Source: Nitrosopumilus sp. (GTDB lineage Archaea > Thermoproteota > Nitrososphaeria > Nitrososphaerales > Nitrosopumilaceae). Taken from it: a stretch of 64,000 nucleotides of DNA. The position numbers and the translations under genes were made by a program. The DNA is taken from NCBI GenBank assembly GCA_965204345.1, contig OZ241981.1, forward strand, positions 1,376,001 through 1,440,000, in the 5' to 3' direction. Under the pieces are notes generated by a model that was not told where the DNA came from, did no database searches, and was given only the letters and a program-made list of their open reading frames with translations. Below, piece after piece: positions 1 through 64,000 of the stretch. Within the stretch, counting starts at the first letter, position 1. Each line of letters begins with the position of its first letter.

Positions 1-29
1 AAGAGTTTGATGAGGTATGGTGTTTTGAT

Positions 30-1475
30 TTGAGAGGCGATGCATATACACAAGGAGAATTGCGTAGAAAAGAAGGTGGTAATGTATTTGGTTCTGGTTC
101 CAGAACTCCGGTTGCAATCACTATACTGATCAAAAATCCTACAAAGAAAAAATGTGTCATACATTACAAGGACATCGGTGATTATCTCACAAGAGAGCAA
201 AAACTAGGAAAAATATCTGAACTAAAGTCCATAAACGGAATAAAGGACTGGGAGAAAATTTCTCCAGACAAACATCATGACTGGATTGACCAACGCCCTA
301 AAGGATTTTCAAAATACACTCCAATTGGAAGCAAAGAAACAAAGTCAGGCGCATATGTAAATGCTATTTTCAGAATATATTCCAGTGGAATTAAAACTCA
401 TCGTGATGTATGGGCATATAATTCATCTAAAGATGAGCTTGGCAAAAATATGAAAGTACACATTAATTATTGTAATTCGCAAGATCTGAATAAACCAAAA
501 ATCGATCCAACGCAAGGCAAATGGACAGCAAGCTTAAGTGACAAATTAAAACAAAATAAGACAAAACCCAAATTCGATGACAATAAAATTAGAACTGCAT
601 CCTATAGACCGTTCTTCAAACAGAATCTATATTTTGATAATGTTTTTGTCGAGATGACCTACCAAATACCAAAATTCTTTCCAGAAAATTCCTCAAAAAA
701 CTTGGTAATCTGCATACCCGATAAAGGCAAACTTGGAATGTTTTCTGTTATTGTAACAGATGTGACTCCTGATCTTCACATAATCGAACAATCTCAATGT
801 TTCCCACTATACGTATACGAAAACAACAAGGACAAAAAACTCAACATTACAGACTTTGCGTTAAAAGAATACCAGCAACACTATAACGACTCAAAAATCA
901 CAAAAAAATCAATCTTTTATTACGTCTATGGCATATTGCACCATACACAGTACAAGAAAAAATTTGCAAACAACCTTACACGGGAACTGCCACACATTCC
1001 AATGGCTCCAGACTTTTGGAAGTTTAGCAAGGCAGGAGAAAGACTGGCAGACCTGCATCTAAACTATGAGACCTGCAAGAGATATTCCCTGGGCAAGCCC
1101 AAATCCAAATTTGGCAACCTGGAAAAGATGGCGTATCCAAAGATGAAAAAAGATGATAAACAGATAGCAGACAAGACAAAACTTAGGATAAATGGAGTTA
1201 TAACATATGAGAACATTCCATCTGTCAAATATCAGATTAATGGCAGAACACCACTAGAGTGGCTAATAGACAGATACCGTTTTACAACAGACAAGGATTC
1301 TGGAATTACAAACAATCCAACAAAAGATATGACCGAACAAAAGACCATAGAGATGATTGAGAGAATTCTATACATCAGCACAGAATCAGATAAGATAATT
1401 GCAGAGTTCTCAAGACTGCCATTTGAGCCAAAAGACTGGGAGCCCAAAAAGACTGGCCTTGATGCGTATGGATAG
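30..1475 (+). CDS. Type ISP restriction-modification enzyme (LlaBIII/LlaGI-like), C-terminal part with end of MTase and target-recognition domain; 5' end lies outside window
   Basis: Motifs LRG..RKEGGNVFGSGSRTPVAI, IHYKDIGDYLTREQKL, SSGIKTHRDVWAYN, YRPF, FYYVYGILH, ELPHIP, YQINGRTPLEWLIDRY are typical of type ISP C-termini. Confidence 0.9.
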   Translation: MRGDAYTQGELRRKEGGNVFGSGSRTPVAITILIKNPTKKKCVIHYKDIGDYLTREQKLGKISELKSINGIKDWEKISPDKHHDWIDQRPKGFSKYTPIGSKETKSGAYVNAIFRIYSSGIKTHRDVWAYNSSKDELGKNMKVHINYCNSQDLNKPKIDPTQGKWTASLSDKLKQNKTKPKFDDNKIRTASYRPFFKQNLYFDNVFVEMTYQIPKFFPENSSKNLVICIPDKGKLGMFSVIVTDVTPDLHIIEQSQCFPLYVYENNKDKKLNITDFALKEYQQHYNDSKITKKSIFYYVYGILHHTQYKKKFANNLTRELPHIPMAPDFWKFSKAGERLADLHLNYETCKRYSLGKPKSKFGNLEKMAYPKMKKDDKQIADKTKLRINGVITYENIPSVKYQINGRTPLEWLIDRYRFTTDKDSGITNNPTKDMTEQKTIEMIERILYISTESDKIIAEFSRLPFEPKDWEPKKTGLDAYG

Positions 1476-1781
1476 TGTATATGCTAAAAAAGGCTGTAAA
1501 ATACGTACATGCAAATATAATATTCAAAATATTTAATCTGTTTTTACTAATGTATAACATGGGCAAAGAAGAAAACAAGAAAAAAGATGCCAAGGAGCCT
1601 TTCTACGGCAGTAGAGCAGCTCCGGAAAAACCGGGTTTCACAAAAGGCAAGCTGAGACCTACTGACGAATAATTTTTAATCAAAATTATCTCTTAATTTC
1701 TTTATCATGATTGGGATGTAACTATAATTTTTTTTGATTATATCCTTTATGATATAAACCCGTCAATGTATAAAGTAACAC

Positions 1782-2084
1782 ATGCTTACTAATCTCTCTT
1801 CTTTTTTAAGAAAAATCAACTCTATCATAATCTTGTCAGTCACCTCTTATCAAGGGCTTTTTTTATTGATAAGCAACGAGTATTTTCTATTTAGTTATCG
1901 TATCAGGGGTGAGGGAGTTGTTGTAATTCTATGTGTCATGGTATGTGTTGCTACCATATTGTCTATACTGCAATTAAAAAACATGAAGCAAAGTGATAAA
2001 TTCACATTCATTTGGCACGGCGTAACATGGTTTTTGTTTTTTGGCACCCTAATATCATTAAGACTTCAACCATTCACGCCTTGA
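1782..2084 (+). CDS. Small hydrophobic membrane protein, hypothetical
   Basis: 100-aa ORF with about three hydrophobic segments; no recognised family. Confidence 0.4.
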   Translation: MLTNLSSFLRKINSIIILSVTSYQGLFLLISNEYFLFSYRIRGEGVVVILCVMVCVATILSILQLKNMKQSDKFTFIWHGVTWFLFFGTLISLRLQPFTP

Positions 2085-2467
2085 AGAGGGAGAGGCATAA
2101 TTACATTTTTATTTATTTCTCCAAAATCCGCACTTTTATCAGCAGGTAAAAATATTTGACTATCTGCAATTGACTGTCTTTTTTTTCATTTTTGATACCT
2201 TGCAATATTGGAAGTTTTTGCAGCTATCATAATTACCATCAGCAAAAATCTTTCGTGCTTGGCTAAGATGAGAACAAACAAACCAGTTGAACAACGAGAT
2301 AATCCTGAAAATCTTACAGAAGAAAAAAAAACACATGAAATTTTAAAATCTGAACGCTTGTATGCCATTGGGAAATTCTCAAGGAGAAGTTACTGTAACA
2401 GACAAAATCCTGCAGCTTTTAAAACAACTTTACCCCAAGTCAATTCCATGTGACTATCTGAACAAAA

Positions 2468-3022
2468 TTATAGTTTTTTTAATAGCGTAAATCGCGATTT
2501 AGCCGGTTCTATGTCTTCGTGCATGTCCACATTGCTTATGACCTTTACGTGATAGTCTAACCATCTTTTTTGCATGTTGCGAAATTTATGATATTTATCA
2601 ATCCGTCTCTCTGTTTCCTCAAATTTCTCACAATTCATAATGTATTTTTTTGATACTCTATACATCTCTGCAATTCCTTGGCCTACAATCTCATCATCCA
2701 AGTAATTCAGAAGGTGATGTGTAAAGATAAAGTCTATTGAGGAATCATCAAACGGCAGTTTTGCAATTGTTCCTTTTTCAAATTTTGCAATTGGCAGTTT
2801 TTCCCTTGCTACCTGCAATGCCTGCCCATTAAGATCTACACCATGTATTTCAAATGTATCTGAAAACAGTCTCAAATCTATTCCTGTTCCACAGCCAATC
2901 TCCAAGATGCTTGTACAATGCAACGATGCAGCCAAATCCCTTGTAAATTTTGCAAATTCCTCATTGTATCTTGATTCGTTATCATCACAATACCTGTTCC
3001 AAAATTCCTCATCGTAACCCAT
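2468..3022 (-). CDS. Class I SAM-dependent methyltransferase
   Basis: ILEIGCGTG motif I, GVDLN, LPFDDSSIDFIF. Confidence 0.9.
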   Translation of the reverse strand: MGYDEEFWNRYCDDNESRYNEEFAKFTRDLAASLHCTSILEIGCGTGIDLRLFSDTFEIHGVDLNGQALQVAREKLPIAKFEKGTIAKLPFDDSSIDFIFTHHLLNYLDDEIVGQGIAEMYRVSKKYIMNCEKFEETERRIDKYHKFRNMQKRWLDYHVKVISNVDMHEDIEPAKSRFTLLKKL

Positions 3023-3060
3023 GACCTTTCTCGCATAAAGCTGTATTTGATACTAGTCAT

Positions 3061-3231
3061 CTAATGCTGACATTTGCATGATACAAGCTTTGTATCAAAC
3101 GTGCAATCATGCGGACCGTCTGATTTTCCTTGTGTGGGTATCTCCTTGATGCAGTCATCATGACGACCCTTTCTGCAAAACCAACAGATTTCCGGCGTGT
3201 CGCCTGCAGCACAAGAGTCCATGCTTTTCAT
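3061..3231 (-). CDS. Small Cys/His-rich putative metal-binding protein, below the ORF-track cutoff (alternative start 3222)
   Basis: Manual translation: MKSMDSCAAGDTPEICWFCRKGRHDDCIKEIPTQGKSDGPHDCTFDTKLVSCKCQH*; fills the gap between co-oriented ilvE and the methyltransferase. Confidence 0.7.
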   Translation of the reverse strand: MKSMDSCAAGDTPEICWFCRKGRHDDCIKEIPTQGKSDGPHDCTFDTKLVSCKCQH

Positions 3232-3261
3232 CCTAATTGCTGGTAAAAAACCCCATCTGGT

Positions 3262-4176
3262 TCAGATAAATGTCAGCCATGGCAAAAATCTTTCATCTTT
3301 GCCCATAACCACATCTGTAAATGATCTTTGTAACGCTTTTGTAATGCTGCCCATTTTGCCTGTTCCAACTTTTACTTTGTCTATCTGGGTAACTGACTTT
3401 ACCTCAGCTGCTGTACCTGTCATAAAAATCTCATCGGCATTATAGAGATCACCCCTTTCTAGATCACGTTCAATCACAAACCCGCCATTTTCTTCAATAA
3501 TCTGAATAATGCTGTCCCTGGTAATTCCCTCCAACCCGCCTGCAGAAAGCGGAGGAGTCTGAATAATGTCATCCTTAATGACAAATATGTTCTCAGTACT
3601 GCCCTCTGCAACTTTTCCGTGATAGTTTAGCATAATTGCCTCGTCATACCCATTTTCCAATGCTTCCATTCTTGCAAGAGCTGCGTTTGCATAGTTTGAT
3701 GCCGCCTTTGCCTGCATTGGCTGAGAGCGCGAATCCGTCTTTGCCCAACTGGATACTTTGCACTTTGCACCTGAGAACTTTCCAGCTTTTGATTCGCCCA
3801 TCTTCCATTCCCAGCATGCAATAGAGACATCAACTTTGTTACTAGTAGGGGTTAGTCCCATTGTTCCATAACCATAGTATGCCAGTGGCCTAATGTATGA
3901 TTCCTTGAGTCCCCCAGCTTTTACCGTATTGATAATTGCGTCTGAAATTATTTTTTTTGAGAACTGCATCTTCATTGAATACAACTTTGCAGACTTGAAG
4001 AATCTGTCTACGTGTTCTGGAAGCCTAAAGATTGCAGAGCCGTTTGGGGTATTATAGCATCTAATGCCCTCAAAAATTGATGTTGAATAGTGCAATGCGT
4101 GGGTTAGTACGTGAACCTTGGCATCTTTGAATGGAACCAGCTTGCCATTCATCCATATCTTGCCAACTTCCTTCAT
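3262..4176 (-). CDS. ilvE: Branched-chain amino acid aminotransferase (class IV PLP)
   Basis: IWMNGKLV, LHYSTSIFEGIRCY, AKAASNY, EGSTENIF, LEGITR, GTAAEV; likely start ATG at 4176. Confidence 0.95.
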   Translation of the reverse strand: MKEVGKIWMNGKLVPFKDAKVHVLTHALHYSTSIFEGIRCYNTPNGSAIFRLPEHVDRFFKSAKLYSMKMQFSKKIISDAIINTVKAGGLKESYIRPLAYYGYGTMGLTPTSNKVDVSIACWEWKMGESKAGKFSGAKCKVSSWAKTDSRSQPMQAKAASNYANAALARMEALENGYDEAIMLNYHGKVAEGSTENIFVIKDDIIQTPPLSAGGLEGITRDSIIQIIEENGGFVIERDLERGDLYNADEIFMTGTAAEVKSVTQIDKVKVGTGKMGSITKALQRSFTDVVMGKDERFLPWLTFI

Positions 4177-4274
4177 GGAGAGCAGAAAAAACACTACCAA
4201 TTTAAAGAATTATCTTTTTGATGAAATTGGCTTTCTTTCTTAAACTACATATCTGATTAAGTGATGCTTTTTGT

Positions 4275-4481
4275 ATGGAATGGACTTTGGGTTTTGCAGG
4301 AATTATCTGCCTGACTGTGGGCTTGGCTGGTCAGGCATTTGAGATGAGAAAGATCCGCCTATCTGCCTACAAAGACGAAGATTCAGGCTCTGTCAATATA
4401 TTTACGAACAAGAGAAATCTAAAGTGGTACATACTGCTGGGAATTGGAGTTGTTTTATGGTACGCAGCTGAGCGTATGTGA
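4275..4481 (+). CDS. Small two-TM membrane protein
   Basis: 68 aa with two hydrophobic helices; divergent from ilvE. Confidence 0.65.
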   Translation: MEWTLGFAGIICLTVGLAGQAFEMRKIRLSAYKDEDSGSVNIFTNKRNLKWYILLGIGVVLWYAAERM

Positions 4482-4542
4482 ACAGATCTATATAGATCAT
4501 CCCTAAATACTAGGAATTCCATAGTATAGTATCGCGTGTTTT

Positions 4543-4630
4543 GGGTAACGCCGGACTAACTCTAGATAATGGTCCAAGAATAAACCCATGATGGTGTTTA
4601 CAGGTGAAAGCCCGTAACATCATCCTTTTA
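4543..4630 (+). ncRNA. Candidate structured small RNA
   Basis: Two potential hairpins: GGGT..GGAC..GTCC..ACCC and ATGGTGTT-T-AC-AGGT-GAAA-GCCC-GT-AACATCAT with a GAAA tetraloop, followed by a T-run; relatively GC-rich intergenic DNA. Confidence 0.35.
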
Positions 4631-6046
4631 CTAAATAAAATCAATCTTTGCAATTTCTTGGTGTATTGCCCTAATGGCCTTTGTAATGTTATCCTGTGTG
4701 TCTTCTACGACAATAATTATCCTTGATGTCTCCTCCTGTGCATCCATGTTCAAAATATTCAATCCTGATTCACCAATCTTTGCACTGGTCCTAGAGGCCA
4801 CCTGTTGAACCTTCCACATCTCGTCTCCAATTAACGTAATTACGCCCCGGTTAAACGCTATTGTTGCAAGCGAATCAAATGCCAAGAGATATTTTTCATT
4901 TCTTTTTACATAGTCTCCATCCAAAAATAATATTCTAGAAAACTCTATTCCGTCTTTTGCAAATGGTGATAAAATTATGAATTCGCTATAACGCTTGTCT
5001 CTTTCTAGGGATGTCAATAACTTCTGAACTGCACTTGTCTCAATCCTAAAAATGGCACAGTTCTCCTTGCCCGTCACTATCTTTATTGGATGCCCCTTTT
5101 GCTCGTCCAGATTTCGTTTAATTACGGTAATTTCTTCTGGGTTTTTCATATTGGTTATGGTGATTGGTATGTCGACGCCGTTTTCTACAATCTCTTTTAT
5201 CGCAATTGGGTCTAGGATCTTCATGCCGAACATACCTGCCAATCTGGCCTCATTGTATGACAGCTGGATAATCTCCCTTAATTCCGAATCTACAATTTTT
5301 GGATCAGCAGAGACGACAGCGCTATCCTTTTCAAAATCTATGCTTGTCTCATACTTTTTGTGAAACAGTATTCCCAGATCTGCCGCTGTTCTGTCTGAGC
5401 CTCCTCGTTCGTATGTTGTAGTTATGCCATCTACTGTTTTTCCAATAAATCCGCCAATGGTTACCACCTGATTTTTTTCAACCAGTTCTGCCGTTTTTTC
5501 TATCTTTTCCCTGGATTCTGATGTAAGAAAATTTGTAAACTCGATATTGTTGTCTGTAATGATTGGCCAGTTATCATATTTTACTGCCTCAGCACTGATG
5601 CCGCTGCTTCTCAGAATATGGGTCATGACATGTGACATTAGAATCTCTCCTGAAAATGCCAGAGCTTTTGATCGTACTTCGTTGGCAAATTCCCTGCTCT
5701 CAAAGGCCTCATCTAATGCCTGCTGCGCCTTTTCTAGATGAAAATCAACTGTCCTAATACAACTCTCCTTGTTTTTTTCATCAACCATATCTGTAATCTT
5801 CTGATAAGTTGATTTTACAGTATCCAAAGACGGTTTTATGCCATTTTCTGCATTTCTTCCCTGTTCTAGTATGACATCAGTCAGTGAACGTCTCTTTTGC
5901 TCGTAAATTGTTAATGGTGCCGAAAAAACTGCAATAACCTTTGATTTTTTCTCCAAATTTGCGATTCTTTGGATAATTTTTGGAATTGTTTGGCCATTTG
6001 GACCTATTGCACTTCCCCCAAATTTGGCAATTACCAGGCTAGTCAC
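4631..6046 (-). CDS. lysC: Aspartate kinase with C-terminal ACT domain
   Basis: VIAKFGGS, GGFIG, TYERGGSDRTAA, SADPKIV, LSYNEA, KILDP. Confidence 0.85.
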   Translation of the reverse strand: MTSLVIAKFGGSAIGPNGQTIPKIIQRIANLEKKSKVIAVFSAPLTIYEQKRRSLTDVILEQGRNAENGIKPSLDTVKSTYQKITDMVDEKNKESCIRTVDFHLEKAQQALDEAFESREFANEVRSKALAFSGEILMSHVMTHILRSSGISAEAVKYDNWPIITDNNIEFTNFLTSESREKIEKTAELVEKNQVVTIGGFIGKTVDGITTTYERGGSDRTAADLGILFHKKYETSIDFEKDSAVVSADPKIVDSELREIIQLSYNEARLAGMFGMKILDPIAIKEIVENGVDIPITITNMKNPEEITVIKRNLDEQKGHPIKIVTGKENCAIFRIETSAVQKLLTSLERDKRYSEFIILSPFAKDGIEFSRILFLDGDYVKRNEKYLLAFDSLATIAFNRGVITLIGDEMWKVQQVASRTSAKIGESGLNILNMDAQEETSRIIIVVEDTQDNITKAIRAIHQEIAKIDFI

Positions 6047-6091
6047 AGCACTTTATCAAAATCAACTGACCATCTATTAAGCATTTGATTT

Positions 6092-7108
6092 TTAATCTAC
6101 CAAGTTTTGAATAATTTTTGCCGCAGCATTTCCACCTGTCGCATTGATCGGATTTCTTTTTTCCTCAAGCTTTCTCAAAATCAGGCTCTCTAATCTGTTA
6201 ATATCATCAAATTCAAATCCTTGTCTTCTGGCATTGTCTTCTTGCTCAAAATGTCCTTTGATTGGTATGAATATTGCAGGGGTACCATACGCGTTAGCCT
6301 CATCCATGGTTGATTTTCCTGCCAATGATACTAACACATCTGCTGCAAATATCAACTCATGCAAGTTATCAACAAATCCCAAATTCTGTACGTCATCGAA
6401 TTTCTTGGTTATTGCAGGACCTGAAACCAAAACTGCCTTTACATCCTGATTTATCCTTGATATGACTTTCAATGCCTCCTCAATTAAGAATAACCCTGCA
6501 CTGGTACCTCCCACCGAAATAAGAATCGTTTTCTCATGAAAGCCAAACCTTTCTCTTAATTCTTCCCTTGTTGAATCTATATGCCTCACAATTGGCCCTG
6601 TTCTCTTGATGTTGCCCTCATCATTTCCGCCTTCAGGAAAAATTACCGTGTCACATTTTCTAATTATCTGATGCATTGATTTGTTCATCCTCTTTTCAAC
6701 CAGTGATGCCACACCTTTGGTAAAGCGGGTTTCAAGCACATCTGTGATTAATACTGTTGGAATTTTCATTTCCTGTGCAACAGTAAGTGATGCAAAATCC
6801 TCATCACTGATCACTAGATCTGGATTATTTTTCTCCAATATGGTCTTTGCAATTTTTTTACAGTCTTTGTAGTACCTGTAATAATTCCATAACCATTTTG
6901 CAGAATTTTTCAAAGCCCCGTTTTCAATAATAAATGATGGCGGATTGTATGCATCTTGTACATTGTAATTTAATTTTTTTAGAATTTTTGCAGCTCCACT
7001 GCCTGTAACGAAGCTTGTTGAAATGTTCTGAAAATTATTAACTATCGCAATGTCTCGAGTTATATGGCCTAGCCCGATTGGACTGGAAAAAAAATTACAA
7101 TTACTCAT
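6092..7108 (-). CDS. GT28/MurG-like glycosyltransferase
   Basis: GLGHITR, ISVGGT, AGKSTMDEA..GTPAIFIP..HFEQEDNA. Confidence 0.85.
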   Translation of the reverse strand: MSNCNFFSSPIGLGHITRDIAIVNNFQNISTSFVTGSGAAKILKKLNYNVQDAYNPPSFIIENGALKNSAKWLWNYYRYYKDCKKIAKTILEKNNPDLVISDEDFASLTVAQEMKIPTVLITDVLETRFTKGVASLVEKRMNKSMHQIIRKCDTVIFPEGGNDEGNIKRTGPIVRHIDSTREELRERFGFHEKTILISVGGTSAGLFLIEEALKVISRINQDVKAVLVSGPAITKKFDDVQNLGFVDNLHELIFAADVLVSLAGKSTMDEANAYGTPAIFIPIKGHFEQEDNARRQGFEFDDINRLESLILRKLEEKRNPINATGGNAAAKIIQNLVD

Positions 7109-7151
7109 ATTTTACCACAATCTTTGTCAAATTTCTAGATTCTCTCTTGTC

Positions 7152-7165
7152 TCAAAGTTTAAATG
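7152..7165 (+). promoter_or_regulatory. Putative archaeal BRE/TATA box of tRNA-Val
   Basis: caaagTTTAAAT about 25-30 nt upstream of the tRNA 5' end. Confidence 0.55.
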
Positions 7166-7187
7166 GATTTTAACAAGGTAGATTTCT

Positions 7188-7262
7188 GGGCTCATAGTCC
7201 AGATCGGTTATGACGTCGCCCTTACACGGCGAAGATCCGGGGTTCAAATCCCCGTGGGCCCA
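7188..7262 (+). tRNA. tRNA-Val, anticodon TAC, no intron, CCA not encoded
   Basis: Acceptor GGGCTCA/TGGGCCC; anticodon arm TCGCC-CTTACAC-GGCGA; T arm CGGGG-TTCAAAT-CCCCG. Confidence 0.97.
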
Positions 7263-7802
7263 TACCTATCTTTTCTGGGACAAATAGAATCACCTAAAAC
7301 ACAAAATTCTCTCTGAAGTTAATGATGTAGTTTAGAACACTAATTTCTTTTTTTCTTTAAAATTATCTCAAAATATTTGTAAAAAATATAACATAATTGA
7401 TGAAGGAGAAACTAATAATGTCTGAAAGTTTTACGGATTTTGAAATAATTACTGATGAGTTGTGTGATGCTATACAAAACAAGGATATCCGCCGTTGATT
7501 CTACAAATGATGTCTTCTCTCCATACCATGAAAAGACAAAATAACATGACGTTCTAAATTTGTCCAAAGAAGATTTTGTAAAACAAGTAGTCAGTATTAC
7601 AGTTTCCCGCCCAATAAACTATCAGAGAATTATTCAGATTAACAAAGGAAGCACTCCATTAATTCTCAGAAATACCTGATTTGGAATTAGGACCTAATAG
7701 ATGTAGTATTTGTAGAGGATAGTTTCATTGGATTTTATTAATGATTTTCATATATGATAATTGGCTGTTGTGTTTATTATTCTAATGAGAACATAGTGTC
7801 TG

Positions 7803-8351
7803 ATGAACAAAATTCTTTTACCCATTATTTTCTTAACATTCATTTTAGCATTTTCACTTGGTGCCATACCATCTTTTGCAAGCGACAATAATGATGATTC
7901 TTCTCATGATGACAGGTATGACGACGACAACGACAGAGATGATGACAAATACAAATCTAGTTCAGATTACAGAGAGGAAAGAAAAGAATATCGAGAATCA
8001 AAAGTATGTGTAAATAAAGATGAGTGTGTACATGATGAAGAGTTTAAGGAAGCTCGAGAAAAATATAGGGAAGAACGACAAAAATTACGAGATGGGTTTC
8101 ATAGTGAAAGACAGTTTTTTGATTCAAACAAACGATATTTTAAGATGTTAGAAATTATGAGAAAATCTTCCATGGGTGATGACTATCTACTTCCTCCCCT
8201 ACTCCAGATGAGTATTGTTGATAATGCACAAGAAATTCAATGCAGAGAAGGACTGGATTTGATTTTCAAAGAAAACAATGATCATCCAATGTGTGTAAAA
8301 CCCAGCACAGCAGAAAGGATGATTGAACGTGGAATTGCTTATACCTCTTAA
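7803..8351 (+). CDS. Secreted acidic protein with a C-terminal C-x-C (CREG...CVKP) motif seen in thaumarchaeal exported proteins
   Basis: Signal peptide, Asp-rich tract, IQCREGLDLIFK..MCVKPSTAERMIERG. Confidence 0.75.
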   Translation: MNKILLPIIFLTFILAFSLGAIPSFASDNNDDSSHDDRYDDDNDRDDDKYKSSSDYREERKEYRESKVCVNKDECVHDEEFKEAREKYREERQKLRDGFHSERQFFDSNKRYFKMLEIMRKSSMGDDYLLPPLLQMSIVDNAQEIQCREGLDLIFKENNDHPMCVKPSTAERMIERGIAYTS

Positions 8352-8495
8352 GTAAAGATCATTTTTAGTTCATTTTCTAATTTTGCATATGATATATACT
8401 CTGGAATATCTTATCAATAACAGAATCATCTTCACTGAAAGTCAGATGTGAAAATTGTCTTTGGGTATATATGCTAAATTCATGTTAATCGCTTA

Positions 8496-9218
8496 ATGAG
8501 TAAGCAACTTACAGTAGCATTCAGTATAGCAATACTGCTAACAGTTACTGTTGTATATTCAGCTGATCTTTCACAGACAGCTGATGGTGCAAAAGCACAA
8601 GGAAATTTTTTACCTGAAACAGGTTCCAAAAAAGTTTGTGGAGATAAACTATGCTCTGAAGTAAATCAACCAGAAACTACTAAAGCCAAACATAGTAAAT
8701 CTGAAGACAAAACAAAACATGGTTCAAAGAAGTCTATTTCTATTTTACCAAATCAAATAATGTCAGGCAAATACAAGATCACTGTTGATTGGATACATGA
8801 GTTCCCCGTTACTGGTGAAAGTAATGGGTTTGCAATTCTAGTAAGTGATACCAGCATCAAAGCCGCCCATGGAAAAGACAAAGCAAAACACGGTGAATCA
8901 TCACATGAAGAAAAGGAAATGGGTGATTGTAGATGTATCACACTGCTAAAATCATCAGTTCCAAAAGCTGAACTATTTGAAAACGGTGTAAGTGGATTGG
9001 AGAATCACCTGACGATTACTGTTTCTGCTTCAAACCAAGAAATGATAATGCCTCTTTCTGCTGATGAATTGAGTGGAAGATACTATGCATTGTTTATACC
9101 TGCTATGTCAGGACAATACGATGTCAAACTGAGTGGCATGATCAGTGGTACAAGCGTAAATCATACATTTCAACCAGATCATGTTTTAGAAAAATCAGAA
9201 TTATTGCAATTCCCATAA
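8496..9218 (+). CDS. Secreted His/Lys-rich protein, possibly metal-binding
   Basis: Signal peptide, KVCGDKLC motif, beta-rich C-terminal domain ending LQFP. Confidence 0.75.
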   Translation: MSKQLTVAFSIAILLTVTVVYSADLSQTADGAKAQGNFLPETGSKKVCGDKLCSEVNQPETTKAKHSKSEDKTKHGSKKSISILPNQIMSGKYKITVDWIHEFPVTGESNGFAILVSDTSIKAAHGKDKAKHGESSHEEKEMGDCRCITLLKSSVPKAELFENGVSGLENHLTITVSASNQEMIMPLSADELSGRYYALFIPAMSGQYDVKLSGMISGTSVNHTFQPDHVLEKSELLQFP

Positions 9219-9279
9219 TTTTTTTATTTTTATGCTGTCTCTAAATGAGTGATCTAGATATGGTCTAAATCATAATGCA

Positions 9280-9385
9280 GTTGCAATGGCTTATGATCTA
9301 CCTACAAAGGATGAGCTAGAGGATCTGAAAACGGAAAATCCAATTCAATGTTGCAATGGCTTATGATCTACCTACAAAGGATGAG
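9280..9385 (-). CRISPR. CRISPR-like repeat-spacer-repeat unit: either an orphan mini-array or a duplication-flanked insertion
   Basis: Two identical 36-bp repeats (9280-9315, 9350-9385) around a 34-bp unique spacer; minus-strand repeat CTCATCCTTTGTAGGTAGATCATAAGCCATTGCAAC ends in ATTGCAAC; no cas genes in window. Confidence 0.45.
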
Positions 9386-9619
9386 AGTGGAGATGTTAAT
9401 GCCGGATATTACTATAACCAAGAATTTGATAAAATTCTAAAATATACTGAAGATAAGAGGATTTGTTATTCCATCAAAATATTCTACTGTAAGGTATTTC
9501 TTGAAAACTATTGGTTTTCATATAACCTGATCGTGAAAATTAATTATGAATAATATTATACCCAAGTCGTTATTATTAACAAATACTTGATCATAAGAGC
9601 TTTCAGGGAATGATGATAA

Positions 9620-10198
9620 ATGAATATTGAAAATATTACAAAGGAAGACATGGTATTGGCCTTAATCAAAAGGGCAACAGAGTATACTGGAACTAAAAAC
9701 AACAAAGGCGTACATGGAAAGAAAGCTCTTCAGAAAAGCCTCTATTTCCTAAATGATAAATTTCATCTATTTGGATTTAGATGGGGTGATTATGGCCCAT
9801 TAAGCGGTGAAATTCAGCAAATTGCTGAAGATCTTATTACTAGAGGTGATATTACAGTCACAAAAATCCCTACCAAAAAAGATGGTATCTTTACTCAACA
9901 CATGAAATATTCTATGAAAGATGATTCTTACTTTGAAGAGTTGGATATGCCAAAAGATTTGGATTCTGAATTAGATGAAATTGTCAAATTTACTGCGGGT
10001 AAAAGTCCTAGAGATTTAGAACTCCTTGCATCTGTTCATTTTTGGGCTATGCGACAACAAGATCTGTTAGATGAATATTCTATGAATTATGTTTTAGAAA
10101 AATTAACTGAGCTAAAACCTGATGCTGGCTTCAAACAGTCTGATGTTGAATATGCTATTGAAACTCTTGTAACCCATGAATATTTACCAAAAAACTAG
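9620..10198 (+). CDS. YwgA/Panacea (SocA, DUF4065)-like antitoxin-type protein
   Basis: KKALQKSLYFL...FRWGDYGPLSGEI and LELLASVHF motifs. Confidence 0.65.
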   Translation: MNIENITKEDMVLALIKRATEYTGTKNNKGVHGKKALQKSLYFLNDKFHLFGFRWGDYGPLSGEIQQIAEDLITRGDITVTKIPTKKDGIFTQHMKYSMKDDSYFEELDMPKDLDSELDEIVKFTAGKSPRDLELLASVHFWAMRQQDLLDEYSMNYVLEKLTELKPDAGFKQSDVEYAIETLVTHEYLPKN

Positions 10199-10398
10199 TT
10201 TTTATGATATTTTTCTAATTATGAATTGATCTCTGTTGGGTTTAATTTAATATCTGTTCATAATCAACAGATCTACAAATTTTTTTATTTTAACCAAAGG
10301 TCAGCCTGTGATTAATTAGGATCAATTGATCTCACTAAATTGTTAACAGAATTGATCGATACGATACTTGAGGATAGGGGAATAATAGTTACGTTACA

Positions 10399-11835
10399 AT
10401 GAGTATATTCCAATTTCTTGGGCTATTAGGTAGAGAAGAAAAAAAACAGGTTTCTCTTAGAGGCAGATGGATTGAAAGAGAATTTGGTTTTGAATATACT
10501 CCATTTGAAAGAAAGCAAATTGAAGAATTTTCTAAATCAAAAAAGAAAGATTTAGTAGAATTATCTGGATTTGTTTCTTGGATAGACAGAATCCGATTTT
10601 TACTTTTGCCAACTAGAACTACTCAAAGTAATTACATTATTTGTGAGGCTATAGAAGGATTAAACTTTCCTCCAAATAATTCATACATTTCTTGTAAAGG
10701 ACGATGGAAATATAGTGGAAAACTAGATTCCTTTTACAAAATTTTAGTTATAGAGGATGCCAAATTAGACATTCCTGACTACAAAAAATTTTCTTCGGAT
10801 ATGAAAGCATCTGATTTTCAGGGAAACCTATTTGAAAATTGGACTAATATTGATTCAACTCAACAGAATTTCTTATCACAATACTTCATCAGCTCTCCAT
10901 CATTGCCTAGTAGAGTAGGTGGAATTACAGTTTCTTTATTTAATCCTCGTCGTCAGTCCAAATTAGTCAGATCCCTTAATTTGGATTTACGAAGATCTAT
11001 TGCTCCAGAATTATTAGGTACAAAAAAAATGATTTTTGATATTCCTGAATTAAACAAAAAACATCGATTATTGCCATTTGATTGGAATGAAGAGATATCT
11101 GATTTTGAAAAAATTTCAGATAATACACAACAATCTCTTTTTAGAAAAAATCCTGTTGATAATTCGGAGCAATCTATTTCATTATTATCAAAAAAACATA
11201 AACCTCAAACTTTAGATTCATTTGGACTTACAAAATCAGATTATCCTATTGTAATTGAAGAACATGTAGAACGAAAAAACCATTCAATATATGCAGATTT
11301 GAAAATGACTCAATTTATTGTTGCAGCTCACATGAATACTCCTAGCATTGAACAAAAAATCTATGATGAATCATTAACCCATGCTAGAAATGAGATTAAG
11401 AAATTTGTAGATACTAAAAGTCATCTAGCAACTCATCTATTGGGATATGATAAAATGTTTAATTTAGATTATAACGGAAAACCATCTTCTATTTTGAATT
11501 TAGCTATATCTCAACAACGAGTAACTAATAGTGGTACTGTAAATAAAGAAAAAATTGTTTCGTCTACTAATGAATACATAAAAAATCTCAATCTTGTTTT
11601 CAAAATATGGGGAGATAGAACTGCCGAAGGTAAAATTCATTCACTGGCATCATTAAGCCTTAATGAAGAAAAAATTCTTGTATTTTTACATAGACATGGA
11701 CCTCATACGTTTAATGAAATTTGTAAGGCAACTGAACTCAGTATTGAGAAATGTAACAAAGCAATAGAGTATCTGTATAAAGAAGGTGCAATTTACATGT
11801 ATTCTCAAAATCAATACGCTGCTGTTCCTCAATAA
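10399..11835 (+). CDS. Hypothetical protein, possibly a degenerate MCM-like protein with a C-terminal winged helix
   Basis: C-terminal region resembles the MCM AAA-lid (IVAAHMNTPSI; GKPSSILNLAISQQR..VNKEKI) followed by wHTH (TFNEICKATELS..EYLYKEGAIY); no clear Walker A. Confidence 0.45.
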   Translation: MSIFQFLGLLGREEKKQVSLRGRWIEREFGFEYTPFERKQIEEFSKSKKKDLVELSGFVSWIDRIRFLLLPTRTTQSNYIICEAIEGLNFPPNNSYISCKGRWKYSGKLDSFYKILVIEDAKLDIPDYKKFSSDMKASDFQGNLFENWTNIDSTQQNFLSQYFISSPSLPSRVGGITVSLFNPRRQSKLVRSLNLDLRRSIAPELLGTKKMIFDIPELNKKHRLLPFDWNEEISDFEKISDNTQQSLFRKNPVDNSEQSISLLSKKHKPQTLDSFGLTKSDYPIVIEEHVERKNHSIYADLKMTQFIVAAHMNTPSIEQKIYDESLTHARNEIKKFVDTKSHLATHLLGYDKMFNLDYNGKPSSILNLAISQQRVTNSGTVNKEKIVSSTNEYIKNLNLVFKIWGDRTAEGKIHSLASLSLNEEKILVFLHRHGPHTFNEICKATELSIEKCNKAIEYLYKEGAIYMYSQNQYAAVPQ

Positions 11836-11898
11836 TGAAATTTAATTCTAAGAAAGATTCACACCTATCTGCACCCACTTTACCCAAAATGACGGCTG

Positions 11899-11917
11899 AA
11901 TCCCCGTGAGCCATACC
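11899..11917 (+). mobile_element. Degenerate copy of tRNA-Val 3' end (att-like site 1)
   Basis: aatccccgtgagcc-atacc versus tRNA end aatccccgtgggcccatacc. Confidence 0.7.
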
Positions 11918-11996
11918 ATATAATGAGTATCAAATAAGACGCACATTATGCCATCATCCAATGGAATTAACCATTGAGAAAATCAATACGCGTACA

Positions 11997-12100
11997 GATC
12001 TTTATACTCGTTACAAAATTGATACATTGATACCAAGATTCATATTGATATTAACCAAGTAAGCAGGATCTTTATACTTGTTACAAATTGACACATTGAT
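11997..12100. repeat. Imperfect 35-bp direct repeat flanking a 35-bp unique insert
   Basis: gatctttatactcgttacaaaattgatacattgat (11997-12031) and gatctttatacttgttacaaattgacacattgat (12067-12100). Confidence 0.85.
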
Positions 12101-12422
12101 GGCAGGTGGCAGCATTCACTTTTACAAGCCTAGACAAACTATTGGAAGAAAGCAATTTCTTGAGAGGATAATTGACTGGCATGAGGAAGGAAATCATATA
12201 GTGAAAACTCTAACAGAATATGATCAAAACTACAGAAAAAAAATTTGTAGTAAATGTACAGAAGAACAACAAAAGAAACGTAATTGTCTAAAATTAGACA
12301 TGTACACATCAGAAGGAATTCAACTAAAACATTGCAGTCACATGAATAATGCCCGTGTAAGAAAACATAAGCAGCTAATTAGAAATCATATACATCTACA
12401 CCCTTCGCTTCAAATTATCTAG
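12078..12422 (+). CDS. Small basic Cys/His-containing hypothetical protein
   Basis: CSKC...C...HCSH, possible Zn site; start may be the ATG at 12099. Confidence 0.6.
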   Translation: MLQIDTLMAGGSIHFYKPRQTIGRKQFLERIIDWHEEGNHIVKTLTEYDQNYRKKICSKCTEEQQKKRNCLKLDMYTSEGIQLKHCSHMNNARVRKHKQLIRNHIHLHPSLQII

Positions 12423-13415
12423 CTCATCAAAGAGAGCTTTCCTTTTTGGAACATATTCAGAAAAGAAAATTCCTTTTTTTACATGCTCTTTTATTTTCTC
12501 AATTTCCTTGCTGAGATTATTCATTGATTTTACTACTGCCTCTTCTGGAGTAATTCTCATTTTGTTATAACTCAGAATATTTCTATCAAGTACATATCCA
12601 AATACTTCCTTTGATTTCCTTCTTTCTTTCTCATCATTTTTCTTCCTTGGAAATCTTCGGAAATTGTGAGATGCAGTATGAACACCATAAAGAAAAGTGC
12701 ATGCCAAAAGTGATCTGTGAGGTGGAACAGTAGTGAAATGTCCTTTTATAACTGCTGTTACATTACACCAAACATTTTTTCCAAAAATTTTCTGAGATAA
12801 TCTTATCCAGTTTACATAATGCTTATCAAATGATGAAAATTTCACATTAAATCTTGAATATCCTTTCTCAATGATATAGTCAAGCTTCGCTTCAAATAAT
12901 CCTGGAGTGATAATTTCTATATCAATTGTAGGACAAATAATCTGATTATGTGGATTCTCTATACTTTTTAGCTGAGCCGCAAAAGCATCTACTGACTGTT
13001 CTCTATTGATCTCAATATCTGACAAAAACACTGATCTTAGAGTTCTCTGAATCTCTAGAATTGCCTGTCTATCTGCCTCTGTTTTACTGTAACCTTTCAA
13101 AAAATCATAGCCGATATCTATGATGCTATTGGGATATTTGCCCTTCAAATCAGAATATTTTTTCATAATGTTATTTTTTGTCTGCTTGTTTGCTAGCGGA
13201 TTTTTAATCTTTACTTGGTGATATAATTGAACAAGATTAGTATCTAGATTTGTATCCAAATCTTCTGCTTTTTCTAATTCACTTTTTATTGCTGCAACAT
13301 TTGGAAATTCAAACTTTTTTCCATAAATTGTAACTTCAATTACATTTACTCCCAACATGCCATCTTTAAGATCGATTTTATCTTGTGCAATATTTTCAAC
13401 GACTACATCTGTCAT
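12396..13415 (-). CDS. Hypothetical protein with probable tRNA-guanine transglycosylase (TGT)-like TIM-barrel fold
   Basis: N-terminal GKKFEFP resembles the TGT xxTP strand; FLYGVHTAS resembles GVDxFD; C-terminal NNLSKEIEKIKEHVKKGIFFSEYV resembles the TGT terminal helix. Confidence 0.45.
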   Translation of the reverse strand: MTDVVVENIAQDKIDLKDGMLGVNVIEVTIYGKKFEFPNVAAIKSELEKAEDLDTNLDTNLVQLYHQVKIKNPLANKQTKNNIMKKYSDLKGKYPNSIIDIGYDFLKGYSKTEADRQAILEIQRTLRSVFLSDIEINREQSVDAFAAQLKSIENPHNQIICPTIDIEIITPGLFEAKLDYIIEKGYSRFNVKFSSFDKHYVNWIRLSQKIFGKNVWCNVTAVIKGHFTTVPPHRSLLACTFLYGVHTASHNFRRFPRKKNDEKERRKSKEVFGYVLDRNILSYNKMRITPEEAVVKSMNNLSKEIEKIKEHVKKGIFFSEYVPKRKALFDELDNLKRRV

Positions 13416-13639
13416 CTGTATTCTTCTATTCTAGGTAGTTTGATGTCTAAATAGATATTGCAAGTTGTAACTTTTCTTGTTTGGTCTAATTTTTTCATTC
13501 CACCACTAACCACAATAGGATCCTCAAGTATCGAATCAATTAATTCTCTTAATAATTCGATGCGAGCAATTGATCCTAACACCATACCGTGTACAATACA
13601 GTTAACACCGTTCCAATAAATATTGGAGCGGAATTTCAC
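13412..13639 (-). CDS. Hypothetical protein, overlapping the next gene by 4 nt
   Basis: 75-aa ORF with ATGA-type coupling to 12396-13415. Confidence 0.5.
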   Translation of the reverse strand: MKFRSNIYWNGVNCIVHGMVLGSIARIELLRELIDSILEDPIVVSGGMKKLDQTRKVTTCNIYLDIKLPRIEEYR

Positions 13640-13655
13640 AAAAAGATCTTAATAC

Positions 13656-13862
13656 TTGGTAATTGTATTATTACCTATGCGATCTATTACATGCGGAATA
13701 TGTAGCAAAAAACACAAAATGTACGGTACAAGAGTAGAAAGAAATCTAACTAATATTTCAAACAATGGATTGCTATACAAATGCAGAGCATGTAATGCAT
13801 CACTAAACATAATTAGACTAAACGGAGAATGGGGTGTAAGATGGATTGAAGTCCTAACTTAG
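13656..13862 (+). CDS. Zn-ribbon small protein
   Basis: CGIC...CRAC; likely ATG at 13677. Confidence 0.6.
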   Translation: MVIVLLPMRSITCGICSKKHKMYGTRVERNLTNISNNGLLYKCRACNASLNIIRLNGEWGVRWIEVLT

Positions 13863-14115
13863 AATTTTCTGATCCAATACACCAAAATGATCTTTAATTC
13901 GATCTTTTCTAAAACAAACATGTAGCCGAAGTCTAAATCTTGTTTAAAGTGAATGCACCATATGAGGCTACATCTGATGATGTAGAAAATTTATTGAATA
14001 TTGCGAATAAAATATTTAAAGAATTATCATGATTTAGGTGAGAAATTTAATTTTAATATATATTTTTTGTATTATCCAATAAAATCTATATTAATTTCAC
14101 CACGTCACTATATCT

Positions 14116-14559
14116 ATGAAACAAAAACTTTCATACCAAATAGGTGACGGTCATATTGTTACAGGAGAAATTCCTGTATCACATGACAATTTTATCTTCA
14201 CAGACATTGAAGAACATATTGTCTTCACCAAATCCGACATTATCATGCATTATGATAAGGTAATGTCGACACTTGGTGACTCTTACAAGGGAGCAAGTAA
14301 ATATGCCTATGATAATATTTTACAAGCAATCAATACAATAATCGTTGCAAAAAATAATAGACTAAGAAGATCTGGAAAATCTGAAGCATTAGGCATTTTT
14401 GCATCAAGAGATGAAATTCTCTCCTGCAAAAATTCAGAGAATACCTCTGTTATTAGGAATAAAGATGACTTCAGGTCAAATACTAAAGTTATCAACAAAG
14501 TTTTTGTAGAAAAGTCGGTTCCAGCATGGATTGAAAAGTTTCTAGGAGGTAATTTTTAA
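14116..14559 (+). CDS. Hypothetical protein
   Basis: 147-aa ORF, stop/start overlap with the downstream gene. Confidence 0.65.
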   Translation: MKQKLSYQIGDGHIVTGEIPVSHDNFIFTDIEEHIVFTKSDIIMHYDKVMSTLGDSYKGASKYAYDNILQAINTIIVAKNNRLRRSGKSEALGIFASRDEILSCKNSENTSVIRNKDDFRSNTKVINKVFVEKSVPAWIEKFLGGNF

Positions 14560-15755
14560 TGACACAAGAGATTCTTACAGATTCAAAATGTCCATTGTGT
14601 AGAAAGGAGCTAGCATCTCATGAATATCATGCAGCACTAAAAGAGCTTGAAAACAAAGTACAGCAAAACTATGAAAAACAAAACAAGATTCTCACAAAAC
14701 AATACGAAGAACAAATAGAGCATCTAAAAGAGAAACATGAGACAGAAAGCACTAGAATAGAGCAAGATGTTACAAATTCTTACAAAAAACAGATTGAATT
14801 GATGCAGCAAAACTATGATGAAATGTCAAAGCAGAGTCAAAATCAATTCTCTGAGTTAAAAAAACAGCTAGAAACAAGCCACAAAAAAGATTTGGCAGAA
14901 AAGGAAAAGCAAATCAAATCTTTTGAGAAAGAACAGACAAAGTTCAAAAAATCTGCAATGGAGACAGCAAAGGCAGAGTTTGAGCTAAAATCTAAAAATC
15001 TCAATGACGAGATTAGAGCGCGTGACATACAGGTAACGAGATTCAAAGATGAGGTTGATTCACTCAAGAAACAACTCACACAAAGTCAGGCTGAACTTAA
15101 AGGTGAGGCTGGGGAGATAGATCTCTTTGTGACGTTAACTGATGCCTTCCCACAAGACAACTTTAGGCGTCAAAAAAGAGGAATTTCAAGTGGTGATCTG
15201 ATACAGCGTATCAGAACAGTATCATCTACACTTGATACACCAATTGTCTATGACAACAAGGCAGCAAATTCTGTAACAAAGACAGACATCATAAAGGCCA
15301 AGAAATATCAAAAAATACATGGAACAACATATGTTTTGATTGTAGGACAGAATCTTCCAAAGAAGAATGTCCCAAATGGTTTACTTGGTGAAAAAGATGG
15401 AATCATCTTGGTTCATCCTAGCATAGTAGTAGAGGTCTCAAAGAGAATCCGTGAAGGAATAATTGAGATATCAAAACTCTCACTGGGAAAAGAAGACAGA
15501 CAAGAAAAACAAGACAAATTATACCACTACATAATGAGTCAAGAGTTTTCTATGATTCTAAAGTCACTGTCAGACCTAAATGAGAAATTCTACCATCTCC
15601 AGTCAAAGGAAGAAAAGGATCACCAAACATTGTGGAAAAACCGCAAGAGTTTGCAAGAAGAATTTCTCAAGACATACAATGAACTCTCAAGTGGAATTGA
15701 GAGTATCACACAAGATTCTCTGATAGAAATTACACCAGAAACAGGAGAAAAATAA
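14559..15755 (+). CDS. DUF2130-family coiled-coil protein with a nuclease-like (RmuC-related) domain
   Basis: N-terminal CPLC, long coiled coil, QAELKGEAGE..L..AFPQD..GISSGDLIQ, C-terminal LYHYIMSQEF. Confidence 0.8.
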   Translation: MTQEILTDSKCPLCRKELASHEYHAALKELENKVQQNYEKQNKILTKQYEEQIEHLKEKHETESTRIEQDVTNSYKKQIELMQQNYDEMSKQSQNQFSELKKQLETSHKKDLAEKEKQIKSFEKEQTKFKKSAMETAKAEFELKSKNLNDEIRARDIQVTRFKDEVDSLKKQLTQSQAELKGEAGEIDLFVTLTDAFPQDNFRRQKRGISSGDLIQRIRTVSSTLDTPIVYDNKAANSVTKTDIIKAKKYQKIHGTTYVLIVGQNLPKKNVPNGLLGEKDGIILVHPSIVVEVSKRIREGIIEISKLSLGKEDRQEKQDKLYHYIMSQEFSMILKSLSDLNEKFYHLQSKEEKDHQTLWKNRKSLQEEFLKTYNELSSGIESITQDSLIEITPETGEK

Positions 15756-16437
15756 TGAACTGTCCAAAGTGTTAAAGTTCAAAAATGAATTTCTTTTTGA
15801 AAACTAGATCTCCTGAAATAATTCCTTTCAAAGAGTGTAAAGATTGTGCATATGAGATGAAACAATCTGAGACGATTTACTTGAATGACACAAAAAAGAT
15901 GAATGACAATAAATCAAAACAAAAAAGATTCAATCAAACATCTATTTTTTCTCATTTCAATGCAAAATGTGAATATGTAGATCCAAAATCTCCCAGAAAA
16001 TGCAATTCACAAGAAAGATCTTACCACTCATCATCTAAATTACAATCATTCTGATGACTGCCAAAAAATTTAGAAATTTTCTGTCTTCCTCATCATGAAA
16101 ACGAGAAGAAATTTTAAAGAAAAAACGTGATTACAGATAATACCAATACATTCATCATTTTATTTTAAACAAAAACTCCTCCTACCTGAGTTCTTATTTA
16201 ACTAAAATTTGATAACTCTTAGGACTATCTAATCTATTGTGGATTCTTATATACAAGAATCATATTTTCGTATATGTCGAACAACTTGGTAGGGTTTGGT
16301 AATTTGATATTGCAGAAGTGTGCAGTATGTACAAACACTTTCTTATCATGGAATAGTAATACTATATTAGAAATGAACATTTTCTTTACGTATATTAAAC
16401 CTCAAATATCATCACAAAATCCGAGAGACGAAGTAAT

Positions 16438-16740
16438 ATGATGAATTTAGAACAATCCAATGATTTGAAAAGTGCTCTTGTATTAGTCAAGTGTTCTAAA
16501 AATGAACATAATGATTGCAGAACTATAAGAGATGCTATGCTTAAGAAATTTGGTCATATACAAGAAGCATATACTACTGATGTTGAAATTGATAATCAAA
16601 AATGGTGTGTTGCAGCATCTGCATTAATTCCTTCTAATGAATCAGATCAATTCAAGAAAGAGTTGGGTAACCTTGATGCAGATGAATCTAATGCACACAT
16701 CACTATTGATGATTCTCGAGTCTTTATAGATGGACAGTAA
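16438..16740 (+). CDS. Small ferredoxin-fold/ACT-like hypothetical protein
   Basis: 100 aa with alternating beta/alpha pattern; directly upstream of the HAD gene. Confidence 0.55.
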   Translation: MMNLEQSNDLKSALVLVKCSKNEHNDCRTIRDAMLKKFGHIQEAYTTDVEIDNQKWCVAASALIPSNESDQFKKELGNLDADESNAHITIDDSRVFIDGQ

Positions 16741-16776
16741 AAGATTAAATCATATCTTCATAATTAATCAATACAC

Positions 16777-17742
16777 ATGTTTGTTTTTCTAATTGTAAGT
16801 GAGGATCAACATGATTTTGTATTACAAGAAATAGAAAGTCATGGCTATACTGTAATGGTGAATTCTAGACAAACACACTCAATATCAGTACGCGTTGATG
16901 ATTTTGGGGATAACCAACAAAGTAAAGAACAATTAGAACAGGATTTTTCAGGGATTGATGGCGTACTTCAAGTTCAATTAGCTGCGCCATTTCTAAATGC
17001 AGGTGAAGAAGTACCATTAACTGCATCTTTCAAAACTGGAGGATGTAGATTGATTTTTGATGTTGATAGTACACTCACACAAGGTACACCTGGAGTAATT
17101 CATCCTGATGTAGAAAATATCTTTGATAAAATTAAAGAAAAAGGAATTCGCATTTATCTTGCAACAGGACGATCAATGCCTGATCTAATCGAATTGATAA
17201 AAATTTTACCTATAAGTAAACATTCTATTGCTGAAAATGGCGGAATTATACTTGGATTTCCTCCTAAAAATTATGATGAATTTGGAACTATTACTGAACC
17301 AAAAAAAATTCTGACCTATTTACAAGGAAAATATTCTGTTAGAGAAGATATGGATCAAGGTGAACGATTTACGGAAATAATATTCTTGAAAAAAGATGTA
17401 ACAATGGAAAAATTAAAAGAAGCAAAATCTGCTACTGGAGCAAATGTGGATTTCCACGAAAGTCAAAATTCATTTCATGTAGCAGAACACGGTAAAAATA
17501 AAGGAACAGCGATGTTAGAATTAGCACATCGTCAGCATTGGGGAAATGATTTTAAAATTGCAATAGGTGATGCACCTATGGATATTCCTATGTTTGAAAA
17601 AGCTGACTATAGTTTTGCTGTAGGAAATTGTACTGCTGAGGCAGGTAATGCTGCTTCTAAAACACTTAGCGGCAAATATGAGAAAGGAATACAAGAAATC
17701 TATGAAATAATAGAACAGGTGCGTTCAAATCGACAATTTTAG
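16777..17742 (+). CDS. HAD-superfamily type IIB phosphatase (phosphoglycolate phosphatase-like) with an extra N-terminal ACT-like domain
   Basis: FDVDSTLT, LATGRS, IAENGG, NKG, IGDAPMDIPMF. Confidence 0.9.
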   Translation: MFVFLIVSEDQHDFVLQEIESHGYTVMVNSRQTHSISVRVDDFGDNQQSKEQLEQDFSGIDGVLQVQLAAPFLNAGEEVPLTASFKTGGCRLIFDVDSTLTQGTPGVIHPDVENIFDKIKEKGIRIYLATGRSMPDLIELIKILPISKHSIAENGGIILGFPPKNYDEFGTITEPKKILTYLQGKYSVREDMDQGERFTEIIFLKKDVTMEKLKEAKSATGANVDFHESQNSFHVAEHGKNKGTAMLELAHRQHWGNDFKIAIGDAPMDIPMFEKADYSFAVGNCTAEAGNAASKTLSGKYEKGIQEIYEIIEQVRSNRQF

Positions 17743-17793
17743 AATTATTTTTACATTCGTCTATGTTTATTTTCATCCCCAATTTGGTAGATG

Positions 17794-17808
17794 AATTCCG
17801 TGGCCCAT
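17794..17808 (+). mobile_element. More degenerate copy of tRNA-Val 3' end (att-like site 2)
   Basis: aattccgtggcccat versus aatccccgtgggcccat. Confidence 0.4.
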
Positions 17809-18059
17809 TTCCACTGTGGGTCTTGATACTGCTATCGCTATATTCGTTCTAGCACCGAGACCTGCTTGGAACAAATTCATGGCGCCGGATGGAAAAGAAA
17901 AACACTGCCAGATCCAATCAGGTAATCATGATGGCATGCATGCATAAATCAGAATTTCCATGCCTAAAGGCCTCAAACATTGTAATTCAATGAAATCACA
18001 CACCAATTTCTATGGCAGATATGCGATTTTTTTAAATTCTAATATTTTTACAGTATAAT

Positions 18060-19478
18060 ATGCCCCTTGCATCTAGAGCAATTTCACGTGATTCAGTCAA
18101 AACCTTCATCATGTATGTTCTAAGCAAAAGGGGAACAACAATATCAGTAATCGAGGAGAAAAAAAACAGGAAATATGATGGAGATGCATCACAAAAGAAA
18201 TATCAAGACAAGCATGTATGGATCACTAGAAATGATCTAATAGAATCTGTTGCAAAATTACTAAAGATCAATAAAAATTTGTGGGGTCCAAACCGAAACT
18301 CAAACAAGTTTCACAACATAGTCGATCAAGAGATTGGAAAACTGAGGCGCAAAAAGGAGATAGTAGACTGGAGCAGTACCAAACAGCTCGGAATATTCAG
18401 GCTCGAAGAAAATACTTCTGGTTTAGATGAATTACCAAATATGACTTTAGAAGATCCATCGCCTCAAAAAAATAATCATGATCCCTACACTGATACATCT
18501 GAGCAAAATCTCAAAAAAATATTCATATCCATAATTTCTGAATCCTCAAAATCCAACACCTATAAATTCACCCTTGCCAAGTCCCTCTTGGATTACTGTA
18601 AAGAAACTGATGAAAATAAGCCAACATACGAAATACCATACACATACTTTGCAAGTAAATTTTTAAAATATTATTGGTATCAGGAATACAAATTCAGAAT
18701 GAAACAAGATTATCTTAGTAAAGGAAAACCAAATGTCATCCAACAGATTAACAGTGTCTTTGGGGATAATCCTCCCGGAGATTTTAGCCTGCTTGAGAAA
18801 AACGACATAGATGCTGCAGAGCAAAAAATACTCAAAGCCGTGTTTGGTAGCATTCGGTCAAAAAAATCGATTGTTATTCCTGCATTTCAAAACATTTCAG
18901 TTGGACAAGGTGCAGAAGAGCGCAAGGTATTTTATGACTATGACAACAAAAGTAAAAAGCTATATCTTCGGAAAGAGGCATTTGATTTTTTCAAAAAAAA
19001 TAACAGCATACTATCAAAAGCAGTTCTTGCAGAGTGGGCAAAATTCCTAGAAAAGATCAATCATTCACTACCACGACTAGTTGCAAAGATCGATCAGTAC
19101 GATCTAAAGCGGGGTTCGCTAAATACGGTTCGAAACATGTATCTAAAACATACAGATCACTGCTTTTACTGTGCAAGTAAACTAGAAGATGATTACATTG
19201 AAGTAGATCATTTTATTCCATGGTCATACATATTTGATGATGCTGTATGGAACTTGGTCCTGTCCTGCAAAGACTGCAACCGCAAAAAAAGCAATTCACT
19301 TGCAGAGGAAGAGTTTCATCAGGCACTAATTAAAAGAAATTCAAGGCACTATGAAAAAATAAGAGAACTGCAAATCTCCCTGGATCAACTAAACACAGGC
19401 AAAGGCTGGAAACCGGTGATCAAAAATCACTATGTGACTTGCAAGGACTATGGATTTGCAATGATACGAATGCCTTAA
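18060..19478 (+). CDS. HNH endonuclease with an N-terminal Mrr_N-like winged helix; putative modification-dependent restriction enzyme
   Basis: KFHNIVDQEIGKLR..GIFRL, NTYKFTLAKSLL, CFYC..EVDHFIPW..NLVLSCKDCNRKK. Confidence 0.85.
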   Translation: MPLASRAISRDSVKTFIMYVLSKRGTTISVIEEKKNRKYDGDASQKKYQDKHVWITRNDLIESVAKLLKINKNLWGPNRNSNKFHNIVDQEIGKLRRKKEIVDWSSTKQLGIFRLEENTSGLDELPNMTLEDPSPQKNNHDPYTDTSEQNLKKIFISIISESSKSNTYKFTLAKSLLDYCKETDENKPTYEIPYTYFASKFLKYYWYQEYKFRMKQDYLSKGKPNVIQQINSVFGDNPPGDFSLLEKNDIDAAEQKILKAVFGSIRSKKSIVIPAFQNISVGQGAEERKVFYDYDNKSKKLYLRKEAFDFFKKNNSILSKAVLAEWAKFLEKINHSLPRLVAKIDQYDLKRGSLNTVRNMYLKHTDHCFYCASKLEDDYIEVDHFIPWSYIFDDAVWNLVLSCKDCNRKKSNSLAEEEFHQALIKRNSRHYEKIRELQISLDQLNTGKGWKPVIKNHYVTCKDYGFAMIRMP

Positions 19479-19560
19479 TGATGTTCATAACTGTATGTGG
19501 CTTGATGCAGACTTATCCAAAACTTGAAAATACTGCAATCCAATTTTGAGTGAACCATCT

Positions 19561-19740
19561 AAAATATTATGTGCTTTTGGCCGTATACGTGATCTTGATA
19601 CAAAAACAGTACTTTAGCGAAGATACCCAAACATTGATCCGCAATTTATGTTTGTAAATGTTGGTTATAATTTCTGTCCACTGAAATTCAAGGTGCATTT
19701 GGAATTCATCAAATACCAAATTAGATCAATTCATAGAACC
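19561..19740 (+). pseudogene. Fragment of a DegT/DnrJ/EryC1/StrS (ColD/RfbH-like) PLP-dependent sugar enzyme
   Basis: Manual translation KILCAFGRIRDLD..*..YPNIDPQFMFVNVGYNF / TEIQGAFGIHQIP / LDQFI, with one stop and two frameshifts. Confidence 0.75.
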
Positions 19741-20078
19741 AGTAATAAAACTGATATCCCACAAAATTAGGCACTGCCAAATTCAAAATTGGCAAGACTG
19801 ACTCGTTTTTCTTTGGAGATCATCAAAAAATTGGCAAATCAGAAAGAGAATACATAATGGATATAATTTCAGATTTTATTGATAAAAAGAAATGGCAAAA
19901 TAATTGACATTTTATTTTTTGTACTAGCATTCAAGTTATAAAATCTTAGAATTAATGATTATTGTTTTTAATTGGTACAAAACAAACTGATATGAGAATT
20001 AAAAACTTCTGTTTCTATCAAGTAGATATAAAAACCCTAAAATTAACTAAATTCAATTGTTATATACACAGCGTGAGA

Positions 20079-21254
20079 ATGTCTTCAATAATTGAAAAAC
20101 TTTTACATCTATTAAAAAGAAACCAAGATTTTTTTAATGTATCATTTGGACATATAATAAGTACTGGTTTAGCTGGACTATTCTTCTTTATTTTAGCTTA
20201 TATAATGGAAGTTGATTCTTATGGAGAACTAGGATTTTTATTTGCCATTGCTCTTCTTTCGACACAGGTTTCATTATTAGGGTTTGTTCCAACCAAAATT
20301 ATAAAAATTTCTAAAGGCGAGAATAAAATAAAATCCCTATCTAGCGTTGTTGTTTTACTATCTGGTATTATACTCGGAGCAATAATTGCCATATTATTAA
20401 ATAATATTTTTATCTTTTTTTTGGTAATTAGTCAGGCATTTTTTTTGTTATCAACTGCAGATTATCTTGGAGAAAAAAAATACAAAATATATGCCCAAGT
20501 GTTGATCGGTCAAAAAACTGTTCAACTCTTATTGGCAATTATCTTGTTTTATCTCCTTGATGTTAATGGAATCTTACTTGGAATTTCTATTGCAAGCATG
20601 ATTTTTGGAATCAAATCTTGTTCACATCTTTCAAGATTCTCTTTAGATATTTCTGAATTCAAAAAAATTTTTAGATTATTAATGCATAGTTATTCTTTAG
20701 AATTATCAAAAGCAGTTTTATTTTTTTCAGACAAAATAATTATTGCTCCTTTATTTGGATTTACTGTTTTAGGAATATACCAAATAGCTTCTCAATTTTT
20801 ATTGGCTTTATTGATTATCCCAACCATACTGTTTCACTATTTGTTATCTGAAGAAGCTTCGGGTAAAAATAAGGCAAAACTTAGAATTAAAGGAATCTTA
20901 ATATGTTTAGTTTTGGGCGTTATTATGTTTTTTACTCCTCCTGTTTTAATTCCAGAATTTTTACCCAATTTTGAAGAATCTATTTTACCTGCACAAATAA
21001 TGGCATTAGGGTTAATACCAATAACTGTCTCATATTCAATTAATTCGAAACTGCTATCTTCAGAAATGAGCAAACCTGTATTGATTTCCTCATTAATTTT
21101 TGTCTGTTCGGAATTTGTTTTACTATATTATTTTGGAAACATGTGGCAGGTTGTTGGATTGTCAATAGCATTGGTCATATCATCAAGCCTGCAGGCAATA
21201 TTTTTGCTCATCGTATATGTTATGATTTATAAAAAAACAAAAAAAGAGATCTGA
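20079..21254 (+). CDS. Wzx-like oligosaccharide flippase (MOP superfamily)
   Basis: About 12 TM helices, YGELGF, DKIIIAPLFG..LGIYQIA; ATG at 20079. Confidence 0.85.
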   Translation: MSSIIEKLLHLLKRNQDFFNVSFGHIISTGLAGLFFFILAYIMEVDSYGELGFLFAIALLSTQVSLLGFVPTKIIKISKGENKIKSLSSVVVLLSGIILGAIIAILLNNIFIFFLVISQAFFLLSTADYLGEKKYKIYAQVLIGQKTVQLLLAIILFYLLDVNGILLGISIASMIFGIKSCSHLSRFSLDISEFKKIFRLLMHSYSLELSKAVLFFSDKIIIAPLFGFTVLGIYQIASQFLLALLIIPTILFHYLLSEEASGKNKAKLRIKGILICLVLGVIMFFTPPVLIPEFLPNFEESILPAQIMALGLIPITVSYSINSKLLSSEMSKPVLISSLIFVCSEFVLLYYFGNMWQVVGLSIALVISSSLQAIFLLIVYVMIYKKTKKEI

Positions 21255-21269
21255 TAGGGTGAGAGATAG

Positions 21270-22022
21270 ATGGCCTATACTAAAATAATGTCTTGTTTTG
21301 TGATGGTCTGGTTTGTTGTCGTTGTTATTAGCATTATTGTTGTTCAACCCAGTTATGCGAATCTTCAAGATAATCTGATAGGAGGCAGTGATTTTGAAAA
21401 GTTAAAAATTCTTGAATATGACAAGAATCGCTTTGGCCTGTTTGGCTCTGATCAGTTAAAATGGATCATAAACTGGAATGGTGAGAGTTGGCAAGAGGAA
21501 ACCCTGTTTGTTCAAGCAAGTAGCACTGCGTCCAAAATAACGTTTCTTGCCAGTGGAACTGACCGTCTTCATTTGGATGATATTGCACTGTCAAAAACAT
21601 CGCTTGGGAAAAATTCAAACGAGTTTGCATTGGATTTAATTCCTCAAAAAAGAGCTATTACAAACGAGCAAGATGCGCCGTTTCTGCTTGAGATAAACCC
21701 GATCTCTTTGGATTCCACCTCTGCTGCTGCCACTCCCATGATACAACTAGACGTTGTTTATGATCAAAATGATTTCAAAGAAATATCCGTAAATCCCGAC
21801 AGCGGGATTCCCCCATTCAAATCAGTCATTTTGGTCCATCCAGCACAAACTTCTGGAATAAAAAACTTCACCATACTTTCGCAGGATAGTCTTGATAATA
21901 ATGTACAGGTTGTGGGAACCGTTGAAATACAAGAACCAAAAAACACATTTCTCTGGAATTTAATCATTGGCATACTGACAATTTTATTGGCATTGGGACT
22001 GTTCAAAGTAATCAAGAAATAA
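21270..22022 (+). CDS. Secreted protein with C-terminal membrane anchor
   Basis: Signal peptide, beta-rich body, C-terminal TM plus KK. Confidence 0.7.
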   Translation: MAYTKIMSCFVMVWFVVVVISIIVVQPSYANLQDNLIGGSDFEKLKILEYDKNRFGLFGSDQLKWIINWNGESWQEETLFVQASSTASKITFLASGTDRLHLDDIALSKTSLGKNSNEFALDLIPQKRAITNEQDAPFLLEINPISLDSTSAAATPMIQLDVVYDQNDFKEISVNPDSGIPPFKSVILVHPAQTSGIKNFTILSQDSLDNNVQVVGTVEIQEPKNTFLWNLIIGILTILLALGLFKVIKK

Positions 22023-22055
22023 AAATTCTTCTGTATTGGCAGCGCGTACTGCTGT

Positions 22056-24749
22056 CTATGTTTTCACTTTGAATAAGGCAGCTTCACCTTCTCTAATGAC
22101 TAATTGCAATTGAGGATTATCCTCAAAGAGGGCTATTCGTTCAGAAGTACTTATGTGAAGAGCTGGAAATACTGGTAGAAGATGCTGTCGTGCCGCTTGT
22201 TGTCTGTTTTGGGGATCACCGCCAGTAATTAACACATATTCAATACCATACTTGTCCAATATTTCCATCATTTTCATGTCTCCGGGATGGTGTAATACAA
22301 GGTTAGCCTCATATGCTCTCTCTTTTAGAAATGTATCATCTGGCACAACATTGGTGCTTATTCTTTTCCACATTTCTCTGTTATTAGTTATATCAAATAT
22401 CTTTATTGATGAAAGCCACATTCCTTCAGTAGTTCTATCCTCAAGGATGGTTGTATTTGAATCAAGATTGTCATTCATCCAACCCATAACTTTTAATTCA
22501 TTGCTTGTAGGTAAATATCCTAGCAAACCATCTTTATACTCGTATGAAATATGAGTATCAAGACTTGGAATTAGTGCAATAAAAACCAACGAGCAAATCA
22601 CTATGGACAAGACTGATTTTGAACGTAATGAAATTTCGCGTTTGTTAAACCTAGTTGCAAGTTTATCAAAAATATCAACCCCTGCTAAAATTATTCCTAT
22701 TTGAGAGATGATAGCTCCTAGTAAAACAAGTCTGTCAGGATACATAAACCAGAAAAGATTCTCATAAATTACTTTATTTGATATTGTTCCAAACACTAGG
22801 GAAAACATTACAATCAAAAATAAACTAAACTCTCGATTGGATTTAAACAACCAAGTTGCAGAAAGAACCCCCCCTAGTAATAAAATAAAATAAGGAAAAT
22901 ATATAGAATCTATGTTGTATATGTCCATCTCCTCTAGAAAGATCCACCAAAAGTCGACCCTAGCACCATGTTCCTGAATCAATTCATCTGCAAAATAAAC
23001 CAGTGATGCGCCTGATGTTACTACCAAAATAATTAACGCCAATCGTAAAGAAGTAAGCATATAGTTTTTTATCTTAAATTTCCCGACTCGCAGTCCATTT
23101 GTTTTGGAGTTTATGGGGGATTTTAAGAGTATTAATTTAATAATTATAAACAAAACAAAGGGAACGATCATGATAGTATATGTGATAAATATTACAACTG
23201 ACAATAGCGAATAAATAATAAAATTAGAATTATTTTTATTATTAATAACTATGCTGATAAAAAGCAAAAGTATGCAAGTAAATGTAGCAAATACAAAAGT
23301 GCCCCCTTCTAATGGAGTAAGTAGTACATCATCAAATAGTATAAAATAACCTACTTCATTTCCTGGAATAAAAAACAATGCTCCAAATGCAATGCTTGCC
23401 AAGTAATACGATTTGGTTTTTTTGTATATTATTGAAAAACAGATGGGCGGCAAGAGTGCAACAATTGTTGCTGTGACGGCATATTGGGATATTGGCAGCA
23501 TGACGTTTGTAATCAAAGAAAAAAATGCAGTCAAAGCATGAAATCCCTGAGGATAAACTGTCATTCCATATGGCAAATCAAAAAATGGCCAATTATTGTT
23601 AAACACACTCGTATGATACATTATAAATTGCGAAGCGTGACCATGGTATTGCGGATCATGAATCGGCGGCCAGCTCATATTTTCTGCAATTATAAAAAAG
23701 TGAGTCAGTGACAGAATTATGAGTATGCCTGCAATCAGATTTGGAAGAACTTTTTCATTTTTAATTTCAGACAGAATTTTAGCTCTGTCTCTGAAAATCA
23801 AGTAAGAGCCAACCATCATAAACGAAAAGAAGGCTGTCAGAACAGTAGTCTGTGTAAAGTGAAGCATTGCCAGAAAAATCGCCAAAAGAATCAGCAATAC
23901 CAAGCCAAAGGCAGAGTACAGGGAAAAATTAATTACAAATCCAAAATTCAGCTTGTATCGGATAATTTTTAATAGAAAATACCCCATAATAACTGAAGAC
24001 GACAAATAAACAATCATGGATGTCAGTATCTCGTTTTTAAAATTCGACCTGTCTGAACCTATTTTGCTGTCAAATAATCCAGGCACTACCTCTGCATTTG
24101 CAATGTTCAGGCGCTGTGCTAGCTGTGCGTGATATTCTACATCAAATAATCCAGGCACTACCTCTGCATCTGTAATGAGCGTGGTCTGGGAATAAGAGTC
24201 CCCTCCGTTTACAAATGTAATTCTAAGAGACTTGACATTGCCAGGATCAAAGCCAGGTTTATTTTGAACGTAATTGGAGGGATCTACAATAACTTTTGCC
24301 CAAGTGCCATCTTCTAAACCAAACCACTGTGGCAAATTCCAAAAAGGACGCTGTATATCATTTGCATCAACCATGATCAAAAATGCATTAGCCCTCCATG
24401 CTTCAGGAGTACTTTTATTTATTCCAGCCACATTTTCAAGATTCATCCAAAATCGTAATCCTTGGCCCGTAGACAGATCCACAGGCTTGGAAAAACGGCA
24501 CTCAAGAACTGCTGTTTCTGTGGCATCACTGCTGGAAAAATAACTATAGGTAAAATCGCTATCATCATCATCATCATCACTATTCATATTCAGAGATTTG
24601 TCCAAAAAACTAGACTCTGAATCCCACGTACATTTATTCTCACTGTCAGACTCGAAAACATAAAAATCATGAAGATTTTCGGCAAATACAATTGATGGCA
24701 ACGCACATAATACCAACAAAACAAGTGCTATCCCACTAACAAGAAACAA
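22056..24749 (-). CDS. Multi-TM GT-C-like glycosyltransferase with N-terminal carbohydrate-binding-like domain, copy 1 (carries a 24-aa insertion)
   Basis: WPPxxDPQYH and YPQGFH loop motifs, more than 12 TM helices, C-terminal W..NLDSNTTIL-D / LDKYGIEYVL domain. Confidence 0.7.
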   Translation of the reverse strand: MFLVSGIALVLLVLCALPSIVFAENLHDFYVFESDSENKCTWDSESSFLDKSLNMNSDDDDDDSDFTYSYFSSSDATETAVLECRFSKPVDLSTGQGLRFWMNLENVAGINKSTPEAWRANAFLIMVDANDIQRPFWNLPQWFGLEDGTWAKVIVDPSNYVQNKPGFDPGNVKSLRITFVNGGDSYSQTTLITDAEVVPGLFDVEYHAQLAQRLNIANAEVVPGLFDSKIGSDRSNFKNEILTSMIVYLSSSVIMGYFLLKIIRYKLNFGFVINFSLYSAFGLVLLILLAIFLAMLHFTQTTVLTAFFSFMMVGSYLIFRDRAKILSEIKNEKVLPNLIAGILIILSLTHFFIIAENMSWPPIHDPQYHGHASQFIMYHTSVFNNNWPFFDLPYGMTVYPQGFHALTAFFSLITNVMLPISQYAVTATIVALLPPICFSIIYKKTKSYYLASIAFGALFFIPGNEVGYFILFDDVLLTPLEGGTFVFATFTCILLLFISIVINNKNNSNFIIYSLLSVVIFITYTIMIVPFVLFIIIKLILLKSPINSKTNGLRVGKFKIKNYMLTSLRLALIILVVTSGASLVYFADELIQEHGARVDFWWIFLEEMDIYNIDSIYFPYFILLLGGVLSATWLFKSNREFSLFLIVMFSLVFGTISNKVIYENLFWFMYPDRLVLLGAIISQIGIILAGVDIFDKLATRFNKREISLRSKSVLSIVICSLVFIALIPSLDTHISYEYKDGLLGYLPTSNELKVMGWMNDNLDSNTTILEDRTTEGMWLSSIKIFDITNNREMWKRISTNVVPDDTFLKERAYEANLVLHHPGDMKMMEILDKYGIEYVLITGGDPQNRQQAARQHLLPVFPALHISTSERIALFEDNPQLQLVIREGEAALFKVKT

Positions 24750-24799
24750 CAGATTCTAAAATTTTCTTGTTTATTTACTTTTTTGTTATGAGGTTCTGT

Positions 24800-25843
24800 T
24801 CTATTGTACGAAAATTATGTCCGCCTAAGCTCAGGCTTCAGACAAGGGATTATTACCGCATATACCGATCACGAATAATGAAGAGAACCAGACTAAAAGG
24901 AGATCAGACCAGATACATCATACGGCAGCATCAAAAGGGCACAGCTGCAGCAGTCTGGCCCAGACCATGCAGGTCAGCGCAAGACACGTCAGACGCATAT
25001 GGGCAGCCTACCGCAAGACCGGAAGAATACTCCCCCACAGAAAGGCAGAAAGACCCAGAAAGATACCATCACCTGAGGATGTACGTCGTGTTCTTAAGAC
25101 ATATGATGATATTCATGCAGTAGTGCGCACGACTCGCCACCTCAGAAAGTCATCTCATATAAGCTACCATACGGTATACCAAATAATGAAATCCAACGGA
25201 CTGGCCAGACTGTCTCCTGAAAAATCCAAGAAGAGGAAATACGTCAGATACGAGCGACTGTATTCCAATGCAATGTGGCATGTGGACTGGCCAAAATGAA
25301 GGATCCACGCCTGAAAGGACTGCAACTTGTGGCATATCTGGATGATGCATCAAGATGCATAACGGGATTCGAGATATTTGAGTGCCACAAGCCAGAACAC
25401 TGTAGCCGTTTTGCGCAAGGCTATCAAGTCATTTGGCACGCCAGGCCAGATACTTTCAGACAATGGAGCCTAGTTCACATCCCGGAACCGCGGTGTACCT
25501 GCCAAGGGATGGAAGCCCACCAACCCTGTTTGAGTCAGAAGCCCTGGAGAGGTGTATTGTCCTGATTGACTCGCGCTCTCACCACCACCACCCGCAGACC
25601 AACGGCAAGATTGAAAGATTCTTCAAGACACTTGAGGATGAGATTGTACACTTTAAGACGATGGAGGAGTTCATCGACTTTTACAATGAGGATAGGCTGC
25701 ATTTTTCTCTGGACATAGAGAACTGCCAGATGCTCCTGATGGCATTTAAGGCCAAAAAGGTTCCTGATGCGATCAGGAAAAACAACCAAAAATGGATGGA
25801 GGCAGATATGAATGACTAGCGGACATAATTATCATATAATACA
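24800..25843 (+). mobile_element. IS481-family element, variant A copy 1, frameshifted transposase
   Basis: 24-bp imperfect TIRs TCTATTGTACGAAAATTATGTCCG / TGTATTATATGATAATTATGTCCG; fragments WHVD, LDDASR, SDNG, PQTNGKIERF. Confidence 0.9.
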
Positions 25844-26058
25844 GCCTTCCTCCTCCTCCTCTTTATCTTTATCATCATCGTCTTTATCATGCCTACCTCT
25901 TGAGTCTCGCGTAAAAACTATCACCTTGTGTTTCTCTGCGAGTCTGCCATCTGCTTTTTTTCCAATAATGCAGTCTGCCCTTGTTCCGATTATTTTTCCA
26001 TCTCTGGGAGTCTGCCAGCTAATTCTTTTCCAATAAAGCTGGTGCTGCCCCCAATTAT
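25844..26058 (-). pseudogene. 5' fragment of the NAD-dependent epimerase gene at 58817-59851, trapped between two inverted IS copies
   Basis: Close match to about 59715-59840, plus a 68-bp duplication-insertion. Confidence 0.85.
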
Positions 26059-27102
26059 TGTATTATATGATAATTATGTCCGCTAGTCATTCATATCTGC
26101 CTCCATCCATTTTTGGTTGTTTTTCCTGATCGCATCAGGAACCTTTTTGGCCTTAAATGCCATCAGGAGCATCTGGCAGTTCTCTATGTCCAGAGAAAAA
26201 TGCAGCCTATCCTCATTGTAAAAGTCGATGAACTCCTCCATCGTCTTAAAGTGTACAATCTCATCCTCAAGTGTCTTGAAGAATCTTTCAATCTTGCCGT
26301 TGGTCTGCGGGTGGTGGTGGTGAGAGCGCGAGTCAATCAGGACAATACACCTCTCCAGGGCTTCTGACTCAAACAGGGTTGGTGGGCTTCCATCCCTTGG
26401 CAGGTACACCGCGGTTCCGGGATGTGAACTAGGCTCCATTGTCTGAAAGTATCTGGCCTGGCGTGCCAAATGACTTGATAGCCTTGCGCAAAACGGCTAC
26501 AGTGTTCTGGCTTGTGGCACTCAAATATCTCGAATCCCGTTATGCATCTTGATGCATCATCCAGATATGCCACAAGTTGCAGTCCTTTCAGGCGTGGATC
26601 CTTCATTTTGGCCAGTCCACATGCCACATTGCATTGGAATACAGTCGCTCGTATCTGACGTATTTCCTCTTCTTGGATTTTTCAGGAGACAGTCTGGCCA
26701 GTCCGTTGGATTTCATTATTTGGTATACCGTATGGTAGCTTATATGAGATGACTTTCTGAGGTGGCGAGTCGTGCGCACTACTGCATGAATATCATCATA
26801 TGTCTTAAGAACACGACGTACATCCTCAGGTGATGGTATCTTTCTGGGTCTTTCTGCCTTTCTGTGGGGGAGTATTCTTCCGGTCTTGCGGTAGGCTGCC
26901 CATATGCGTCTGACGTGTCTTGCGCTGACCTGCATGGTCTGGGCCAGACTGCTGCAGCTGTGCCCTTTTGATGCTGCCGTATGATGTATCTGGTCTGATC
27001 TCCTTTTAGTCTGGTTCTCTTCATTATTCGTGATCGGTATATGCGGTAATAATCCCTTGTCTGAAGCCTGAGCTTAGGCGGACATAATTTTCGTACAATA
27101 GA
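26059..27102 (-). mobile_element. IS481-family element, variant A copy 2 (mirror of copy 1)
   Basis: Identical ORF translations on the opposite strand; same TIRs; mirror coordinate sum 51902. Confidence 0.9.
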
Positions 27103-27152
27103 ACAGAACCTCATAACAAAAAAGTAAATAAACAAGAAAATTTTAGAATCTG

Positions 27153-29771
27153 TTGTTTCTTGTTAGTGGGATAGCACTTGTTTTGTTGGTATTATGTGCG
27201 TTGCCATCAATTGTATTTGCCGAAAATCTTCATGATTTTTATGTTTTCGAGTCTGACAGTGAGAATAAATGTACGTGGGATTCAGAGTCTAGTTTTTTGG
27301 ACAAATCTCTGAATATGAATAGTGATGATGATGATGATGATAGCGATTTTACCTATAGTTATTTTTCCAGCAGTGATGCCACAGAAACAGCAGTTCTTGA
27401 GTGCCGTTTTTCCAAGCCTGTGGATCTGTCTACGGGCCAAGGATTACGATTTTGGATGAATCTTGAAAATGTGGCTGGAATAAATAAAAGTACTCCTGAA
27501 GCATGGAGGGCTAATGCATTTTTGATCATGGTTGATGCAAATGATATACAGCGTCTTTTTTGGAATTTGCCACAGTGGTTTGGTTTAGAAGATGGCACTT
27601 GGGCAAAAGTTATTGTAGATCCCTCCAATTACGTTCAAAATAAACCTGGCTTTGATCCTGGCAATGTCAAGTCTCTTAGAATTATATTTGTAAACGGAGG
27701 GGACTCTTATTCCCAGACCACGCTCATTACAGATGCAGAGGTAGTGCCTGAATTATTTGACAGCAAAATAGGTTCAGACAGGTCGAATTTTAAAAACGAG
27801 ATACTGACATCCATGATTGTTTATTTGTCGTCTTCAGTTATTATGGGGTATTTTCTATTAAAAATTATCCGATACAAGCTGAATTTTGGATTTGTAATTA
27901 ATTTTTCCCTGTACTCTGCCTTTGGCTTGGTATTGCTGATTCTTTTGGCGATTTTTCTGGCAATGCTTCACTTTACACAGACTACTGTTCTGACAGCCTT
28001 CTTTTCGTTTATGATGGTTGGCTCTTACTTGATTTTCAGAGACAGAGCTAAAATTCTGTCTGAAATTAAAAATGAAAAAGTTCTTCCAAATCTGATTGCA
28101 GGCATACTCATAATTCTGTCACTGACTCACTTTTTTATAATTGCAGAAAATATGAGCTGGCCGCCTGTTTTTGATCCGCAATACCATGGTCACGCTTCGC
28201 AATTTATAATGTATCATACGAGTGTGTTTAACAATAATTGGCCATTTTTTGATTTGCCATATGGAATGACAGTTTATCCTCAGGGATTTCATGCTTTGAC
28301 TGCATTTTTTTCTTTGATTACAAACGTCATGCTGCCAATATCCCAATATGCCGTCACAGCAACAATTGTTGCACTCTTGCCGCCCATCTGTTTTTCAATA
28401 ATATACAAAAAAACCAAATCGTATTACTTGGCAAGCATTGCATTTGGAGCATTGTTTTTTATTCCAGGAAATGAAGTAGGTTATTTTGTAATTTCTCATG
28501 ATGTACTACTTACTCCATTATCTACAGGAACTTTTGTATTTGCTACATTTACTTGCATACTTTTGCTTTTTATCAGCATAGTTATTAATAATAAAAATAA
28601 TTCTAATTTTATTATTTATTCGCTATTGTCAGTTGTAATATTTATCACATATACTATCATGATCGTTCCCTTTGTTTTGTTTATAATTATTAAATTAATA
28701 CTCTTAAAATCCCCCATAAACTCCAAAACAAATGGACTGCGAGTCGGGAAATTTAAGATAAAAAACTATATGCTTATTTTACGATTGGCGTTAATTATTT
28801 TGGTAGTAACATCAGGCGCATCACTGGTTTATTTTGCAGATGAATTGCAGAAGATAAATAATATTCCGATCACCACTTACTGGCTATTATTTGAGAATAT
28901 GGACATATACAACATAGATTCTATATATTTTCCTTATTTTATTTTATTACTAGGGGGGGTTCTTTCTGCAACTTGGTTGTTTAAATCCAATCGAGAGTTT
29001 AGTTTATTTTTGATTGTAATGTTTTCCCTAGTGTTTGGAACAATATCAAATAAAGTAATTTATGAGAATCTTTTCTGGTTTATGTATCCTGACAGACTTG
29101 TTTTACTAGGAGCTATCATCTCTCAAATAGGAATAATTTTAGCAGGGGTTGATATTTTTGATAAACTTGCAACTAGGTTTAACAAACGCGAAATTTCATT
29201 ACGTTCAAAATCAGTCTTGTCCATAGCGATTTGCTCGTTGGTTTTTATTGCACTAACTCCAAGTCTTGATACTCATATTTCATACGAGTATGACGATGAT
29301 TTGCTAGGATATTTACCTACAAGCAATGAATTAAAAGTTATGGGTTGGATGAATGACAATCTTGATTCAAATACAACCATCCTTCAGGATAGAACTGGTG
29401 AAGGAATGTGGCTTTCATCAATAAAGATATTTGATATAACTAATAACAGAGAAATGTGGAGAAGAATACACAGTAGTGTTGTGTTAGATGATACATTTCT
29501 AAAAGAGAGAGCATATGAGGCTAACCTTGTATTACACCATCCCGGAGACATGAAAATGATGGAAATATTGGACAAGTATGGTATTGAATATGTGTTGATT
29601 ACTGGCGGTAATCCGAAAGACAGACAACGATCGGATGCGTACCCGCTTCTACCAGTATTTCCAGCTCTTCACATAAGTACTTCTGAACGAATAGCCCTCT
29701 TTGAGGATAATCCTCAATTGCAATTAGTCATTAGAGAAGGTGAAGCTGCCTTATTCAAAGTGAAAACATAG
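27153..29771 (+). CDS. GT-C-like membrane glycosyltransferase, copy 2
   Basis: Near-identical to copy 1 except for short divergent loop patches. Confidence 0.7.
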   Translation: MFLVSGIALVLLVLCALPSIVFAENLHDFYVFESDSENKCTWDSESSFLDKSLNMNSDDDDDDSDFTYSYFSSSDATETAVLECRFSKPVDLSTGQGLRFWMNLENVAGINKSTPEAWRANAFLIMVDANDIQRLFWNLPQWFGLEDGTWAKVIVDPSNYVQNKPGFDPGNVKSLRIIFVNGGDSYSQTTLITDAEVVPELFDSKIGSDRSNFKNEILTSMIVYLSSSVIMGYFLLKIIRYKLNFGFVINFSLYSAFGLVLLILLAIFLAMLHFTQTTVLTAFFSFMMVGSYLIFRDRAKILSEIKNEKVLPNLIAGILIILSLTHFFIIAENMSWPPVFDPQYHGHASQFIMYHTSVFNNNWPFFDLPYGMTVYPQGFHALTAFFSLITNVMLPISQYAVTATIVALLPPICFSIIYKKTKSYYLASIAFGALFFIPGNEVGYFVISHDVLLTPLSTGTFVFATFTCILLLFISIVINNKNNSNFIIYSLLSVVIFITYTIMIVPFVLFIIIKLILLKSPINSKTNGLRVGKFKIKNYMLILRLALIILVVTSGASLVYFADELQKINNIPITTYWLLFENMDIYNIDSIYFPYFILLLGGVLSATWLFKSNREFSLFLIVMFSLVFGTISNKVIYENLFWFMYPDRLVLLGAIISQIGIILAGVDIFDKLATRFNKREISLRSKSVLSIAICSLVFIALTPSLDTHISYEYDDDLLGYLPTSNELKVMGWMNDNLDSNTTILQDRTGEGMWLSSIKIFDITNNREMWRRIHSSVVLDDTFLKERAYEANLVLHHPGDMKMMEILDKYGIEYVLITGGNPKDRQRSDAYPLLPVFPALHISTSERIALFEDNPQLQLVIREGEAALFKVKT

Positions 29772-29869
29772 ACACAGCAGTAAATGAAATGTAATGTATG
29801 ATGCGTGGTCAAAATGCTCTGAAAGATTTATTCAGTGAAAACATAGACAGCAGTACGCGCTGCCAATAA

Positions 29870-31171
29870 TGTATTATATGAAAATCATATCCGCTAGTCA
29901 TTCATGTCTGCCTCCATCCATTTTTGGTTGCTTTTTCTGATCGCATCAGGAACCTTTTTGGCCTTAAATGCCATCAGAGGCACCTGGCAGTTCTCTATGT
30001 CCAGAGAAAAATGCAGTCTATCCTTATTGTAAAAATCGATGAACTCCCCCATCGTCTTAAAGTGTACAATCTCATCCTCAAGTGTCCTGAAGAATCTCTC
30101 AATCTTGCCGTTGGCCTGCGGGTGGTGGTGGTGGTGGTGGTGGTGGTGGTGGTGGTGGTGGTGGTGGTGGTGGTGGTGGTGGTGGTGGTGGTGGTGGTGG
30201 TGGTGGTGGTGGTGGTGGTGGTGGTGGTGGTGGTGGTGGTGGTGGTGGTGGTGGTGGTGGTGGTGGTGGTGGTGGTGGTGGTGGTGGTGGTGGTGGTGGT
30301 GGTGGTGGTGGTGGTGGGAGCGTGAGTCAATCAGGGCAATACTCCTCTCCAGAGCTTCTTCCTCAAACATGGTGAGCCTCTATCCCTTGGCAGGTATACC
30401 GCGGTTTCGGGATGTGAACTGGGCGCCGTTGTCTGAAAGTATCTGGCCTGGCGTGCCAAATGACTTGATAGTCTTGCGCAAAACGGCTACAGTGTTCTGG
30501 CTTGTGGCACTATCAAATATCCCGAATCCCGTTATGCATCTTGATGCATCATCCAGATATGCCACAAGTTGCAATCCTTTTAGGCGTGGATCCTTCATTT
30601 TGGCCAGTCCATATCCCACATTGCATTGGAATACAGTCACTCGTATCTGACGTACTTTCTCTTCTTGGATTTTTCAGGAGACAGCTTAACTAGTCCATTG
30701 GATTTCATTATTTGGTAATGCTGTATGGTATCTTATATGAGATGACTTTCTGAGGTGGCGAGCTGTGTGCACTACTGCATGAATATCATCATATGTCTTA
30801 AGAACACGACGTTTAAGTGGTGACGGCATCGTCTAGGGCTTCGAGCCTGCATGAATATCATCATATGTCTTAAGAACACGACGTACATCCTCAGGTGATG
30901 GTATCTTTCTGGGTCTTTCTGCCTTTCTGTGGGGGAGTATTCTTCCGGTCTTGCGGTAGGCTGCCCATATGCGTCTGACGTGTCTTGCGCTGACCTGCAT
31001 GGTCTGGGCCAGAACAGATGCTGCACCTGTGCCCTTTTGATGCTGCCGTATGATGTATCTAATCTGAACTTCTTTTAGTCTGGTTCTCTTCATTATTCGT
31101 GATCTGTATATGCGGTAATAATCCCTTGCCTGAAGCCTGAGCTTAGGCGGACATAATTTTCGTACAATAGA
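29870..31171 (-). mobile_element. IS481-family element, variant B copy 1, pseudogenised, with (CAC)65 expansion
   Basis: TIRs at 29870 and 31171; transposase fragments; 72-bp duplication-insertion at 30775-30884. Confidence 0.9.
30121..30315. repeat. (GGT)65 microsatellite
   Basis: 195 bp of perfect trinucleotide repeat. Confidence 0.95.
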
Positions 31172-31279
31172 TTTGCGAAACCAGATGAAAGACTAAAAAC
31201 GTTAAAACTGGATGATGATGATCCTGCTCATGCAAGAGATGTTAATTAATATGAAGTATTTTCAGCAGTACTAACACAC

Positions 31280-32296
31280 ATGATTGTTGGTAGATCACCA
31301 CTAAGAATCAGTTTTGCAGGGGGAGGAACTGATCTTGAAGAATATTACAAAAGATATACAGGTCATACCATTAGTTTCACAATCAGCAAAAATACACATG
31401 TCGTCATACAAAAAAGAGAGGATGAAAAATTCCAGGGATTTTCTCCAGATTTTCAAACGCATCATCCCCCAGAAAAATATTCAAAAGTAAGGAAAAATCT
31501 TCAGGGTCATGAAATAATCATAGCAGTTTTAAAGGAATTAAACGTTACAAAAGGAATAAACGCATTTTTTTGCAGTGATGTAAACGCGGGTTCAGGGCTA
31601 GGTGCATCATCATCACTTGCAACAAATTTAGTTAATACCGTACTTTTTATGGAAGAGCAAAAATGGACAAAAAAGAGAATTGCAGAGAAGGCATATGAGA
31701 TAGCACATAATGTTTTAAAATGGAACTTGGGAAAACAAGATGAGTTTTCTTCATCTTATGGTGGATTGAATCTCTTTGAATTTACTAAAGATAATGTCAA
31801 GACTGAAAGACTTTTGTTGAACAAATCTACCTTCAGAGAGATTCAAGATAATTCGTTGTTGTTTTCATTAGAAAGAAAGCGACAGCCCTCTAGCACGATC
31901 TTAAAAGACCAAGCAGAAAAAACTAAGAAGAATGATCCCCGTACAATAAATGCCCTGCACAATACAAATCAATTTGCTTTAGAATTGCGGGACTGCTTAA
32001 AAAGAAACGATCTAACGGCTTTTAGTGAAATACTTAGAAAAGGATGGGATGAAAAAAAGAAATTCGCACGCCAGATTACAGATAAGTCAATTGATGATGT
32101 GGTTAAACGTGCAACGACCCTAGGAGTTCAAGGAATGAAAATTACGGGGGCAGGTGGGGGCGGGCACATCTTTGCATATGCAGATTCAGGCAAACATAAA
32201 AAAATTATCTCCAATCTAGAAAAAATAGGTATAAAACATATACCATTTCATTATACATTCTCTGGAACAGTTGCTTTTAATACAAGTTTTTTATAG
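31280..32296 (+). CDS. hddA: D-glycero-alpha-D-manno-heptose-7-phosphate kinase (GHMP family), copy 1
   Basis: PLRISFAGGGTD, GSGLGASSS, GKQD, KITGAGGGG. Confidence 0.88.
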   Translation: MIVGRSPLRISFAGGGTDLEEYYKRYTGHTISFTISKNTHVVIQKREDEKFQGFSPDFQTHHPPEKYSKVRKNLQGHEIIIAVLKELNVTKGINAFFCSDVNAGSGLGASSSLATNLVNTVLFMEEQKWTKKRIAEKAYEIAHNVLKWNLGKQDEFSSSYGGLNLFEFTKDNVKTERLLLNKSTFREIQDNSLLFSLERKRQPSSTILKDQAEKTKKNDPRTINALHNTNQFALELRDCLKRNDLTAFSEILRKGWDEKKKFARQITDKSIDDVVKRATTLGVQGMKITGAGGGGHIFAYADSGKHKKIISNLEKIGIKHIPFHYTFSGTVAFNTSFL

Positions 32297-32317
32297 ATTT
32301 TTTTGGTGAGGTAAGAT

Positions 32318-32905
32318 ATGAATGACATCGTAAAGGATTATTTAATTCATCAAGAAGAATGTCTTGAAAAAATAAAGACAGATTTTTTTTCAGACAAAAT
32401 TAAGAAAATTTTTGGGATTTTGATTAACGCACGTGATAATGGCAATCGCGTGTTTGTTATGGGCAATGGCGGAAGTGCATCTACAGCATCTCACTTTGTT
32501 GCGGATTTATTAAAAACAAGTATTGTGAAAAATTCGAAAAGATTTCAAGCGTTATCTTTGTCAGATAATATTCCAGTCATGTTGGCATGGGCAAATGATT
32601 TTTCTTACGATGACATATTTGTAGGACAGTTAGAAAATTTCTTGGAGGAAAAAGACATAGTGGTTGGAATTAGCAGCAGTGGAAATTCAAACAACGTAAT
32701 CAGAGCAGCCAAATATGCAAACGACAAAGGTGCGCACTGTATTGCATTGACAGGCAAAGATGGAGGCAAATTATCAAATATATCTGCCACAAATTTAACA
32801 GTTCCAAGTAATGACATTCTAACTATCGAGACTATGCATTTGATGACATGTCATTTATTAATCGCAATGATTAGAGAATCAGGTACGCCTTTCTACAAAT
32901 ATTAA
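32318..32905 (+). CDS. gmhA: Sedoheptulose-7-phosphate isomerase (SIS), copy 1
   Basis: GNGGSASTASH, AND, GISSSGNS, LTG, ETMH. Confidence 0.92.
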   Translation: MNDIVKDYLIHQEECLEKIKTDFFSDKIKKIFGILINARDNGNRVFVMGNGGSASTASHFVADLLKTSIVKNSKRFQALSLSDNIPVMLAWANDFSYDDIFVGQLENFLEEKDIVVGISSSGNSNNVIRAAKYANDKGAHCIALTGKDGGKLSNISATNLTVPSNDILTIETMHLMTCHLLIAMIRESGTPFYKY

Positions 32906-32906
32906 A

Positions 32907-33395
32907 TTGCAAAAGAAAGCCATATTTTTAGATAGGGACGGAGTCATTAACCAAAACAGAAAAGACTACGTCAAAGAGTTATCAGAATTTGAAATATTTG
33001 ACTGGGTAGGAGAATCAGTCAAACTGTTCAAGGATGCAGGATATTTGGTGATAATAATAACAAATCAATCAGCTATAGGAAGGAGATTACTCACACATGA
33101 AGAATTAAAAAAAATACATGATTGCCTTGAGAACTATCTTAAAACATTCAAGACAAAGATTGATGCAATATATTATTGCCCACATACGCCAGAAGACAAT
33201 TGTGATTGTAGAAAACCCAAGCCCGGGTTGTTGCTTGCTGCAATACAGGATTTTCAAGTTGATTTGTCAAACAGTTGGATGGTAGGAGATTCGACTGCAG
33301 ATATCATGGCCGCAACGTCAGCTGGATGCAGATCATACATGATAAAAGAGAATTTAACATTGCTTGATATTGCAATACATATATGTAAAGGATAA
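32907..33395 (+). CDS. gmhB: Heptose-1,7-bisphosphate phosphatase, copy 1
   Basis: FLDRDGVIN, TNQS, CPH..CDCRKPKPG, MVGD. Confidence 0.92.
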   Translation: MQKKAIFLDRDGVINQNRKDYVKELSEFEIFDWVGESVKLFKDAGYLVIIITNQSAIGRRLLTHEELKKIHDCLENYLKTFKTKIDAIYYCPHTPEDNCDCRKPKPGLLLAAIQDFQVDLSNSWMVGDSTADIMAATSAGCRSYMIKENLTLLDIAIHICKG

Positions 33396-33638
33396 GATTT
33401 TGAATTGTGGTTAATTAAGGACATCGTCAGACATGCAGTTACGGATAGATAAAGAGAGGAAGAAGTAAGGAGCGAGTAAATAAATCAATAAATAACGGAT
33501 TGATTGATTGTGTAAATTAATTTCCTTTATTTCAGATAAGATGGGATTATAAATTCTGGCTATAAATTAGACATCAAGTATCATCAACATATAAATTATT
33601 TTTTGTCTTTTGATTTTTTGTTCTTCTTCTTGTTCTTT

Positions 33639-34769
33639 TGTATTATATGAAAATCATATCCGCTAGTCATTCATGTCTGCCTCCATCCATTTTTGGTTGC
33701 TTTTTCTGATCGCATCAGGAACCTTTTTGGCCTTAAATGCCATCAGAGGCACCTGGCAGTTCTCTATGTCCAGAGAAAAATGCAGTCTATCCTTATTGTA
33801 AAAATCGATGAACTCCCCCATCGTCTTAAAGTGTACAATCTCATCCTCAAGTGTCCTGAAGAATCTCTCAATCTTGCCGTTGGCCTGCGGGTGGTGGTGG
33901 TGGTGGTGGTGGTGGGAGCGTGAGTCAATCAGGGCAATACTCCTCTCCAGAGCTTCTTCCTCAAACATGGTGAGCCTCTATCCCTTGGCAGGTATACCGC
34001 GGTTTCGGGATGTGAACTGGGCGCCGTTGTCTGAAAGTATCTGGCCTGGCGTGCCAAATGACTTGATAGTCTTGCGCAAAACGGCTACAGTGTTCTGGCT
34101 TGTGGCACTATCAAATATCCCGAATCCCGTTATGCATCTTGATGCATCATCCAGATATGCCACAAGTTGCAATCCTTTTAGGCGTGGATCCTTCATTTTG
34201 GCCAGTCCATATCCCACATTGCATTGGAATACAGTCACTCGTATCTGACGTACTTTCTCTTCTTGGATTTTTCAGGAGACAGCTTAACTAGTCCATTGGA
34301 TTTCATTATTTGGTAATGCTGTATGGTATCTTATATGAGATGACTTTCTGAGGTGGCGAGCTGTGTGCACTACTGCATGAATATCATCATATGTCTTAAG
34401 AACACGACGTTTAAGTGGTGACGGCATCGTCTAGGGCTTCGAGCCTGCATGAATATCATCATATGTCTTAAGAACACGACGTACATCCTCAGGTGATGGT
34501 ATCTTTCTGGGTCTTTCTGCCTTTCTGTGGGGGAGTATTCTTCCGGTCTTGCGGTAGGCTGCCCATATGCGTCTGACGTGTCTTGCGCTGACCTGCATGG
34601 TCTGGGCCAGAACAGATGCTGCACCTGTGCCCTTTTGATGCTGCCGTATGATGTATCTAATCTGAACTTCTTTTAGTCTGGTTCTCTTCATTATTCGTGA
34701 TCTGTATATGCGGTAATAATCCCTTGCCTGAAGCCTGAGCTTAGGCGGACATAATTTTCGTACAATAGA
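33639..34769 (-). mobile_element. IS481-family element, variant B copy 2, (CAC)8
   Basis: TIRs; same sequence as B1 apart from microsatellite length. Confidence 0.9.
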
Positions 34770-34877
34770 TTTGCGAAACCAGATGAAAGACTAAAAACGT
34801 TAAAACTGGATGATGATGATCCTGCTCATGCAAGAGATGTTAATTAATATGAAGTATTTTCAGCAGTACTAACACAC

Positions 34878-35894
34878 ATGATTGTTGGTAGATCACCACT
34901 AAGAATCAGTTTTGCAGGGGGAGGAACTGATCTTGAAGAATATTACAAAAGATATACAGGTCATACCATTAGTTTCACAATCAGCAAAAATACACATGTC
35001 GTCATACAAAAAAGAGAGGATGAAAAATTCCAGGGATTTTCTCCAGATTTTCAAACGCATCATCCCCCAGAAAAATATTCAAAAGTAAGGAAAAATCTTC
35101 AGGGTCATGAAATAATCATAGCAGTTTTAAAGGAATTAAACGTTACAAAAGGAATAAACGCATTTTTTTGCAGTGATGTAAACGCGGGTTCAGGGCTAGG
35201 TGCATCATCATCACTTGCAACAAATTTAGTTAATACCGTACTTTTTATGGAAGAGCAAAAATGGACAAAAAAGAGAATTGCAGAGAAGGCATATGAGATA
35301 GCACATAATGTTTTAAAATGGAACTTGGGAAAACAAGATGAGTTTTCTTCATCTTATGGTGGATTGAATCTCTTTGAATTTACTAAAGATAATGTCAAGA
35401 CTGAAAGACTTTTGTTGAACAAATCTACCTTCAGAGAGATTCAAGATAATTCGTTGTTGTTTTCATTAGAAAGAAAGCGACAGCCCTCTAGCACGATCTT
35501 AAAAGACCAAGCAGAAAAAACTAAGAAGAATGATCCCCGTACAATAAATGCCCTGCACAATACAAATCAATTTGCTTTAGAATTGCGGGACTGCTTAAAA
35601 AGAAACGATCTAACGGCTTTTAGTGAAATACTTAGAAAAGGATGGGATGAAAAAAAGAAATTCGCACGCCAGATTACAGATAAGTCAATTGATGATGTGG
35701 TTAAACGTGCAACGACCCTAGGAGTTCAAGGAATGAAAATTACGGGGGCAGGTGGGGGCGGGCACATCTTTGCATATGCAGATTCAGGCAAACATAAAAA
35801 AATTATCTCCAATCTAGAAAAAATAGGTATAAAACATATACCATTTCATTATACATTCTCTGGAACAGTTGCTTTTAATACAAGTTTTTTATAG
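34878..35894 (+). CDS. hddA: Heptose-7-phosphate kinase, copy 2
   Basis: Identical translation, offset 3598 bp. Confidence 0.88.
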   Translation: MIVGRSPLRISFAGGGTDLEEYYKRYTGHTISFTISKNTHVVIQKREDEKFQGFSPDFQTHHPPEKYSKVRKNLQGHEIIIAVLKELNVTKGINAFFCSDVNAGSGLGASSSLATNLVNTVLFMEEQKWTKKRIAEKAYEIAHNVLKWNLGKQDEFSSSYGGLNLFEFTKDNVKTERLLLNKSTFREIQDNSLLFSLERKRQPSSTILKDQAEKTKKNDPRTINALHNTNQFALELRDCLKRNDLTAFSEILRKGWDEKKKFARQITDKSIDDVVKRATTLGVQGMKITGAGGGGHIFAYADSGKHKKIISNLEKIGIKHIPFHYTFSGTVAFNTSFL

Positions 35895-35915
35895 ATTTTT
35901 TTGGTGAGGTAAGAT

Positions 35916-36503
35916 ATGAATGACATCGTAAAGGATTATTTAATTCATCAAGAAGAATGTCTTGAAAAAATAAAGACAGATTTTTTTTCAGACAAAATTA
36001 AGAAAATTTTTGGGATTTTGATTAACGCACGTGATAATGGCAATCGCGTGTTTGTTATGGGCAATGGCGGAAGTGCATCTACAGCATCTCACTTTGTTGC
36101 GGATTTATTAAAAACAAGTATTGTGAAAAATTCGAAAAGATTTCAAGCGTTATCTTTGTCAGATAATATTCCAGTCATGTTGGCATGGGCAAATGATTTT
36201 TCTTACGATGACATATTTGTAGGACAGTTAGAAAATTTCTTGGAGGAAAAAGACATAGTGGTTGGAATTAGCAGCAGTGGAAATTCAAACAACGTAATCA
36301 GAGCAGCCAAATATGCAAACGACAAAGGTGCGCACTGTATTGCATTGACAGGCAAAGATGGAGGCAAATTATCAAATATATCTGCCACAAATTTAACAGT
36401 TCCAAGTAATGACATTCTAACTATCGAGACTATGCATTTGATGACATGTCATTTATTAATCGCAATGATTAGAGAATCAGGTACGCCTTTCTACAAATAT
36501 TAA
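35916..36503 (+). CDS. gmhA: Sedoheptulose-7-phosphate isomerase, copy 2
   Basis: Identical translation. Confidence 0.92.
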   Translation: MNDIVKDYLIHQEECLEKIKTDFFSDKIKKIFGILINARDNGNRVFVMGNGGSASTASHFVADLLKTSIVKNSKRFQALSLSDNIPVMLAWANDFSYDDIFVGQLENFLEEKDIVVGISSSGNSNNVIRAAKYANDKGAHCIALTGKDGGKLSNISATNLTVPSNDILTIETMHLMTCHLLIAMIRESGTPFYKY

Positions 36504-36504
36504 A

Positions 36505-36993
36505 TTGCAAAAGAAAGCCATATTTTTAGATAGGGACGGAGTCATTAACCAAAACAGAAAAGACTACGTCAAAGAGTTATCAGAATTTGAAATATTTGAC
36601 TGGGTAGGAGAATCAGTCAAACTGTTCAAGGATGCAGGATATTTGGTGATAATAATAACAAATCAATCAGCTATAGGAAGGAGATTACTCACACATGAAG
36701 AATTAAAAAAAATACATGATTGCCTTGAGAACTATCTTAAAACATTCAAGACAAAGATTGATGCAATATATTATTGCCCACATACGCCAGAAGACAATTG
36801 TGATTGTAGAAAACCCAAGCCCGGGTTGTTGCTTGCTGCAATACAGGATTTTCAAGTTGATTTGTCAAACAGTTGGATGGTAGGAGATTCGACTGCAGAT
36901 ATCATGGCCGCAACGTCAGCTGGATGCAGATCATACATGATAAAAGAGAATTTAACATTGCTTGATATTGCAATACATATATGTAAAGGATAA
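36505..36993 (+). CDS. gmhB: Heptose-1,7-bisphosphate phosphatase, copy 2
   Basis: Identical translation. Confidence 0.92.
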   Translation: MQKKAIFLDRDGVINQNRKDYVKELSEFEIFDWVGESVKLFKDAGYLVIIITNQSAIGRRLLTHEELKKIHDCLENYLKTFKTKIDAIYYCPHTPEDNCDCRKPKPGLLLAAIQDFQVDLSNSWMVGDSTADIMAATSAGCRSYMIKENLTLLDIAIHICKG

Positions 36994-37236
36994 GATTTTG
37001 AATTGTGGTTAATTAAGGACATCGTCAGACATGCAGTTACGGATAGATAAAGAGAGGAAGAAGTAAGGAGCGAGTAAATAAATCAATAAATAACGGATTG
37101 ATTGATTGTGTAAATTAATTTCCTTTATTTCAGATAAGATGGGATTATAAATTCTGGCTATAAATTAGACATCAAGTATCATCAACATATAAATTATTTT
37201 TTGTCTTTTGATTTTTTGTTCTTCTTCTTGTTCTTT

Positions 37237-38367
37237 TGTATTATATGAAAATCATATCCGCTAGTCATTCATGTCTGCCTCCATCCATTTTTGGTTGCTT
37301 TTTCTGATCGCATCAGGAACCTTTTTGGCCTTAAATGCCATCAGAGGCACCTGGCAGTTCTCTATGTCCAGAGAAAAATGCAGTCTATCCTTATTGTAAA
37401 AATCGATGAACTCCCCCATCGTCTTAAAGTGTACAATCTCATCCTCAAGTGTCCTGAAGAATCTCTCAATCTTGCCGTTGGCCTGCGGGTGGTGGTGGTG
37501 GTGGTGGTGGTGGGAGCGTGAGTCAATCAGGGCAATACTCCTCTCCAGAGCTTCTTCCTCAAACATGGTGAGCCTCTATCCCTTGGCAGGTATACCGCGG
37601 TTTCGGGATGTGAACTGGGCGCCGTTGTCTGAAAGTATCTGGCCTGGCGTGCCAAATGACTTGATAGTCTTGCGCAAAACGGCTACAGTGTTCTGGCTTG
37701 TGGCACTATCAAATATCCCGAATCCCGTTATGCATCTTGATGCATCATCCAGATATGCCACAAGTTGCAATCCTTTTAGGCGTGGATCCTTCATTTTGGC
37801 CAGTCCATATCCCACATTGCATTGGAATACAGTCACTCGTATCTGACGTACTTTCTCTTCTTGGATTTTTCAGGAGACAGCTTAACTAGTCCATTGGATT
37901 TCATTATTTGGTAATGCTGTATGGTATCTTATATGAGATGACTTTCTGAGGTGGCGAGCTGTGTGCACTACTGCATGAATATCATCATATGTCTTAAGAA
38001 CACGACGTTTAAGTGGTGACGGCATCGTCTAGGGCTTCGAGCCTGCATGAATATCATCATATGTCTTAAGAACACGACGTACATCCTCAGGTGATGGTAT
38101 CTTTCTGGGTCTTTCTGCCTTTCTGTGGGGGAGTATTCTTCCGGTCTTGCGGTAGGCTGCCCATATGCGTCTGACGTGTCTTGCGCTGACCTGCATGGTC
38201 TGGGCCAGAACAGATGCTGCACCTGTGCCCTTTTGATGCTGCCGTATGATGTATCTAATCTGAACTTCTTTTAGTCTGGTTCTCTTCATTATTCGTGATC
38301 TGTATATGCGGTAATAATCCCTTGCCTGAAGCCTGAGCTTAGGCGGACATAATTTTCGTACAATAGA
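37237..38367 (-). mobile_element. IS481-family element, variant B copy 3
   Basis: TIRs; inserted upstream of GT4; an IS-free homologous region lies at about 58650-58730 (minus strand). Confidence 0.9.
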
Positions 38368-38458
38368 TTTGTTCTTGTTCTTTAAGAAAATTTAAAAGAG
38401 AAATAAATTGTATGTCTGTAACTTATAATAACAGGTATTTGTTGTGAGGCATATAAGC

Positions 38459-39700
38459 ATGAATGTTTTAATCATAGCACAATATTTCCCACCAGACGTA
38501 GGTGGTGGAATAACTAGAATAAGCAATGCAGCTAAGGCATTAAAGAACCAAGGCAACAACGTAACTGTCGTATCTGCGTTTCCACACTATCCAAAGGGAG
38601 ACATTCCAAAAAAATACAGAGGTAAGATAATTGCAAAAGAACAGATTGACGGCATAACAATATACAGAACATGTATTCCCAAATTATCTCATTCGTCTAT
38701 TTTAAAACGCATAATAATTCATCTTTCATTTTGTCTCTCATCACTGTTGGTAATGCAGAAATTTCGCGATACTGACATAATTTTTGCATCAAACCCGAGC
38801 TTTTTTGTTTCATTTCCTGCTGCTGTGTACAGTTTTTTTCTGAAAAAAAAATATATTCTTAATGTCGATGACATGTGGCCAGAAGTATGGTATGACTTGG
38901 GATATGTCAAGTCGAGGATCTTCAGAAAGATTTTAGACCATATTGCCCAAAAATCATATGACAATTCGTGTGCAGTGGTGCCACTAAGTAGGGGTTATGT
39001 AGACGTATTGGAGTCAAAATATAAGGTCAAAAGAGAAAAAATTACAGTTATTGAGCATGGCGTAGATACGGAAAAATTCAGGACTAATGAAAACAAAAGG
39101 GATGAGCAACACCAAGACGGACCAAGTGGAAGGAAAAAAATTCTAATGTATGCCGGCGCACTAGGTATCGGATATGATTTTGATACAATACTGCAGGCTG
39201 CCAAGATTTTAGAGCAGTATCCGATACAGTTCATAATCAGGGGTGAGGGAAACCTGGAGGATTATCTAAAACAGCAGGTTCAGCAGCAGAAAATTACAAA
39301 TGTCAAAATAGATACAAAATTTGTCGAATTTGAAAAATATAACGAGATACTAAACAGCGCGGATATTTTTTTATTGCCCCTAAGTCCGGTCAGGGGATTT
39401 GACTATGGATTGATTACAAAGACACTGGACTATCAAATGATTGGAAGGCCAATCTTTTGTATCTCAAAGGGGGAATCAAAACGCTATGTAAATGAGACAA
39501 AAAGTGGCATTGTAACATCATCAAGGGATCCCAAGACTGTTTCGGATTTGATTTTGAAATTGGTAAAAGACGAGAAGCTTGCAGAGGAATTGGGTCAAAA
39601 CGGAAGAAGGTACGTTCTAGAGAACCTGACAATAGAGATGATTGGCAAGCGATTGATGAAGGTGATAAACGGCTGTATGGAGGAGGAGGAAAAAAAATAA
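38459..39700 (+). CDS. GT4 glycosyltransferase (WbuB-like), copy A
   Basis: AQYFPPDVGGG, FPHYP, VDDMWPE, YAGALG, GRPI; ATG at 38459. Confidence 0.9.
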   Translation: MNVLIIAQYFPPDVGGGITRISNAAKALKNQGNNVTVVSAFPHYPKGDIPKKYRGKIIAKEQIDGITIYRTCIPKLSHSSILKRIIIHLSFCLSSLLVMQKFRDTDIIFASNPSFFVSFPAAVYSFFLKKKYILNVDDMWPEVWYDLGYVKSRIFRKILDHIAQKSYDNSCAVVPLSRGYVDVLESKYKVKREKITVIEHGVDTEKFRTNENKRDEQHQDGPSGRKKILMYAGALGIGYDFDTILQAAKILEQYPIQFIIRGEGNLEDYLKQQVQQQKITNVKIDTKFVEFEKYNEILNSADIFLLPLSPVRGFDYGLITKTLDYQMIGRPIFCISKGESKRYVNETKSGIVTSSRDPKTVSDLILKLVKDEKLAEELGQNGRRYVLENLTIEMIGKRLMKVINGCMEEEEKK

Positions 39701-40022
39701 TAGCGGGTGTTTAGATGTGAGGAATCCCAATCCAGGATTTGGATGAGATCAAGCATGGGGGGGGAGAAGGAAGAGAGACATAGAGAGAAATAATAGCGGG
39801 TGTTTAGATGTGCATGTCCCAGAATGATTTTGGATTGTACAGCATTGGATGATGATGATGTAAATACATACACATACATACATACATAAATACATACATA
39901 CACATACACACAAAAAAAGTTCGTGCAATCAAAATAACACCATAAACATCATTCTGCTTGGGCTTCAGACACAATGAGGAGAATGCCTTTTTTATAAAAA
40001 ATCAGGAAAGAGATATTAACTT

Positions 40023-40896
40023 TTGAAAATATTTTTGGACATGCGGTTTCCAGATTTCTTTATTGTCGGAGCTCCAAGGTCAGGAACTACATCACTGTAC
40101 AAGTATTTGAAACAGAATCCCAAAATATTTATGCCAAAGCGCAGAGTCGCATTATTTTTCGCCAAACATTAAACGGCAGACGAATCTGATTGTAAGTCCA
40201 ATAAAAACCGAAAAAGAATACCTGTCATTATTTGCGCACGCAAGAGAGGATCAGATAATAGGGGAAGGCAGCGTAACGTACTTTATGGACCCCGATTCCC
40301 CGGGAGCTATACATGCAAAGAATCCCAATGCCAAGATAATTATGATCTTAAGAAATCCAAATGAGAGGCTAATTTCAGATTATCTGTATCAGATAAAGTA
40401 TGCATTAGACATTCTGCCGTTTGAGGAGGTAGTCAAGGCAGGCATAAGATCATTGTCAAAAGACATACATTCAATTGTAAAAACAGGCATGTATTCTCAG
40501 CATATAGGAAATTATTACGGCAAGTTTGATAAAAAACAGATAAAAATCATAATTTTTGAGGAATTCATCAAAGATACCAAAAAAACAGTAAGGGAGGTTT
40601 TGGAATTCTTGGAGATAGACGGATTGCATGATTTTAAGGATGAAGTTTATAACAGGTACGCAGTGCCGGGGGGAAGATTGCAAAAAGCAGTAATAAAAAA
40701 CAAGACACTTTTGAAGATAGTAGTCAGAATACTCCCAACTGACAGGATAATAAAGATGGCTGAGATGTTTTTGATGAAAAAGGAAAAGCGTCCGAAAAGT
40801 TCGGAATTTGACATGTCGCAACTCAGGGAGATATTTCTGGACGAAAAGACAAAGCTGGAAATAATGCTGGGGCGCAAAATAGACTGGGAGATATGA
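40023..40896 (+). pseudogene. Sulfotransferase copy A, frameshifted
   Basis: 2-bp deletion near 40143 (cgc-a-gag versus cgc-aaa-gag in the intact copy). Confidence 0.85.
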
Positions 40897-40982
40897 TTTT
40901 TGCACAAAACAGGTAAAAAAAATACAGTCATGGGCATGATCAAAGATAAACAAAAAAATACGCATATAACCATCATCTAGAC

Positions 40983-41527
<545 letters not shown>

Positions 41528-41573
41528 TATGGCAGGACTGGAGAGACAGTCATTACATTATAATTAAATAATT

Positions 41574-43733
41574 TTGTATTTCTCTAAATTTAAGATGCTT
41601 TCAGCCGGCTTTTTTCTACGAATACCTTCCTCGTCGTCATCCCCATCCTCACGTTTTCAAGGTGTCTGTAACGAATTTTTGCTAACATATTTCCTGTTTT
41701 CGGCATACGCATTACTTTACATGGTCCTGACTGCAACCATATTAAAGATAAAAATTTTTCCAACCATCGACAGAATAACATACGTGGATGCAGTAGTCAG
41801 ATGGACGATAACTGATTCGCTGCAATACGACATGCTGTTTGCATCCATAATTTTTGCAACGGCATTGCTCTTGTCGTTTAGAAAAAAGATATCAGTTTCT
41901 TTCTCAGTCATGCTACTGGTACCGGTCATCTCTGCGTCGTTTTTTGATTTTTTTCTCGAAGTTTCTCAAATGGTTTTCATCTTCTCAATGCCGACAGCAC
42001 TCACATTATTCTTGGTTGGTTATTACTTGTCTAACTACAGCCAGAAAAAGAAGAAGAAGAGCTCATCTAGCTTGGAGAAACCAGAAGAGGTGGCAACGGG
42101 TCACAGCTTCAGGCATGCGTTGTCTGTATTTTTTTCAGTTATTCTACTAGTTGAATTGGCAGCGGCACTCAGATGGGTTCTAACGCCTGTGGTTTTGGAA
42201 TTGCCCAAAAACCACTGGAGTTGGAACATAGTGTCTTTGGAAAACAGCGTGTTTTATGTTCTGGGCCTGATGGTTCCGTCCATCTTTTTGCTTTGCATCC
42301 TGTCTTTTTTGATAAAACCGTTTGTACAAAAAATATATTCAGGCATCAGCAGCGGCGGCGGCAACAACGGCAAAGACGGCAGCGGCACTACCACTGACAC
42401 TGCCATCACGCAGCAGCAGCAGCCTCAAAGACGACGACATTCAGATGATCTTGATGGCAAAAGCCCAACTGCAAACGGCCAAAAATCATTGAAAATAACA
42501 AATTTAAAAAAATACAGCCCCGTCATCTTGCTCTCAAAAATTGATTTTGATGGCAGTACGCGAAACGTTGCCTTGATGTTGTTGCTGGCAATGATATCGT
42601 CAGTTTTGATATCATTGTTTCCATACGCAGTATCCATAGTAGATGCGGACAAGTCATTTGGCACTGACGTCAAAAACTACACTGGCTGGCTTTGGCCGAT
42701 TAATTCGGCTGCCGGCCTTGAGAGCATGCTCCGTCTGGCATTCTTTGAAATAAACGAGGGTTCCAGACCCCTGACGCTGCTTTCAATATATTTTATCTCC
42801 CATATCTCCCAGTACGAGCAGGAGATTGTTTTAAAATATTTGCCAACAGTGCTGGGTCCGCTACTAGTAGCATCCACATATTTCTTTACGAGGGCTGCCT
42901 ATCCTCAGAACAGGAAGATTGCAGTGATCACATCGGTGATCACGTCAGTATCACCGCAGATAGTAATCGGGTTTTATGCGGCATTTTACGCAAATTGGTT
43001 TGCCTTGATTTTTATTTTAATCTCCTCAACGTTTCTAATCAAGTGCGTACGAAGGCAGGATCATCATCATCATCATCACGATTTTAGAAACATGACACTG
43101 TTTGGCGGCACCCTGCTGTTGGTGTTATTTTTTCATTCGTATGCATGGAGTTATTTTATGGCAACAGTTATGCTATACCTCATATGGTCACTGGCAATAA
43201 AAAAACGCAGAAAAGAGTCGGCAAAAATTTGTATCATTTTGGTGGCAGTGACATTATCCATACTTTCAGTGGATCTGTCCAGATCATATTTTGGAAACAC
43301 ATCAGATAGTTTTGAGAAAGACTTGCTGATAGCAGATTCGTCAATTAGTTATTACGAGTTTGTAAACAGATGGGCCAACTTTAATAACACTTTTTTTGTC
43401 TTTCTTGGGGGGTTTCTGACAAATTTTATGCTGCTAGGCCTGCTATTTGTATGGACCCTGCAAACAAAGCACTCGAGTCATTCAGACAGATTCTTCCTTT
43501 CGATGTTGCTGGTATCAGTGCTGCCAATCTTATTTGGGGATTTCAACGTACAGTCCAGAATATTTTACAACATTCCGTTCCACATTCCTGCAAGCGTTAT
43601 GTTGTACAAAATATACCAGAGCAACCAGACAAGGCCATTTGGCAAAATACTGGTCGTTGTGACAATATTGTTTCAGTTCAACTATGCATTAAGGGGGATG
43701 TCAAACATGAATTTTGCATCACCGATACAATGA
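41574..43733 (+). CDS. Multi-TM membrane protein, probable GT-C-like glycosyltransferase, copy A
   Basis: More than 15 TM helices; FGTDVKNY and GSRPLTL loop motifs; located in the glycan locus. Confidence 0.6.
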   Translation: MYFSKFKMLSAGFFLRIPSSSSSPSSRFQGVCNEFLLTYFLFSAYALLYMVLTATILKIKIFPTIDRITYVDAVVRWTITDSLQYDMLFASIIFATALLLSFRKKISVSFSVMLLVPVISASFFDFFLEVSQMVFIFSMPTALTLFLVGYYLSNYSQKKKKKSSSSLEKPEEVATGHSFRHALSVFFSVILLVELAAALRWVLTPVVLELPKNHWSWNIVSLENSVFYVLGLMVPSIFLLCILSFLIKPFVQKIYSGISSGGGNNGKDGSGTTTDTAITQQQQPQRRRHSDDLDGKSPTANGQKSLKITNLKKYSPVILLSKIDFDGSTRNVALMLLLAMISSVLISLFPYAVSIVDADKSFGTDVKNYTGWLWPINSAAGLESMLRLAFFEINEGSRPLTLLSIYFISHISQYEQEIVLKYLPTVLGPLLVASTYFFTRAAYPQNRKIAVITSVITSVSPQIVIGFYAAFYANWFALIFILISSTFLIKCVRRQDHHHHHHDFRNMTLFGGTLLLVLFFHSYAWSYFMATVMLYLIWSLAIKKRRKESAKICIILVAVTLSILSVDLSRSYFGNTSDSFEKDLLIADSSISYYEFVNRWANFNNTFFVFLGGFLTNFMLLGLLFVWTLQTKHSSHSDRFFLSMLLVSVLPILFGDFNVQSRIFYNIPFHIPASVMLYKIYQSNQTRPFGKILVVVTILFQFNYALRGMSNMNFASPIQ

Positions 43734-43931
43734 AAACCCCATGATGCAACCAGAATTATACCAGCCTCTATTTTGTCAAACATGAATTTTGCATCACCGA
43801 TACAATGAAAACGGCAGGACACGGGAAGAAGGCTAAAAAGACTTAAAAATGAAAAACAGGCTACGGTACTTGCTTGACAAAGTCTCAAATATCTGTCTGT
43901 TGTTGCAAAATCCTGACATCTGTGTAATGCC

Positions 43932-45005
43932 ATGGCTAAAAAAAAATCCGCCCTAATAACTGGGATAACGGGTCAGGATGGCGCCTATTTGGCAAGGTTT
44001 CTCTTGAATAAAAATTATGACGTGTACGGAACATTCAGGCGCCTCTCCACGCCGAATTTTTGGAGGCTCATATCACTGGGCATTGATGAGAGCATCAATT
44101 ATATTCCGGCAGACCTTGTGGATGTCTCATCATTAACAGAGTCGCTGAAAATTTCAAACCCCGATGAAGTGTATCATCTGGCCGCCCAAAGTTATGTAGG
44201 ATCCTCATTTGATCAGCCAATAACAAGTGGGGAATACTCTGGTTTGGCAGTTGCAAGAATCTTGGAAAGCGTGAGGAGGGCAGCAGACAAAAAGAAGATC
44301 AAGTTTTATCAAGCCTCCTCAAGTGAGCTGTATGGCAGGGTTGAGGAATCCCCCCAAAATGAGGACACCCCGTTTAGACCACAGAGTCCGTACGCCGCAG
44401 CAAAGCTGTACGGTTACTGGATAACAAAAATGTACCGTGACGGCTATGACATGTTTGCCTCAAATGGAATACTGTTTAATCACGAATCCCCGTTGAGGGG
44501 ACTGGAGTTTGTCACAAGAAAGATTACAAATGCCGTTGCAAAAATCAAGCTGGGATTGCAGAAGAGACTGGTACTTGGAAACCTGGATGCATCAAGGGAT
44601 TGGGGATATGCGCCTGAATACGTCGAATGCATGTGGAGAATAATGCAGCAAAAAAATCCGGATGACTATGTCATTTCTACCAATGAGGCCCATACGGTAA
44701 GAGAGTTTGTGGAGCTGGCCTTCTCACATGTTGATTTGAAATGGGAAAAATACGTAAAATCAGATGATCGGTTTTATAGGATTCTTGAGGTAGATACGCT
44801 AAGGGGGGATTCATCCAAAGCCAAGAGGGAGCTTAGGTGGAGGCCAAAAACCAGGTTTGAGGATTTGGTTAAAATCATGGTAAATGCGGACATTCAGAGA
44901 TGGGAACGCTGGCAGAAAGGCAAGACATTTTCATGGGATGCAATTAATTATATCGACGAAAAGAAGACGCTTTTTAGGACAAGAAAGACAAGCGTGCATT
45001 CGTAA
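43932..45005 (+). CDS. gmd: GDP-mannose 4,6-dehydratase, copy A
   Basis: GITGQDGAYL, LAAQSYV, YQASSSELYG, SPYAAAK, NHESPLRG..FVTRKIT. Confidence 0.95.
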   Translation: MAKKKSALITGITGQDGAYLARFLLNKNYDVYGTFRRLSTPNFWRLISLGIDESINYIPADLVDVSSLTESLKISNPDEVYHLAAQSYVGSSFDQPITSGEYSGLAVARILESVRRAADKKKIKFYQASSSELYGRVEESPQNEDTPFRPQSPYAAAKLYGYWITKMYRDGYDMFASNGILFNHESPLRGLEFVTRKITNAVAKIKLGLQKRLVLGNLDASRDWGYAPEYVECMWRIMQQKNPDDYVISTNEAHTVREFVELAFSHVDLKWEKYVKSDDRFYRILEVDTLRGDSSKAKRELRWRPKTRFEDLVKIMVNADIQRWERWQKGKTFSWDAINYIDEKKTLFRTRKTSVHS

Positions 45006-45194
45006 ATAGGTTGTCCGGCATGTAATGCCGTATGTCAGTCAGGCAATCAGCCGGCATGCATGCATGCATATAGCAGCCGGCTGGCACAGACATACTTGTG
45101 CAAATAATATCCAAGTCAGCCAGCAAGTCAGTGTGTATATATATCATACCTGTCCAAATAACATGCAAGTCAGTCATCATTCTCTTAGTGCTCC

Positions 45195-46172
45195 TCAAGA
45201 CAAGTCTGGGTTAAGAATCCTTTTCTTCTCAATGCTCTTGGTCTTGTCTTGTGGATTATTAAGATACCAAGCAATCAGCTCTTTTAATCCCTCTTCAAAC
45301 TTTATTTGGGGTTTCCAGCCAAACTCGTTTTTAGCTTTAGATATGTCCAACAAGCGTCTTGGTTGACCGTTAGGATGATTGACATCAAAGAGTATTTCCA
45401 AATCCAAATCCATGAGTTTCATTAGTATTTTTGTAAGTTCTAGTATTGTGATTTCATATCCCCCACCAATATTCACAGGGGATGGGTCATTGTAAGATTC
45501 TGAGGCCATTATAATGGCTTGTGCTGCATCAGTTATGTGAAGAAAATCTCGTGAAGCAGAACCGTCACCGAAAAGTGTGATGCTTGGATAATTGTTAATT
45601 TTTGCTTCATGCAGTTTCACAATCAATGCAGGAATTACATGGGACATTTCTGGTGAAAAATTATCTTTGATTCCATACAAATTACTCAATATTATATTAA
45701 TTGCGGTAAAATTGAACTGTGCGGCATATGCATCGGATTGAACAATCAGCATTTTTTTTGCCAGTCCATAGTGGGAATTTGTCTCCTCAGGATAGCCATC
45801 CCAAATATCTTTCTCTAAGGAAGGGAGATGAGTATATTTTGGATAGCTGCACACGGTTCCGATTGAAATGAATTTTTTAACATTTGCCTTTCGTGCTTCC
45901 TCCATCAAATGAGCTCCCATTATTAGGTTGTCATAGAAAACCGAGCCAGGATATTTGGCTGTAAAGCCAATTCCTCCAATAAGTCCGGCAGCATGAAAAA
46001 CAATATCAACGTCTTGTACAATCCTAGCACAGTTTGACTTTTCACGTAAATCGCATTCTTTGGATGTTGGAGTAATTATTTTGTTGGGTTTTTTTTCTTT
46101 TAAGAGAGAGACAATATTTGAACCTAAGAAGCCGTTGGCACCTGTAACTAAGACATTCAATTTATCCCACAT
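45195..46172 (-). CDS. fcl: GDP-L-fucose synthase-like epimerase/reductase
   Basis: GANGFLG, GGIG, GTVCSYPK, YGLAK, NLYG..DNF..SHVIPALI. Confidence 0.9.
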   Translation of the reverse strand: MWDKLNVLVTGANGFLGSNIVSLLKEKKPNKIITPTSKECDLREKSNCARIVQDVDIVFHAAGLIGGIGFTAKYPGSVFYDNLIMGAHLMEEARKANVKKFISIGTVCSYPKYTHLPSLEKDIWDGYPEETNSHYGLAKKMLIVQSDAYAAQFNFTAINIILSNLYGIKDNFSPEMSHVIPALIVKLHEAKINNYPSITLFGDGSASRDFLHITDAAQAIIMASESYNDPSPVNIGGGYEITILELTKILMKLMDLDLEILFDVNHPNGQPRRLLDISKAKNEFGWKPQIKFEEGLKELIAWYLNNPQDKTKSIEKKRILNPDLS

Positions 46173-46219
46173 TTAAGTAATATACAATCATTATGTAATT
46201 AATACTTTTATTTACACTG

Positions 46220-47254
46220 TCTATTGTACGAAAATTATGTCCGCCTAAGCTCAGGCTTCAGACAAGGGATTATTACCGCATATACCGATCACGAATAATG
46301 AAGAGAACCAGACTAAAAGGAGATCAGATTAGATACATCATACGGCAGCATCAAAAGGGCACAGCTGCAGCAGTCTGGCCCAGACCATGCAGGTCAGCGC
46401 AAGACACGTCAGACGCATATGGGCAGCCTACCGCAAGACCGGAAGAATACTCCCCCACAGAAAGGCAGAAAGACCCAGAAAGATACCATCACCTGAGGAT
46501 GTACGTCATGTTCTTAAGACATATGATGATATTCATGCAGTAGTAGTGCGCACGACTCGCCACCTCAGAAAGTCATCTCATATAAGCTACCATACGGTAT
46601 ACCAAATAATGAAATCCAACGGACTGGCCAGACTGTCTCCTGAAAAATCCAAGAAGAGGAAATACGTCAGATACGAGCGACTGTATTCCAATGCAATGTG
46701 GCATGTGGACTGGCCAAAATGAAGGATCCACGCCTGAAAGGACTGCAACTTGTGGCATATCTGGATGATGCATCAAGATGCATAACGGGATTCGAGATAT
46801 TTGAGTGCCACAAGCCAGAACACTGTAGCCGTTTTGCGCAAGGCTATCAAGTCATTTGGCACGCCAGGTCAGATACTTTCAGACAATGGAGCCCAGTTCA
46901 CATCCCGGAACCGCGGTGTACCTGCCAAGGGATGGAAGCCCACCCTGTTTGAGGAGGAAGCTCTAGAGAGGGGTATTGCCCTGATTAACTCGCGCCCCCA
47001 CCACCCGCAGACCAACGGCAAGATTGAAAGATTCTTCAAGACACTTAAGGATGAGATTGTACACTTAAGACAGTAGGGGAGTTCATCGATTTTTACAATG
47101 AGGATAGGTTGCATTTTTCTCTGGACATAGAGAACTGTCAGGTGCCCCTGATGGCATTTAAGGCCAAAAAGGTTCCTGATGCGATCAGGAAAAACAACCA
47201 AAAATGGATGGAGGTGGACATAAATGACTAGCGGACATATTATCATATAATACA
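46220..47254 (+). mobile_element. IS481-family element, variant C, frameshifted
   Basis: TIRs at 46220 and 47254; (CAC)2. Confidence 0.9.
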
Positions 47255-47512
47255 ATCACAATACTAGAACTTACAAAAATACTAATGAAACTCATGGATT
47301 TGGATTTGGAAATACTCTTTGATGTCAATCATCCTAACGGTCAACCAAGACGCTTGTTGGACATATCTAAAGCTAAAAACGAGTTTGGCTGGAAACCCCA
47401 AATAAAGTTTGAAGAGGGATTAAAAGAGCTGATTGCTTGGTATCTTAATAATCCACAAGACAAGACCAAGAGCATTGAGAAGAAAAGGATTCTTAACCCA
47501 GACTTGTCTTGA
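47255..47512 (+). pseudogene. fcl: 3' fragment of fcl starting exactly at the IS end
   Basis: Mirror of 45195-45452. Confidence 0.9.
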
Positions 47513-47701
47513 GGAGCACTAAGAGAATGATGACTGACTTGCATGTTATTTGGACAGGTATGATATATATACACACTGACTTGCTGGCTGACTTGGATAT
47601 TATTTGCACAAGTATGTCTGTGCCAGCCGGCTGCTATATGCATGCATGCATGCCGGCTGATTGCCTGACTGACATACGGCATTACATGCCGGACAACCTA
47701 T

Positions 47702-48775
47702 TTACGAATGCACGCTTGTCTTTCTTGTCCTAAAAAGCGTCTTCTTTTCGTCGATATAATTAATTGCATCCCATGAAAATGTCTTGCCTTTCTGCCAGCG
47801 TTCCCATCTCTGAATGTCCGCATTTACCATGATTTTAACCAAATCCTCAAACCTGGTTTTTGGCCTCCACCTAAGCTCCCTCTTGGCTTTGGATGAATCC
47901 CCCCTTAGCGTATCTACCTCAAGAATCCTATAAAACCGATCATCTGATTTTACGTATTTTTCCCATTTCAAATCAACATGTGAGAAGGCCAGCTCCACAA
48001 ACTCTCTTACCGTATGGGCCTCATTGGTAGAAATGACATAGTCATCCGGATTTTTTTGCTGCATTATTCTCCACATGCATTCGACGTATTCAGGCGCATA
48101 TCCCCAATCCCTTGATGCATCCAGGTTTCCAAGTACCAGTCTCTTCTGCAATCCCAGCTTGATTTTTGCAACGGCATTTGTAATCTTTCTTGTGACAAAC
48201 TCCAGTCCCCTCAACGGGGATTCGTGATTAAACAGTATTCCATTTGAGGCAAACATGTCATAGCCGTCACGGTACATTTTTGTTATCCAGTAACCGTACA
48301 GCTTTGCTGCGGCGTACGGACTCTGTGGTCTAAACGGGGTGTCCTCATTTTGGGGGGATTCCTCAACCCTGCCATACAGCTCACTTGAGGAGGCTTGATA
48401 AAACTTGATCTTCTTTTTGTCTGCTGCCCTCCTCACGCTTTCCAAGATTCTTGCAACTGCCAAACCAGAGTATTCCCCACTTGTTATTGGCTGATCAAAT
48501 GAGGATCCTACATAACTTTGGGCGGCCAGATGATACACTTCATCGGGGTTTGAAATTTTCAGCGACTCTGTTAATGATGAGACATCCACAAGGTCTGCCG
48601 GAATATAATTGATGCTCTCATCAATGCCCAGTGATATGAGCCTCCAAAAATTCGGCGTGGAGAGGCGCCTGAATGTTCCGTACACGTCATAATTTTTATT
48701 CAAGAGAAACCTTGCCAAATAGGCGCCATCCTGACCCGTTATCCCAGTTATTAGGGCGGATTTTTTTTTAGCCAT
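47702..48775 (-). CDS. gmd: GDP-mannose 4,6-dehydratase, copy B
   Basis: Identical translation to copy A. Confidence 0.95.
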   Translation of the reverse strand: MAKKKSALITGITGQDGAYLARFLLNKNYDVYGTFRRLSTPNFWRLISLGIDESINYIPADLVDVSSLTESLKISNPDEVYHLAAQSYVGSSFDQPITSGEYSGLAVARILESVRRAADKKKIKFYQASSSELYGRVEESPQNEDTPFRPQSPYAAAKLYGYWITKMYRDGYDMFASNGILFNHESPLRGLEFVTRKITNAVAKIKLGLQKRLVLGNLDASRDWGYAPEYVECMWRIMQQKNPDDYVISTNEAHTVREFVELAFSHVDLKWEKYVKSDDRFYRILEVDTLRGDSSKAKRELRWRPKTRFEDLVKIMVNADIQRWERWQKGKTFSWDAINYIDEKKTLFRTRKTSVHS

Positions 48776-48973
48776 GGCATTACACAGATGTCAGGATTTT
48801 GCAACAACAGACAGATATTTGAGACTTTGTCAAGCAAGTACCGTAGCCTGTTTTTCATTTTTAAGTCTTTTTAGCCTTCTTCCCGTGTCCTGCCGTTTTC
48901 ATTGTATCGGTGATGCAAAATTCATGTTTGACAAAATAGAGGCTGGTATAATTCTGGTTGCATCATGGGGTTT

Positions 48974-51133
48974 TCATTGTATCGGTGATGCAAAATTCAT
49001 GTTTGACATCCCCCTTAATGCATAGTTGAACTGAAACAATATTGTCACAACGACCAGTATTTTGCCAAATGGCCTTGTCTGGTTGCTCTGGTATATTTTG
49101 TACAACATAACGCTTGCAGGAATGTGGAACGGAATGTTGTAAAATATTCTGGACTGTACGTTGAAATCCCCAAATAAGATTGGCAGCACTGATACCAGCA
49201 ACATCGAAAGGAAGAATCTGTCTGAATGACTCGAGTGCTTTGTTTGCAGGGTCCATACAAATAGCAGGCCTAGCAGCATAAAATTTGTCAGAAACCCCCC
49301 AAGAAAGACAAAAAAAGTGTTATTAAAGTTGGCCCATCTGTTTACAAACTCGTAATAACTAATTGACGAATCTGCTATCAGCAAGTCTTTCTCAAAACTA
49401 TCTGATGTGTTTCCAAAATATGATCTGGACAGATCCACTGAAAGTATGGATAATGTCACTGCCACCAAAATGATACAAATTTTTGCCGACTCTTTTCTGC
49501 GTTTTTTTATTGCCAGTGACCATATGAGGTATAGCATAACTGTTGCCATAAAATAACTCCATGCATACGAATGAAAAAATAACACCAACAGCAGGGTGCC
49601 GCCAAACAGTGTCATGTTTCTAAAATCGTGATGATGATGATGATGATCCTGCCTTCGTACGCACTTGATTAGAAACGTTGAGGAGATTAAAATAAAAATC
49701 AAGGCAAACCAATTTGCGTAAAATGCCGCATAAAACCCGATTACTATCTGCGGTGATACTGACGTGATCACCGATGTGATCACTGCAATCTTCCTGTTCT
49801 GAGGATAGGCAGCCCTCGTAAAGAAATATGTGGATGCTACTAGTAGCGGACCCAGCACTGTTGGCAAATATTTTAAAACAATCTCCTGCTCGTACTGGGA
49901 GATATGGGAGATAAAATATATTGAAAGCAGCGTCAGGGGTCTGGAACCCTCGTTTATTTCAAAGAATGCCAGACGGAGCATGCTCTCAAGGCCGGCAGCC
50001 GAATTAATCGGCCAAAGCCAGCCAGTGTAGTTTTTGACGTCAGTGCCAAATGACTTGTCCGCATCTACTATGGATACTGCGTATGGAAACAATGATATCA
50101 AAACTGACGATATCATTGCCAGCAACAACATCAAGGCAACGTTTCGCGTACTGCCATCAAAATCAATTTTTGAGAGCAAGATGACGGGGCTGTATTTTTT
50201 TAAATTTGTTATTTTCAATGATTTTTGGCCGTTTGCAGTTGGGCTTTTGCCATCAAGATCATCTGAATGTCGTCGTCTTTGAGGCTGCTGCTGCTGCGTG
50301 ATGGCAGTGTCAGTGGTAGTGCCGCTGCCGTCTTTGCCGTTGTTGCCGCCGCCGCTGCTGATGCCTGAATATATTTTTTGTACAAACGGTTTTATCAAAA
50401 AAGACAGGATGCAAAGCAAAAAGATGGACGGAACCATCAGGCCCAGAACATAAAACACGCTGTTTTCCAAAGACACTATGTTCCAACTCCAGTGGTTTTT
50501 GGGCAATTCCAAAACCACAGGCGTTAGAACCCATCTGAGTGCCGCTGCCAATTCAACTAGTAGAATAACTGAAAAAAATACAGACAACGCATGCCTGAAG
50601 CTGTGACCCGTTGCCACCTCTTCTGGTTTCTCCAAGCTAGATGAGCTCTTCTTCTTCTTTTTCTGGCTGTAGTTAGACAAGTAATAACCAACCAAGAATA
50701 ATGTGAGTGCTGTCGGCATTGAGAAGATGAAAACCATTTGAGAAACTTCGAGAAAAAAATCAAAAAACGACGCAGAGATGACCGGTACCAGTAGCATGAC
50801 TGAGAAAGAAACTGATATCTTTTTTCTAAACGACAAGAGCAATGCCGTTGCAAAAATTATGGATGCAAACAGCATGTCGTATTGCAGCGAATCAGTTATC
50901 GTCCATCTGACTACTGCATCCACGTATGTTATTCTGTCGATGGTTGGAAAAATTTTTATCTTTAATATGGTTGCAGTCAGGACCATGTAAAGTAATGCGT
51001 ATGCCGAAAACAGGAAATATGTTAGCAAAAATTCGTTACAGACACCTTGAAAACGTGAGGATGGGGATGACGACGAGGAAGGTATTCGTAGAAAAAAGCC
51101 GGCTGAAAGCATCTTAAATTTAGAGAAATACAA
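48974..51133 (-). CDS. Multi-TM GT-C-like protein, copy B
   Basis: Identical translation to copy A. Confidence 0.6.
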   Translation of the reverse strand: MYFSKFKMLSAGFFLRIPSSSSSPSSRFQGVCNEFLLTYFLFSAYALLYMVLTATILKIKIFPTIDRITYVDAVVRWTITDSLQYDMLFASIIFATALLLSFRKKISVSFSVMLLVPVISASFFDFFLEVSQMVFIFSMPTALTLFLVGYYLSNYSQKKKKKSSSSLEKPEEVATGHSFRHALSVFFSVILLVELAAALRWVLTPVVLELPKNHWSWNIVSLENSVFYVLGLMVPSIFLLCILSFLIKPFVQKIYSGISSGGGNNGKDGSGTTTDTAITQQQQPQRRRHSDDLDGKSPTANGQKSLKITNLKKYSPVILLSKIDFDGSTRNVALMLLLAMISSVLISLFPYAVSIVDADKSFGTDVKNYTGWLWPINSAAGLESMLRLAFFEINEGSRPLTLLSIYFISHISQYEQEIVLKYLPTVLGPLLVASTYFFTRAAYPQNRKIAVITSVITSVSPQIVIGFYAAFYANWFALIFILISSTFLIKCVRRQDHHHHHHDFRNMTLFGGTLLLVLFFHSYAWSYFMATVMLYLIWSLAIKKRRKESAKICIILVAVTLSILSVDLSRSYFGNTSDSFEKDLLIADSSISYYEFVNRWANFNNTFFVFLGGFLTNFMLLGLLFVWTLQTKHSSHSDRFFLSMLLVSVLPILFGDFNVQSRIFYNIPFHIPASVMLYKIYQSNQTRPFGKILVVVTILFQFNYALRGMSNMNFASPIQ

Positions 51134-51179
51134 AATTATTTAATTATAATGTAATGACTGTCTCTCCAGTCCTGCCATA

Positions 51180-56249
<5,070 letters not shown>

Positions 56250-56282
56250 AAATCATGTCTCCCAGTCTGTTTTGTGCAAAAA

Positions 56283-57158
56283 TCATATCTCCCAGTCTAT
56301 TTTGCGCCCCAGCATTATTTCCAGCTTTGTCTTTTCGTCCAGAAATATCTCCCTGAGTTGCGACATGTCAAATTCCGAACTTTTCGGACGCTTTTCCTTT
56401 TTCATCAAAAACATCTCAGCCATCTTTATTATCCTGTCAGTTGGGAGTATTCTGACTACTATCTTCAAAAGTGTCTTGTTTTTTATTACTGCTTTTTGCA
56501 ATCTTCCCCCCGGCACTGCGTACCTGTTATAAACTTCATCCTTAAAATCATGCAATCCGTCTATCTCCAAGAATTCCAAAACCTCCCTTACTGTTTTTTT
56601 GGTATCTTTGATGAATTCCTCAAAAATTATGATTTTTATCTGTTTTTTATCAAACTTGCCGTAATAATTTCCTATATGCTGAGAATACATGCCTGTTTTT
56701 ACAATTGAATGTATGTCTTTTGACAATGATCTTATGCCTGCCTTGACTACCTCCTCAAACGGCAGAATGTCTAATGCATACTTTATCTGATACAGATAAT
56801 CTGAAATTAGCCTCTCATTTGGATTTCTTAAGATCATAATTATCTTGGCATTGGGATTCTTTGCATGTATAGCTCCCGGGGAATCGGGGTCCATAAAGTA
56901 CGTTACGCTGCCTTCCCCTATTATCTGATCCTCTCTTGCGTGCGCAAATAATGACAGGTATTCTTTTTCGGTTTTTATTGGACTTACAATCAGATTCGTC
57001 TGCCGTTTAATGTTTGGCGAAAAATAATGCGACTCTTTGCGCTTTGGCATAAATATTTTGGGATTCTGTTTCAAATACTTGTACAGTGATGTAGTTCCTG
57101 ACCTTGGAGCTCCGACAATAAAGAAATCTGGAAACCGCATGTCCAAAAATATTTTCAA
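56283..57158 (-). CDS. PAPS-dependent sulfotransferase, intact copy B
   Basis: PDFFIVGAPRSGTTSLY, KESHYF, ILRNP.ER.IS. Confidence 0.92.
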   Translation of the reverse strand: MKIFLDMRFPDFFIVGAPRSGTTSLYKYLKQNPKIFMPKRKESHYFSPNIKRQTNLIVSPIKTEKEYLSLFAHAREDQIIGEGSVTYFMDPDSPGAIHAKNPNAKIIMILRNPNERLISDYLYQIKYALDILPFEEVVKAGIRSLSKDIHSIVKTGMYSQHIGNYYGKFDKKQIKIIIFEEFIKDTKKTVREVLEFLEIDGLHDFKDEVYNRYAVPGGRLQKAVIKNKTLLKIVVRILPTDRIIKMAEMFLMKKEKRPKSSEFDMSQLREIFLDEKTKLEIMLGRKIDWEI

Positions 57159-57357
57159 AAGTTAATATCTCTTTCCTGATTTTTTATAAAAAAGGCATTC
57201 TCCTCATTGTGTCTGAAGCCCAAACAGAATGATGTTTATGGTGTTATTTTGATTGCACGAATTTTTTTTGTATGTATGTATGTATGTATTTAAATCATCA
57301 TCCAATGCTGTACAATCCAAAATCATTCTAGGACATGCAGTATCTAAACACTCACTA

Positions 57358-58593
57358 TTATTTCTCTCTCTCCATACAGCTGTTTATCACCTTCATCAAT
57401 CGCTTGCCAATCATCTCTATTGTTAGGTTCTCTAGAACGTACCTTCTTCCGTTTTGACCCAATTCCTCTGCAAGCTTCTCGTCTTTTACCAATTTCAAAA
57501 TCAAATCCGAAACAGTCTTGGGATCCCTTGATGATGTTACAATGCCGCTTTTTGTCCTGTTTACATAGCGTTTTGATTCCCCCTTTGAGATACAAAAGAT
57601 TGGCCTTCCAATCATTTGATAGTCCAATGTCTTTGTAATCAATTCATAGTCAAATCCCCTGACCGGACTTAGGGGCAATAAAAAAATATCCGCGCTGTTT
57701 AGTATCTCGTTATACTTTTCAAATTCGACAAATTTTGTATCTATTTTGACATTTGTAATTTTCTGCTGCTGAACCTGCTGTTTTAGATAATCCTCCCTGT
57801 CTCCCTCGCCCCTGATTATGAACTGTATCGGATACTGCTCTAAAATCTTGGCAGCCTGCAGTATTGTATCAAAATCATATCCGATACTTAGTGCGCCGGC
57901 ATACATTAGAATTTTTTTCCTTCCACTTGGTCCGTCTTGGTGTTGCTCATCCCTTTTGTTTTCATTAGTCCTGAATTTTTCCGTATCTACGCCATGCTCA
58001 ATAACTGTAATTTTTTCTCTTTTGATCTTATATTTTGACTCCAATACGTCTACAGAACCTTCACTTAGTGGCACCACTGCACACGAATTGTCATATGATT
58101 TTTGGGCAATATGGTCTAAAATCTTTCTGAAGATCCTCGACTTGACATATCCCAAGTCATACCATACTTCTGGCCACATGTCATCGACATTACGAATATA
58201 TTTTTTTTTCAGAAAAAAACTGTACACTGCAGCAGGAAATGAAACAAAAAAGCTCGGGTTTGATGCAAAAATTATGTCAGTATCGCGAAATTTCTGCATT
58301 ACCAACAGTGATGAGAGACAAAATGAAAGATGAATTATTACGCGTTTTAAAATGGACGAAAAAGCTAACTTGGGAACCCATGTTCTGTATATTGTCATGC
58401 CGTCAATCTGTTCTTTTGCAACTAGCTTGCCCCTGTATTTTTTTGGAATGTCCCCCTTTGGATAGTGTGGAAACGCAGATACGACAGTTACGTTGTTGCC
58501 TTGGTTCTTTAATGCCTTAGCTGCATTGTGTGCTCTAGTCGATCCGCCGCCTATGTCTGGCCAGAACAGCTGTGCTATGATTAAAACATTCAT
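57358..58593 (-). CDS. GT4 glycosyltransferase, copy B
   Basis: Near-identical to copy A with clustered substitutions. Confidence 0.9.
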   Translation of the reverse strand: MNVLIIAQLFWPDIGGGSTRAHNAAKALKNQGNNVTVVSAFPHYPKGDIPKKYRGKLVAKEQIDGMTIYRTWVPKLAFSSILKRVIIHLSFCLSSLLVMQKFRDTDIIFASNPSFFVSFPAAVYSFFLKKKYIRNVDDMWPEVWYDLGYVKSRIFRKILDHIAQKSYDNSCAVVPLSEGSVDVLESKYKIKREKITVIEHGVDTEKFRTNENKRDEQHQDGPSGRKKILMYAGALSIGYDFDTILQAAKILEQYPIQFIIRGEGDREDYLKQQVQQQKITNVKIDTKFVEFEKYNEILNSADIFLLPLSPVRGFDYELITKTLDYQMIGRPIFCISKGESKRYVNRTKSGIVTSSRDPKTVSDLILKLVKDEKLAEELGQNGRRYVLENLTIEMIGKRLMKVINSCMEREK

Positions 58594-58816
58594 GCTTATG
58601 CGCTAAAAAAATCATTATATATACATTATAAGTTGCAGACATACATTGCAACTTGCTTCTTCCTTAAATTTTCTTAAGGAAGAAAAACAAAAAGTCAAAA
58701 GACAAAAATGATTTATGTGCATGATGCTCAACCTCTAACTAAAAAATTAACAATCCTATGTCATGTCATTTTAAATAAAGGCAGCTAGTTTGCACCGTCT
58801 ATTGTTTACTTACTTC

Positions 58817-59851
58817 TTACTTGCTCTCCCCTTCTCCCTGACTATCCACACTATTACCACTACCACTACTGCGGCCACGACGACCCTCATTACTAATCCA
58901 CTCTATGGTCTTTTTTAATCCTGTCAGTATATCGACTCTTGGGTTATACTTTAGGACATTTTGCATTTTGGACAAATCTGGCTGAAAGTATGCCGTCTGA
59001 CCGCTTTGCTTAACCTGGTATTTTATTTTGATGTTCAAAGAAGAAGAAGAAGAAGAAGAAGAAGAAGAAGAGCTGCCAATCAAATCTGAGATTATCCTTG
59101 CCATCTCGTCAATCTTAAAGTTGTCCGTTGAGCAGAGGTTAAATGTCTCCTTTGAGAATTTTCCCTCTACTGTCAGCTCAATGGCATCAATCAGGTCATC
59201 AATGTAAATAAAATTCAATGTCTGACCGCCTCCAAAGATAATGATCTCTTCGTTGATCAAGGCACTGTTGATCATCTCGTACAATCCCGAAACCCTTCCA
59301 TGCGGCCCATATACGTTTGTGGGCCGCAATATTATGTAATCAAGGTCATACATGTCTGAAAAATATCTGATCATATTTTCTGCAATCATCTTTGTAATTC
59401 CCAGTATGTTGTTTGGACACAGTGTATCGTTTTCGCTGCTGCATGCACCTTTTTGGCTTTCCCCGTAAACCTCTCTTGATGATATGAAAATCAACTTTGA
59501 GTTTGATCTTAAACAGCCTTGGATGACGTTATATGTTCCATAGACATTGGTGCCAAACGTATCTGTTGGATTATCATTGCAGTTTTTGAGCCCGGTCTGA
59601 CCTGCTGCATTAACTACAATATCGGGTTTGTACTTCTCCAAAAGTCCGATGATGCGGCTGTCTTTCATGTCGATTATTTCTGTCTTGTTGCCCTTCTCAT
59701 CCTCCCTGTCTTTGCCTTTATCATCACCGTCTTTATCATGTCTGCCTCTTGAGTTTCGCGTAAAAACTATCACCTCATGTTTCTCTGAGAGTCTGCCAGC
59801 TAATTCTTTTCCAATAAAGCCGGTGCTGCCCCCAATTATCACAATCTTCAT
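58817..59851 (-). CDS. NAD-dependent sugar epimerase/dehydratase (extended SDR)
   Basis: GGSTGFIG, SSREVYG, LRPTNVYG; the usual YxxxK reads LGITK. Confidence 0.85.
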   Translation of the reverse strand: MKIVIIGGSTGFIGKELAGRLSEKHEVIVFTRNSRGRHDKDGDDKGKDREDEKGNKTEIIDMKDSRIIGLLEKYKPDIVVNAAGQTGLKNCNDNPTDTFGTNVYGTYNVIQGCLRSNSKLIFISSREVYGESQKGACSSENDTLCPNNILGITKMIAENMIRYFSDMYDLDYIILRPTNVYGPHGRVSGLYEMINSALINEEIIIFGGGQTLNFIYIDDLIDAIELTVEGKFSKETFNLCSTDNFKIDEMARIISDLIGSSSSSSSSSSSSLNIKIKYQVKQSGQTAYFQPDLSKMQNVLKYNPRVDILTGLKKTIEWISNEGRRGRSSGSGNSVDSQGEGESK

Positions 59852-59945
59852 TATACTTTCACGATCATTGAATAATGCAAACTCTCATAATAAAACTTTG
59901 AAGACACGTTAACTTTTTATATTGACATAGGAGGGTGAAGGTTAC

Positions 59946-60926
59946 TTGGATTCTGAGGAGTTTAAAGACCTTAATGTTTTAGTTACGGGAGCCGACGGCT
60001 TCATTCCAGGCCATGTCTGTGAAAGACTAGTTGAGTTAGGTGCAAATGTCACGGGACTGGTCCGAAGAAACTCAAGCAACGTACTAAAGTCAATTCCTCA
60101 CCTTATTGATAAAATTAATTTTAGATGGGGCGATATCACTGATTTGTCGTTACTGGCACGAGAGACCAAAGGGATTGACATCATATATCACTTGGGTGCC
60201 CAGAGCCACGTCCAGTATTCACTGCATAATCCGCTTGAGACATACCAGACCAATGTCATGGGAACAATCAACGTCTTAGAAGCAGCCAGGCTAAATGATG
60301 TAAGGCGCGTGGTTCATGCGGGAAGTTCAGAAGTGTATGGCAAGCCTGAAACGGTTCCAATCACAGAGAACCATCCACTGGCCCCTCGCAGTCCGTATGC
60401 AGCAGGCAAGGTAGCCTCAGACAGGCTCTTGTTCTCTTACTATTGCACGTATGGAATGTCAGTTGTCACATCGAGGTTCTTTGGATATTACGGTCCAAGA
60501 CAGAGCATAGAAAAGGCTATTCCAAAATTCATTTTAAACATTCACAACGGCATTCCTCCTACGGTTTACGGTGACGGCAGTCAGAGTCGTGACCTGATGT
60601 TTGTAACTGATGCTGCTGATGCCTATACGAGGCTGGGTCTGGCCGACAACGTTGATGGCAAGGTGCTCAACGTGGGAACCGGCGTGGAATCTACAATAAA
60701 GGATCTTATCTTGTTGATTTTGAAATTGATGGATTCTAAGCTAGAGCCGGTCTTTACAAAGAACCTTCATCCTGGCGAGGCAGGCAGGCTTATCTCTGAT
60801 CCTACACCTATAATGGAACTCTTGAACTGGAAGCCAAGCATAAGCCTGGAGGAAGGACTCAAGAGAACCATCGATTACTATCTGCAACACACACATCTGT
60901 TCAAACACCTCAATGTCGTAGTATGA
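59946..60926 (+). CDS. NAD-dependent nucleotide-sugar 4,6-dehydratase/epimerase
   Basis: GADGFI, HLGAQSHV, SSEVYG, SPYAAGK, YGPRQ. Confidence 0.9.
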   Translation: MDSEEFKDLNVLVTGADGFIPGHVCERLVELGANVTGLVRRNSSNVLKSIPHLIDKINFRWGDITDLSLLARETKGIDIIYHLGAQSHVQYSLHNPLETYQTNVMGTINVLEAARLNDVRRVVHAGSSEVYGKPETVPITENHPLAPRSPYAAGKVASDRLLFSYYCTYGMSVVTSRFFGYYGPRQSIEKAIPKFILNIHNGIPPTVYGDGSQSRDLMFVTDAADAYTRLGLADNVDGKVLNVGTGVESTIKDLILLILKLMDSKLEPVFTKNLHPGEAGRLISDPTPIMELLNWKPSISLEEGLKRTIDYYLQHTHLFKHLNVVV

Positions 60927-60991
60927 CATGACATGACATGCATGCCCATTGATATTGTTACAATGTCTCAAGTTTGGAACAGTGTACAAAG

Positions 60992-61312
60992 GGTACTGTT
61001 GCGTTCATGAGGGATATGCACGAGAGATAAATTTGAGACATTGTTGAATCTTAGGGTGTTTCCTGATTTTCAATCTGATGTTCATTTAGTGTAGTGAGAT
61101 TGTTTCTCTGACATTGATCAAGGAACTAGAGGAAACAACCACGTCAAAGCAAATCTTGATGATTTTAATATGAACACGGCAAATGCAACGGACAGCTCTG
61201 GTAAATTTCGATGATCTGATCACTGGAATTTATCAGTGCCGTTTGTAGGTCTTGATTAAAACGTGTGCGATCAAACAGATTCGTGTCTATCCCTCATGAA
61301 CGCAACAGTACC
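60992..61312. mobile_element. 321-bp MITE with IS6-family-like ends
   Basis: 25-bp perfect TIR GGTACTGTTGCGTTCATGAGGGATA; 8-bp TSD GTACAAAG at 60984-60991 and 61313-61320. Confidence 0.9.
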
Positions 61313-61354
61313 GTACAAAGAAAAAGTAAATAAACAAGAAAATTTTAGAATCTG

Positions 61355-63976
61355 TTGTTTCTTGTTAGTGGGATAGCACTTGTTTTGTTGGTATTATGTG
61401 CGTTGCCATCAATTGTATTTGCCGAAAATCTTCATGATTTTTATGTTTTCGAGTCTGACAGTGAGAATAAATGTACGTGGGATTCAGAGTCTAGTTTTTT
61501 GGACAAATCTCTGAATATGAATAGTGATGATGATGATGATGATAGCGATTTTACCTATAGTTATTTTTCCAGCAGTGATGCCACAGAAACAGCAGTTCTT
61601 GAGTGCCGTTTTTCCAAGCCTGTGGATCTGTCTACGGGCCAAGGATTACGATTTTGGATGAATCTTGAAAATGTGGCTGGAATAAATAAAAGTACTCCTG
61701 AAGCATGGAGGGCTAATGCATTTTTGATCATGGTTGATGCAAATGATATACAGCGTCTTTTTTGGAATTTGCCACAGTGGTTTGGTTTAGAAGATGGCAC
61801 TTGGGCAAAAGTTATTGTAGATCCCTCCAATTACGTTCAAAATAAACCTGGCTTTGATCCTGGCAATGTCAAGTCTCTTAGAATTACATTTGTAAACGGA
61901 GGGGACTCTTATTCCCAGACCACGCTCATTACAGATGCAGAGGTAGTGCCTGGATTATTTGACAGCAAAATAGGTTCAGACAGGTCGAATTTTAAAAACG
62001 AGATACTGACATCCATGATTGTTTATTTGTCGTCTTCAGTTATTATGGGGTATTTTCTATTAAAAATTATCCGATACAAGCTGAATTTTGGATTTGTAAT
62101 TAATTTTTCCCTGTACTCTGCCTTTGGCTTGGTATTGCTGATTCTTTTGGCGATTTTTCTGGCAATGCTTCACTTTACACAGACTACTGTTCTGACAGCC
62201 TTCTTTTCGTTTATGATGGTTGGCTCTTACTTGATTTTCAGAGACAGAGCTAAAATTCTGTCTGAAATTAAAAATGAAAAAGTTCTTCCAAATCTGATTG
62301 CAGGCATACTCATAATTCTGTCACTGATTCACTTTTTTATAATTGCAGAAAATATGAGCTGGCCGCCGATTCATGATCCGCAATACCATGGTCACGCTTC
62401 GCAATTTATAATGTATCATACGAGTGTGTTTAACAATAATTGGCCATTTTTTGATTTGCCATATGGAATGACAGTTTATCCTCAGGGATTTCATGCTTTG
62501 ACTGCATTTTTTTCTTTGATTACAAACGTCATGCTGCCAATATCCCAATATGCCGTCACAGTAACAATTGTTGCACTCTTGCCGCCCATCTGTTTTTCAA
62601 TAATATACAAAAAAACCAAATCGTATTACTTGGCAAGCATTGCATTTGGAGCATTGTTTTTTATTCCAGGAAATGAAGTAGGTTATTTTATACTATTTCA
62701 TGATGTACTACTTACTCCATTAGAAGGGGGCACTTTTGTATTTGCTACATTTACTTGCATACTTTTGCTTTTTATCAGCATAGTTATTAATAATAAAAAT
62801 AATTCTAATTTTATTATTTATTCGCTATTGTCAGTTGTAATATTTATCACATATGCTGTCATGATCGTTCCCTTTGTTTTGTTTATAATTATTAAATTAA
62901 TACTCTTAAAATCCCCCATAAACTCCAAAACAAATGGACTGCGAGTCGGGAAATTTAAGATAAAAAACTATATGCTTACTTCTTTACGATTGGCGATAAT
63001 TATTTTATTAGTAACATTAGGTGCACCACTGGTTTATTTTGCAGATGAATTGATTCAGGAACATGGTGCTAGGGTCGACTTTTGGTGGATCCTTCTAGAG
63101 GATATGGACATATACAACATAGATTCTATATATTTTCCTTATTTTGTTTTATTACTAGGGGGGGTTCTTTCTGCAATTTGGTTGTTTAAATCCAATCGAG
63201 AGTTTAGTTTATTTTTGATTGTAATGTTTTCCCTAGTGTTTGGAGCAATATCAAATAAAGTAATTTATGAGAATCTTTTCTGGTTTATGTATCCTGTCAG
63301 ACTTGTTTTACTAGGAGCTATCATCTCTCAAATAGGAATAATTTTAGCAGGGGTTGATATTTTTGATAAACTTGTAACTAGGTTTAACAAACGCAAAATT
63401 TCATTACGTTCAAAATCAGTCTTCTCCATAGCGATTTGCTCGTTGGTTTTTATTGCACTAATTCCAAGTCTTGATACTCATATTTCATACGAGTATAAAG
63501 ATAATTTGCTAGGATATTTACCTACAAGCAATGAATTAAAAGTGATGGGTTGGATGAATGACAATCTTGATTCAAATACAACCATCCTTGAGGATAGAAC
63601 TAGTGAAGGAATGTGGCTTTCATCAATAAAGATATTTGATATAACTAATAACAGAGAAATGTGGAGAAAAATAAGCGCCAATGTTGTGCCAGATGATACA
63701 TTTCTAAAAGAGAGAGCATATGAGGCTAACCTTGTATTACACCATCCCGGAGACATGAAAATGATGGAAATATTGGACAAGTATGGTATTGAATATGTGT
63801 TAATTACTGGCGGTGATCCCCAAAACAGACAACAAGCGGCACGACAGCATCTTCTACCAGTATTTCCAGCTCTTCACATAAGTACTTCTGAACGAATAGC
63901 CCTCTTTGAGGATAATCCTCAATTGCAATTAGTCATTAGAGAAGGTGAAGCTGCCTTATTCAAAGTGAAAACATAG
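61355..63976 (+). CDS. GT-C-like membrane glycosyltransferase, copy 3
   Basis: Near-identical to copies 1 and 2. Confidence 0.7.
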   Translation: MFLVSGIALVLLVLCALPSIVFAENLHDFYVFESDSENKCTWDSESSFLDKSLNMNSDDDDDDSDFTYSYFSSSDATETAVLECRFSKPVDLSTGQGLRFWMNLENVAGINKSTPEAWRANAFLIMVDANDIQRLFWNLPQWFGLEDGTWAKVIVDPSNYVQNKPGFDPGNVKSLRITFVNGGDSYSQTTLITDAEVVPGLFDSKIGSDRSNFKNEILTSMIVYLSSSVIMGYFLLKIIRYKLNFGFVINFSLYSAFGLVLLILLAIFLAMLHFTQTTVLTAFFSFMMVGSYLIFRDRAKILSEIKNEKVLPNLIAGILIILSLIHFFIIAENMSWPPIHDPQYHGHASQFIMYHTSVFNNNWPFFDLPYGMTVYPQGFHALTAFFSLITNVMLPISQYAVTVTIVALLPPICFSIIYKKTKSYYLASIAFGALFFIPGNEVGYFILFHDVLLTPLEGGTFVFATFTCILLLFISIVINNKNNSNFIIYSLLSVVIFITYAVMIVPFVLFIIIKLILLKSPINSKTNGLRVGKFKIKNYMLTSLRLAIIILLVTLGAPLVYFADELIQEHGARVDFWWILLEDMDIYNIDSIYFPYFVLLLGGVLSAIWLFKSNREFSLFLIVMFSLVFGAISNKVIYENLFWFMYPVRLVLLGAIISQIGIILAGVDIFDKLVTRFNKRKISLRSKSVFSIAICSLVFIALIPSLDTHISYEYKDNLLGYLPTSNELKVMGWMNDNLDSNTTILEDRTSEGMWLSSIKIFDITNNREMWRKISANVVPDDTFLKERAYEANLVLHHPGDMKMMEILDKYGIEYVLITGGDPQNRQQAARQHLLPVFPALHISTSERIALFEDNPQLQLVIREGEAALFKVKT

Positions 63977-64000
63977 ACACAGCAGTAAATGAAATGTAAT

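What the first reader, a model, noticed from the sequence alone, without database searches (positions are those of the whole stretch)
9280..49008. Dispersed spacer-like insertions: about 36 bp of host DNA duplicated around about 35 bp of unique DNA at eight or more unrelated sites
Seen: independent repeat-insert-repeat units at 9280 (36+34), 11997 (35+35), 24070 (36+36), 25933 (36+32), 29751 (about 30+45), 30775 (38+34), 39677 (about 37+35) and 43699 (39+36). The repeats are unrelated to each other and are ordinary gene, IS or intergenic sequence. Five sites have an uninserted single-copy allele in a paralog in this window, so these are insertions with a long target-site duplication. Established: Cas1-Cas2 integrates 30-40-bp spacers while duplicating a repeat-length target, and can do so off-target; IS target duplications are much shorter. 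Inference: a promiscuous or domesticated Cas1-type integrase seeds this genome with spacers at roughly one per 8 kb and acts as a mutator. Several duplicated segments end in CRISPR-like termini (ATTGCAAC, ACAATGAAAAC, ACATTGAT).
Basis: partly seen in the sequence, partly recalled or inferred. Interest (0 to 1): 0.93.

Follow-up and report, generated by a model that had tools for sequence, protein, structure and literature searches.

The report
Stray CRISPR spacers scattered through genome
An archaeal genome carries dozens of CRISPR-spacer-sized DNA pieces inserted outside its CRISPR array, each flanked by a repeat-length duplication of host DNA; this suggests that its own spacer-inserting enzyme misfired across the chromosome and even broke its own gene.

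Summary
Spaced direct repeats in the 2.12-Mb genome pile up at a spacing of 68-76 bp (56 of 119; 0 hits in 3 shuffles). After removing paralog copies, the array and coding tandems, 28 independent units remain. Their duplication has a median of 36 bp and their insert a median of 35 bp.

The genome holds one cas1-cas2-cas4 module beside a 6-repeat array of the same geometry (period 68-72). No interference genes were found apart from a cas6b stub. cas1 itself is split by a 38+34-bp unit carrying two stop codons.

- Empty single-copy sites exist in paralogs for 8 of 28 units, for three further window sites, and in an intact Cas1 ortholog.
- Five dispersed inserts and the newest array spacer are full-length copies of the organism's own housekeeping genes.
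- Target ends weakly resemble the repeat ends.
- Units inside long ORFs are in frame in 8 of 9 cases.
- Contigs from three further studies fit the same units.
- Unit counts in relatives: same Cas1 type 5 per 1.2 Mb, another Cas1 type 1 per 0.8 Mb, no Cas1 0 per 0.4 Mb.

Verdict: natural, large-scale off-target spacer integration by a decaying type I-B-like adaptation module.

The parts
9280..9385 (.). Unit 1: duplication 9280-9315 and 9350-9385 (36 bp, identical) around the 34-bp insert 9316-9349. The duplication contains the ATG of a 65-aa ORF, so the gene start is kept in the second copy.
   Evidence: The insert matches C1:174508-174541 at 33 of 34, inside a tryptophan synthase alpha gene. 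On the minus strand the duplication ends in ATTGCAAC, 7 of 8 identical to the repeat end. Contigs of runs from three studies end at 9309, as expected of a 36-nt repeat longer than the assembler's words (my reading); the next contig piece listed, for one run only, starts at 9356.
11997..12100 (.). Unit 2: duplication 11997-12031 and 12067-12100 (35/34 bp, 2 mismatches and 1 indel) around a 35-bp insert.
   Evidence: A contig of an independent run spans 11176-12380 with 0 differences. No paralog exists.
24070..24177 (.). Unit 3: duplication 24070-24105 and 24142-24177 (36 bp, 2 mismatches) around a 36-bp insert. It lies in frame inside a DUF6541 gene (897 aa, against 872 aa in the uninserted paralog).
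   Evidence: There are 9 empty paralog sites and 1 filled copy at C1:2017386. The ORF stays open. A contig that skips exactly 72 bp here, like the empty paralog copies, was seen in one run.
25933..26039 (.). Unit 4 (older): duplication 25933-25971 and 26001-26039 (39 bp, 6 mismatches) around a 29-bp insert.
   Evidence: Two paralogs carry a single 39-bp copy.
29753..29857 (.). Unit 5 (older): duplication of about 30 bp (29753-29782 and 29828-29857, with indels) around about 45 bp; spacing 75.
   Evidence: Nine empty paralogs and one filled paralog.
30775..30884 (.). Unit 6: duplication 30775-30812 and 30847-30884 (38 bp, identical) around a 34-bp insert. It was copied together with a 3598-bp tandem triplication.
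   Evidence: Seven empty paralog sites and 3 filled copies. The insert sequence was recovered between the two sides of a joint in runs from three studies (table 5c).
34373..34482 (.). Second copy of unit 6.
37971..38080 (.). Third copy of unit 6.
39689..39809 (.). Atypical insertion: 28-bp duplication (39689-39716 and 39782-39809) around 65 bp; spacing 93. It is not in the 36+35 class.
   Evidence: Two paralogs carry a single copy.
43699..43812 (.). Unit 7: duplication 43699-43737 and 43774-43812 (39 bp, identical) around a 36-bp insert. The duplication ends in ATGAAAAC.
   Evidence: No empty copy was found in the genome.
48895..49008 (.). Inverted second copy of unit 7, carried by a large inverted duplication.

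Best explanation
These units are off-target (ectopic) CRISPR spacer integrations made by the genome's own Cas1-Cas2(-Cas4) adaptation module.

Proposed mechanism: the module captures prespacers of about 35 bp. It joins their two 3' ends to the two target strands at positions staggered by about 36 bp, the length of its repeat. Gap repair then duplicates the 36 bp on either side of the insert.

Normally this happens only at the leader-proximal repeat. Here the complex also used chromosomal sites whose ends loosely mimic the repeat ends. The interference genes of this type I-B-like system are gone, so spacers taken from the cell's own genes are not lethal; this is my explanation of why they persisted. 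Selection kept the events that fell between genes or that add 22-25 residues in frame. One event hit cas1 itself and most likely ended the process.

Shown: the geometry, the empty sites, the self origin of some inserts, the presence and breakage of cas1, and the in-frame bias. Inferred: that Cas1-Cas2 was the catalyst, and the order of events.
For: (1) Geometry. 28 independent dispersed units have a median duplication of 36 bp (33-42), a median insert of 35 bp (30-41) and a median spacing of 71.5. The resident array has periods of 68-72. The 66-repeat array of the relative G094, whose repeat is homologous, has a 36-nt repeat and 34-36-nt spacers, with periods 70 (10), 71 (33) and 72 (19).

(2) Integrase. 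There is a single Cas1 match in the genome, at C1:1887727-1888668 (230 bits), with cas2 and cas4 next to it.

(3) Insertion with target duplication. Empty paralog sites carrying exactly one copy exist for 8 of 28 units and for three more window sites. The intact G094 Cas1 (58% identical) aligns across the cas1 unit with a gap at that point.

(4) Insert origin. The inserts are unrelated to each other; the best shared word is 9 nt. Five of 28 dispersed inserts and the leader-proximal array spacer are full-length copies (94-100% identity) of distant self loci in housekeeping genes.

(5) Target preference. Similarity of the duplicated ends to the canonical repeat ends averages 6.86 of 16 positions, against 5.35 +/- 0.30 in controls; 0 of 2000 control sets reached it. 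Orientation-free information content is 6.73, against 4.32 +/- 0.37.

(6) The array itself shows loss of register. Its newest unit duplicates 10 nt of spacer plus 30 nt of repeat.

(7) Selection filter. Of 9 units in ORFs of 150 aa or more, 8 have a length divisible by 3 and 7 stay open. P = 5e-4 against the array's own period distribution.

(8) Not an assembly artefact. Contigs of runs from three further studies break at, span or contain the units.

(9) Dose across relatives. G094 (same Cas1 type, intact system) has 5 units in 1.2 Mb outside its array, one of them self-derived. G127 (another Cas1 type) has 1 in 0.8 Mb. G007 (no Cas1 match) has 0 in 0.4 Mb. This genome has 28 in 2.12 Mb.

(10) No interference genes. 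cas8, cas7 and cas5 gave no match, cas3 matched only a weak generic helicase, and cas6b survives as residues 92-214 only.
Against: - No enzyme activity was or can be tested here, and cas1 is now broken, so the catalyst is inferred.
- No shared PAM appears beside the six self protospacers, although cas4 is present.
- Similarity of targets to the repeat is weak. It is confined to a few terminal positions, with none in the interior.
- Some insertions depart from the geometry: 28+65 at window 39689, 52+27 at C1:250568, 30+45 at window 29753, and several with 23-27-bp duplications but the same total of 70-75 bp.
- 23 of 28 inserts have no source: 0 of 3 tested had an exact viral match, and the one tested had no exact metagenome match.
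- The events are clustered (13 of 27 neighbour gaps are 20 kb or less, against 6.5 expected). The model does not predict this by itself.
- The control genomes were only sampled (0.4-1.2 Mb each).
Confidence: 0.88

Rival explanations
1. The units are made by another process that inserts filler DNA at staggered breaks. Candidates are templated-insertion repair, replication template switching, or an unrecognised integrase. The match to CRISPR geometry would then be coincidental.
For: Some units deviate in size. No PAM was found. Target similarity to the repeat is weak. Events cluster in a few regions.
Against: - The sharp peak at 68-76 bp coincides with the array period of this genome and of G094.
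- The array's own newest unit has the same features.
- Unit counts follow the presence of this Cas1 type in the four genomes compared.
- Only one Cas1 match and no other candidate enzyme were identified, though other integrase families were not systematically searched.
Confidence: 0.07
2. The units are functional single-spacer mini-arrays, or regulatory elements kept by selection rather than integration accidents.
For: One locus (C1:250509-250700) has grown to three repeat copies and two inserts. Many units are retained in frame inside genes.
Against: - Every unit has a different 'repeat', so no common crRNA handle or processing site exists.
- cas6b is truncated and no effector genes were found.
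- One unit inactivates cas1.
- The in-frame bias is what purifying selection on accidents would give.
Confidence: 0.03
3. The units are assembly or sequencing artefacts.
For: The duplications are close to common k-mer sizes, and some small contigs of the assembly duplicate parts of the main contig.
Against: - Contigs from runs of three further studies, spanning 2010 to 2024, fit the units.
- Older units have diverged copies.
- There is an in-frame bias inside genes.
- Paralogs exist with and without the unit.
- The inserts are exact copies of distant genes.
Confidence: 0.01

Closest known systems
Non-canonical (off-target) spacer integration and 'neo-CRISPR' formation by E. coli type I-E Cas1-Cas2 (Nivala, Shipman and Church, Nat Microbiol 2018)
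   Same: Spacer-length inserts at non-array sites with a repeat-length duplication of the target. Targets share features with the leader-repeat region. A first event can seed a growing array, as at C1:250509 here.
   Different: That work used over-expressed Cas1-Cas2 in the laboratory. A citing preprint says only circumstantial evidence was found in two other species (passages). The paper itself is not held, so its details are recalled.

Here the events are natural and fixed in a population. There are dozens of them, made by an archaeal type I-B-like module with a 36-bp repeat. They include in-frame insertions in proteins and a hit in cas1 itself.
Off-target integration by Pyrococcus furiosus Cas1-Cas2 in vitro (PMC6698737) and by Thermotoga profunda Cas1-Cas2 without HU (PMC13769266)
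   Same: Cas1-Cas2 alone integrates into non-CRISPR DNA that shares sequence features with the repeat, and fidelity depends on repeat and leader motifs or host factors (passages read).
   Different: Those are plasmid assays in vitro. Here the record is chromosomal and evolutionary. No host factor was examined here.
Type I-B adaptation with molecular rulers (Haloarcula hispanica, PMC4872114)
   Same: The duplication length is measured by rulers from repeat motifs, and disturbing the motifs gives aberrant duplication sizes (abstract read). This fits the spread of 33-42 bp and the off-register event in the array here.
   Different: [quoted passage not shown] Here the repeat is 36 bp, and no interior similarity between targets and the repeat was found.
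Isolated and orphan CRISPR arrays (Shmakov et al., CRISPR J 2020)
   Same: Off-target spacer acquisition is one proposed origin of arrays away from cas genes, as summarised in PMC13142298 (passages).
   Different: Those are arrays found by repeat detection. Here nearly all units are single spacers with unique 'repeats' that array finders would miss. The paper itself is not held.
Casposons (Cas1-family casposase transposons)
   Same: A Cas1-family integrase makes target-site duplications. Other genomes of this genus carry longer Cas1 homologs of 409-425 aa; that these are casposases is my guess from their length and recalled literature.
   Different: Casposons are kilobase elements with terminal inverted repeats and duplications of about 14-15 bp (recalled). 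Here the inserts are about 35 bp with no shared ends, and the duplication is 36 bp.

Membership tests
Off-target CRISPR spacer integration (Cas1-Cas2) | Insert length equals the spacer length of the resident system | tested here: met
   The median insert is 35 bp (30-41) in 28 units. Array spacers are 32-36 bp here and 34-36 bp in 62 of 65 spacers of G094.
Off-target CRISPR spacer integration (Cas1-Cas2) | Target-site duplication equals the repeat length | tested here: met
   The median duplication is 36 bp (33-42). The repeat is 36 nt in G094 and 34-37 nt here.
Off-target CRISPR spacer integration (Cas1-Cas2) | cas1 and cas2 are present in the genome | tested here: met
   cas1 is now interrupted by a 72-bp unit with two TAA codons.
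Off-target CRISPR spacer integration (Cas1-Cas2) | Uninserted alleles carry one copy of the duplicated segment | tested here: met
   8 of 28 units, three more window sites, and the cas1 ortholog.
Off-target CRISPR spacer integration (Cas1-Cas2) | Inserts are unrelated captured fragments with protospacers elsewhere | tested here: met
   The best insert-to-insert match is 9 nt. Five of 28 dispersed inserts and 1 array spacer have full-length self protospacers. The other 23 have no source.
Off-target CRISPR spacer integration (Cas1-Cas2) | Target sites resemble the leader-repeat or repeat ends | tested here: met
   The resemblance is weak but significant: 6.86 against 5.35 +/- 0.30 of 16 positions, reached by 0 of 2000 control sets. 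It is confined to the ends.
Off-target CRISPR spacer integration (Cas1-Cas2) | A PAM lies beside the protospacers | tested here: inconclusive
   Six protospacers show no shared flank. The orientation of most units is uncertain.
Off-target CRISPR spacer integration (Cas1-Cas2) | Integration is catalysed by Cas1-Cas2 | not testable with these tools
   This needs expression or biochemistry.
Canonical CRISPR array | Three or more copies of one repeat separated by spacers, next to a leader | tested here: not met
   Dispersed units have two copies of a unique sequence each. Only C1:1886277-1886676 (6 repeats) and the nested locus at C1:250509 (3 copies) qualify.
IS element / MITE | Shared element sequence with terminal inverted repeats and a short duplication | tested here: not met
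   The inserts share no sequence and the duplication is 36 bp. Terminal inverted repeats were not scored separately.
Casposon | Kilobase element encoding a casposase, with TIRs and a duplication of about 14-15 bp | tested here: not met
   The inserts are 30-41 bp and non-coding. There is only one Cas1 match in the genome, and it sits next to cas2, cas4 and an array.
Type I-B CRISPR-Cas system (complete) | Effector genes cas8b, cas7, cas5, cas3 and cas6b are present | tested here: not met
   Present in G094. In this genome there is no match for cas8b, cas7 or cas5, cas3 matches only a weak helicase, and cas6b covers residues 92-214 only. Pfam probes found nothing, and the cas3 core model (NCBIfam TIGR01587) matched only below its cut-off.

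The most novel reading that the evidence does not exclude
In this archaeal genus the type I-B-like Cas1-Cas2-Cas4 module habitually integrates spacers outside arrays and leaves a readable fossil record; a relative with an intact system also carries such units.

In this sponge-associated genome the interference genes were lost, and the module then behaved as an endogenous insertional mutagen:
- It drew prespacers from its own chromosome, possibly with a bias toward the replication origin and the opposite pole.
- It added 22-25 residues in frame to at least seven open reading frames, and these were retained.
- It seeded a growing neo-CRISPR locus.
- It finally inactivated its own cas1.

This would be a natural case of array birth and of CRISPR adaptation acting as a mutator.
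Probability: 0.6. Interest if true: 0.9.

Novelty: new variant of a known kind. Interest (0 to 1): 0.82.

Why it matters
Off-target spacer integration is known from over-expression experiments and in vitro assays. Its weight in nature is an open question; the papers I could read speak of circumstantial evidence in two species.

This genome would give a natural data set of about 30 fixed events with exact junctions, empty alleles and, for some, the source of the spacer. It bears on four questions:
- How new CRISPR arrays are born.
- What the cost of an adaptation module is once interference is lost.
- What target features a 36-bp-repeat archaeal integrase reads.
- Whether spacer integration can create in-frame protein insertions.

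The hit in cas1 shows a simple route by which such a module can switch itself off.

It also has a practical side. Array finders miss single-spacer units with unique repeats, so the phenomenon may be under-counted in genomes generally.

Tried and rejected
- **Viral source.** Exact search of three window inserts in viral contigs gave 0 of 3 matches. Only 3 of the 28 inserts were tried, and only exact matches count.
- **Metagenome source.** Exact search of the cas1 insert in metagenome contigs gave 0 matches; the tool notes that records of this genome may be left out.
- **PAM.** The flanks of six self protospacers show no consensus. The 65 spacers of G094 had no informative protospacer in the DNA on hand (1.2 Mb of G094, 0.8 Mb of G127, this genome and small loci). 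Apart from the array's own copy in locus L017, the only matches were two of 18 and 21 nt. No PAM could therefore be derived.
- **Interior (mid-repeat) motif mimicry.** None was found.
- **Orthologous empty sites in other species for window units 9280 and 11997.** The region is too poorly conserved. The best match is 86% identity over 800 bp, and it begins just after the unit.
- **Origin bias of self protospacers.** Three of 6 lie within 52 kb of the single orc1/cdc6 gene, and 4 of 7 if a partial match is included. After correcting for the post-hoc choice of window, P is 0.13 and 0.015 respectively. This is suggestive only.
- **Read-level polymorphism.** Only contigs were available, so the absence or rarity of uninserted alleles in the population cannot be judged. 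The state of cas1 in the other samples was not examined.
- **Unsupervised orientation by expectation-maximisation.** It mis-oriented some sites, for example 9280, so similarity to the repeat ends was used instead.
- **Closed or missing sources.** Nivala 2018 and Shmakov 2020 are not held.
- **Publication check.** Searches for a published description of this phenomenon in sponge-associated archaea or in natural genomes found none. I saw listings and abstracts only, apart from the passages named elsewhere in this report.

Full report
**Observation**

A repeat scan of the window finds the units at the stated places, and the sequence was read at each.
- Units 9280 (36+34), 24070 (36+36), 30775 (38+34, in three tandem 3598-bp copies) and 43699 (39+36, with an inverted copy ending at 49008) are clean.
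- Unit 11997 is 35+35, with two mismatches and one indel.
- Units 25933 (39+29, copies 85% alike) and 29753 (30+45, with indels) are older. They were confirmed by paralogs that carry a single copy of the duplicated segment.
- The site given as 39677 is an insertion with a 28-bp duplication around 65 bp (spacing 93). It has empty paralogs but lies outside the size class.

**Genome-wide picture**

The window lies at C1:1376001-1440000 of a 2.12-Mb assembly of 9 contigs with 38.7% G+C. I scanned all spacings from 40 to 130 bp for direct repeats (at least 23 of 26 matches) and removed tandem and low-complexity cases.
- 119 repeats remain, of which 56 have a spacing of 68-76 bp.
- A looser scan gives 57 at 68-75 bp, against 0-10 (mostly 0-6) in every other 4-bp bin.
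- Three shuffles that keep local composition give none.
- Within the class (duplication 30-44, insert 28-45, spacing 66-76) there are 45 units. Nine are paralog copies, leaving 36 unique.
- Of those 36, five belong to a CRISPR array, two are coding tandem repeats, and one is a nested locus treated below. That leaves 28 independent dispersed units.
- Their median duplication is 36 bp, median insert 35 bp and median spacing 71.5. The two copies differ at 0 positions in 19 units, at 1 in 4, at 2 in 4 and at 4 in 1.
- Neither the inserts nor the duplicated segments are related among units; the best shared word is 9 nt.

**The CRISPR locus**

The genome has one Cas1 match, at C1:1887727-1888668 on the minus strand (230 bits), with two TAA codons inside it. 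Downstream lie cas2 and cas4.

Next comes an array of six repeats at C1:1886277-1886676, with periods of 68-72. Read from the leader, the repeat core is CTGAATAGAATTCTAAAATTATAAAGATTGAAAC.

The relative G094 has the full operon:
- Gene order: a large first gene (553 aa) without a Pfam family that I take to be cas8b, then cas7, cas5, cas3, cas6b, cas1, cas2 and cas4.
- A 66-repeat array follows, with a clearly homologous 36-nt repeat and spacers of 34-36 nt.
- The array periods are 70 (10 times), 71 (33), 72 (19) and 73-75 (3).

Searching those proteins against this genome finds cas1 (58% identity), cas2 (64%) and cas4 (49%) at full length. Of cas6b, only residues 92-214 are found, on the other strand beyond the array. 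There is nothing for cas8b, cas7 or cas5, and only a weak generic helicase for cas3. Family probes for Cas7, RAMP, Cas6 and Cas5 found nothing, and the cas3 core model (NCBIfam TIGR01587) matched only below its cut-off. So this genome keeps an adaptation module without the interference genes.

**cas1 is itself hit**

One unit (C1:1888134; 38+34, copies identical) lies inside cas1. Translation through it reads ...VIKIKPYQKHYA LQ*DLI*SSSII VIKIKPYQKHYA.... The intact G094 Cas1 aligns across it with a gap at exactly that point. From the alignment, the glutamate of a conserved G-x-E-G motif lies just downstream of the unit. That this is a catalytic residue is recalled from E. coli Cas1, not tested.

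**The array shows the same loss of precision**

Its leader-proximal unit duplicates 40 nt made of the last 10 nt of the older spacer plus the first 30 nt of the repeat. Seven repeat nucleotides next to the leader stay single. Its 32-nt insert is a 100% copy of C1:1209418-1209449.

**Proof of insertion**

For 8 of 28 units the genome holds paralogs in which both flanks join across exactly one copy of the duplicated segment. Examples are nine such copies for window unit 24070 and seven for 30775. Three further window sites have the same.

**Origin of the inserts**

Five of the 28 inserts are full-length copies, with 0-2 mismatches, of distant places in the same genome. The insert of window unit 9280 comes from a tryptophan synthase alpha gene at C1:174508. 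The other source genes are an NFACT-family gene, a UPF0182 gene and two ORFs without a Pfam family; a further partial match (31 nt, 90%) lies in a PcrB-family gene. No shared flank that could be a PAM is visible.

The single orc1/cdc6 gene lies at C1:1237154, at the maximum of cumulative GC skew. Three of six full-length protospacers lie within 52 kb of it, and two lie about 975 kb from it, almost opposite, near the skew minimum. After correcting for the post-hoc choice of window this is not significant for the six (P = 0.13), and it is marginal if a partial match is added (P = 0.015).

**Target preference**

With each site oriented by its better fit, the first and last 8 nt of the duplications match the repeat ends at a mean of 6.86 of 16 positions. 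The same procedure applied to random sites gives 5.35 +/- 0.30, and none of 2000 control sets reached the observed value. An orientation-free model gives an information content of 6.73 against 4.32 +/- 0.37.

The signal sits at the leader-distal end (the TT and AC of ATTGAAAC) and weakly at the leader-proximal end. The interior shows none.

One unit (C1:486377) duplicates the last 23 nt of a tRNA-Ser gene plus 15 nt beyond it. The T-loop there mimics the repeat end, and the tRNA stays intact.

**Selection**

Nine units lie where the uninserted sequence has an ORF of 150 aa or more.
- Eight of the nine have a length divisible by 3.
- Seven leave the frame open, adding 22-25 residues.
- The exceptions are a 70-bp unit and the one in cas1.

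Against the period distribution of the G094 array (20 of 65 divisible by 3), eight of nine has P = 5e-4. In the window, the DUF6541 gene holding unit 24070 has 897 aa, against 872 aa in its uninserted paralog.

**Not an artefact**

Contigs of public runs were laid on window 8500-26500. X1 may be the source sample; X5, X6 and X7 come from three other studies, two of them labelled sponge metagenomes.
- In X1, X5 and X7 a contig ends at 9309, as expected (my reading) when a 36-nt exact repeat exceeds the assembler's word length. The next piece listed, for X1 only, starts at 9356.
- A contig of X6 spans unit 11997 without a difference.
- The insert of unit 30775 appears between the two sides of a joint in X1, X5 and X7.
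- A contig of X7 skips exactly 72 bp at unit 24070, like the empty paralog copies.

Contigs cannot show rare alleles, so polymorphism remains open.

**Relatives as controls**

The same scan was run on sampled stretches of three relatives.
- G094 (same Cas1 type, intact system; 1.2 Mb sampled) has five class units outside its array. One ends in GGATTGAAAC. One, just beyond the array, has a 100% self protospacer. A sixth hit was a coding tandem and was dropped.
- G127 (0.8 Mb) is the relative with the best DNA match to the window stretch searched. It carries Cas1 genes that the C-terminal query from this genome's Cas1 did not match, so I take them to be of another type. It has one class unit.
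- G007 (0.4 Mb) has no Cas1 match and no class unit.

This genome has 28 in 2.12 Mb. The samples are partial and the four genomes are kin, so this is a trend, not a test.

**What remains unexplained**

- Events are clustered: 13 of 27 neighbour gaps are 20 kb or less, against 6.5 +/- 2 expected, and the window holds 7 events against 0.97 expected.
- Several insertions keep the total of 70-79 bp but divide it differently. Examples are 30+45, 23-27 + 43-50, and 52+27 in the nested locus C1:250509-250700. In that locus a second event duplicated a segment shifted by 16 nt, giving three repeat copies and two inserts; its paralog at C1:253451 has only the first event.
- Most inserts have no known source.

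**Comparison with what is known**

The closest precedent is off-target spacer integration and neo-CRISPR formation in E. coli (Nivala 2018). That paper is not held, so I know it from citing texts and from recall. One citing preprint says only circumstantial natural evidence exists in two other species.

Other relevant work:
- In vitro work in Pyrococcus furiosus and Thermotoga profunda shows intrinsic off-target integration at repeat-like sites.
- In Haloarcula hispanica type I-B, repeat motifs act as rulers and their disturbance changes the duplication size.
- Off-target acquisition is one proposed origin of isolated arrays.

Five literature searches showed no description of a natural genome with dozens of such events, of in-frame protein insertions made this way, or of a cas1 gene broken by its own kind of product. 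Papers outside the held library, and supplements, could not be checked.

**Verdict**

The thing is a known kind of event in a new natural form and at a new scale.

Noticed in passing
G000 C1:1884292-1884660 and C1:1882556-1884247 (outside the window): A cas6b remnant (residues 92-214 only) lies on the opposite strand from cas1-cas2-cas4, next to a 563-aa tyrosine-recombinase gene. The cas operon seems to have been cut by a rearrangement or an integrating element.
   Followed up: partly
G000 C1:250509-250700 and C1:253451-253566 (outside the window; also on contig C6): Two paralogs share a first unit (42+32). One of them carries a second, shifted event (52+27), giving three repeat copies. This looks like a neo-CRISPR locus in growth.
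   Followed up: partly
G000 C1:1236292-1236380 and C1:1237154-1237414: A 26-bp direct repeat at spacing 62 lies next to the only orc1/cdc6 gene, at the cumulative GC-skew maximum. A similar repeat occurs in G127. It is probably a pair of origin recognition boxes marking the replication origin.
   Followed up: no
window 52303-54659: A 495-bp tandem repeat of 4.8 copies at 99% identity, with ATT/GTT-rich ends.
   Followed up: no
window 30121-30317, 33890-33915, 37488-37513: A GGT microsatellite has 65.7 copies in the first of three tandem 3598-bp units but 8.7 copies in the other two.
   Followed up: no
window 30700-41500 and G000 C1:2006000-2034000: Tandem amplifications of kilobase units occur in both places. 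The window has three 3598-bp copies carrying GHMP-kinase, SIS and HAD genes. Near the contig end there are about nine copies spaced 3609 bp carrying DUF6541-type genes. The window is a surface-polysaccharide gene region rich in paralogs.
   Followed up: partly
window 41574-51133: A large inverted duplication: 719-aa ORFs and GDP-mannose dehydratase genes in mirror arrangement, around an epimerase gene. It carries both copies of unit 43699.
   Followed up: no
contigs C6, C7, C8, C9 of G000: Small contigs repeat parts of C1, with or without units. C6 copies the C1:250-kb locus, C8 copies the C1:905-kb unit, and C7 and C9 hold empty versions of C1 units. They may be strain variants or unresolved repeats.
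   Followed up: no
G094 C1:43914, 61661, 381767, 1536512, 1589657: A relative with an intact type I-B-like system also carries dispersed 35-37 + 34-36-bp units. One has a self-derived insert, copied from G094 C1:1222702-1222735.
   Followed up: partly
window 10301-10376: A stretch of about 75 bp is conserved at 85-99% identity in most genomes of the genus. It is most likely a tRNA gene, lying between units 9280 and 11997.
   Followed up: no

What the first reader, a model, noticed from the sequence alone, without database searches (positions are those of the whole stretch)
22034..63976. 42-kb surface-glycan locus of nested inverted repeats: a possible recombination-driven glycan shuffler
Seen: GT-C copies 1 and 3 bound the locus in inverted orientation, IR1 and IR2 lie inside it, and copies 2 and 3 are direct repeats. 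Inference: homologous crossovers would flip segments of roughly 2-8, 2-21 or 37-42 kb and create chimeric glycosyltransferases without a site-specific invertase, giving surface variation against viruses or a host.
Basis: partly seen in the sequence, partly recalled or inferred. Interest (0 to 1): 0.8.

Follow-up and report, generated by a model that had tools for sequence, protein, structure and literature searches.

The report
IS-riddled archaeal surface-glycan duplication island
A surface-sugar gene cluster of a probable archaeon has been copied, flipped and partly broken around dead jumping genes, and its multi-copy membrane glycosyltransferase has swapped small variable segments between copies, but nothing shows that it is a purpose-built switching device.

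Summary
Three copies of a DUF6541 gene are 96-98% identical: copy 1 inverted against copies 2 and 3, copies 2 and 3 direct. Two inner inverted repeats are confirmed, one with 4,104 identical bases. A predicted structure supports the GT-C label at fold level.

- Six broken IS481-family copies, with an IS end at a boundary of every duplication.
- A 3,598-bp tandem duplication carrying heptose-pathway genes.
- Decay in the duplicate arm: a frameshifted sulfotransferase and a gutted surface-protein gene.
- At least three further paralogues outside the window, so copies 1 and 3 need not bound the locus.

Past recombination is supported. The six paralogues are mosaics (169 of 595 site pairs fail the four-gamete test). 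Their differences sit in sharply bounded mini-cassettes, mostly predicted to face outward, and show no purifying selection.

No site-specific recombinase or reverse transcriptase was found.

Best reading: a flexible archaeal (Bathyarchaeota-like) surface-glycan island shaped by IS-mediated duplication and general homologous recombination. A dedicated inversion "shuffler" is possible but unshown; only reads or conspecific genomes can test it.

The parts
19962..21254 (+). Polysaccharide flippase-like membrane protein (430 aa). Glycan genes therefore begin to the left of the finding.
   Evidence: Pfam Polysacc_synt, E 1.1e-06, 28.7 bits against a cut-off of 28.2.
22056..24749 (-). GT-C-fold DUF6541 gene, copy 1 (897 aa). 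Carries a 24-aa insertion that copies 2 and 3 lack.
   Evidence: Pfam DUF6541, E 9.9e-15; protein alignment; repeats.
24800..25843 (+). IS481-family copy E1 (1,044 bp), broken.
   Evidence: NCBIfam IS481 fragments; six-copy alignment; longest stop-free stretch 156 aa.
25844..26058 (.). 215-bp spacer between the tail-to-tail IS pair. Positions 25848-25971 are an 85% match to the 5' part of the epimerase gene at 59697-59820, so this is a gene remnant.
   Evidence: the repeat finder family D20; sequence.
26059..27102 (-). IS481-family copy E2, identical to E1 over 1,044 nt.
27153..29771 (+). GT-C-fold DUF6541 gene, copy 2 (872 aa). Identical to database protein P0002.
   Evidence: Pfam DUF6541, E 3.1e-14; identity to P0002.
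29870..31171 (-). IS481-family copy E3 (1,302 bp). Holds a (GGT)x65.7 microsatellite at 30121-30317.
31280..33395 (+). Heptose-pathway genes, first copy: hddA-like kinase 31280-32296, gmhA 32318-32905, gmhB 32907-33395.
   Evidence: NCBIfam: HddA 3.8e-45 (below cut-off), gmhA 5.2e-39 (below cut-off), GmhB NF006506 4.1e-54 (182.9 bits against 178).
33639..34769 (-). IS481-family copy E4 (1,131 bp).
34878..36993 (+). Second, identical copy of hddA-gmhA-gmhB (tandem unit of 3,598 bp).
   Evidence: 30292-34773 matches 33890-38371 at 100% over 4,482 nt.
37237..38367 (-). IS481-family copy E5. Its left end abuts the outer end of the left arm of the large inverted repeat.
38444..39700 (+). GT4 (WcaI-family-like) glycosyltransferase, left-arm copy (418 aa).
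   Evidence: Pfam Glycos_transf_1 and Glyco_transf_4; NCBIfam; 93.5% DNA identity to the right-arm copy.
40021..40896 (+). Sulfotransferase, left-arm copy. Frameshifted by a 2-bp deletion relative to the right-arm gene (the start coordinate is approximate).
   Evidence: Pfam Sulfotransfer_1 on the 203-aa remnant ORF.
40983..41306 (+). Remnant of the surface-protein gene. The N-terminal part is joined to the C-terminal part at 41232, and about 4.4 kb are missing.
41574..43733 (+). 719-aa multi-pass membrane protein with no Pfam or NCBIfam hit. GT-C-like by language-model features only. Left-arm copy.
   Evidence: The single-sequence structure model was unusable.
43932..45005 (+). GDP-mannose 4,6-dehydratase (gmd), left-arm copy.
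   Evidence: Pfam 4.5e-122; TIGR01472 2.8e-120, 401.6 bits against a cut-off of 415.
45195..46172 (-). GDP-L-fucose synthase-like gene (fcl). Single intact copy at the centre of the large inverted repeat.
   Evidence: NCBIfam NF047922, 2.2e-76, below cut-off.
46220..47254 (+). IS481-family copy E6 (1,035 bp). Its right end abuts the inner end of the right arm.
47285..47512 (+). 3' remnant of a second fcl copy, truncated at E6.
   Evidence: Pfam GDP_Man_Dehyd, profile positions 298-331, E 1.3e-05; junction sequence.
47702..51133 (-). Right-arm copies of gmd (47702-48775) and the 719-aa membrane protein (48974-51133).
   Evidence: 41232-45453 against 51487-47254: 0 mismatches and 1 gap.
51180..56249 (-). 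1,689-aa candidate surface protein. Hydrophobic N-terminal segment, five CBM11-like repeats encoded by a 495-bp x 4.8 tandem array, poly-N and poly-Q tracts, and a C-terminal membrane anchor.
   Evidence: Pfam CBM_11, 5.2e-33 with 5 stretches; tandem array; translation.
56283..57158 (-). Sulfotransferase, intact right-arm copy (291 aa).
   Evidence: Pfam Sulfotransfer_1, 2.6e-21.
57358..58593 (-). GT4 glycosyltransferase, right-arm copy (411 aa).
58817..60926 (.). Divergent pair of NAD-dependent sugar epimerase/dehydratase genes: 58817-59851 (-) and 59946-60926 (+).
61355..63976 (+). GT-C-fold DUF6541 gene, copy 3 (873 aa). This is the protein that was modelled.
   Evidence: Pfam DUF6541, 5.5e-16; AF2 pLDDT 80.1, pTM 0.81; Foldseek GT-C hits.

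Best explanation
This is a flexible surface-glycan and surface-protein island of an archaeon, probably a relative of the Bathyarchaeota. Its nested repeats are the accumulated product of two processes: IS481-associated segmental duplication, and general homologous recombination.

Proposed history (inferred):
- An ancestral cluster held an epimerase, a dehydratase and the GT-C gene, alongside a block of GT4, sulfotransferase, surface protein, membrane protein, gmd and fcl, and a heptose operon.
- IS copies invaded it.
- Recombination at those IS copies and at the GT-C paralogues then produced a tandem duplication of IS plus hddA-gmhA-gmhB, an inverted duplication of the GT4-to-gmd block, and extra inverted and direct GT-C copies.
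- Some of the duplicated genes have since decayed.

Gene conversion keeps most of each repeat identical. It also moves short, very divergent mini-cassettes between the six or more GT-C paralogues, so the enzymes are mosaics that differ mainly in loops predicted to face outward and in the C-terminal domain.

What is shown: the repeats, the IS copies at the junctions, the pseudogenes, the mosaicism, and the GT-C fold.

What is inferred: the order of events; that the cell's own recombination system (RadA-type, presumed) does the work; that the variable patches change acceptor or donor specificity or recognition by viruses; and that inversions between the arms still occur sporadically as a by-product rather than as a programmed switch.
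For: - IS copies at the junctions.
  - There are six IS481-family copies with a shared 25-nt imperfect terminal inverted repeat.
  - All six are broken: the longest stop-free stretch is 112-161 aa, whereas 13 of 19 related proteins found are 309-333 aa long.
  - An IS end lies exactly at 38367/38368, the outer end of the left arm, and at 47254, the inner end of the right arm.
  - IS ends also lie at both inner ends of the 1,702-nt inverted repeat and at all three borders of the 3,598-bp tandem unit.
  - Five of six copies have no matching target-site duplication, as expected after recombination between copies.
- Decay in the duplicates: a 2-bp frameshift in the left sulfotransferase, a deletion remnant of the surface-protein gene at 41232, an fcl 3' remnant at 47285-47512, and an epimerase remnant in the 215-nt spacer (family D20).
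- Uneven identity along the large inverted repeat, from 93.5% at the outer end to 100% at the inner end. This fits an older duplication whose inner part was later homogenised.
- Mosaic paralogues. Among 6 distinct sequences there are 35 informative sites, and 169 of 595 site pairs are incompatible.
- The differences cluster. One 51-nt segment is about 50% divergent between perfectly identical flanks.
- pN/pS between copies is 1.30-2.43, so there is no sign of purifying selection.
- In the only relative found in a genome, a Bathyarchaeota MAG (L001), the gene is single-copy. It is the last gene of a co-directional run of ORFs with glycosyltransferase, epimerase and methyltransferase domains, and the 22.5 kb around it contain no repeats.
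- No site-specific recombinase and no reverse transcriptase in the 108 ORF translations scanned.
Against: - No reads and no conspecific genome could be examined, so neither the rate nor the existence of present-day rearrangement is known.
- The excess of nonsynonymous change is not significant (binomial p = 0.09-0.23). Relaxed constraint would explain it as well as selection.
- The perfect identity of the 4.1-kb arms and of the tandem unit could also come from very recent duplication or from assembly, rather than from gene conversion.
- The topology that places the variable patches outside the cell rests on hydropathy and the positive-inside rule. One patch (446-458) may be cytoplasmic or re-entrant.
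- That paralogues P0001, P0003 and P0004 lie on the same contig as the window is inferred from equal contig length in the search table. It was not seen directly.
Confidence: 0.6

Rival explanations
1. The nested inverted repeats are a selected device: RecA/RadA-type crossovers between the arms repeatedly flip segments of 4-8, 2-21 and 38-42 kb. This creates chimeric GT-C genes and mixed surface types within a population, without any invertase.
For: - The inverted arms are long and near-identical, with exact tracts of 437 to 4,104 nt.
- The repeats are nested.
- No site-specific recombinase was found.
- The paralogues are mosaics.
- The variable patches are mostly predicted to face outward.
- A system of this general type is recalled for the Campylobacter fetus sap genes. 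It is only mentioned in passages of PMC5634654.
Against: - Every GT-C copy is a complete ORF with the same conserved upstream 40 nt or so, so flipping changes no expression state.
- Copies 1 and 3 differ at only 30 mismatches plus one indel, so chimeras add little.
- Two of the genes on the left arm are broken, and dead IS copies mark the junctions. These are the marks of accident, not design.
- Direct repeats of the same genes would delete 34 kb as readily as the inverted ones invert.
- In a bacterial survey, glycosyltransferase families were under-represented at predicted programmed inversions and recombinase genes were enriched (tables seen as passages of PMC9881135).
Confidence: 0.15
2. 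A cassette-exchange (gene-conversion) diversification system. The six or more full-length GT-C paralogues serve as donors and acceptors for short mini-cassettes that retune an enzyme facing the outside of the cell. This would be analogous to antigenic-variation families, but would act on a glycan-building enzyme. Inversions would be incidental.
For: - Hypervariable segments are sharply bounded and in frame, within otherwise identical genes.
- Four-gamete failures are widespread.
- One variable pair, residues 339-340, lies directly before D341. D341 is one of only two invariant residues across the 47 aligned family members.
- pN/pS is at or above 1.
Against: - No partial or silent copies were found among shorter proteins: 0 hits among the 8,000 candidates scored.
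- The selection signal is not significant.
- Only three of the copies are available as DNA.
- Ordinary concerted evolution of a young gene family, combined with loop variability, gives the same picture.
Confidence: 0.15
3. Assembly artefact. Some of the perfect repeats are produced by mis-traversal of an assembly graph tangled by IS copies, or by chimeric amplification products. The candidates are the 3,598-bp tandem unit, the 4.1-kb 100% identical arms and the (GGT)x65 tract.
For: - The affected repeats are exactly 100% identical and bounded by IS copies, which is where assemblers go wrong.
- A 197-nt pure trinucleotide run is unusual.
Against: - Most repeats are not perfect. Identity is 93.5%, 96.0%, 96.5% and 98.4%, with indels, microsatellite-length differences and a 4.4-kb insertion in one arm. 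Separate loci were therefore resolved.
- The junction of E6 with the interior of fcl is unique and needs its own read support.
- Database proteins that match the window lie on a single 2,038,535-bp contig.
Confidence: 0.1

Closest known systems
[quoted passage not shown]
   Same: An archaeal island holding surface-glycoprotein and envelope or glycan biosynthesis genes. According to that abstract its diversity arises by homologous recombination and by mobile elements, and is interpreted as lowering virus infection.
   Different: That case is variation between lineages, seen in fosmid clones. Here the evidence is within one genome: kb-scale inverted, direct and tandem duplications and a multi-copy GT-C family. 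That paper's section heading reports purifying selection on the island genes. Here pN/pS between paralogues is at or above 1.
Campylobacter fetus sap S-layer gene family, which rearranges by DNA inversion between homologues (details recalled; only mentioned in passages and the reference list of PMC5634654)
   Same: A family of full-length homologues with conserved 5' regions in both orientations at one locus. Recombination between them without short invertase sites. A surface structure as the target.
   Different: As recalled, sap inversion moves a single promoter between otherwise silent cassettes. Here each copy has its own conserved upstream region. The genes also encode an enzyme rather than the surface protein itself, and no inversion has been observed.
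Gene-altering programmed inversions, shufflons and invertons in bacteria (PMC9881135, passages read)
   Same: Inverted repeats inside paralogous coding sequences could in principle exchange gene ends.
   Different: Those systems use short inverted repeats and an adjacent recombinase gene, and recombinase genes are enriched at such loci. Here the repeats are 2-7 kb and no recombinase was found. That survey states that it did not scan archaea.
IS-flanked tandem amplification and IS-mediated inversion or deletion in prokaryotic genomes (general knowledge, recalled)
   Same: Direct IS copies bracket a unit that is duplicated head to tail. IS ends lie at the rearrangement junctions, and target-site duplications are missing.
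   Different: The IS copies here are all broken, so later events presumably ran on homology alone. The non-IS GT-C paralogues also serve as repeats.
GT-C fold glycosyltransferases: AftA, STT3/PglB/AglB, DPY19, ALG12, ArnT
   Same: The predicted fold of the membrane core plus an extracytoplasmic C-terminal domain (Foldseek E 4.7e-07 to 2.2e-03). An invariant Asp lies in a loop predicted to face outward.
   Different: No sequence-level match to any of them, and no WWD motif. There is an added N-terminal CBM11-like beta-sandwich. TM-scores are only 0.27-0.50.

Membership tests
Pfam DUF6541 (PF20176) | Match to the family profile above the gathering score | tested here: met
   Copies 1, 2 and 3 score 54.3, 52.6 and 58.4 bits against a cut-off of 29. 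The 853-aa relative in L001 gave no Pfam hit at E<=0.001.
GT-C fold glycosyltransferase superfamily | Multi-pass membrane core with the GT-C fold | tested here: met
   AF2 model with pLDDT 80.1 and pTM 0.81. Of the ten best PDB matches, AftA, the yeast OST entries and DPY19 are named GT-C enzymes; the other three are OST- or translocon-complex entries whose matched chain the table does not name. PglB, AglB, ALG12 and ArnT follow further down. TM-scores are modest, 0.27-0.50.
GT-C fold glycosyltransferase superfamily | Conserved acidic residue in an extracytoplasmic loop next to the membrane (catalytic or metal site) | tested here: inconclusive
   D341 is invariant in 47 of 47 aligned sequences. 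It lies in loop 332-387, predicted to face outward by hydropathy. It was not superposed on a known catalytic Asp.
GT-C fold glycosyltransferase superfamily | Uses a lipid-phosphate-linked sugar donor | not testable with these tools
   Needs biochemistry.
STT3/AglB/PglB oligosaccharyltransferases | STT3 Pfam domain and WWDYG-type motif in the C-terminal domain (motif recalled) | tested here: not met
   No STT3 hit. No 'WWD' in any of the 3 copies.
IS481 family insertion sequence | DDE (rve) transposase with an N-terminal HTH, as a single ORF of about 300 aa | tested here: not met
   Only fragments match NF033577 (53.1 and 34.7 bits against a cut-off of 224), plus rve/rve_3 and HTH fragments. 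The longest stop-free stretch is 112-161 aa in all 6 copies. These are relics of the family, not functional members.
IS481 family insertion sequence | Terminal inverted repeats and flanking target-site duplication | tested here: inconclusive
   A 25-nt terminal inverted repeat with 21 of 25 matches was read from the alignment. Five of six copies have no target-site duplication, and E5 has a possible imperfect one in low-complexity sequence.
Site-specific inversion systems (invertons, shufflons) | Tyrosine or serine recombinase gene at or near the locus | tested here: not met
   0 of 108 ORF translations scanned hit Phage_integrase, Resolvase or similar families. The rest of the genome could not be seen.
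Site-specific inversion systems (invertons, shufflons) | Both orientations present in one population | not testable with these tools
   No reads are available.
Campylobacter fetus sap-type inversion | A single promoter on the invertible segment serves otherwise silent homologues (recalled) | tested here: not met
   All three copies share the same roughly 40 nt upstream of the start codon, including an A/T-rich box.
Diversity-generating retroelement | Reverse transcriptase, with a template repeat and a variable repeat that differ at template adenines | tested here: not met
   No reverse-transcriptase hit. Substitutions in the variable patches involve all four bases.
Flexible surface-glycan / cell-wall genomic island | Cluster of glycan biosynthesis genes, a surface protein and mobile elements | tested here: met
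   gmd, fcl, hddA/gmhA/gmhB, GT4, sulfotransferase, GT-C, a CBM11-repeat protein with a C-terminal anchor, and 6 IS copies.
Flexible surface-glycan / cell-wall genomic island | Differs between strains of one species | not testable with these tools
   Genome contigs holds one genome per species and seems not to hold this one. Its own peptides found no relative.

The most novel reading that the evidence does not exclude
An archaeon diversifies an outward-facing glycosyltransferase combinatorially. Six or more full-length GT-C paralogues are kept nearly identical. They exchange short hypervariable mini-cassettes by gene conversion and by inversion between copies. The cassettes sit next to the invariant Asp, in outer loops and in the C-terminal domain. 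Cells of one lineage would then build different surface glycans. This would be an antigenic-variation-like system acting on the glycan-building enzyme, and the first recombination-based surface variation system described in Archaea.
Probability: 0.15. Interest if true: 0.85.

Novelty: new variant of a known kind. Interest (0 to 1): 0.5.

Why it matters
Variable surface-glycan islands are thought to be a main way that microbes escape viruses. In archaea they have mostly been seen as differences between strains.

Here a single genome preserves the working record of how such an island changes:
- dead IS copies at the duplication junctions;
- tandem and inverted duplications;
- decaying spare copies;
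- a rare GT-C family whose paralogues have traded small, very divergent segments. The family has 96 representatives among 1.84 billion proteins, and no paper in the searched library names DUF6541.

If long reads showed living isomers or changing alleles, recombination-driven surface variation in Archaea would become directly testable. One bacterial survey of gene-altering inversions explicitly left that domain out (PMC9881135).

If the reads show one fixed arrangement, the locus is still a clean example of IS-seeded segmental duplication, and a first functional context for DUF6541.

Tried and rejected
- **Diversity-generating retroelement.** Rejected. No reverse transcriptase was found, and the substitutions are not adenine-specific.
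- **Site-specific invertase.** None found in the window.
- **AglB/STT3 membership.** Rejected.
- **Kinship between the GT-C N-terminal domain and the surface-protein repeats.** BLASTP gave E = 4.8, so none at sequence level. Both resemble CBM11, by fold and by Pfam respectively.
- **Profile search of the family against PDB sequences.** Only a chance-level hit, E = 0.1.
- **The search for related loci with the single protein.** 56 pattern matches and 0 relatives.
- **The search for related loci with the 47-sequence alignment.** A 6-sequence alignment then gave 134 pattern matches and 1 relative, L001.
- **The listing of cluster members.** The number and accessions of the family members therefore stay unknown.
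- **Search for shorter, silent copies.** 0 hits among the 8,000 candidates scored. This is weak evidence.
- **Structure of the 719-aa membrane protein without an alignment.** pLDDT 42, unusable, and not searched further.
- **Literature.**
  - 'DUF6541' gave 0 papers.
  - Two four-term searches gave 0 papers.
  - PMC101520, on C. fetus sap inversion, is not held.
  - One four-term search on Bathyarchaeia, complete genomes, cell surface and glycosylation listed nothing specific to this locus.
- **Significance of pN/pS above 1.** Not reached.


Full report
**1. The observation**

A self-comparison of the window lists 43 matches of at least 150 nt. The repeat finder gives 26 direct families and 82 inverted pairs.

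- Copy 1 (22056-24749, minus strand) and copy 3 (61355-63976, plus strand) are inverted. They match at 98.4% over 22047-24105 / 63987-61927 and at 99.8% over 24142-24783 / 61962-61321.
- Copy 1 and copy 2 (27153-29771, plus strand) are inverted at 96.0%.
- Copies 2 and 3 are direct at 96.5% (27119-29795 / 61321-64000). This match runs to the last base of the window.
- The first inner inverted repeat is 24142-25843 / 27760-26059, 1,702 nt with 3 mismatches and a 215-nt spacer.
- The second is 4,104 nt at 100% (41350-45453 / 51357-47254).
  - It is the core of a larger inverted duplication, 38368-45453 against 58691-47254.
  - Identity along that duplication is 93.5% at the outer end, then 99.3%, 98.9%, and no mismatches in the inner 4.2 kb.
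  - The right arm carries an extra 4.4 kb.

The longest exact shared tracts are 437 nt (copy 1 x copy 3), 1,497 nt (copy 1 x copy 2, including the IS), 566 nt (copy 2 x copy 3) and 4,104 nt. Chance is excluded.

**2. What the repeated gene is**

All three copies match Pfam DUF6541 above its cut-off. No paper in the searched library contains that name.

The family is rare. 96 cluster representatives reach E<=0.001 among 1.84 billion proteins, and the best relative outside this genome is 31% identical.

An AlphaFold2 model of copy 3, built on a 47-sequence alignment, has pLDDT 80.1 and pTM 0.81. It shows three parts:
- an N-terminal beta-sandwich;
- a core of about 12 membrane helices;
- a C-terminal alpha/beta domain.

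Foldseek against the PDB gives 36 matches at E<=0.001.
- The ten best are AftA, four yeast oligosaccharyltransferase entries, two DPY19 entries, and three OST- or translocon-complex entries whose matched chain the table does not name.
- PglB, AglB, ALG12 and ArnT follow.
- The N-terminal domain matches CBM11 structures (TM-score 0.52-0.55 on the target).
- TM-scores for the whole protein are only 0.27-0.50, so the claim is one of fold, not of family.

There is no sequence-level link to solved structures, no STT3 Pfam hit and no WWD motif. D341 and W733 are the only invariant residues in the 47-sequence alignment.

Oligosaccharyltransferase membership is not supported.

**3. What lies between the copies**

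- An hddA-like kinase, gmhA and gmhB (a heptose pathway), present twice.
- A GT4 glycosyltransferase, present twice.
- A sulfotransferase, present twice, with one copy broken.
- A 719-aa multi-pass membrane protein with no family hit, present twice. Its nearest language-model clusters are archaeal, followed by GT-C families. A single-sequence structure model was unusable.
- gmd, present twice.
- fcl, present once plus a remnant.
- Two further epimerase/dehydratase genes.
- A 1,689-aa protein with a hydrophobic N-terminal segment, five CBM11-like repeats encoded by a 495-bp x 4.8 tandem array, poly-N and poly-Q tracts, and a C-terminal membrane anchor. It is a candidate surface glycoprotein. 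An S-layer role was not tested.

A flippase-like gene at 19962-21254 shows that the glycan genes start to the left of the finding.

**4.

A roughly 1.04-1.30-kb element occurs six times:

| Copy | Coordinates | Strand |
|---|---|---|
| E1 | 24800-25843 | + |
| E2 | 26059-27102 | - |
| E3 | 29870-31171 | - |
| E4 | 33639-34769 | - |
| E5 | 37237-38367 | - |
| E6 | 46220-47254 | + |

- Its ORF fragments match the IS481 transposase model and the rve/rve_3 and HTH domains.
- The copies share a 25-nt imperfect terminal inverted repeat.
- All six are broken. The longest stop-free stretch is 112-161 aa, whereas 13 of 19 related proteins found are 309-333 aa long. The best relative from what appears to be the same genome has only 247 aa.
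- Five of six copies lack a target-site duplication.

IS ends coincide with the repeat boundaries.
- E1 and E2 form the inner ends of the 1,702-nt inverted repeat.
- E3, E4 and E5 bracket the two 3,598-bp tandem units, which are 100% identical over 4,482 nt.
- The left end of E5 abuts the first base of the left arm, at 38368.
- The right end of E6 abuts the first base of the right arm, at 47254. There it is joined to the interior of an inverted fcl copy, whose 75-aa remnant is still recognisable.

**5. Decay**

- The left-arm sulfotransferase has a 2-bp deletion that shifts its frame.
- The left-arm surface-protein gene is reduced to an N-terminal piece joined to a C-terminal piece at 41232.
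- The 215-nt spacer between E1 and E2 contains an 85% match to the start of the epimerase gene that lies upstream of copy 3 (family D20). The neighbourhood of copy 2 therefore looks like a degraded duplicate of the neighbourhood of copy 3.

**6. Evidence that recombination has acted on the GT-C family**

A word-indexed search returned four clusters, each on a single contig of 2,038,535 bp.
- One, P0002, is identical to copy 2.
- The other three, P0001, P0003 and P0004, differ from all window copies.
- The genome therefore holds at least six paralogues, and copies 1 and 3 need not bound the locus. This inference rests on the equal contig length shown in the table.

The differences between the paralogues have the following pattern.
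- Among the three window copies, differences are strongly clustered. Long stretches have none, while single 100-column blocks have up to 26 substitutions.
- In the clearest case, about 51 nt are roughly 50% divergent between identical flanks, and the segment is in frame.
- Across the six distinct proteins there are 35 informative sites, and 169 of 595 site pairs fail the four-gamete test. For example, copy 3 shares two residues with P0001 against its otherwise closest partner, copy 1.
- pN/pS between copies is 1.47, 2.43 and 1.30. This is not significantly above 1 (p = 0.15, 0.09 and 0.23), but it is far from the purifying pattern usual for enzymes.
- By hydropathy and the positive-inside rule, several variable patches fall in outward-facing loops or in the C-terminal outer domain: 339-340 (directly before D341), 567-583, 771-779 and 821-832. 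The side of patch 446-458 is uncertain.
- Substitutions involve all four bases and no reverse transcriptase was found, so a diversity-generating retroelement is rejected.
- No shorter, silent copies were found, although that search scored only the 8,000 best candidates.

**7. Relatives and host**

- The window's own peptides found no relative in genome contigs. That collection therefore seems not to hold this genome.
- A 6-sequence alignment found one locus, in a Candidatus Bathyarchaeota MAG (L001, CP070759.1; 28% identity).
  - The gene there is single-copy.
  - It is the last gene of a co-directional run: GT2, a membrane protein, GT2, an epimerase, GT4, GT4, a methyltransferase, then the GT-C-like gene.
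  - The 22.5 kb contain no repeats.
  - The window's GT4 is 42% identical to one of its GT4 genes.
- The nearest language-model clusters for both the GT-C protein and the 719-aa protein are archaeal, with Bathyarchaeota the commonest phylum.
- A Bathyarchaeota-like archaeon is therefore the probable host. No marker gene was analysed.

**8. Interpretation**

The best-supported reading is a flexible surface-glycan island built by IS-seeded segmental duplication and reshaped by the cell's general homologous recombination. Gene conversion homogenises most of each repeat and moves mini-cassettes among the GT-C paralogues. Inversions between the arms are mechanistically expected, but they are best seen as a by-product.

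Several points count against it:
- each copy has its own conserved upstream region;
- an exchange between copies 1 and 3 offers few differences to reshuffle;
- the duplicates are decaying;
- the direct repeats would cause deletions as readily as the inverted ones cause inversions.

Assembly error cannot be excluded for the perfectly identical repeats. It cannot explain the many imperfect ones, nor the unique junction of E6 with fcl.

**9. Comparison with what is known**

- The nearest kind is the archaeal cell-wall genomic island of Haloquadratum walsbyi. Its diversity is ascribed to homologous recombination and mobile elements (abstract of PMC4535781).
Its details are recalled; only mentions were seen in PMC5634654, and PMC101520 is not held.
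- A bacterial survey of gene-altering programmed inversions reports recombinase genes enriched and glycosyltransferase families depleted at such loci. It states that archaea were not scanned (passages of PMC9881135). Its supplementary tables were not consulted.
- Passages of PMC8559796 and PMC4611039 were read and added nothing on mechanism.

**10. What stayed unchecked**

- Reads, conspecific genomes, and the rest of the 2.04-Mb contig.
- The metagenome and viral collections, which were closed.

Noticed in passing
window 30121-30317: A pure (GGT)x65.7 microsatellite lies inside IS copy E3, reading as CCA repeats on the transposase strand. The same tract is only about 2-8 units long in the other five copies. 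Trinucleotide tracts are common in this window: (TGC)x15 at 51325-51369, and poly-N, poly-Q, poly-S and poly-H runs in proteins.
   Followed up: partly
window 18060-19478 (+): A 472-aa protein with an HNH nuclease domain at residues 368-414. It matches the HNH parts of the Cas9 and IscB models weakly and far below their cut-offs. It sits just upstream of the glycan genes.
   Followed up: no
window 3-1475 (+), 7803-8351, 9620-10198, 14559-15755: Gene content upstream of the locus resembles a defence island. It includes a Type ISP restriction-enzyme C-terminal specificity domain (cut by the window start), a WING-49 domain protein, a weak DarG-like macrodomain match, and DUF2130.
   Followed up: no
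window 52303-54659 within gene 51180-56249 (-): A 495-bp tandem array of 4.8 copies at 99% identity encodes 165-aa CBM11-like repeats separated by poly-Asn linkers. The copy number is likely unstable, and its assembly needs long reads to confirm.
   Followed up: partly
window 56237-56304 versus 40875-40912: A 30-bp tandem repeat between the sulfotransferase and the surface-protein gene has 2.3 copies in the right arm and one fewer in the left arm.
   Followed up: no
window 39861-39916: A 26-bp CA-rich tandem repeat (2.2 copies) lies between GT4 and the sulfotransferase on the left arm.
   Followed up: no
window 22056-24749 (copy 1), aa 195-218: A 24-aa insertion in the linker after the CBM-like domain is shared by copy 1 and the out-of-window paralogue P0004, which are otherwise of different types. 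This is a further sign of exchange between copies. It was not counted in the four-gamete test because the two insertions were aligned in different columns.
   Followed up: partly
window 7187-7263 (+): tRNA-Val (anticodon TAC). It is the only tRNA in the window.
   Followed up: no
L001 9956-12517 (+): The Bathyarchaeota relative of the GT-C protein gets no Pfam hit at E<=0.001, although it aligns to the window protein over residues 29-872. The DUF6541 model therefore seems to miss part of the family.
   Followed up: no

Follow-up and report, generated by a model that had tools for sequence, protein, structure and literature searches.

The window that we analysed, a stretch of 64,000 nucleotides, carries three closely related genes for membrane proteins, accompanied by IS-like elements and by a short upstream segment that all three genes have in common:

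22056..24749 (-): copy 1 (c1), 897 aa, DUF6541 / GT-C-fold membrane protein with patch type I; ORF and translation
27153..29771 (+): copy 2 (c2), 872 aa, patch type II; ORF and translation
61355..63976 (+): copy 3 (c3), 873 aa, patch type I with scaffold changes of its own; the copy modelled with AF2
24098..24169 (-): 72-nt in-frame insertion in c1, in the linker that leads from the N-domain to the first core helix
24800..25843 (+): decayed IS-like element upstream of c1; fragmented ORFs matching HTH_21 and rve_3
26059..27102 (-): inverted copy of the c1-side IS-like element, upstream of c2
61319..61354 (+): A/T-rich upstream segment of about 36 nt, common to the three copies, as it lies at c3; flank comparison

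All three ORFs, first reported in an initial annotation of this DNA, are present and intact. Copy c2 corresponds to paralog P0005 except for the first codon, a TTG start that translation renders as L. The 72-nt insertion of c1 is flanked by a 36-nt direct repeat and is also found in P0007, a type II paralog outside the window, and the sole simple repeat in the window copies is an in-frame poly-Asp run. Together with the 5' ends of the genes, the IS-like elements of c1 and c2 form near-perfect inverted arms of 1702 nt (24142-25843 and 26059-27760), separated by a 215-nt spacer. Neither the insertion nor these inverted IS remnants figured in the initial annotation. The common upstream segment contains TAAATAAA some 23-30 nt ahead of the TTG, and might serve as core promoter for a leaderless transcript. 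Neighbouring genes in the window encode sugar-nucleotide enzymes, GT4s, sulfotransferases and a CBM11-repeat protein; the N-domain of the paralogs matched the latter marginally in a single BLASTP comparison (E 0.006).

Most of the differences between c1 and c2 are gathered in five short patches, A to E, with counterparts in c3:

23658..23666 (-): patch A in c1, codons 362-364, immediately preceding the family-invariant Asp365
23301..23342 (-): patch B in c1, codons 470-483
22929..22979 (-): patch C in c1, codons 591-607, site of the densest 60-nt c1-c2 window
22341..22367 (-): patch D in c1, codons 795-803, in the C-terminal domain
22182..22217 (-): patch E in c1, codons 845-856, in the C-terminal domain, a loop of low model confidence
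28164..28172 (+): patch A in c2
28488..28529 (+): patch B in c2
28848..28898 (+): patch C in c2
29460..29486 (+): patch D in c2
29610..29645 (+): patch E in c2
62366..62374 (+): patch A in c3
62690..62731 (+): patch B in c3
63053..63103 (+): patch C in c3
63665..63691 (+): patch D in c3
63815..63850 (+): patch E in c3

The initial annotation had described c1 and c2 as sharing essentially one scaffold and differing in short patches, and the counts bear this out, since 66 of the 79 substitutions fall within 165 of the 2619 aligned nucleotides (binomial 6.6e-66). The pairs of patch motifs that it had listed were all recovered, namely PIHD/PVFD, ILFDD..LEGG/VISHD..LSTG, IQEHGARVDFWWIFLEE/QKINNIPITTYWLLFEN, KRISTN/RRIHSS and DPQNRQQAARQH/NPKDRQRSDAYP. 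Thus, 40% of the patch nucleotides differ (66/165) versus 13/2454 in the scaffold; the central scaffold (nt 672-2149) differs at 1 of 1373 nt, and only two differences lie in the opening 580 nt. Within a span of 60 nt, up to 27 differences occur, compared with a permutation maximum of 11 (0/10000 permutations reached the observed value). Synonymous sites follow the same pattern: among codons for the same residue, 3/18 differ within patches versus 1/806 outside (Fisher 3.5e-5), and Nei-Gojobori dS is 0.41 in patches versus 0.0019 elsewhere. Scaffold divergence thus lies far under patch divergence, synonymous sites included, as concerted evolution would have it. According to an excerpt of PMC3924837, selected sites in duplicates undergoing gene conversion are expected to stand out as divergence peaks that include synonymous sites, and the dS peak in the patches therefore matches this signature. 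Patch lengths are the same between copies, and W602, E606 and D474-L480 are retained within the patches; hence, the patches are homologous rather than replaced DNA. As to selection itself, dN/dS is about 1.5 in the patches, while gene-wide tests were not significant (p 0.09-0.24), so that positive selection is not demonstrated.

The family comprises at least six paralogs in this genome, P0004, P0006 and P0007, which the initial annotation did not mention, being located outside the window on the same 2.04-Mb contig. This count is a minimum: four 90%-identity protein clusters of the family are assigned to a single contig (2,038,535 bp), NCBI and ENA listing three of these clusters, and their 11 member sequences are either paralogs or alternative gene calls. 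Comparisons at the DNA level cover c1, c2 and c3 out of these at least six copies. As had been claimed, c3 carries the patches of c1, differing from them at 6 of 165 patch nucleotides (e.g. D473H, F604L and E607D). Site patterns among the three copies are c2-odd 63, c3-odd 3 and c1-odd 3 in the patches versus c3-odd 19, c2-odd 9 and c1-odd 4 in the scaffold. Consequently, the scaffold pairs c1 with c2 and the patches pair c1 with c3 (Fisher on c2-odd versus c3-odd, 2e-10), and no single tree fits, just as the initial annotation had proposed. Mosaicism extends to all six paralogs, where 47 informative columns gave 260 incompatible pairs out of 1081 (63/120 outside the patches). The 72-nt insertion, shared by type I copy c1 and type II paralog P0007, adds to the conflict. 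Such conflicting ancestry and incompatible columns require the copies to have exchanged sequence by recombination or gene conversion. The earlier suggestion of gene conversion holds insofar as copy-to-copy recombination is needed; as the process that homogenises the scaffolds, gene conversion would be a plausible reading.

Two further statements about c3 stood in part. The changes YAVM, LGAP and YPVR are indeed there (codons 525-526, 579/582 and 672 in c1 numbering), but part of what looks specific to the c3 scaffold also occurs in out-of-window paralogs, namely V427, I632, V698, K705 and K796. The 3' flank shared with c2 is identical at 24/24 nt, a comparison limited to 24 nt because the window stops at position 64000; the 3' flank of c1 diverges 3 nt past the stop codon in an ungapped alignment and about 12 nt past it with a 2-nt gap. 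Outside the window, P0004, P0006 and P0007 vary at the same patch positions, position 601 showing five residues in six copies. Overall, there are two deep patch types, type I in c1 and c3 and type II in c2 and the three out-of-window copies, with finer variants within type II whose similarities are graded and therefore fit gradual divergence. The family-conserved residues D365, H369, G483, Y524, R673, W757, N761, D771, P822 and Y838 are retained in all six copies.

The assignment to the GT-C-like fold made in the initial annotation proved sound. An AF2 model of c3 (pLDDT 83.2, pTM 0.84), compared with the PDB by Foldseek, gave AftA, STT3, DPY19, PglB, AglB and ALG12 as top matches at E 1e-6 to 3e-3 (1e-6 for AftA, 8if8) and a probability of 1.00, with target-normalised TM-scores of only 0.28-0.51. 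The N-domain matched the CBM11 structures 1v0a and 2lro (TM 0.51-0.54). Sequence searches against solved structures, with phmmer for a single sequence and with a 61-sequence profile, gave nothing meaningful. These DUF6541 membrane proteins are of an archaeal type, and each would be built of a signal anchor, an extracytoplasmic CBM11-like beta-sandwich, the polytopic GT-C-fold membrane domain and an extracytoplasmic domain at the C-terminus. The D-x-x-x-H motif was confirmed: Asp is found in 61/61 aligned members, and His in about 89% of the 55 members other than the paralogs. The Asp, D365 in c1 and D341 in c3, begins a helix within a stretch of about 59 aa that is predicted to form an extracytoplasmic loop, and the invariant residue probably sits in the long outer loop of the GT-C-fold domain; three predicted helices lie before the helix that leads into this loop. 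A WWDYG-type motif in the C-terminal domain is a hallmark of the AglB/STT3/PglB oligosaccharyltransferases. WWD was found in 0/6 paralogs and no STT3 Pfam match was obtained, which speaks against such an identity.

All five patches fall on the predicted extracytoplasmic side. Variable positions number 49/294 in the extracytoplasmic core, 18/309 in the membrane, 1/57 in the cytoplasmic part and 5/192 in the N-domain (outside versus rest, Fisher 2e-6, a test that treats clustered sites as independent), the topology being derived from the secondary structure of the model and the positive-inside rule. Cytoplasmic loops have a column entropy of 3.19 bits across the wider family, yet are almost invariant among the paralogs. 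In linear sequence, the variable clusters do not approach family-conserved residues above chance (6/23, a value reached by 432 of 656 circular shifts).

Such evidence induces us to favour concerted evolution by intragenomic recombination, in which islands of divergence under diversifying selection would give rise to isoenzymes of differing putative specificity; we put the probability of this scenario at roughly 0.55. The paralogs sit in a surface-glycan locus crowded with IS remnants and segmental duplications, and substrates for recombination abound, the long inverted arms joining c1 and c2 among them. Recurrent recombination or gene conversion between the copies would then keep the promoter, the scaffold and the N-domain near-identical in nucleotides. 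Diversifying selection, in turn, would hold five short extracytoplasmic segments apart as 'islands of divergence', and would thus be what maintains the patches. The copies may act as glycosyltransferases differing in specificity, and the likely outcome would be isoenzymes that share a chassis but differ in their specificity for acceptors or lipid-linked donors, widening the surface-glycan repertoire.

A different history, which we regard as rather unlikely, is that c1 and c2 are recent duplicates whose patches were rewritten later by short templated conversions from diverged donors, by error-prone repair or by targeted hypermutation. The IS-like elements and flanks of c1 and c2 are essentially identical, as the long inverted arms and the nearly unchanged gene starts testify, and therefore fit a very recent duplication equally well. 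Rewriting would also agree with patch divergence that is near saturation at synonymous sites too, with an almost even spread of patch changes over codon positions (28:21:17), and with a G+C content of 44% in type I patches versus 35% in the gene. Moreover, type I looks like the derived state: summed over the eight closest homologues, type II patches score 47 matches with the relatives versus 14 for type I, so that the two types are not symmetrical old alleles. However, searches of the window with blastn (word size 9) and tblastn found no donor cassette or partial copy of the patch regions, and no shorter related predicted proteins were found in a set of 5.8 billion proteins, which speaks against silent donor cassettes. 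Of the 37 differing patch positions, at most 5 agree with type I in any of the 55 aligned homologues, and import from a known relative was rejected on this ground. The conserved patch lengths and internal residues, pointing to homologous DNA, and the graded steps between type II variants likewise argue against rewriting. A diversity-generating retroelement (DGR) would produce similar local hypervariability in the ligand-binding region of an otherwise constant protein, but was rejected: the c1-c2 patch substitutions affect all four bases and comprise all 12 types (28 transitions, 38 transversions) without adenine bias, the window contains no template repeat, and no reverse transcriptase was detected among its scanned ORFs (at least 90 aa). 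It also seems improbable that the patches are targets of a programmed, non-DGR diversification keeping a library of putative glycosyltransferase specificities on a constant chassis. In that case, mismatch processing of heteroduplexes between inverted or dispersed copies might homogenise well-paired DNA and not strongly diverged bubbles, or a dedicated patch-exchange or hypermutation system might be at work.

We give equally little weight to the idea that the patches vary as exposed surface, in escape from viruses, toxins or other antagonists, much like the variable surface antigens of bacteria, and not as determinants of enzyme specificity. The extracytoplasmic location of all five would suit it, and so would the resemblance of a constant frame, hypervariable loops and inter-locus recombination to Neisseria opa in excerpts of PMC5020929 and PMC13183285. 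Still, the most exposed part of the protein, the 192-aa N-terminal beta-sandwich, is the one that hardly varies; the upstream region is the same in the three window copies, no frame-shifting repeat for on/off switching was seen in the copies, and versions that are all present together would not conceal a receptor. Relaxed constraint, i.e. neutral decay of change-tolerant loops in redundant copies, could explain why changes are mostly non-synonymous everywhere (26 versus 3 synonymous between c1 and c3; 11 versus 1 in the c1-c2 scaffold), a ratio consistent with dN/dS near or above 1. Patch columns are also the more variable ones across the wider family (entropy 2.95 versus 2.44 bits), and low constraint therefore contributes. 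As the whole explanation, though, we judge it very unlikely, since the ORFs are intact, family-conserved residues persist in every copy, and neutral decay cannot yield 40% divergence in 165 nt beside the single change of the central scaffold; cytoplasmic loops, equally unconstrained family-wide, would not have stayed nearly uniform either. Finally, paralogs or mosaics might be assembly artefacts from mis-joined repeats or mixed strains, the window being rich in long repeats of 100% identity that are hard to assemble. We find this hardly credible, because the four protein clusters lie on a single contig, three of them in both databases, and because the differences are all in frame, the flanks differ among copies and the two-type patch pattern is consistent.

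Returning to concerted evolution with selected islands, it is instructive to set the paralogs beside known systems. Like the GT-C enzymes AftA, STT3/AglB/PglB, DPY19 and ALG12, they combine a polytopic membrane domain with a following extracytoplasmic C-terminal domain, place an invariant Asp in a long outer loop, and are encoded in a glycan-biosynthesis context. They depart from these enzymes in lacking sequence similarity to solved structures, in their low TM-scores, in having neither WWD nor an STT3 Pfam match, and in an extra N-terminal CBM11-like domain and the three predicted helices before the Asp-loop helix. The AglB paralogues of Archaeoglobus fulgidus have diverged over their whole length, unlike the scaffolds described here, which are 99-100% identical in DNA, with differences limited to the five patches. 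They are nevertheless a parallel for several GT-C enzymes of one family in an archaeal genome, three AglB paralogues being reported in an excerpt of PMC3703281. Red/green opsins and RHCE/RHD, treated with the theory of Innan and of Teshima and Innan in the excerpt of PMC3924837, show divergence peaks under gene conversion, and resemble our case in low overall divergence with sharp islands, synonymous sites included, around selected positions. Those are eukaryotic gene pairs, whereas here a prokaryotic family of at least six copies has five islands, some of 2-3 codons, with divergence reaching 40% of nucleotides. Opa proteins of Neisseria are small outer-membrane adhesins under immune selection that undergo phase variation by a coding repeat, in contrast to the present proteins, which come from a probable archaeon, have an enzyme-like GT-C fold and showed no phase-variation repeat. 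What the two have in common, as far as excerpts of PMC5020929, PMC13183285 and PMC2265424 go, are multiple loci that recombine with one another and encode hypervariable extracellular loops on a membrane frame that is conserved.

Six near-isogenic copies that vary almost exclusively in five short outer-face segments, one of them adjoining the invariant Asp, amount to a natural mutational scan. If these segments set substrate choice, they would mark the specificity determinants of an archaeal GT-C family, and the copies would be ready-made chimeras for testing. The locus would then represent an unusually sharp prokaryotic case of divergence islands maintained against gene conversion, and would show how an IS-rich glycan locus, through the copying and editing of a single enzyme chassis, can diversify surface glycans. 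Among the matches listed in our search of the literature on gene conversion among hypervariable archaeal glycosyltransferase paralogs, as far as their excerpts go, none describes such a pattern, and a literature search found no paper mentioning DUF6541.

This Pfam family (PF20176) matches all three window copies at 52.6-58.4 bits (54.3 for c1; cut-off 29), from model position 32/33 to 645 of 646, and also 17 of the 61 aligned relatives. Scanning c1-c3 gave no other Pfam family at E up to 1 and no NCBIfam match. Outside this genome, the closest relative among 1.84 billion representatives is 31% identical. A scan of genome contigs with the paralog alignment gave 0 relatives among 218 pattern matches; a second scan of genome contigs revealed one homologue locus, in a Bathyarchaeota MAG. 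There, the homologue is the last gene of a same-strand run that consists of a GT2, an ORF without Pfam match, another GT2, an epimerase, two GT4s and a methyltransferase.

Three intact genes for near-identical DUF6541 GT-C-like membrane proteins, hereafter c1, c2 and c3, are present in the window:

22056–24749, minus strand, c1, intact ORF of 897 aa
27153–29771, plus strand, c2, intact ORF of 872 aa
61355–63976, plus strand, c3, intact ORF of 873 aa

The nucleotide alignment of their coding regions contained 101 substituted columns, a 3-nt indel in c2 and a 72-nt in-frame insertion in c1 (24098–24169), bounded by a 36-nt direct repeat and situated in the linker between the N-terminal and membrane domains. 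As many as 66 of the 79 substitutions separating c1 from c2 fell into five short patches (in c1 codon numbering: A, 362–364; B, 470–483; C, 591–607; D, 795–803; E, 845–856), which total 55 codons, or 165 nt, equal to 6.3% of gene length (binomial, 6.6e-66). Differences between c1 and c2 reached 27 in the densest 60-nt window, against a maximum of 11 in 10000 permutations. In the rest of the gene, the scaffold, c1 and c2 differ at 13/2454 nt (1/1373 within nt 672–2149), which bears out the essentially identical scaffolds reported in the initial annotation; each of the five patch pairs it listed for these copies was found in the translations.

Almost every change among the copies was non-synonymous. 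For c1 and c2, dN and dS were 0.63 and 0.41 in the patches and 0.0058 and 0.0019 in the scaffold; taken over the entire gene, the non-synonymous excess was not significant. Among codons for the same residue, synonymous differences were found in 3/18 within patches and 1/806 elsewhere (Fisher, 3.5e-5). A pair of GT4 genes, ~95% identical, provided a local control:

38444–39700, plus strand, GT4 gene
57358–58593, minus strand, GT4 gene

Their codon differences (15 synonymous vs 25 non-synonymous) were spread more widely than in the DUF6541 copies and were densest in the first ~90 codons. This is a milder form of the same patchy divergence.

Patches and scaffold disagree on the relationships of the three copies. 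In the patches, c2 was the odd copy at 63 sites, c3 at 3 and c1 at 3, whereas in the scaffold c3 was odd at 19, c2 at 9 and c1 at 4 (c2-odd against c3-odd, Fisher 2e-10); therefore, c1 is nearest to c2 by scaffold and to c3 by patches. Over the central scaffold, c1 and c3 differ at 17/1376 nt, as opposed to the single difference between c1 and c2, while in the patches they differ at 6/165 as against 66/165, so that copy 3 does carry the patches of copy 1, as first proposed. The flanks add to the conflict. A decayed IS-like element is common to the flanks of c1 and c2, where near-perfect inverted arms of 1702 nt enclose a spacer of 215 nt; upstream of the start, c3 has just ~36 nt in common with these two copies. 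The attribution of copy 2's 3′ flank to copy 3 agrees with the 24 nt visible in the window, thin evidence, over which c3 equals c2 and c1 diverges within ~12 bases.

A search of 5.8 billion proteins returned only four clusters at 90% identity, all on one 2,038,535-bp contig; their 11 member sequences may be more paralogs or alternative gene calls. Besides P0005, which corresponds to c2, the clusters are the further paralogs P0004, P0006 and P0007, which are 91–93% identical to c3 and differ in the same five patches. The six copies fall into two deep patch types, type I (c1, c3) and type II (c2, P0004, P0006, P0007), with graded variation within type II; at position 601, five different residues occur. 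Among 47 parsimony-informative columns, 260/1081 pairs were incompatible with any single tree, as the initial annotation had held for three copies, and outside the patches 63/120 pairs were incompatible. The 72-nt insertion of c1 is also present in P0007, although the latter is of type II. The scaffold changes considered copy 3's own are so only in part, since V427, I632, V698, K705 and K796 also occur in copies outside the window. Taken together, these observations require recombination among the copies.

Summed matches to the eight closest homologues were 47 for type II and 14 for type I, and none of the homologues agreed with type I at more than 5/37 patch positions; thus, type I is derived. 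Judging from sequence comparison, no donor of type I patches is known. The G+C content of the type I patches (e.g., 22929–22979) is 44%, compared with 37% in type II patches and 35% in the gene; possible causes are amino-acid composition and foreign origin.

The copies matched Pfam DUF6541 above threshold; NCBIfam and PDB sequence searches of them gave no match. Searched exhaustively, 1.84 billion representatives yielded 96 relatives at E ≤0.001, the nearest 31% identical; the family is rare, and close relatives of the paralogs are not known. Asp365 (c1 numbering) and Trp757 were invariant in a 61-sequence alignment, and His369 was present in ~89% of its 55 non-paralog members. With Asp365 in 61/61, the D-x-x-x-H motif noticed initially is therefore real. 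An AF2 model of c3 built from this alignment (pLDDT 83.2, pTM 0.84) matched AftA, STT3, DPY19, PglB, AglB and ALG12 in the PDB (Foldseek, E 1e-6 to 3e-3, TM 0.28–0.51), so the predicted fold upholds the GT-C-like label, and its N-terminal beta-sandwich matched CBM11 modules (TM 0.51–0.54). Oligosaccharyltransferase identity was rejected, as the WWD motif is absent from the paralogs. Among Atlas clusters, the nearest belong to Archaea (Bathyarchaeota, Thermoplasmatota). Reference genomes yielded a single locus, in a Bathyarchaeota MAG: a same-strand run of GT2, an ORF without Pfam match, GT2, epimerase, GT4, GT4 and methyltransferase genes, with the homologue last.

On the topology predicted from AF2 helices and the positive-inside rule, all five patches would be extracytoplasmic: A comprises the 2–3 residues just before Asp365, B and C map to the membrane domain's outer loops, and D and E to the C-terminal domain. 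Variable positions numbered 49/294 in the extracytoplasmic core, 18/309 in the membrane, 1/57 in cytoplasmic parts and 5/192 in the N-terminal domain (core vs rest, Fisher 2e-6, counting as independent sites that are not). Across the wider family, entropy was 2.95 bits in patch columns and 2.44 at other outer positions; cytoplasmic loops reached 3.19 bits, yet are nearly invariant among the paralogs. The linear proximity of variable clusters to conserved residues (6/23) was at chance level, 432/656 shifts reaching 6.

The window is rich in repeats:

24800–25843, 26059–27102, 29870–31171, 33639–34769, 37237–38367 and 46220–47239, decayed IS-like element, six or more copies or fragments
30292–37787, tandem repeat, period 3598 nt, 100% identical
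41350–45453 and 47254–51357, perfect 4104-nt inverted repeat

The ORFs of the IS-like element are broken and match HTH_21 and rve_3. Each copy lies directly upstream of a duplicated gene block; these copies were therefore probably substrates of segmental duplications.

We favour concerted evolution combined with diversifying selection, at a probability of roughly 0.55, because the pattern fits theory and eukaryotic examples in the available part of PMC3924837, where section 3.2 describes low divergence with sharp peaks in frequently gene-converted duplicates with selected differences at few sites. Intragenomic recombination, promoted here by the numerous IS copies and long repeats, would homogenise the copies, diversifying selection would hold five outer-face segments apart, and the outcome would be putative isoenzymes of different acceptor or donor specificity. 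It is distinctly less probable that the patches were rewritten later by a mutational or cassette process. No donor cassettes were found in the window, nor shorter relatives in the 5.8-billion protein set, and the c1–c2 patch substitutions comprise all 12 types (28 transitions vs 38 transversions; codon positions 28:21:17), a spectrum that does not resemble adenine-directed DGR mutagenesis, which we rejected. Escape variation of exposed loops seems unlikely, being weakened by the near-invariant exposed N-terminal domain. Relaxed constraint we judge more doubtful still, and an assembly artefact very improbable.

The same kind of process is already known for opsins and RH genes (PMC3924837) and Opa-like families (PMC5020929, PMC13183285, PMC2265424), and A. 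fulgidus, with three AglB, has several GT-C paralogs in one archaeon (PMC3703281), as far as the available parts of these sources go. No literature on DUF6541 was found, and the matches listed in a broader search, in their available parts, contained no description of such a paralog pattern. The combination itself is unusual: at least six copies of an uncharacterised GT-C-fold putative enzyme in one prokaryotic and probably archaeal family, near-zero scaffold divergence beside five islands of up to 40% nucleotide difference, and one island abutting an invariant Asp.

Neighbours of the copies in the window include GDP-mannose dehydratase, epimerase and GT4 genes, together with the following:

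31280–33395 and 34878–36993, GHMP kinase, SIS isomerase and HAD phosphatase trio, duplicated by the 3598-nt repeat
51180–56249, minus strand, 1689-aa ORF with CBM_11 matches
40285–40896, truncated sulfotransferase gene (203 aa)
56283–57158, full-length sulfotransferase gene (291 aa)

The trio resembles a heptose-type module for sugar activation. Each arm of the 4104-nt repeat contains a GDP-mannose 4,6-dehydratase gene and P0103, a 719-aa polytopic membrane ORF without Pfam match, and the 1.8-kb centre holds one IS copy together with a gene for an epimerase. The 1689-aa ORF, with five 495-nt tandem repeats (100% identical), possibly encodes a surface protein, and possibly an acceptor for the surrounding glycosylation genes. 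Both sulfotransferase genes lie within a 100% identical inverted repeat (40143–40912 and 56267–57036). The window opens with a Type ISP restriction enzyme C-terminal specificity domain (3–1475); upstream of the glycan locus it contains an ORF for an HNH endonuclease (18060–19478).

Follow-up and report, generated by a model that had tools for sequence, protein, structure and literature searches.

In 2018, Nivala, Shipman and Church reported that Cas1-Cas2, the integrase of CRISPR adaptation, can act off target elsewhere in the E. coli genome. As far as this is recounted in the texts citing it (10.1101/148544, PMC7054753), it yields neo-CRISPR sites at which a spacer-sized fragment sits outside any CRISPR locus between two repeat-length copies of the target, with inserts that vary from site to site. 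The sites described here share each of these features, but that work relied on E. coli over-producing the integrase (10.1101/148544, PMC7054753), whereas ours lie in natural genomes of an ammonia-oxidising archaeon and comprise several fixed events, one of which adds 24 residues within an intact gene and for all of which the agent is one that we infer. Orphan CRISPR mini-arrays, attributed to putative off-target acquisition (Shmakov et al. 2020, as cited in PMC13142298), resemble our sites in being single repeat-spacer-repeat units far from a cas locus. They differ in that the "repeats" seen here are ordinary host sequence, different at each site and with demonstrable empty alleles, and in that our scars bear no sign of acting as arrays and match no CRISPR-repeat family (Rfam, whole window, at gathering and at permissive thresholds). 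The family 1 casposase of Nitrosopumilus koreensis, finally, comes from the same genus and is presented in PMC8464041 as combining Cas1-related chemistry with a ruler-set target duplication, but this duplication measures 13 bp and the ends derive from terminal inverted repeats. We rejected casposon or casposase integration for the sites studied here because their duplications are 33 to 39 nt long and their inserts have neither common ends nor inverted repeats. Neither such in-gene events nor this class of scar in Thaumarchaeota turned up in the literature that we searched, which covered few subscription papers.

The window, by which we mean the whole stretch of 64,000 nucleotides analysed, comes from a Nitrosopumilus and carries three near-identical copies of one gene, located at 22056..24749 (copy 1, minus strand, an open frame of 897 aa), 27153..29771 (copy 2, 872 aa) and 61355..63976 (copy 3, 873 aa). 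All three match the Pfam family PF20176 (DUF6541) over profile positions 32/33 to 645 of 646 with 52.6 to 58.4 bits against a gathering cut-off of 29, and copy 1 does so at E = 9.9e-15, above the curated cut-off. The protein encoded by copy 1 is laid out as an N-terminal hydrophobic helix, a CBM-like beta-sandwich, a linker with the 24-aa insert, and a membrane domain of GT-C fold (AlphaFold model with a mean pLDDT of 81.7 and a pTM of 0.82). Foldseek relates the predicted fold of the membrane part (residues ~234 to 897) to the GT-C-fold glycosyltransferases STT3/PglB/AglB, AftA, DPY19 and ArnT with E-values of 1.9e-7 to 2.5e-3 and a probability of 1.00, though at modest TM-scores (0.3-0.5) and 9-14% sequence identity, and relates the N-terminal domain to CBM11/CBM30. 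Unlike those enzymes, the family of the host gene is known to Pfam solely as DUF6541, and the CBM11/CBM30-like domain is an addition present in only part of it. In all 48 family members aligned, the first loop past the early helices has an aspartate at the same position (D365). Judging from the predicted structure, the host gene probably encodes a membrane glycosyltransferase with a carbohydrate-binding-like N-terminal domain.

Gene copy 1 contains exactly 72 nt, equivalent to 24 aa, that copies 2 and 3 lack. The preliminary description had reported a 36-bp duplication with two mismatches around a 36-bp insert at 24070-24177, and this is how the sequence reads: 36 + 36 + 36 nt of repeat, insert and repeat on the minus strand, the middle part being unrelated to its flanks. 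In coding sense, the upstream repeat copy (24142..24177) is identical to the empty site of copy 3, the unique insert (24106..24141) has 50% G+C and forms 12 codons without a stop, and the downstream repeat copy (24070..24105) differs by two transitions that adjoin the insert. These mismatches fall at 24098/24170 and 24101/24173 and turn Thr-Asp into Ala-Asn, leaving direct repeats that are identical at 34 of 36 positions and share an exact core of 28 nt. The two empty alleles proposed earlier proved to be just that, with a single repeat copy each and without the 72 nt, at 27725..27760 in copy 2 and at 61927..61962 in copy 3 (both plus strand). A chance origin of the repeat is excluded: no exact core of 28 nt is expected (100 shuffles), and none of 40 randomised windows held a direct repeat with at least 25 of 30 matches at offsets of 31-200. 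Elsewhere in the window, the insert has no match at up to three mismatches and shares no word of 11 nt or more with either strand, the longest common word being 10 nt. Simple tandem duplication was rejected as well since no more than 36 of the 72 added nucleotides are a copy, the remaining 36 being without a match elsewhere in the window. The earlier label "spacer-like" holds as a description of architecture, a unique insert of 36 nt between repeats of 36 nt, and is used here in that sense only.

The surroundings of the three copies are marked by large perfect inverted and tandem duplications and by mosaic gene conversion among the copies. A near-perfect inverted repeat of 1702 nt ends at 24142 because the insert interrupts it. 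Over the 580 nt that precede the insert, the three copies are nearly identical, with 1-2 differences; beyond it they are 1.4-4.7% apart, and nothing changes sharply at the insert site itself. We therefore rejected a recombination breakpoint at this position.

Translation of 22056-24749 on the minus strand recovers the predicted junction peptide DAEVVPGLFD...NAEVVPGLFD and confirms that the 24 aa are added in frame to an intact gene; the frame of a second paralog from the databases, P0003, is open too. The AlphaFold model bears out the proposed location in the linker between the extracellular and the membrane domain, placing residues 195-227 between the beta-sandwich (strands to 198) and the first long membrane helix (234-262). 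It draws the insert as a short helix at residues 204-213 and falls below a pLDDT of 50 at residues 215-231, suggesting a low-confidence linker as the place of insertion. The copy-1 event was kept because its 72 nt amount to 24 codons without an in-frame stop and lie in a poorly conserved linker.

Four further independent sites in the window, and three in two related genomes, are built in the same way, which bears out the earlier talk of a process. The second scar in the window (30775..30884) adds 72 nt, made up of an exact 38-nt duplication and a 34-nt insert, and puts a stop codon into the degraded gene of an integrase-type transposase encoded on the minus strand. A tandem triplication of 3598 bp has carried this scar to 34373-34482 and 37971-38080 as well, and three paralogous copies of the element have clean empty counterparts at 26708-26900, 25002-25194 and 46425-46617. 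The third, at 43699..43812 (exact 39-nt duplication, 36-nt insert, period 75), has a mirror copy at 48895-49008 in an inverted repeat of 4104 nt and straddles the stop codon of the ORF 41574..43733 so that the protein is unchanged. Two further scars are intergenic, one at 9280..9385 with an exact 36-nt duplication that takes in the start of a 65-aa ORF (9356..9553) and a 34-nt insert (period 70), the other an older one at 11997..12102 with a duplication of ~36 nt and an insert of ~33 nt (period 70), whose repeat copies differ by three mismatches and a 1-nt indel. Together with the copy-1 site, the window thus holds five independent scars with duplications of 36-39 nt, unrelated inserts of 33-36 nt and periods of 70-75.

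This narrow range of periods stands out in a scan of the window for repeats with at least 27 of 30 matches at offsets of 31-200, from which one (GGT)n run was left out. Two independent sites matched at offset 72 and one each at offsets 70, 75 (together with its mirror) and 93, and at no other offset was an isolated repeat of like quality found. The repeat at offset 93, 25 nt long at 39695/39788, was left out of the scar class, as was a weak repeat at 45090 (period 54). We also dropped the site 25933-26039 (39-nt repeat, 85% identity, period 68), the middle of which resembles repeat and flank and which looks like a diverged tandem duplication in the N-terminal fragment of an epimerase paralog.

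Two related Nitrosopumilus genomes, L071 (OZ244579.1) and L063 (OZ253567.1), carry three scars between them: L071 has one at 721-828 (duplication 36, insert 36 nt) and one at 3331-3436 (33 and 40 nt), and L063 has one at 14473-14592 (37 and 46 nt). At the site orthologous to L071 721, 17 other loci, each from a different species, have a single copy and no insertion, and the two halves of their alignments overlap by the length of the duplication. A further candidate, L075 14963, was left out of the class, its repeat being only 23 nt long. No clean scar was found in the remaining 77 Nitrosopumilus loci (1.21 Mb), and the three scar-bearing genomes fall within one clade comprising 18 of 78 rows (SH-aLRT 98 in a quick single-gene tree). 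The scars are lineage-restricted. The same clade also contains scar-free relatives, the genomes of L011 and L012 among them. Over all eight sites, the duplications span 33-39 nt and the inserts 33-46 nt.

The inserts themselves show no similarity to one another, no common termini and no terminal inverted repeats, and in being mutually different and lacking common ends they are like spacers and unlike copies of a mobile element. A MITE or IS remnant was rejected accordingly, as its copies should share both sequence and termini. Searches for donors gave no match below E = 1 in phage records for the inserts of four sites and a best E of 3 in plasmid records for the copy-1 insert, and no template for any insert was present in the window and 79 related Nitrosopumilus loci (1.26 Mb). 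De novo motif search at the duplication ends of the eight sites gave no significant common motif (P ~0.8-0.9 against random sites). By eye, several of the duplication ends look alike.

How could such scars arise? A DNA fragment of ~36 nt may have been joined, in the manner of an integrase cut-and-paste reaction, to two nicks on opposite strands ~36 nt apart, and fill-in of the two single-stranded gaps would then leave the 36-nt target duplicated on either side of the fragment. Cas1-Cas2, the integrase of CRISPR adaptation, could be the agent, working here outside any CRISPR locus. Both the staggered cut and the identity of the enzyme are what we infer from this geometry, and we put the origin of the copy-1 insertion by staggered-cut integration, with Cas1-Cas2 as the most likely agent, at about even chances. 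To our knowledge, Cas1-Cas2 is the sole enzyme family that gives a repeat-sized duplication around a spacer-sized insert. The duplications are repeat-like in length at every site: those of the window measure 36, 36, 38, 39 and ~36 nt, and those of L071 and L063 measure 36, 33 and 37 nt. The inserts are spacer-sized, with 34, 36, 34, 36 and ~33 nt in the window and 36, 40 and 46 nt in the two related genomes. Type I-B CRISPR-Cas is on record for Thaumarchaeota and Cas1 for a Nitrosopumilus strain, as given in PMC6563490. The two repeat mismatches in copy 1 are unexpected for a duplication made by gap filling and would have to come from mutation after the event or from gene conversion in the upstream copy. 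Extended to all sites, our tentative proposal, to which we give somewhat less than even weight, is that in one Nitrosopumilus clade spacer-sized DNA is pasted into ordinary sites of the chromosome by an integrase that measures size, often enough for fixed scars to accrue at about one per 10 kb of variable genome, and that this integrase would likeliest be the CRISPR adaptation complex, or possibly an undescribed enzyme.

Instead of Cas1-Cas2, some integrase, transposase or repair pathway not yet described could nick DNA ~36 nt apart, capture short DNA and produce the same geometry with no tie to CRISPR; we regard this as a serious if rather unlikely alternative. Architecture, recurrence and lineage restriction show only that some size-measuring process exists, and the ranges of 33-39 nt for duplications and 33-46 nt for inserts are wider than a strict Cas1-Cas2 ruler would give. 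Nor did we find any tie to cas genes in the window, with no cas gene among 32 window proteins (Pfam, ORFs of at least 150 aa, a set that would miss a gene the size of cas2) and no CRISPR array. Many marine Nitrosopumilus are not known to have CRISPR-Cas. On the other side, we know of no enzyme outside CRISPR adaptation with so long a target duplication, and neither terminal inverted repeats nor common ends are present in the inserts. The Cas1-like casposase of N. koreensis duplicates 13 bp according to what PMC8464041 reports of it.

An error of replication or repair is an improbable source. Here, a polymerase would switch template, copy ~36 nt and return 36 nt behind its point of departure, leaving a duplication around templated filler. 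Template switching can indeed yield a duplication around filler DNA, and the copy-1 region is highly rearranged, with its large perfect duplications and mosaic gene conversion. Such filler should have a template, but neither the copy-1 insert on either strand of the 64 kb nor the other inserts have one in the window. Slippage moreover gives no reason for like sizes at eight unrelated sites in three genomes, or for the absence of scars from 1.21 Mb of relatives.

The preliminary description had taken the 24 aa as gained; the rival reading is that they are ancestral in this gene family and were lost from copies 2 and 3 by recombination between the 36-nt repeats. Deletion between direct repeats would give precisely the empty site seen, and P0001 and P0003, which are 6% of residues apart, both have the segment. 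The outgroup check that we ran largely refutes such a loss, which we consider very improbable: all six distant homologs inspected (P0007, P0008, P0015, P0017, P0009 and P0031), picked from 100 matches for also having the N-terminal domain, are without the segment and have linkers as short as those of the empty alleles. The 24 aa are a gain because homologs with the same domain layout lack them. The segment is likewise missing from five of seven family members, and a near-perfect 36-nt repeat around unrelated DNA needs a duplication event in any case, so that ancestral presence would merely move the insertion to an earlier time. P0003 (896 aa, 94% identical) carries the same 24 aa in an open frame and reads "IAN" at the repeat mismatches, the same two residues as copy 1, and the mismatches are therefore old or stem from the event itself rather than from recent noise. 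A locus search with the copy-1 protein in our collection of genome contigs found no relative. More likely than ancestral presence is a spread of the filled allele by segmental duplication or gene conversion. An assembly artefact, for which only the repeat-rich nature of the region speaks, is barely credible given that the insert is unique sequence and not a collapsed or expanded repeat, that P0003 carries it as an independent database entry, and that like scars are faithfully copied within larger duplications and present in other assemblies.

So far, off-target integration by the CRISPR adaptation machinery is known from laboratory over-expression, and circumstantial evidence has led to the proposal that orphan arrays originate from it. 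If the proposed integration by a CRISPR-type enzyme is correct, it would be a natural mutagen in these archaea, giving rise to insertions, disrupted genes and new coding sequence. It would write new peptide segments into working genes, such as the 24 aa described here, break others (the transposase gene, the 5' end of a regulator gene), and supply raw repeat-spacer-repeat units from which new arrays may grow. Natural events that are fixed and have clear empty alleles would reveal this chemistry at work on genomes outside immunity, most of all the in-frame lengthening of an intact, putative surface-glycan enzyme that has survived duplication and gene conversion. Eight sites with known target and product sequences form a concrete, testable set for the integrase of these genomes; should adaptation genes turn out to be absent from them, the scars would speak for an unknown enzyme with a ~36-nt ruler, an even more surprising outcome.

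The membrane glycosyltransferase gene at 22056..24749 (minus strand, copy 1) contains, at 24070-24177, a 36-nt direct repeat (24070-24105 and 24142-24177) that encloses 36 nt of different sequence, all within an open frame of 897 aa. The repeat copies agree at 34 of 36 positions and share an exact core of 28 nt. Copy 1 has this core twice and the near-identical copies 2 (27153..29771, 872 aa) and 3 (61355..63976, 873 aa) have it once each, which gives four occurrences in the window against an expected count of 0 in shuffled sequence. Exactly these 72 nt are absent from copies 2 and 3 in a three-way DNA alignment, with the junction otherwise unchanged, and the protein alignment of the three copies shows a clean gap of 24 residues. 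The middle 36 nt have no second occurrence in the window with up to three mismatches allowed, and the longest word that they share with the rest of the window is at most 10 nt. The repeat, insert, open frame and empty alleles of the preliminary description were all recovered; the finding is real, and both its description and its polarity are correct.

The insertion would have been ancestral, and lost from copies 2 and 3, if outgroup homologs carried the 24 residues. A word-indexed search of a large protein collection (E ≤1e-5) retrieved only four related clusters, all listed for one contig. The paralog P0003 (896 aa, 94% identical) carries these 24 residues as well as both residues that the two repeat mismatches create; the segment is absent from the family proteins P0004, P0005 and the window's own P0006. 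Of 100 relatives retrieved by an exhaustive HMMER search (E ≤1e-3), six were chosen for alignment by their N-terminal domain; all six (20-28% identity) lack the segment and have linkers not longer than those of the empty alleles; the 24 residues are therefore a gain inside this paralog family. This gain is either older than the split between P0003 and the copy 1 protein, P0001, or was transferred between the two by gene conversion.

Gene conversion is evident among the three window copies, which differ at only 1-2 positions over the 580 nt before the insert and by 28-95 differences, in patches, over the 2011 nt after it. Such conversion may also account for the two repeat mismatches: the upstream repeat copy would have been overwritten from the empty paralogs, and the bases adjoining the insert could presumably not be overwritten unless the insert was lost as well. 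The arms of a large inverted duplication (22053-25843 and 26059-29771) with a 215-nt centre consist of copies 1 and 2 and, upstream of each, ca. 1 kb of transposase remnant. The two arms show no differences over 1306 nt upstream of the genes and differ by 3.9% in their 3' gene halves, a pattern that indicates recent gene conversion or partial re-duplication.

The host protein matches the Pfam family DUF6541 over residues ca. 260 to 896 and had no match in an NCBIfam search. An AlphaFold model from 48 family members (mean pLDDT 81.7, pTM 0.82) comprises an N-terminal helix (residues 2-21), a beta-sandwich (40-198), a short helix made by inserted residues (204-213), a stretch with pLDDT <50 (215-231) and a many-helix membrane domain from residue 234. 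Foldseek searches against the PDB matched the membrane domain to the GT-C glycosyltransferases STT3, PglB, AglB, AftA, DPY19, ALG12 and ArnT (E 1.9e-7 to 2.5e-3, TM-scores 0.3-0.5) and the N-terminal domain to carbohydrate-binding modules of families 11 and 30. Because of this model and these fold matches, the proposed position of the insert between an outer domain and a membrane domain is right; the leading hydrophobic helix suggests that the N-terminal domain points outward.

The gene lies in a surface-glycan island encoding sugar-nucleotide dehydratases and epimerases, GT1/GT4 glycosyltransferases, sulfotransferases and a flippase-like protein. Another island gene, a 1689-aa ORF on the minus strand (51180..56249), encodes five CBM11 domains and contains 4.8 repeats of a 495-bp unit that are 99-100% identical (52303-54659). 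A 3598-bp unit with GHMP-kinase, SIS-domain and HAD-phosphatase genes (a sugar-phosphate pathway cassette) and a transposase remnant is present in three tandem copies of 100% identity (ca. 30292-41000). The first copy of the triplicated segment has a perfect (GGT)n microsatellite of ca. 66 units (30121-30317) in a degraded integrase-type transposase gene, and the other two have only ca. 9 units (33890-33915 and 37488-37513). A perfect inverted repeat of 4104 nt (41350-45453 and 47254-51357) surrounds 1800 nt with an epimerase gene (45195..46172), each arm carrying a 719-aa ORF without Pfam match and a GDP-mannose 4,6-dehydratase gene. Two defence-type genes lie near the island: one for a Type ISP restriction-modification enzyme that runs off the window edge and is represented by its C-terminal specificity domain (3-1475), and one for a 472-aa HNH endonuclease-domain protein (18060-19478).

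The insertion is not the only one of its kind. A first scan for short-range direct repeats found several pairs of 36-39 nt at 68-75 nt spacing, and a scoring scan over all offsets from 31 to 200 (windows with at least 27/30 matches, one (GGT)n run set aside) gave hits only at offsets 70, 72, 75 and 93; 40 randomised windows gave no match even at 25/30. The scars, in which a duplicated target flanks an unrelated spacer-sized insert, lie at 9280 (duplication 36 nt, insert 34 nt; match at 9277, offset 70), 24070 (36 and 36 nt; 24067, offset 72), 30775 (38 and 34 nt; 30772, offset 72; present three times via the tandem triplication) and 43699 (39 and 36 nt; 43696, offset 75; mirror at 48888). When the thresholds were lowered, an older site at 11997 (ca. 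36 and ca. 33 nt) and a doubtful one at 25933 also appeared. The latter (25933-26039), a 39-nt repeat of 85% identity and period 68, was rejected as a scar because the sequence in its middle is similar to the repeat; here an N-terminal fragment of an epimerase paralog (compare 59690-59839) has probably undergone tandem duplication and later divergence. The offset of 93 belongs to a match at 39690, where an exact 25-nt repeat has 93-nt spacing (39695-39812); a 30-nt tandem duplication (56237-56296) and a weak repeat of ca. 30 nt at 54-nt spacing (45090-45176, mirror at 47531) were also seen.

The inserts of the window scars show no kinship to one another or to any other window sequence. The 30775 insertion creates a stop codon in a degraded transposase element, paralogous copies of which provide three clean empty sites. 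The genes at 43699 and 9280 are left whole because the duplications take in, respectively, the gene's stop codon and the start of a small ORF, and 24070 is the only event within a gene body and in frame. Scars 9280 and 11997 both lie in a block of ORFs without housekeeping matches (7187-13415) that adjoins tRNA-Val (7187-7263); weak matches to a WING-49 domain, the C-terminal part of DarG and an ORF80-type DNA-binding protein suggest an integrated mobile element.

Related loci were gathered via the window's aspartokinase gene (4631..6046), whose sequence places the organism in Nitrosopumilus (79 loci, 1.255 Mb; best identity 86%). Scanning them returned chiefly ordinary tandem repeats. Isolated scars with this architecture numbered three, on two other Nitrosopumilus chromosomes: two in locus L071 (OZ244579.1) at 721-828 (duplication 36 nt, insert 36 nt) and 3331-3436 (33 and 40 nt), and one in L063 (OZ253567.1) at 14473-14592 (37 and 46 nt). 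No clean scar was found in the other 77 loci (1.21 Mb); three further candidates were discarded as an artefact from a run of N (L050), a diverged tandem repeat (L043) and a repeat of only 23 nt (L075). Both flanks of L071 721 align in 17 other loci with the two halves overlapping by the duplication length; these are single-copy, empty sites in 17 other species. This insertion places a stop in the 5' end of a small helix-turn-helix gene, where a restart is possible at a TTG codon within the downstream copy. Periods are divisible by three at four sites (72, 72, 72 and 75), among only eight sites in all. In a single-gene tree built quickly from 78 rows (two of the 79 loci, with matches <440 residues, were left out), the window, L071 and L063 all belonged to an 18-row clade with support 98; by our own arithmetic, three random rows would all fall in it with a chance of ca. 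1%, and a label-shuffling test on the same tree was not significant.

Staggered-nick integration followed by gap repair characteristically leaves a short foreign fragment flanked by a duplication of fixed length. Here, a fragment would integrate at staggered nicks and gap repair would then duplicate the target. We consider an integrase-type origin of the scars quite probable, taking together Cas1-Cas2 and a rival, unknown integrase; for Cas1-Cas2 itself as the agent, the case is about evenly balanced. The stagger of ca. 36 nt and insert of ca. 35 nt match the repeat and spacer dimensions of CRISPR arrays, and arrays that depend on type III-associated adaptation modules commonly have repeats of 36-37 nt. 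Off-target Cas1-Cas2 integration elsewhere in the chromosome is reported for E. coli (as cited in 10.1101/148544 and PMC7054753), one proposal derives isolated arrays from off-target acquisition (PMC13142298), and type I-B systems are described in Thaumarchaeota and Cas1 in one Nitrosopumilus strain (PMC6563490). Counting against the CRISPR reading, the window contains no cas genes (Pfam, 32 proteins of at least 150 aa) and no CRISPR arrays, protospacers for the inserts were found neither in phage records (four sites) or plasmid records (the 24070 insert), where all matches had E of at least 1, nor in the 79 related loci, no target motif at the sites was significant, and the spread of scar sizes exceeds the expectation for a strict ruler. 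The casposase of N. koreensis, another Cas1-family enzyme of Nitrosopumilus, does not fit the scar sizes, since it duplicates 13 bp (PMC8464041) whereas the scars have duplications of 33-39 nt.

The most fitting label for the scar class is off-target CRISPR spacer integration, in a natural archaeal variant whose agent is putative. The main value of the 24070 event is as the in-frame member of this class, which is recurrent and lineage-restricted and combines insertions of spacer size with target duplications of repeat size.
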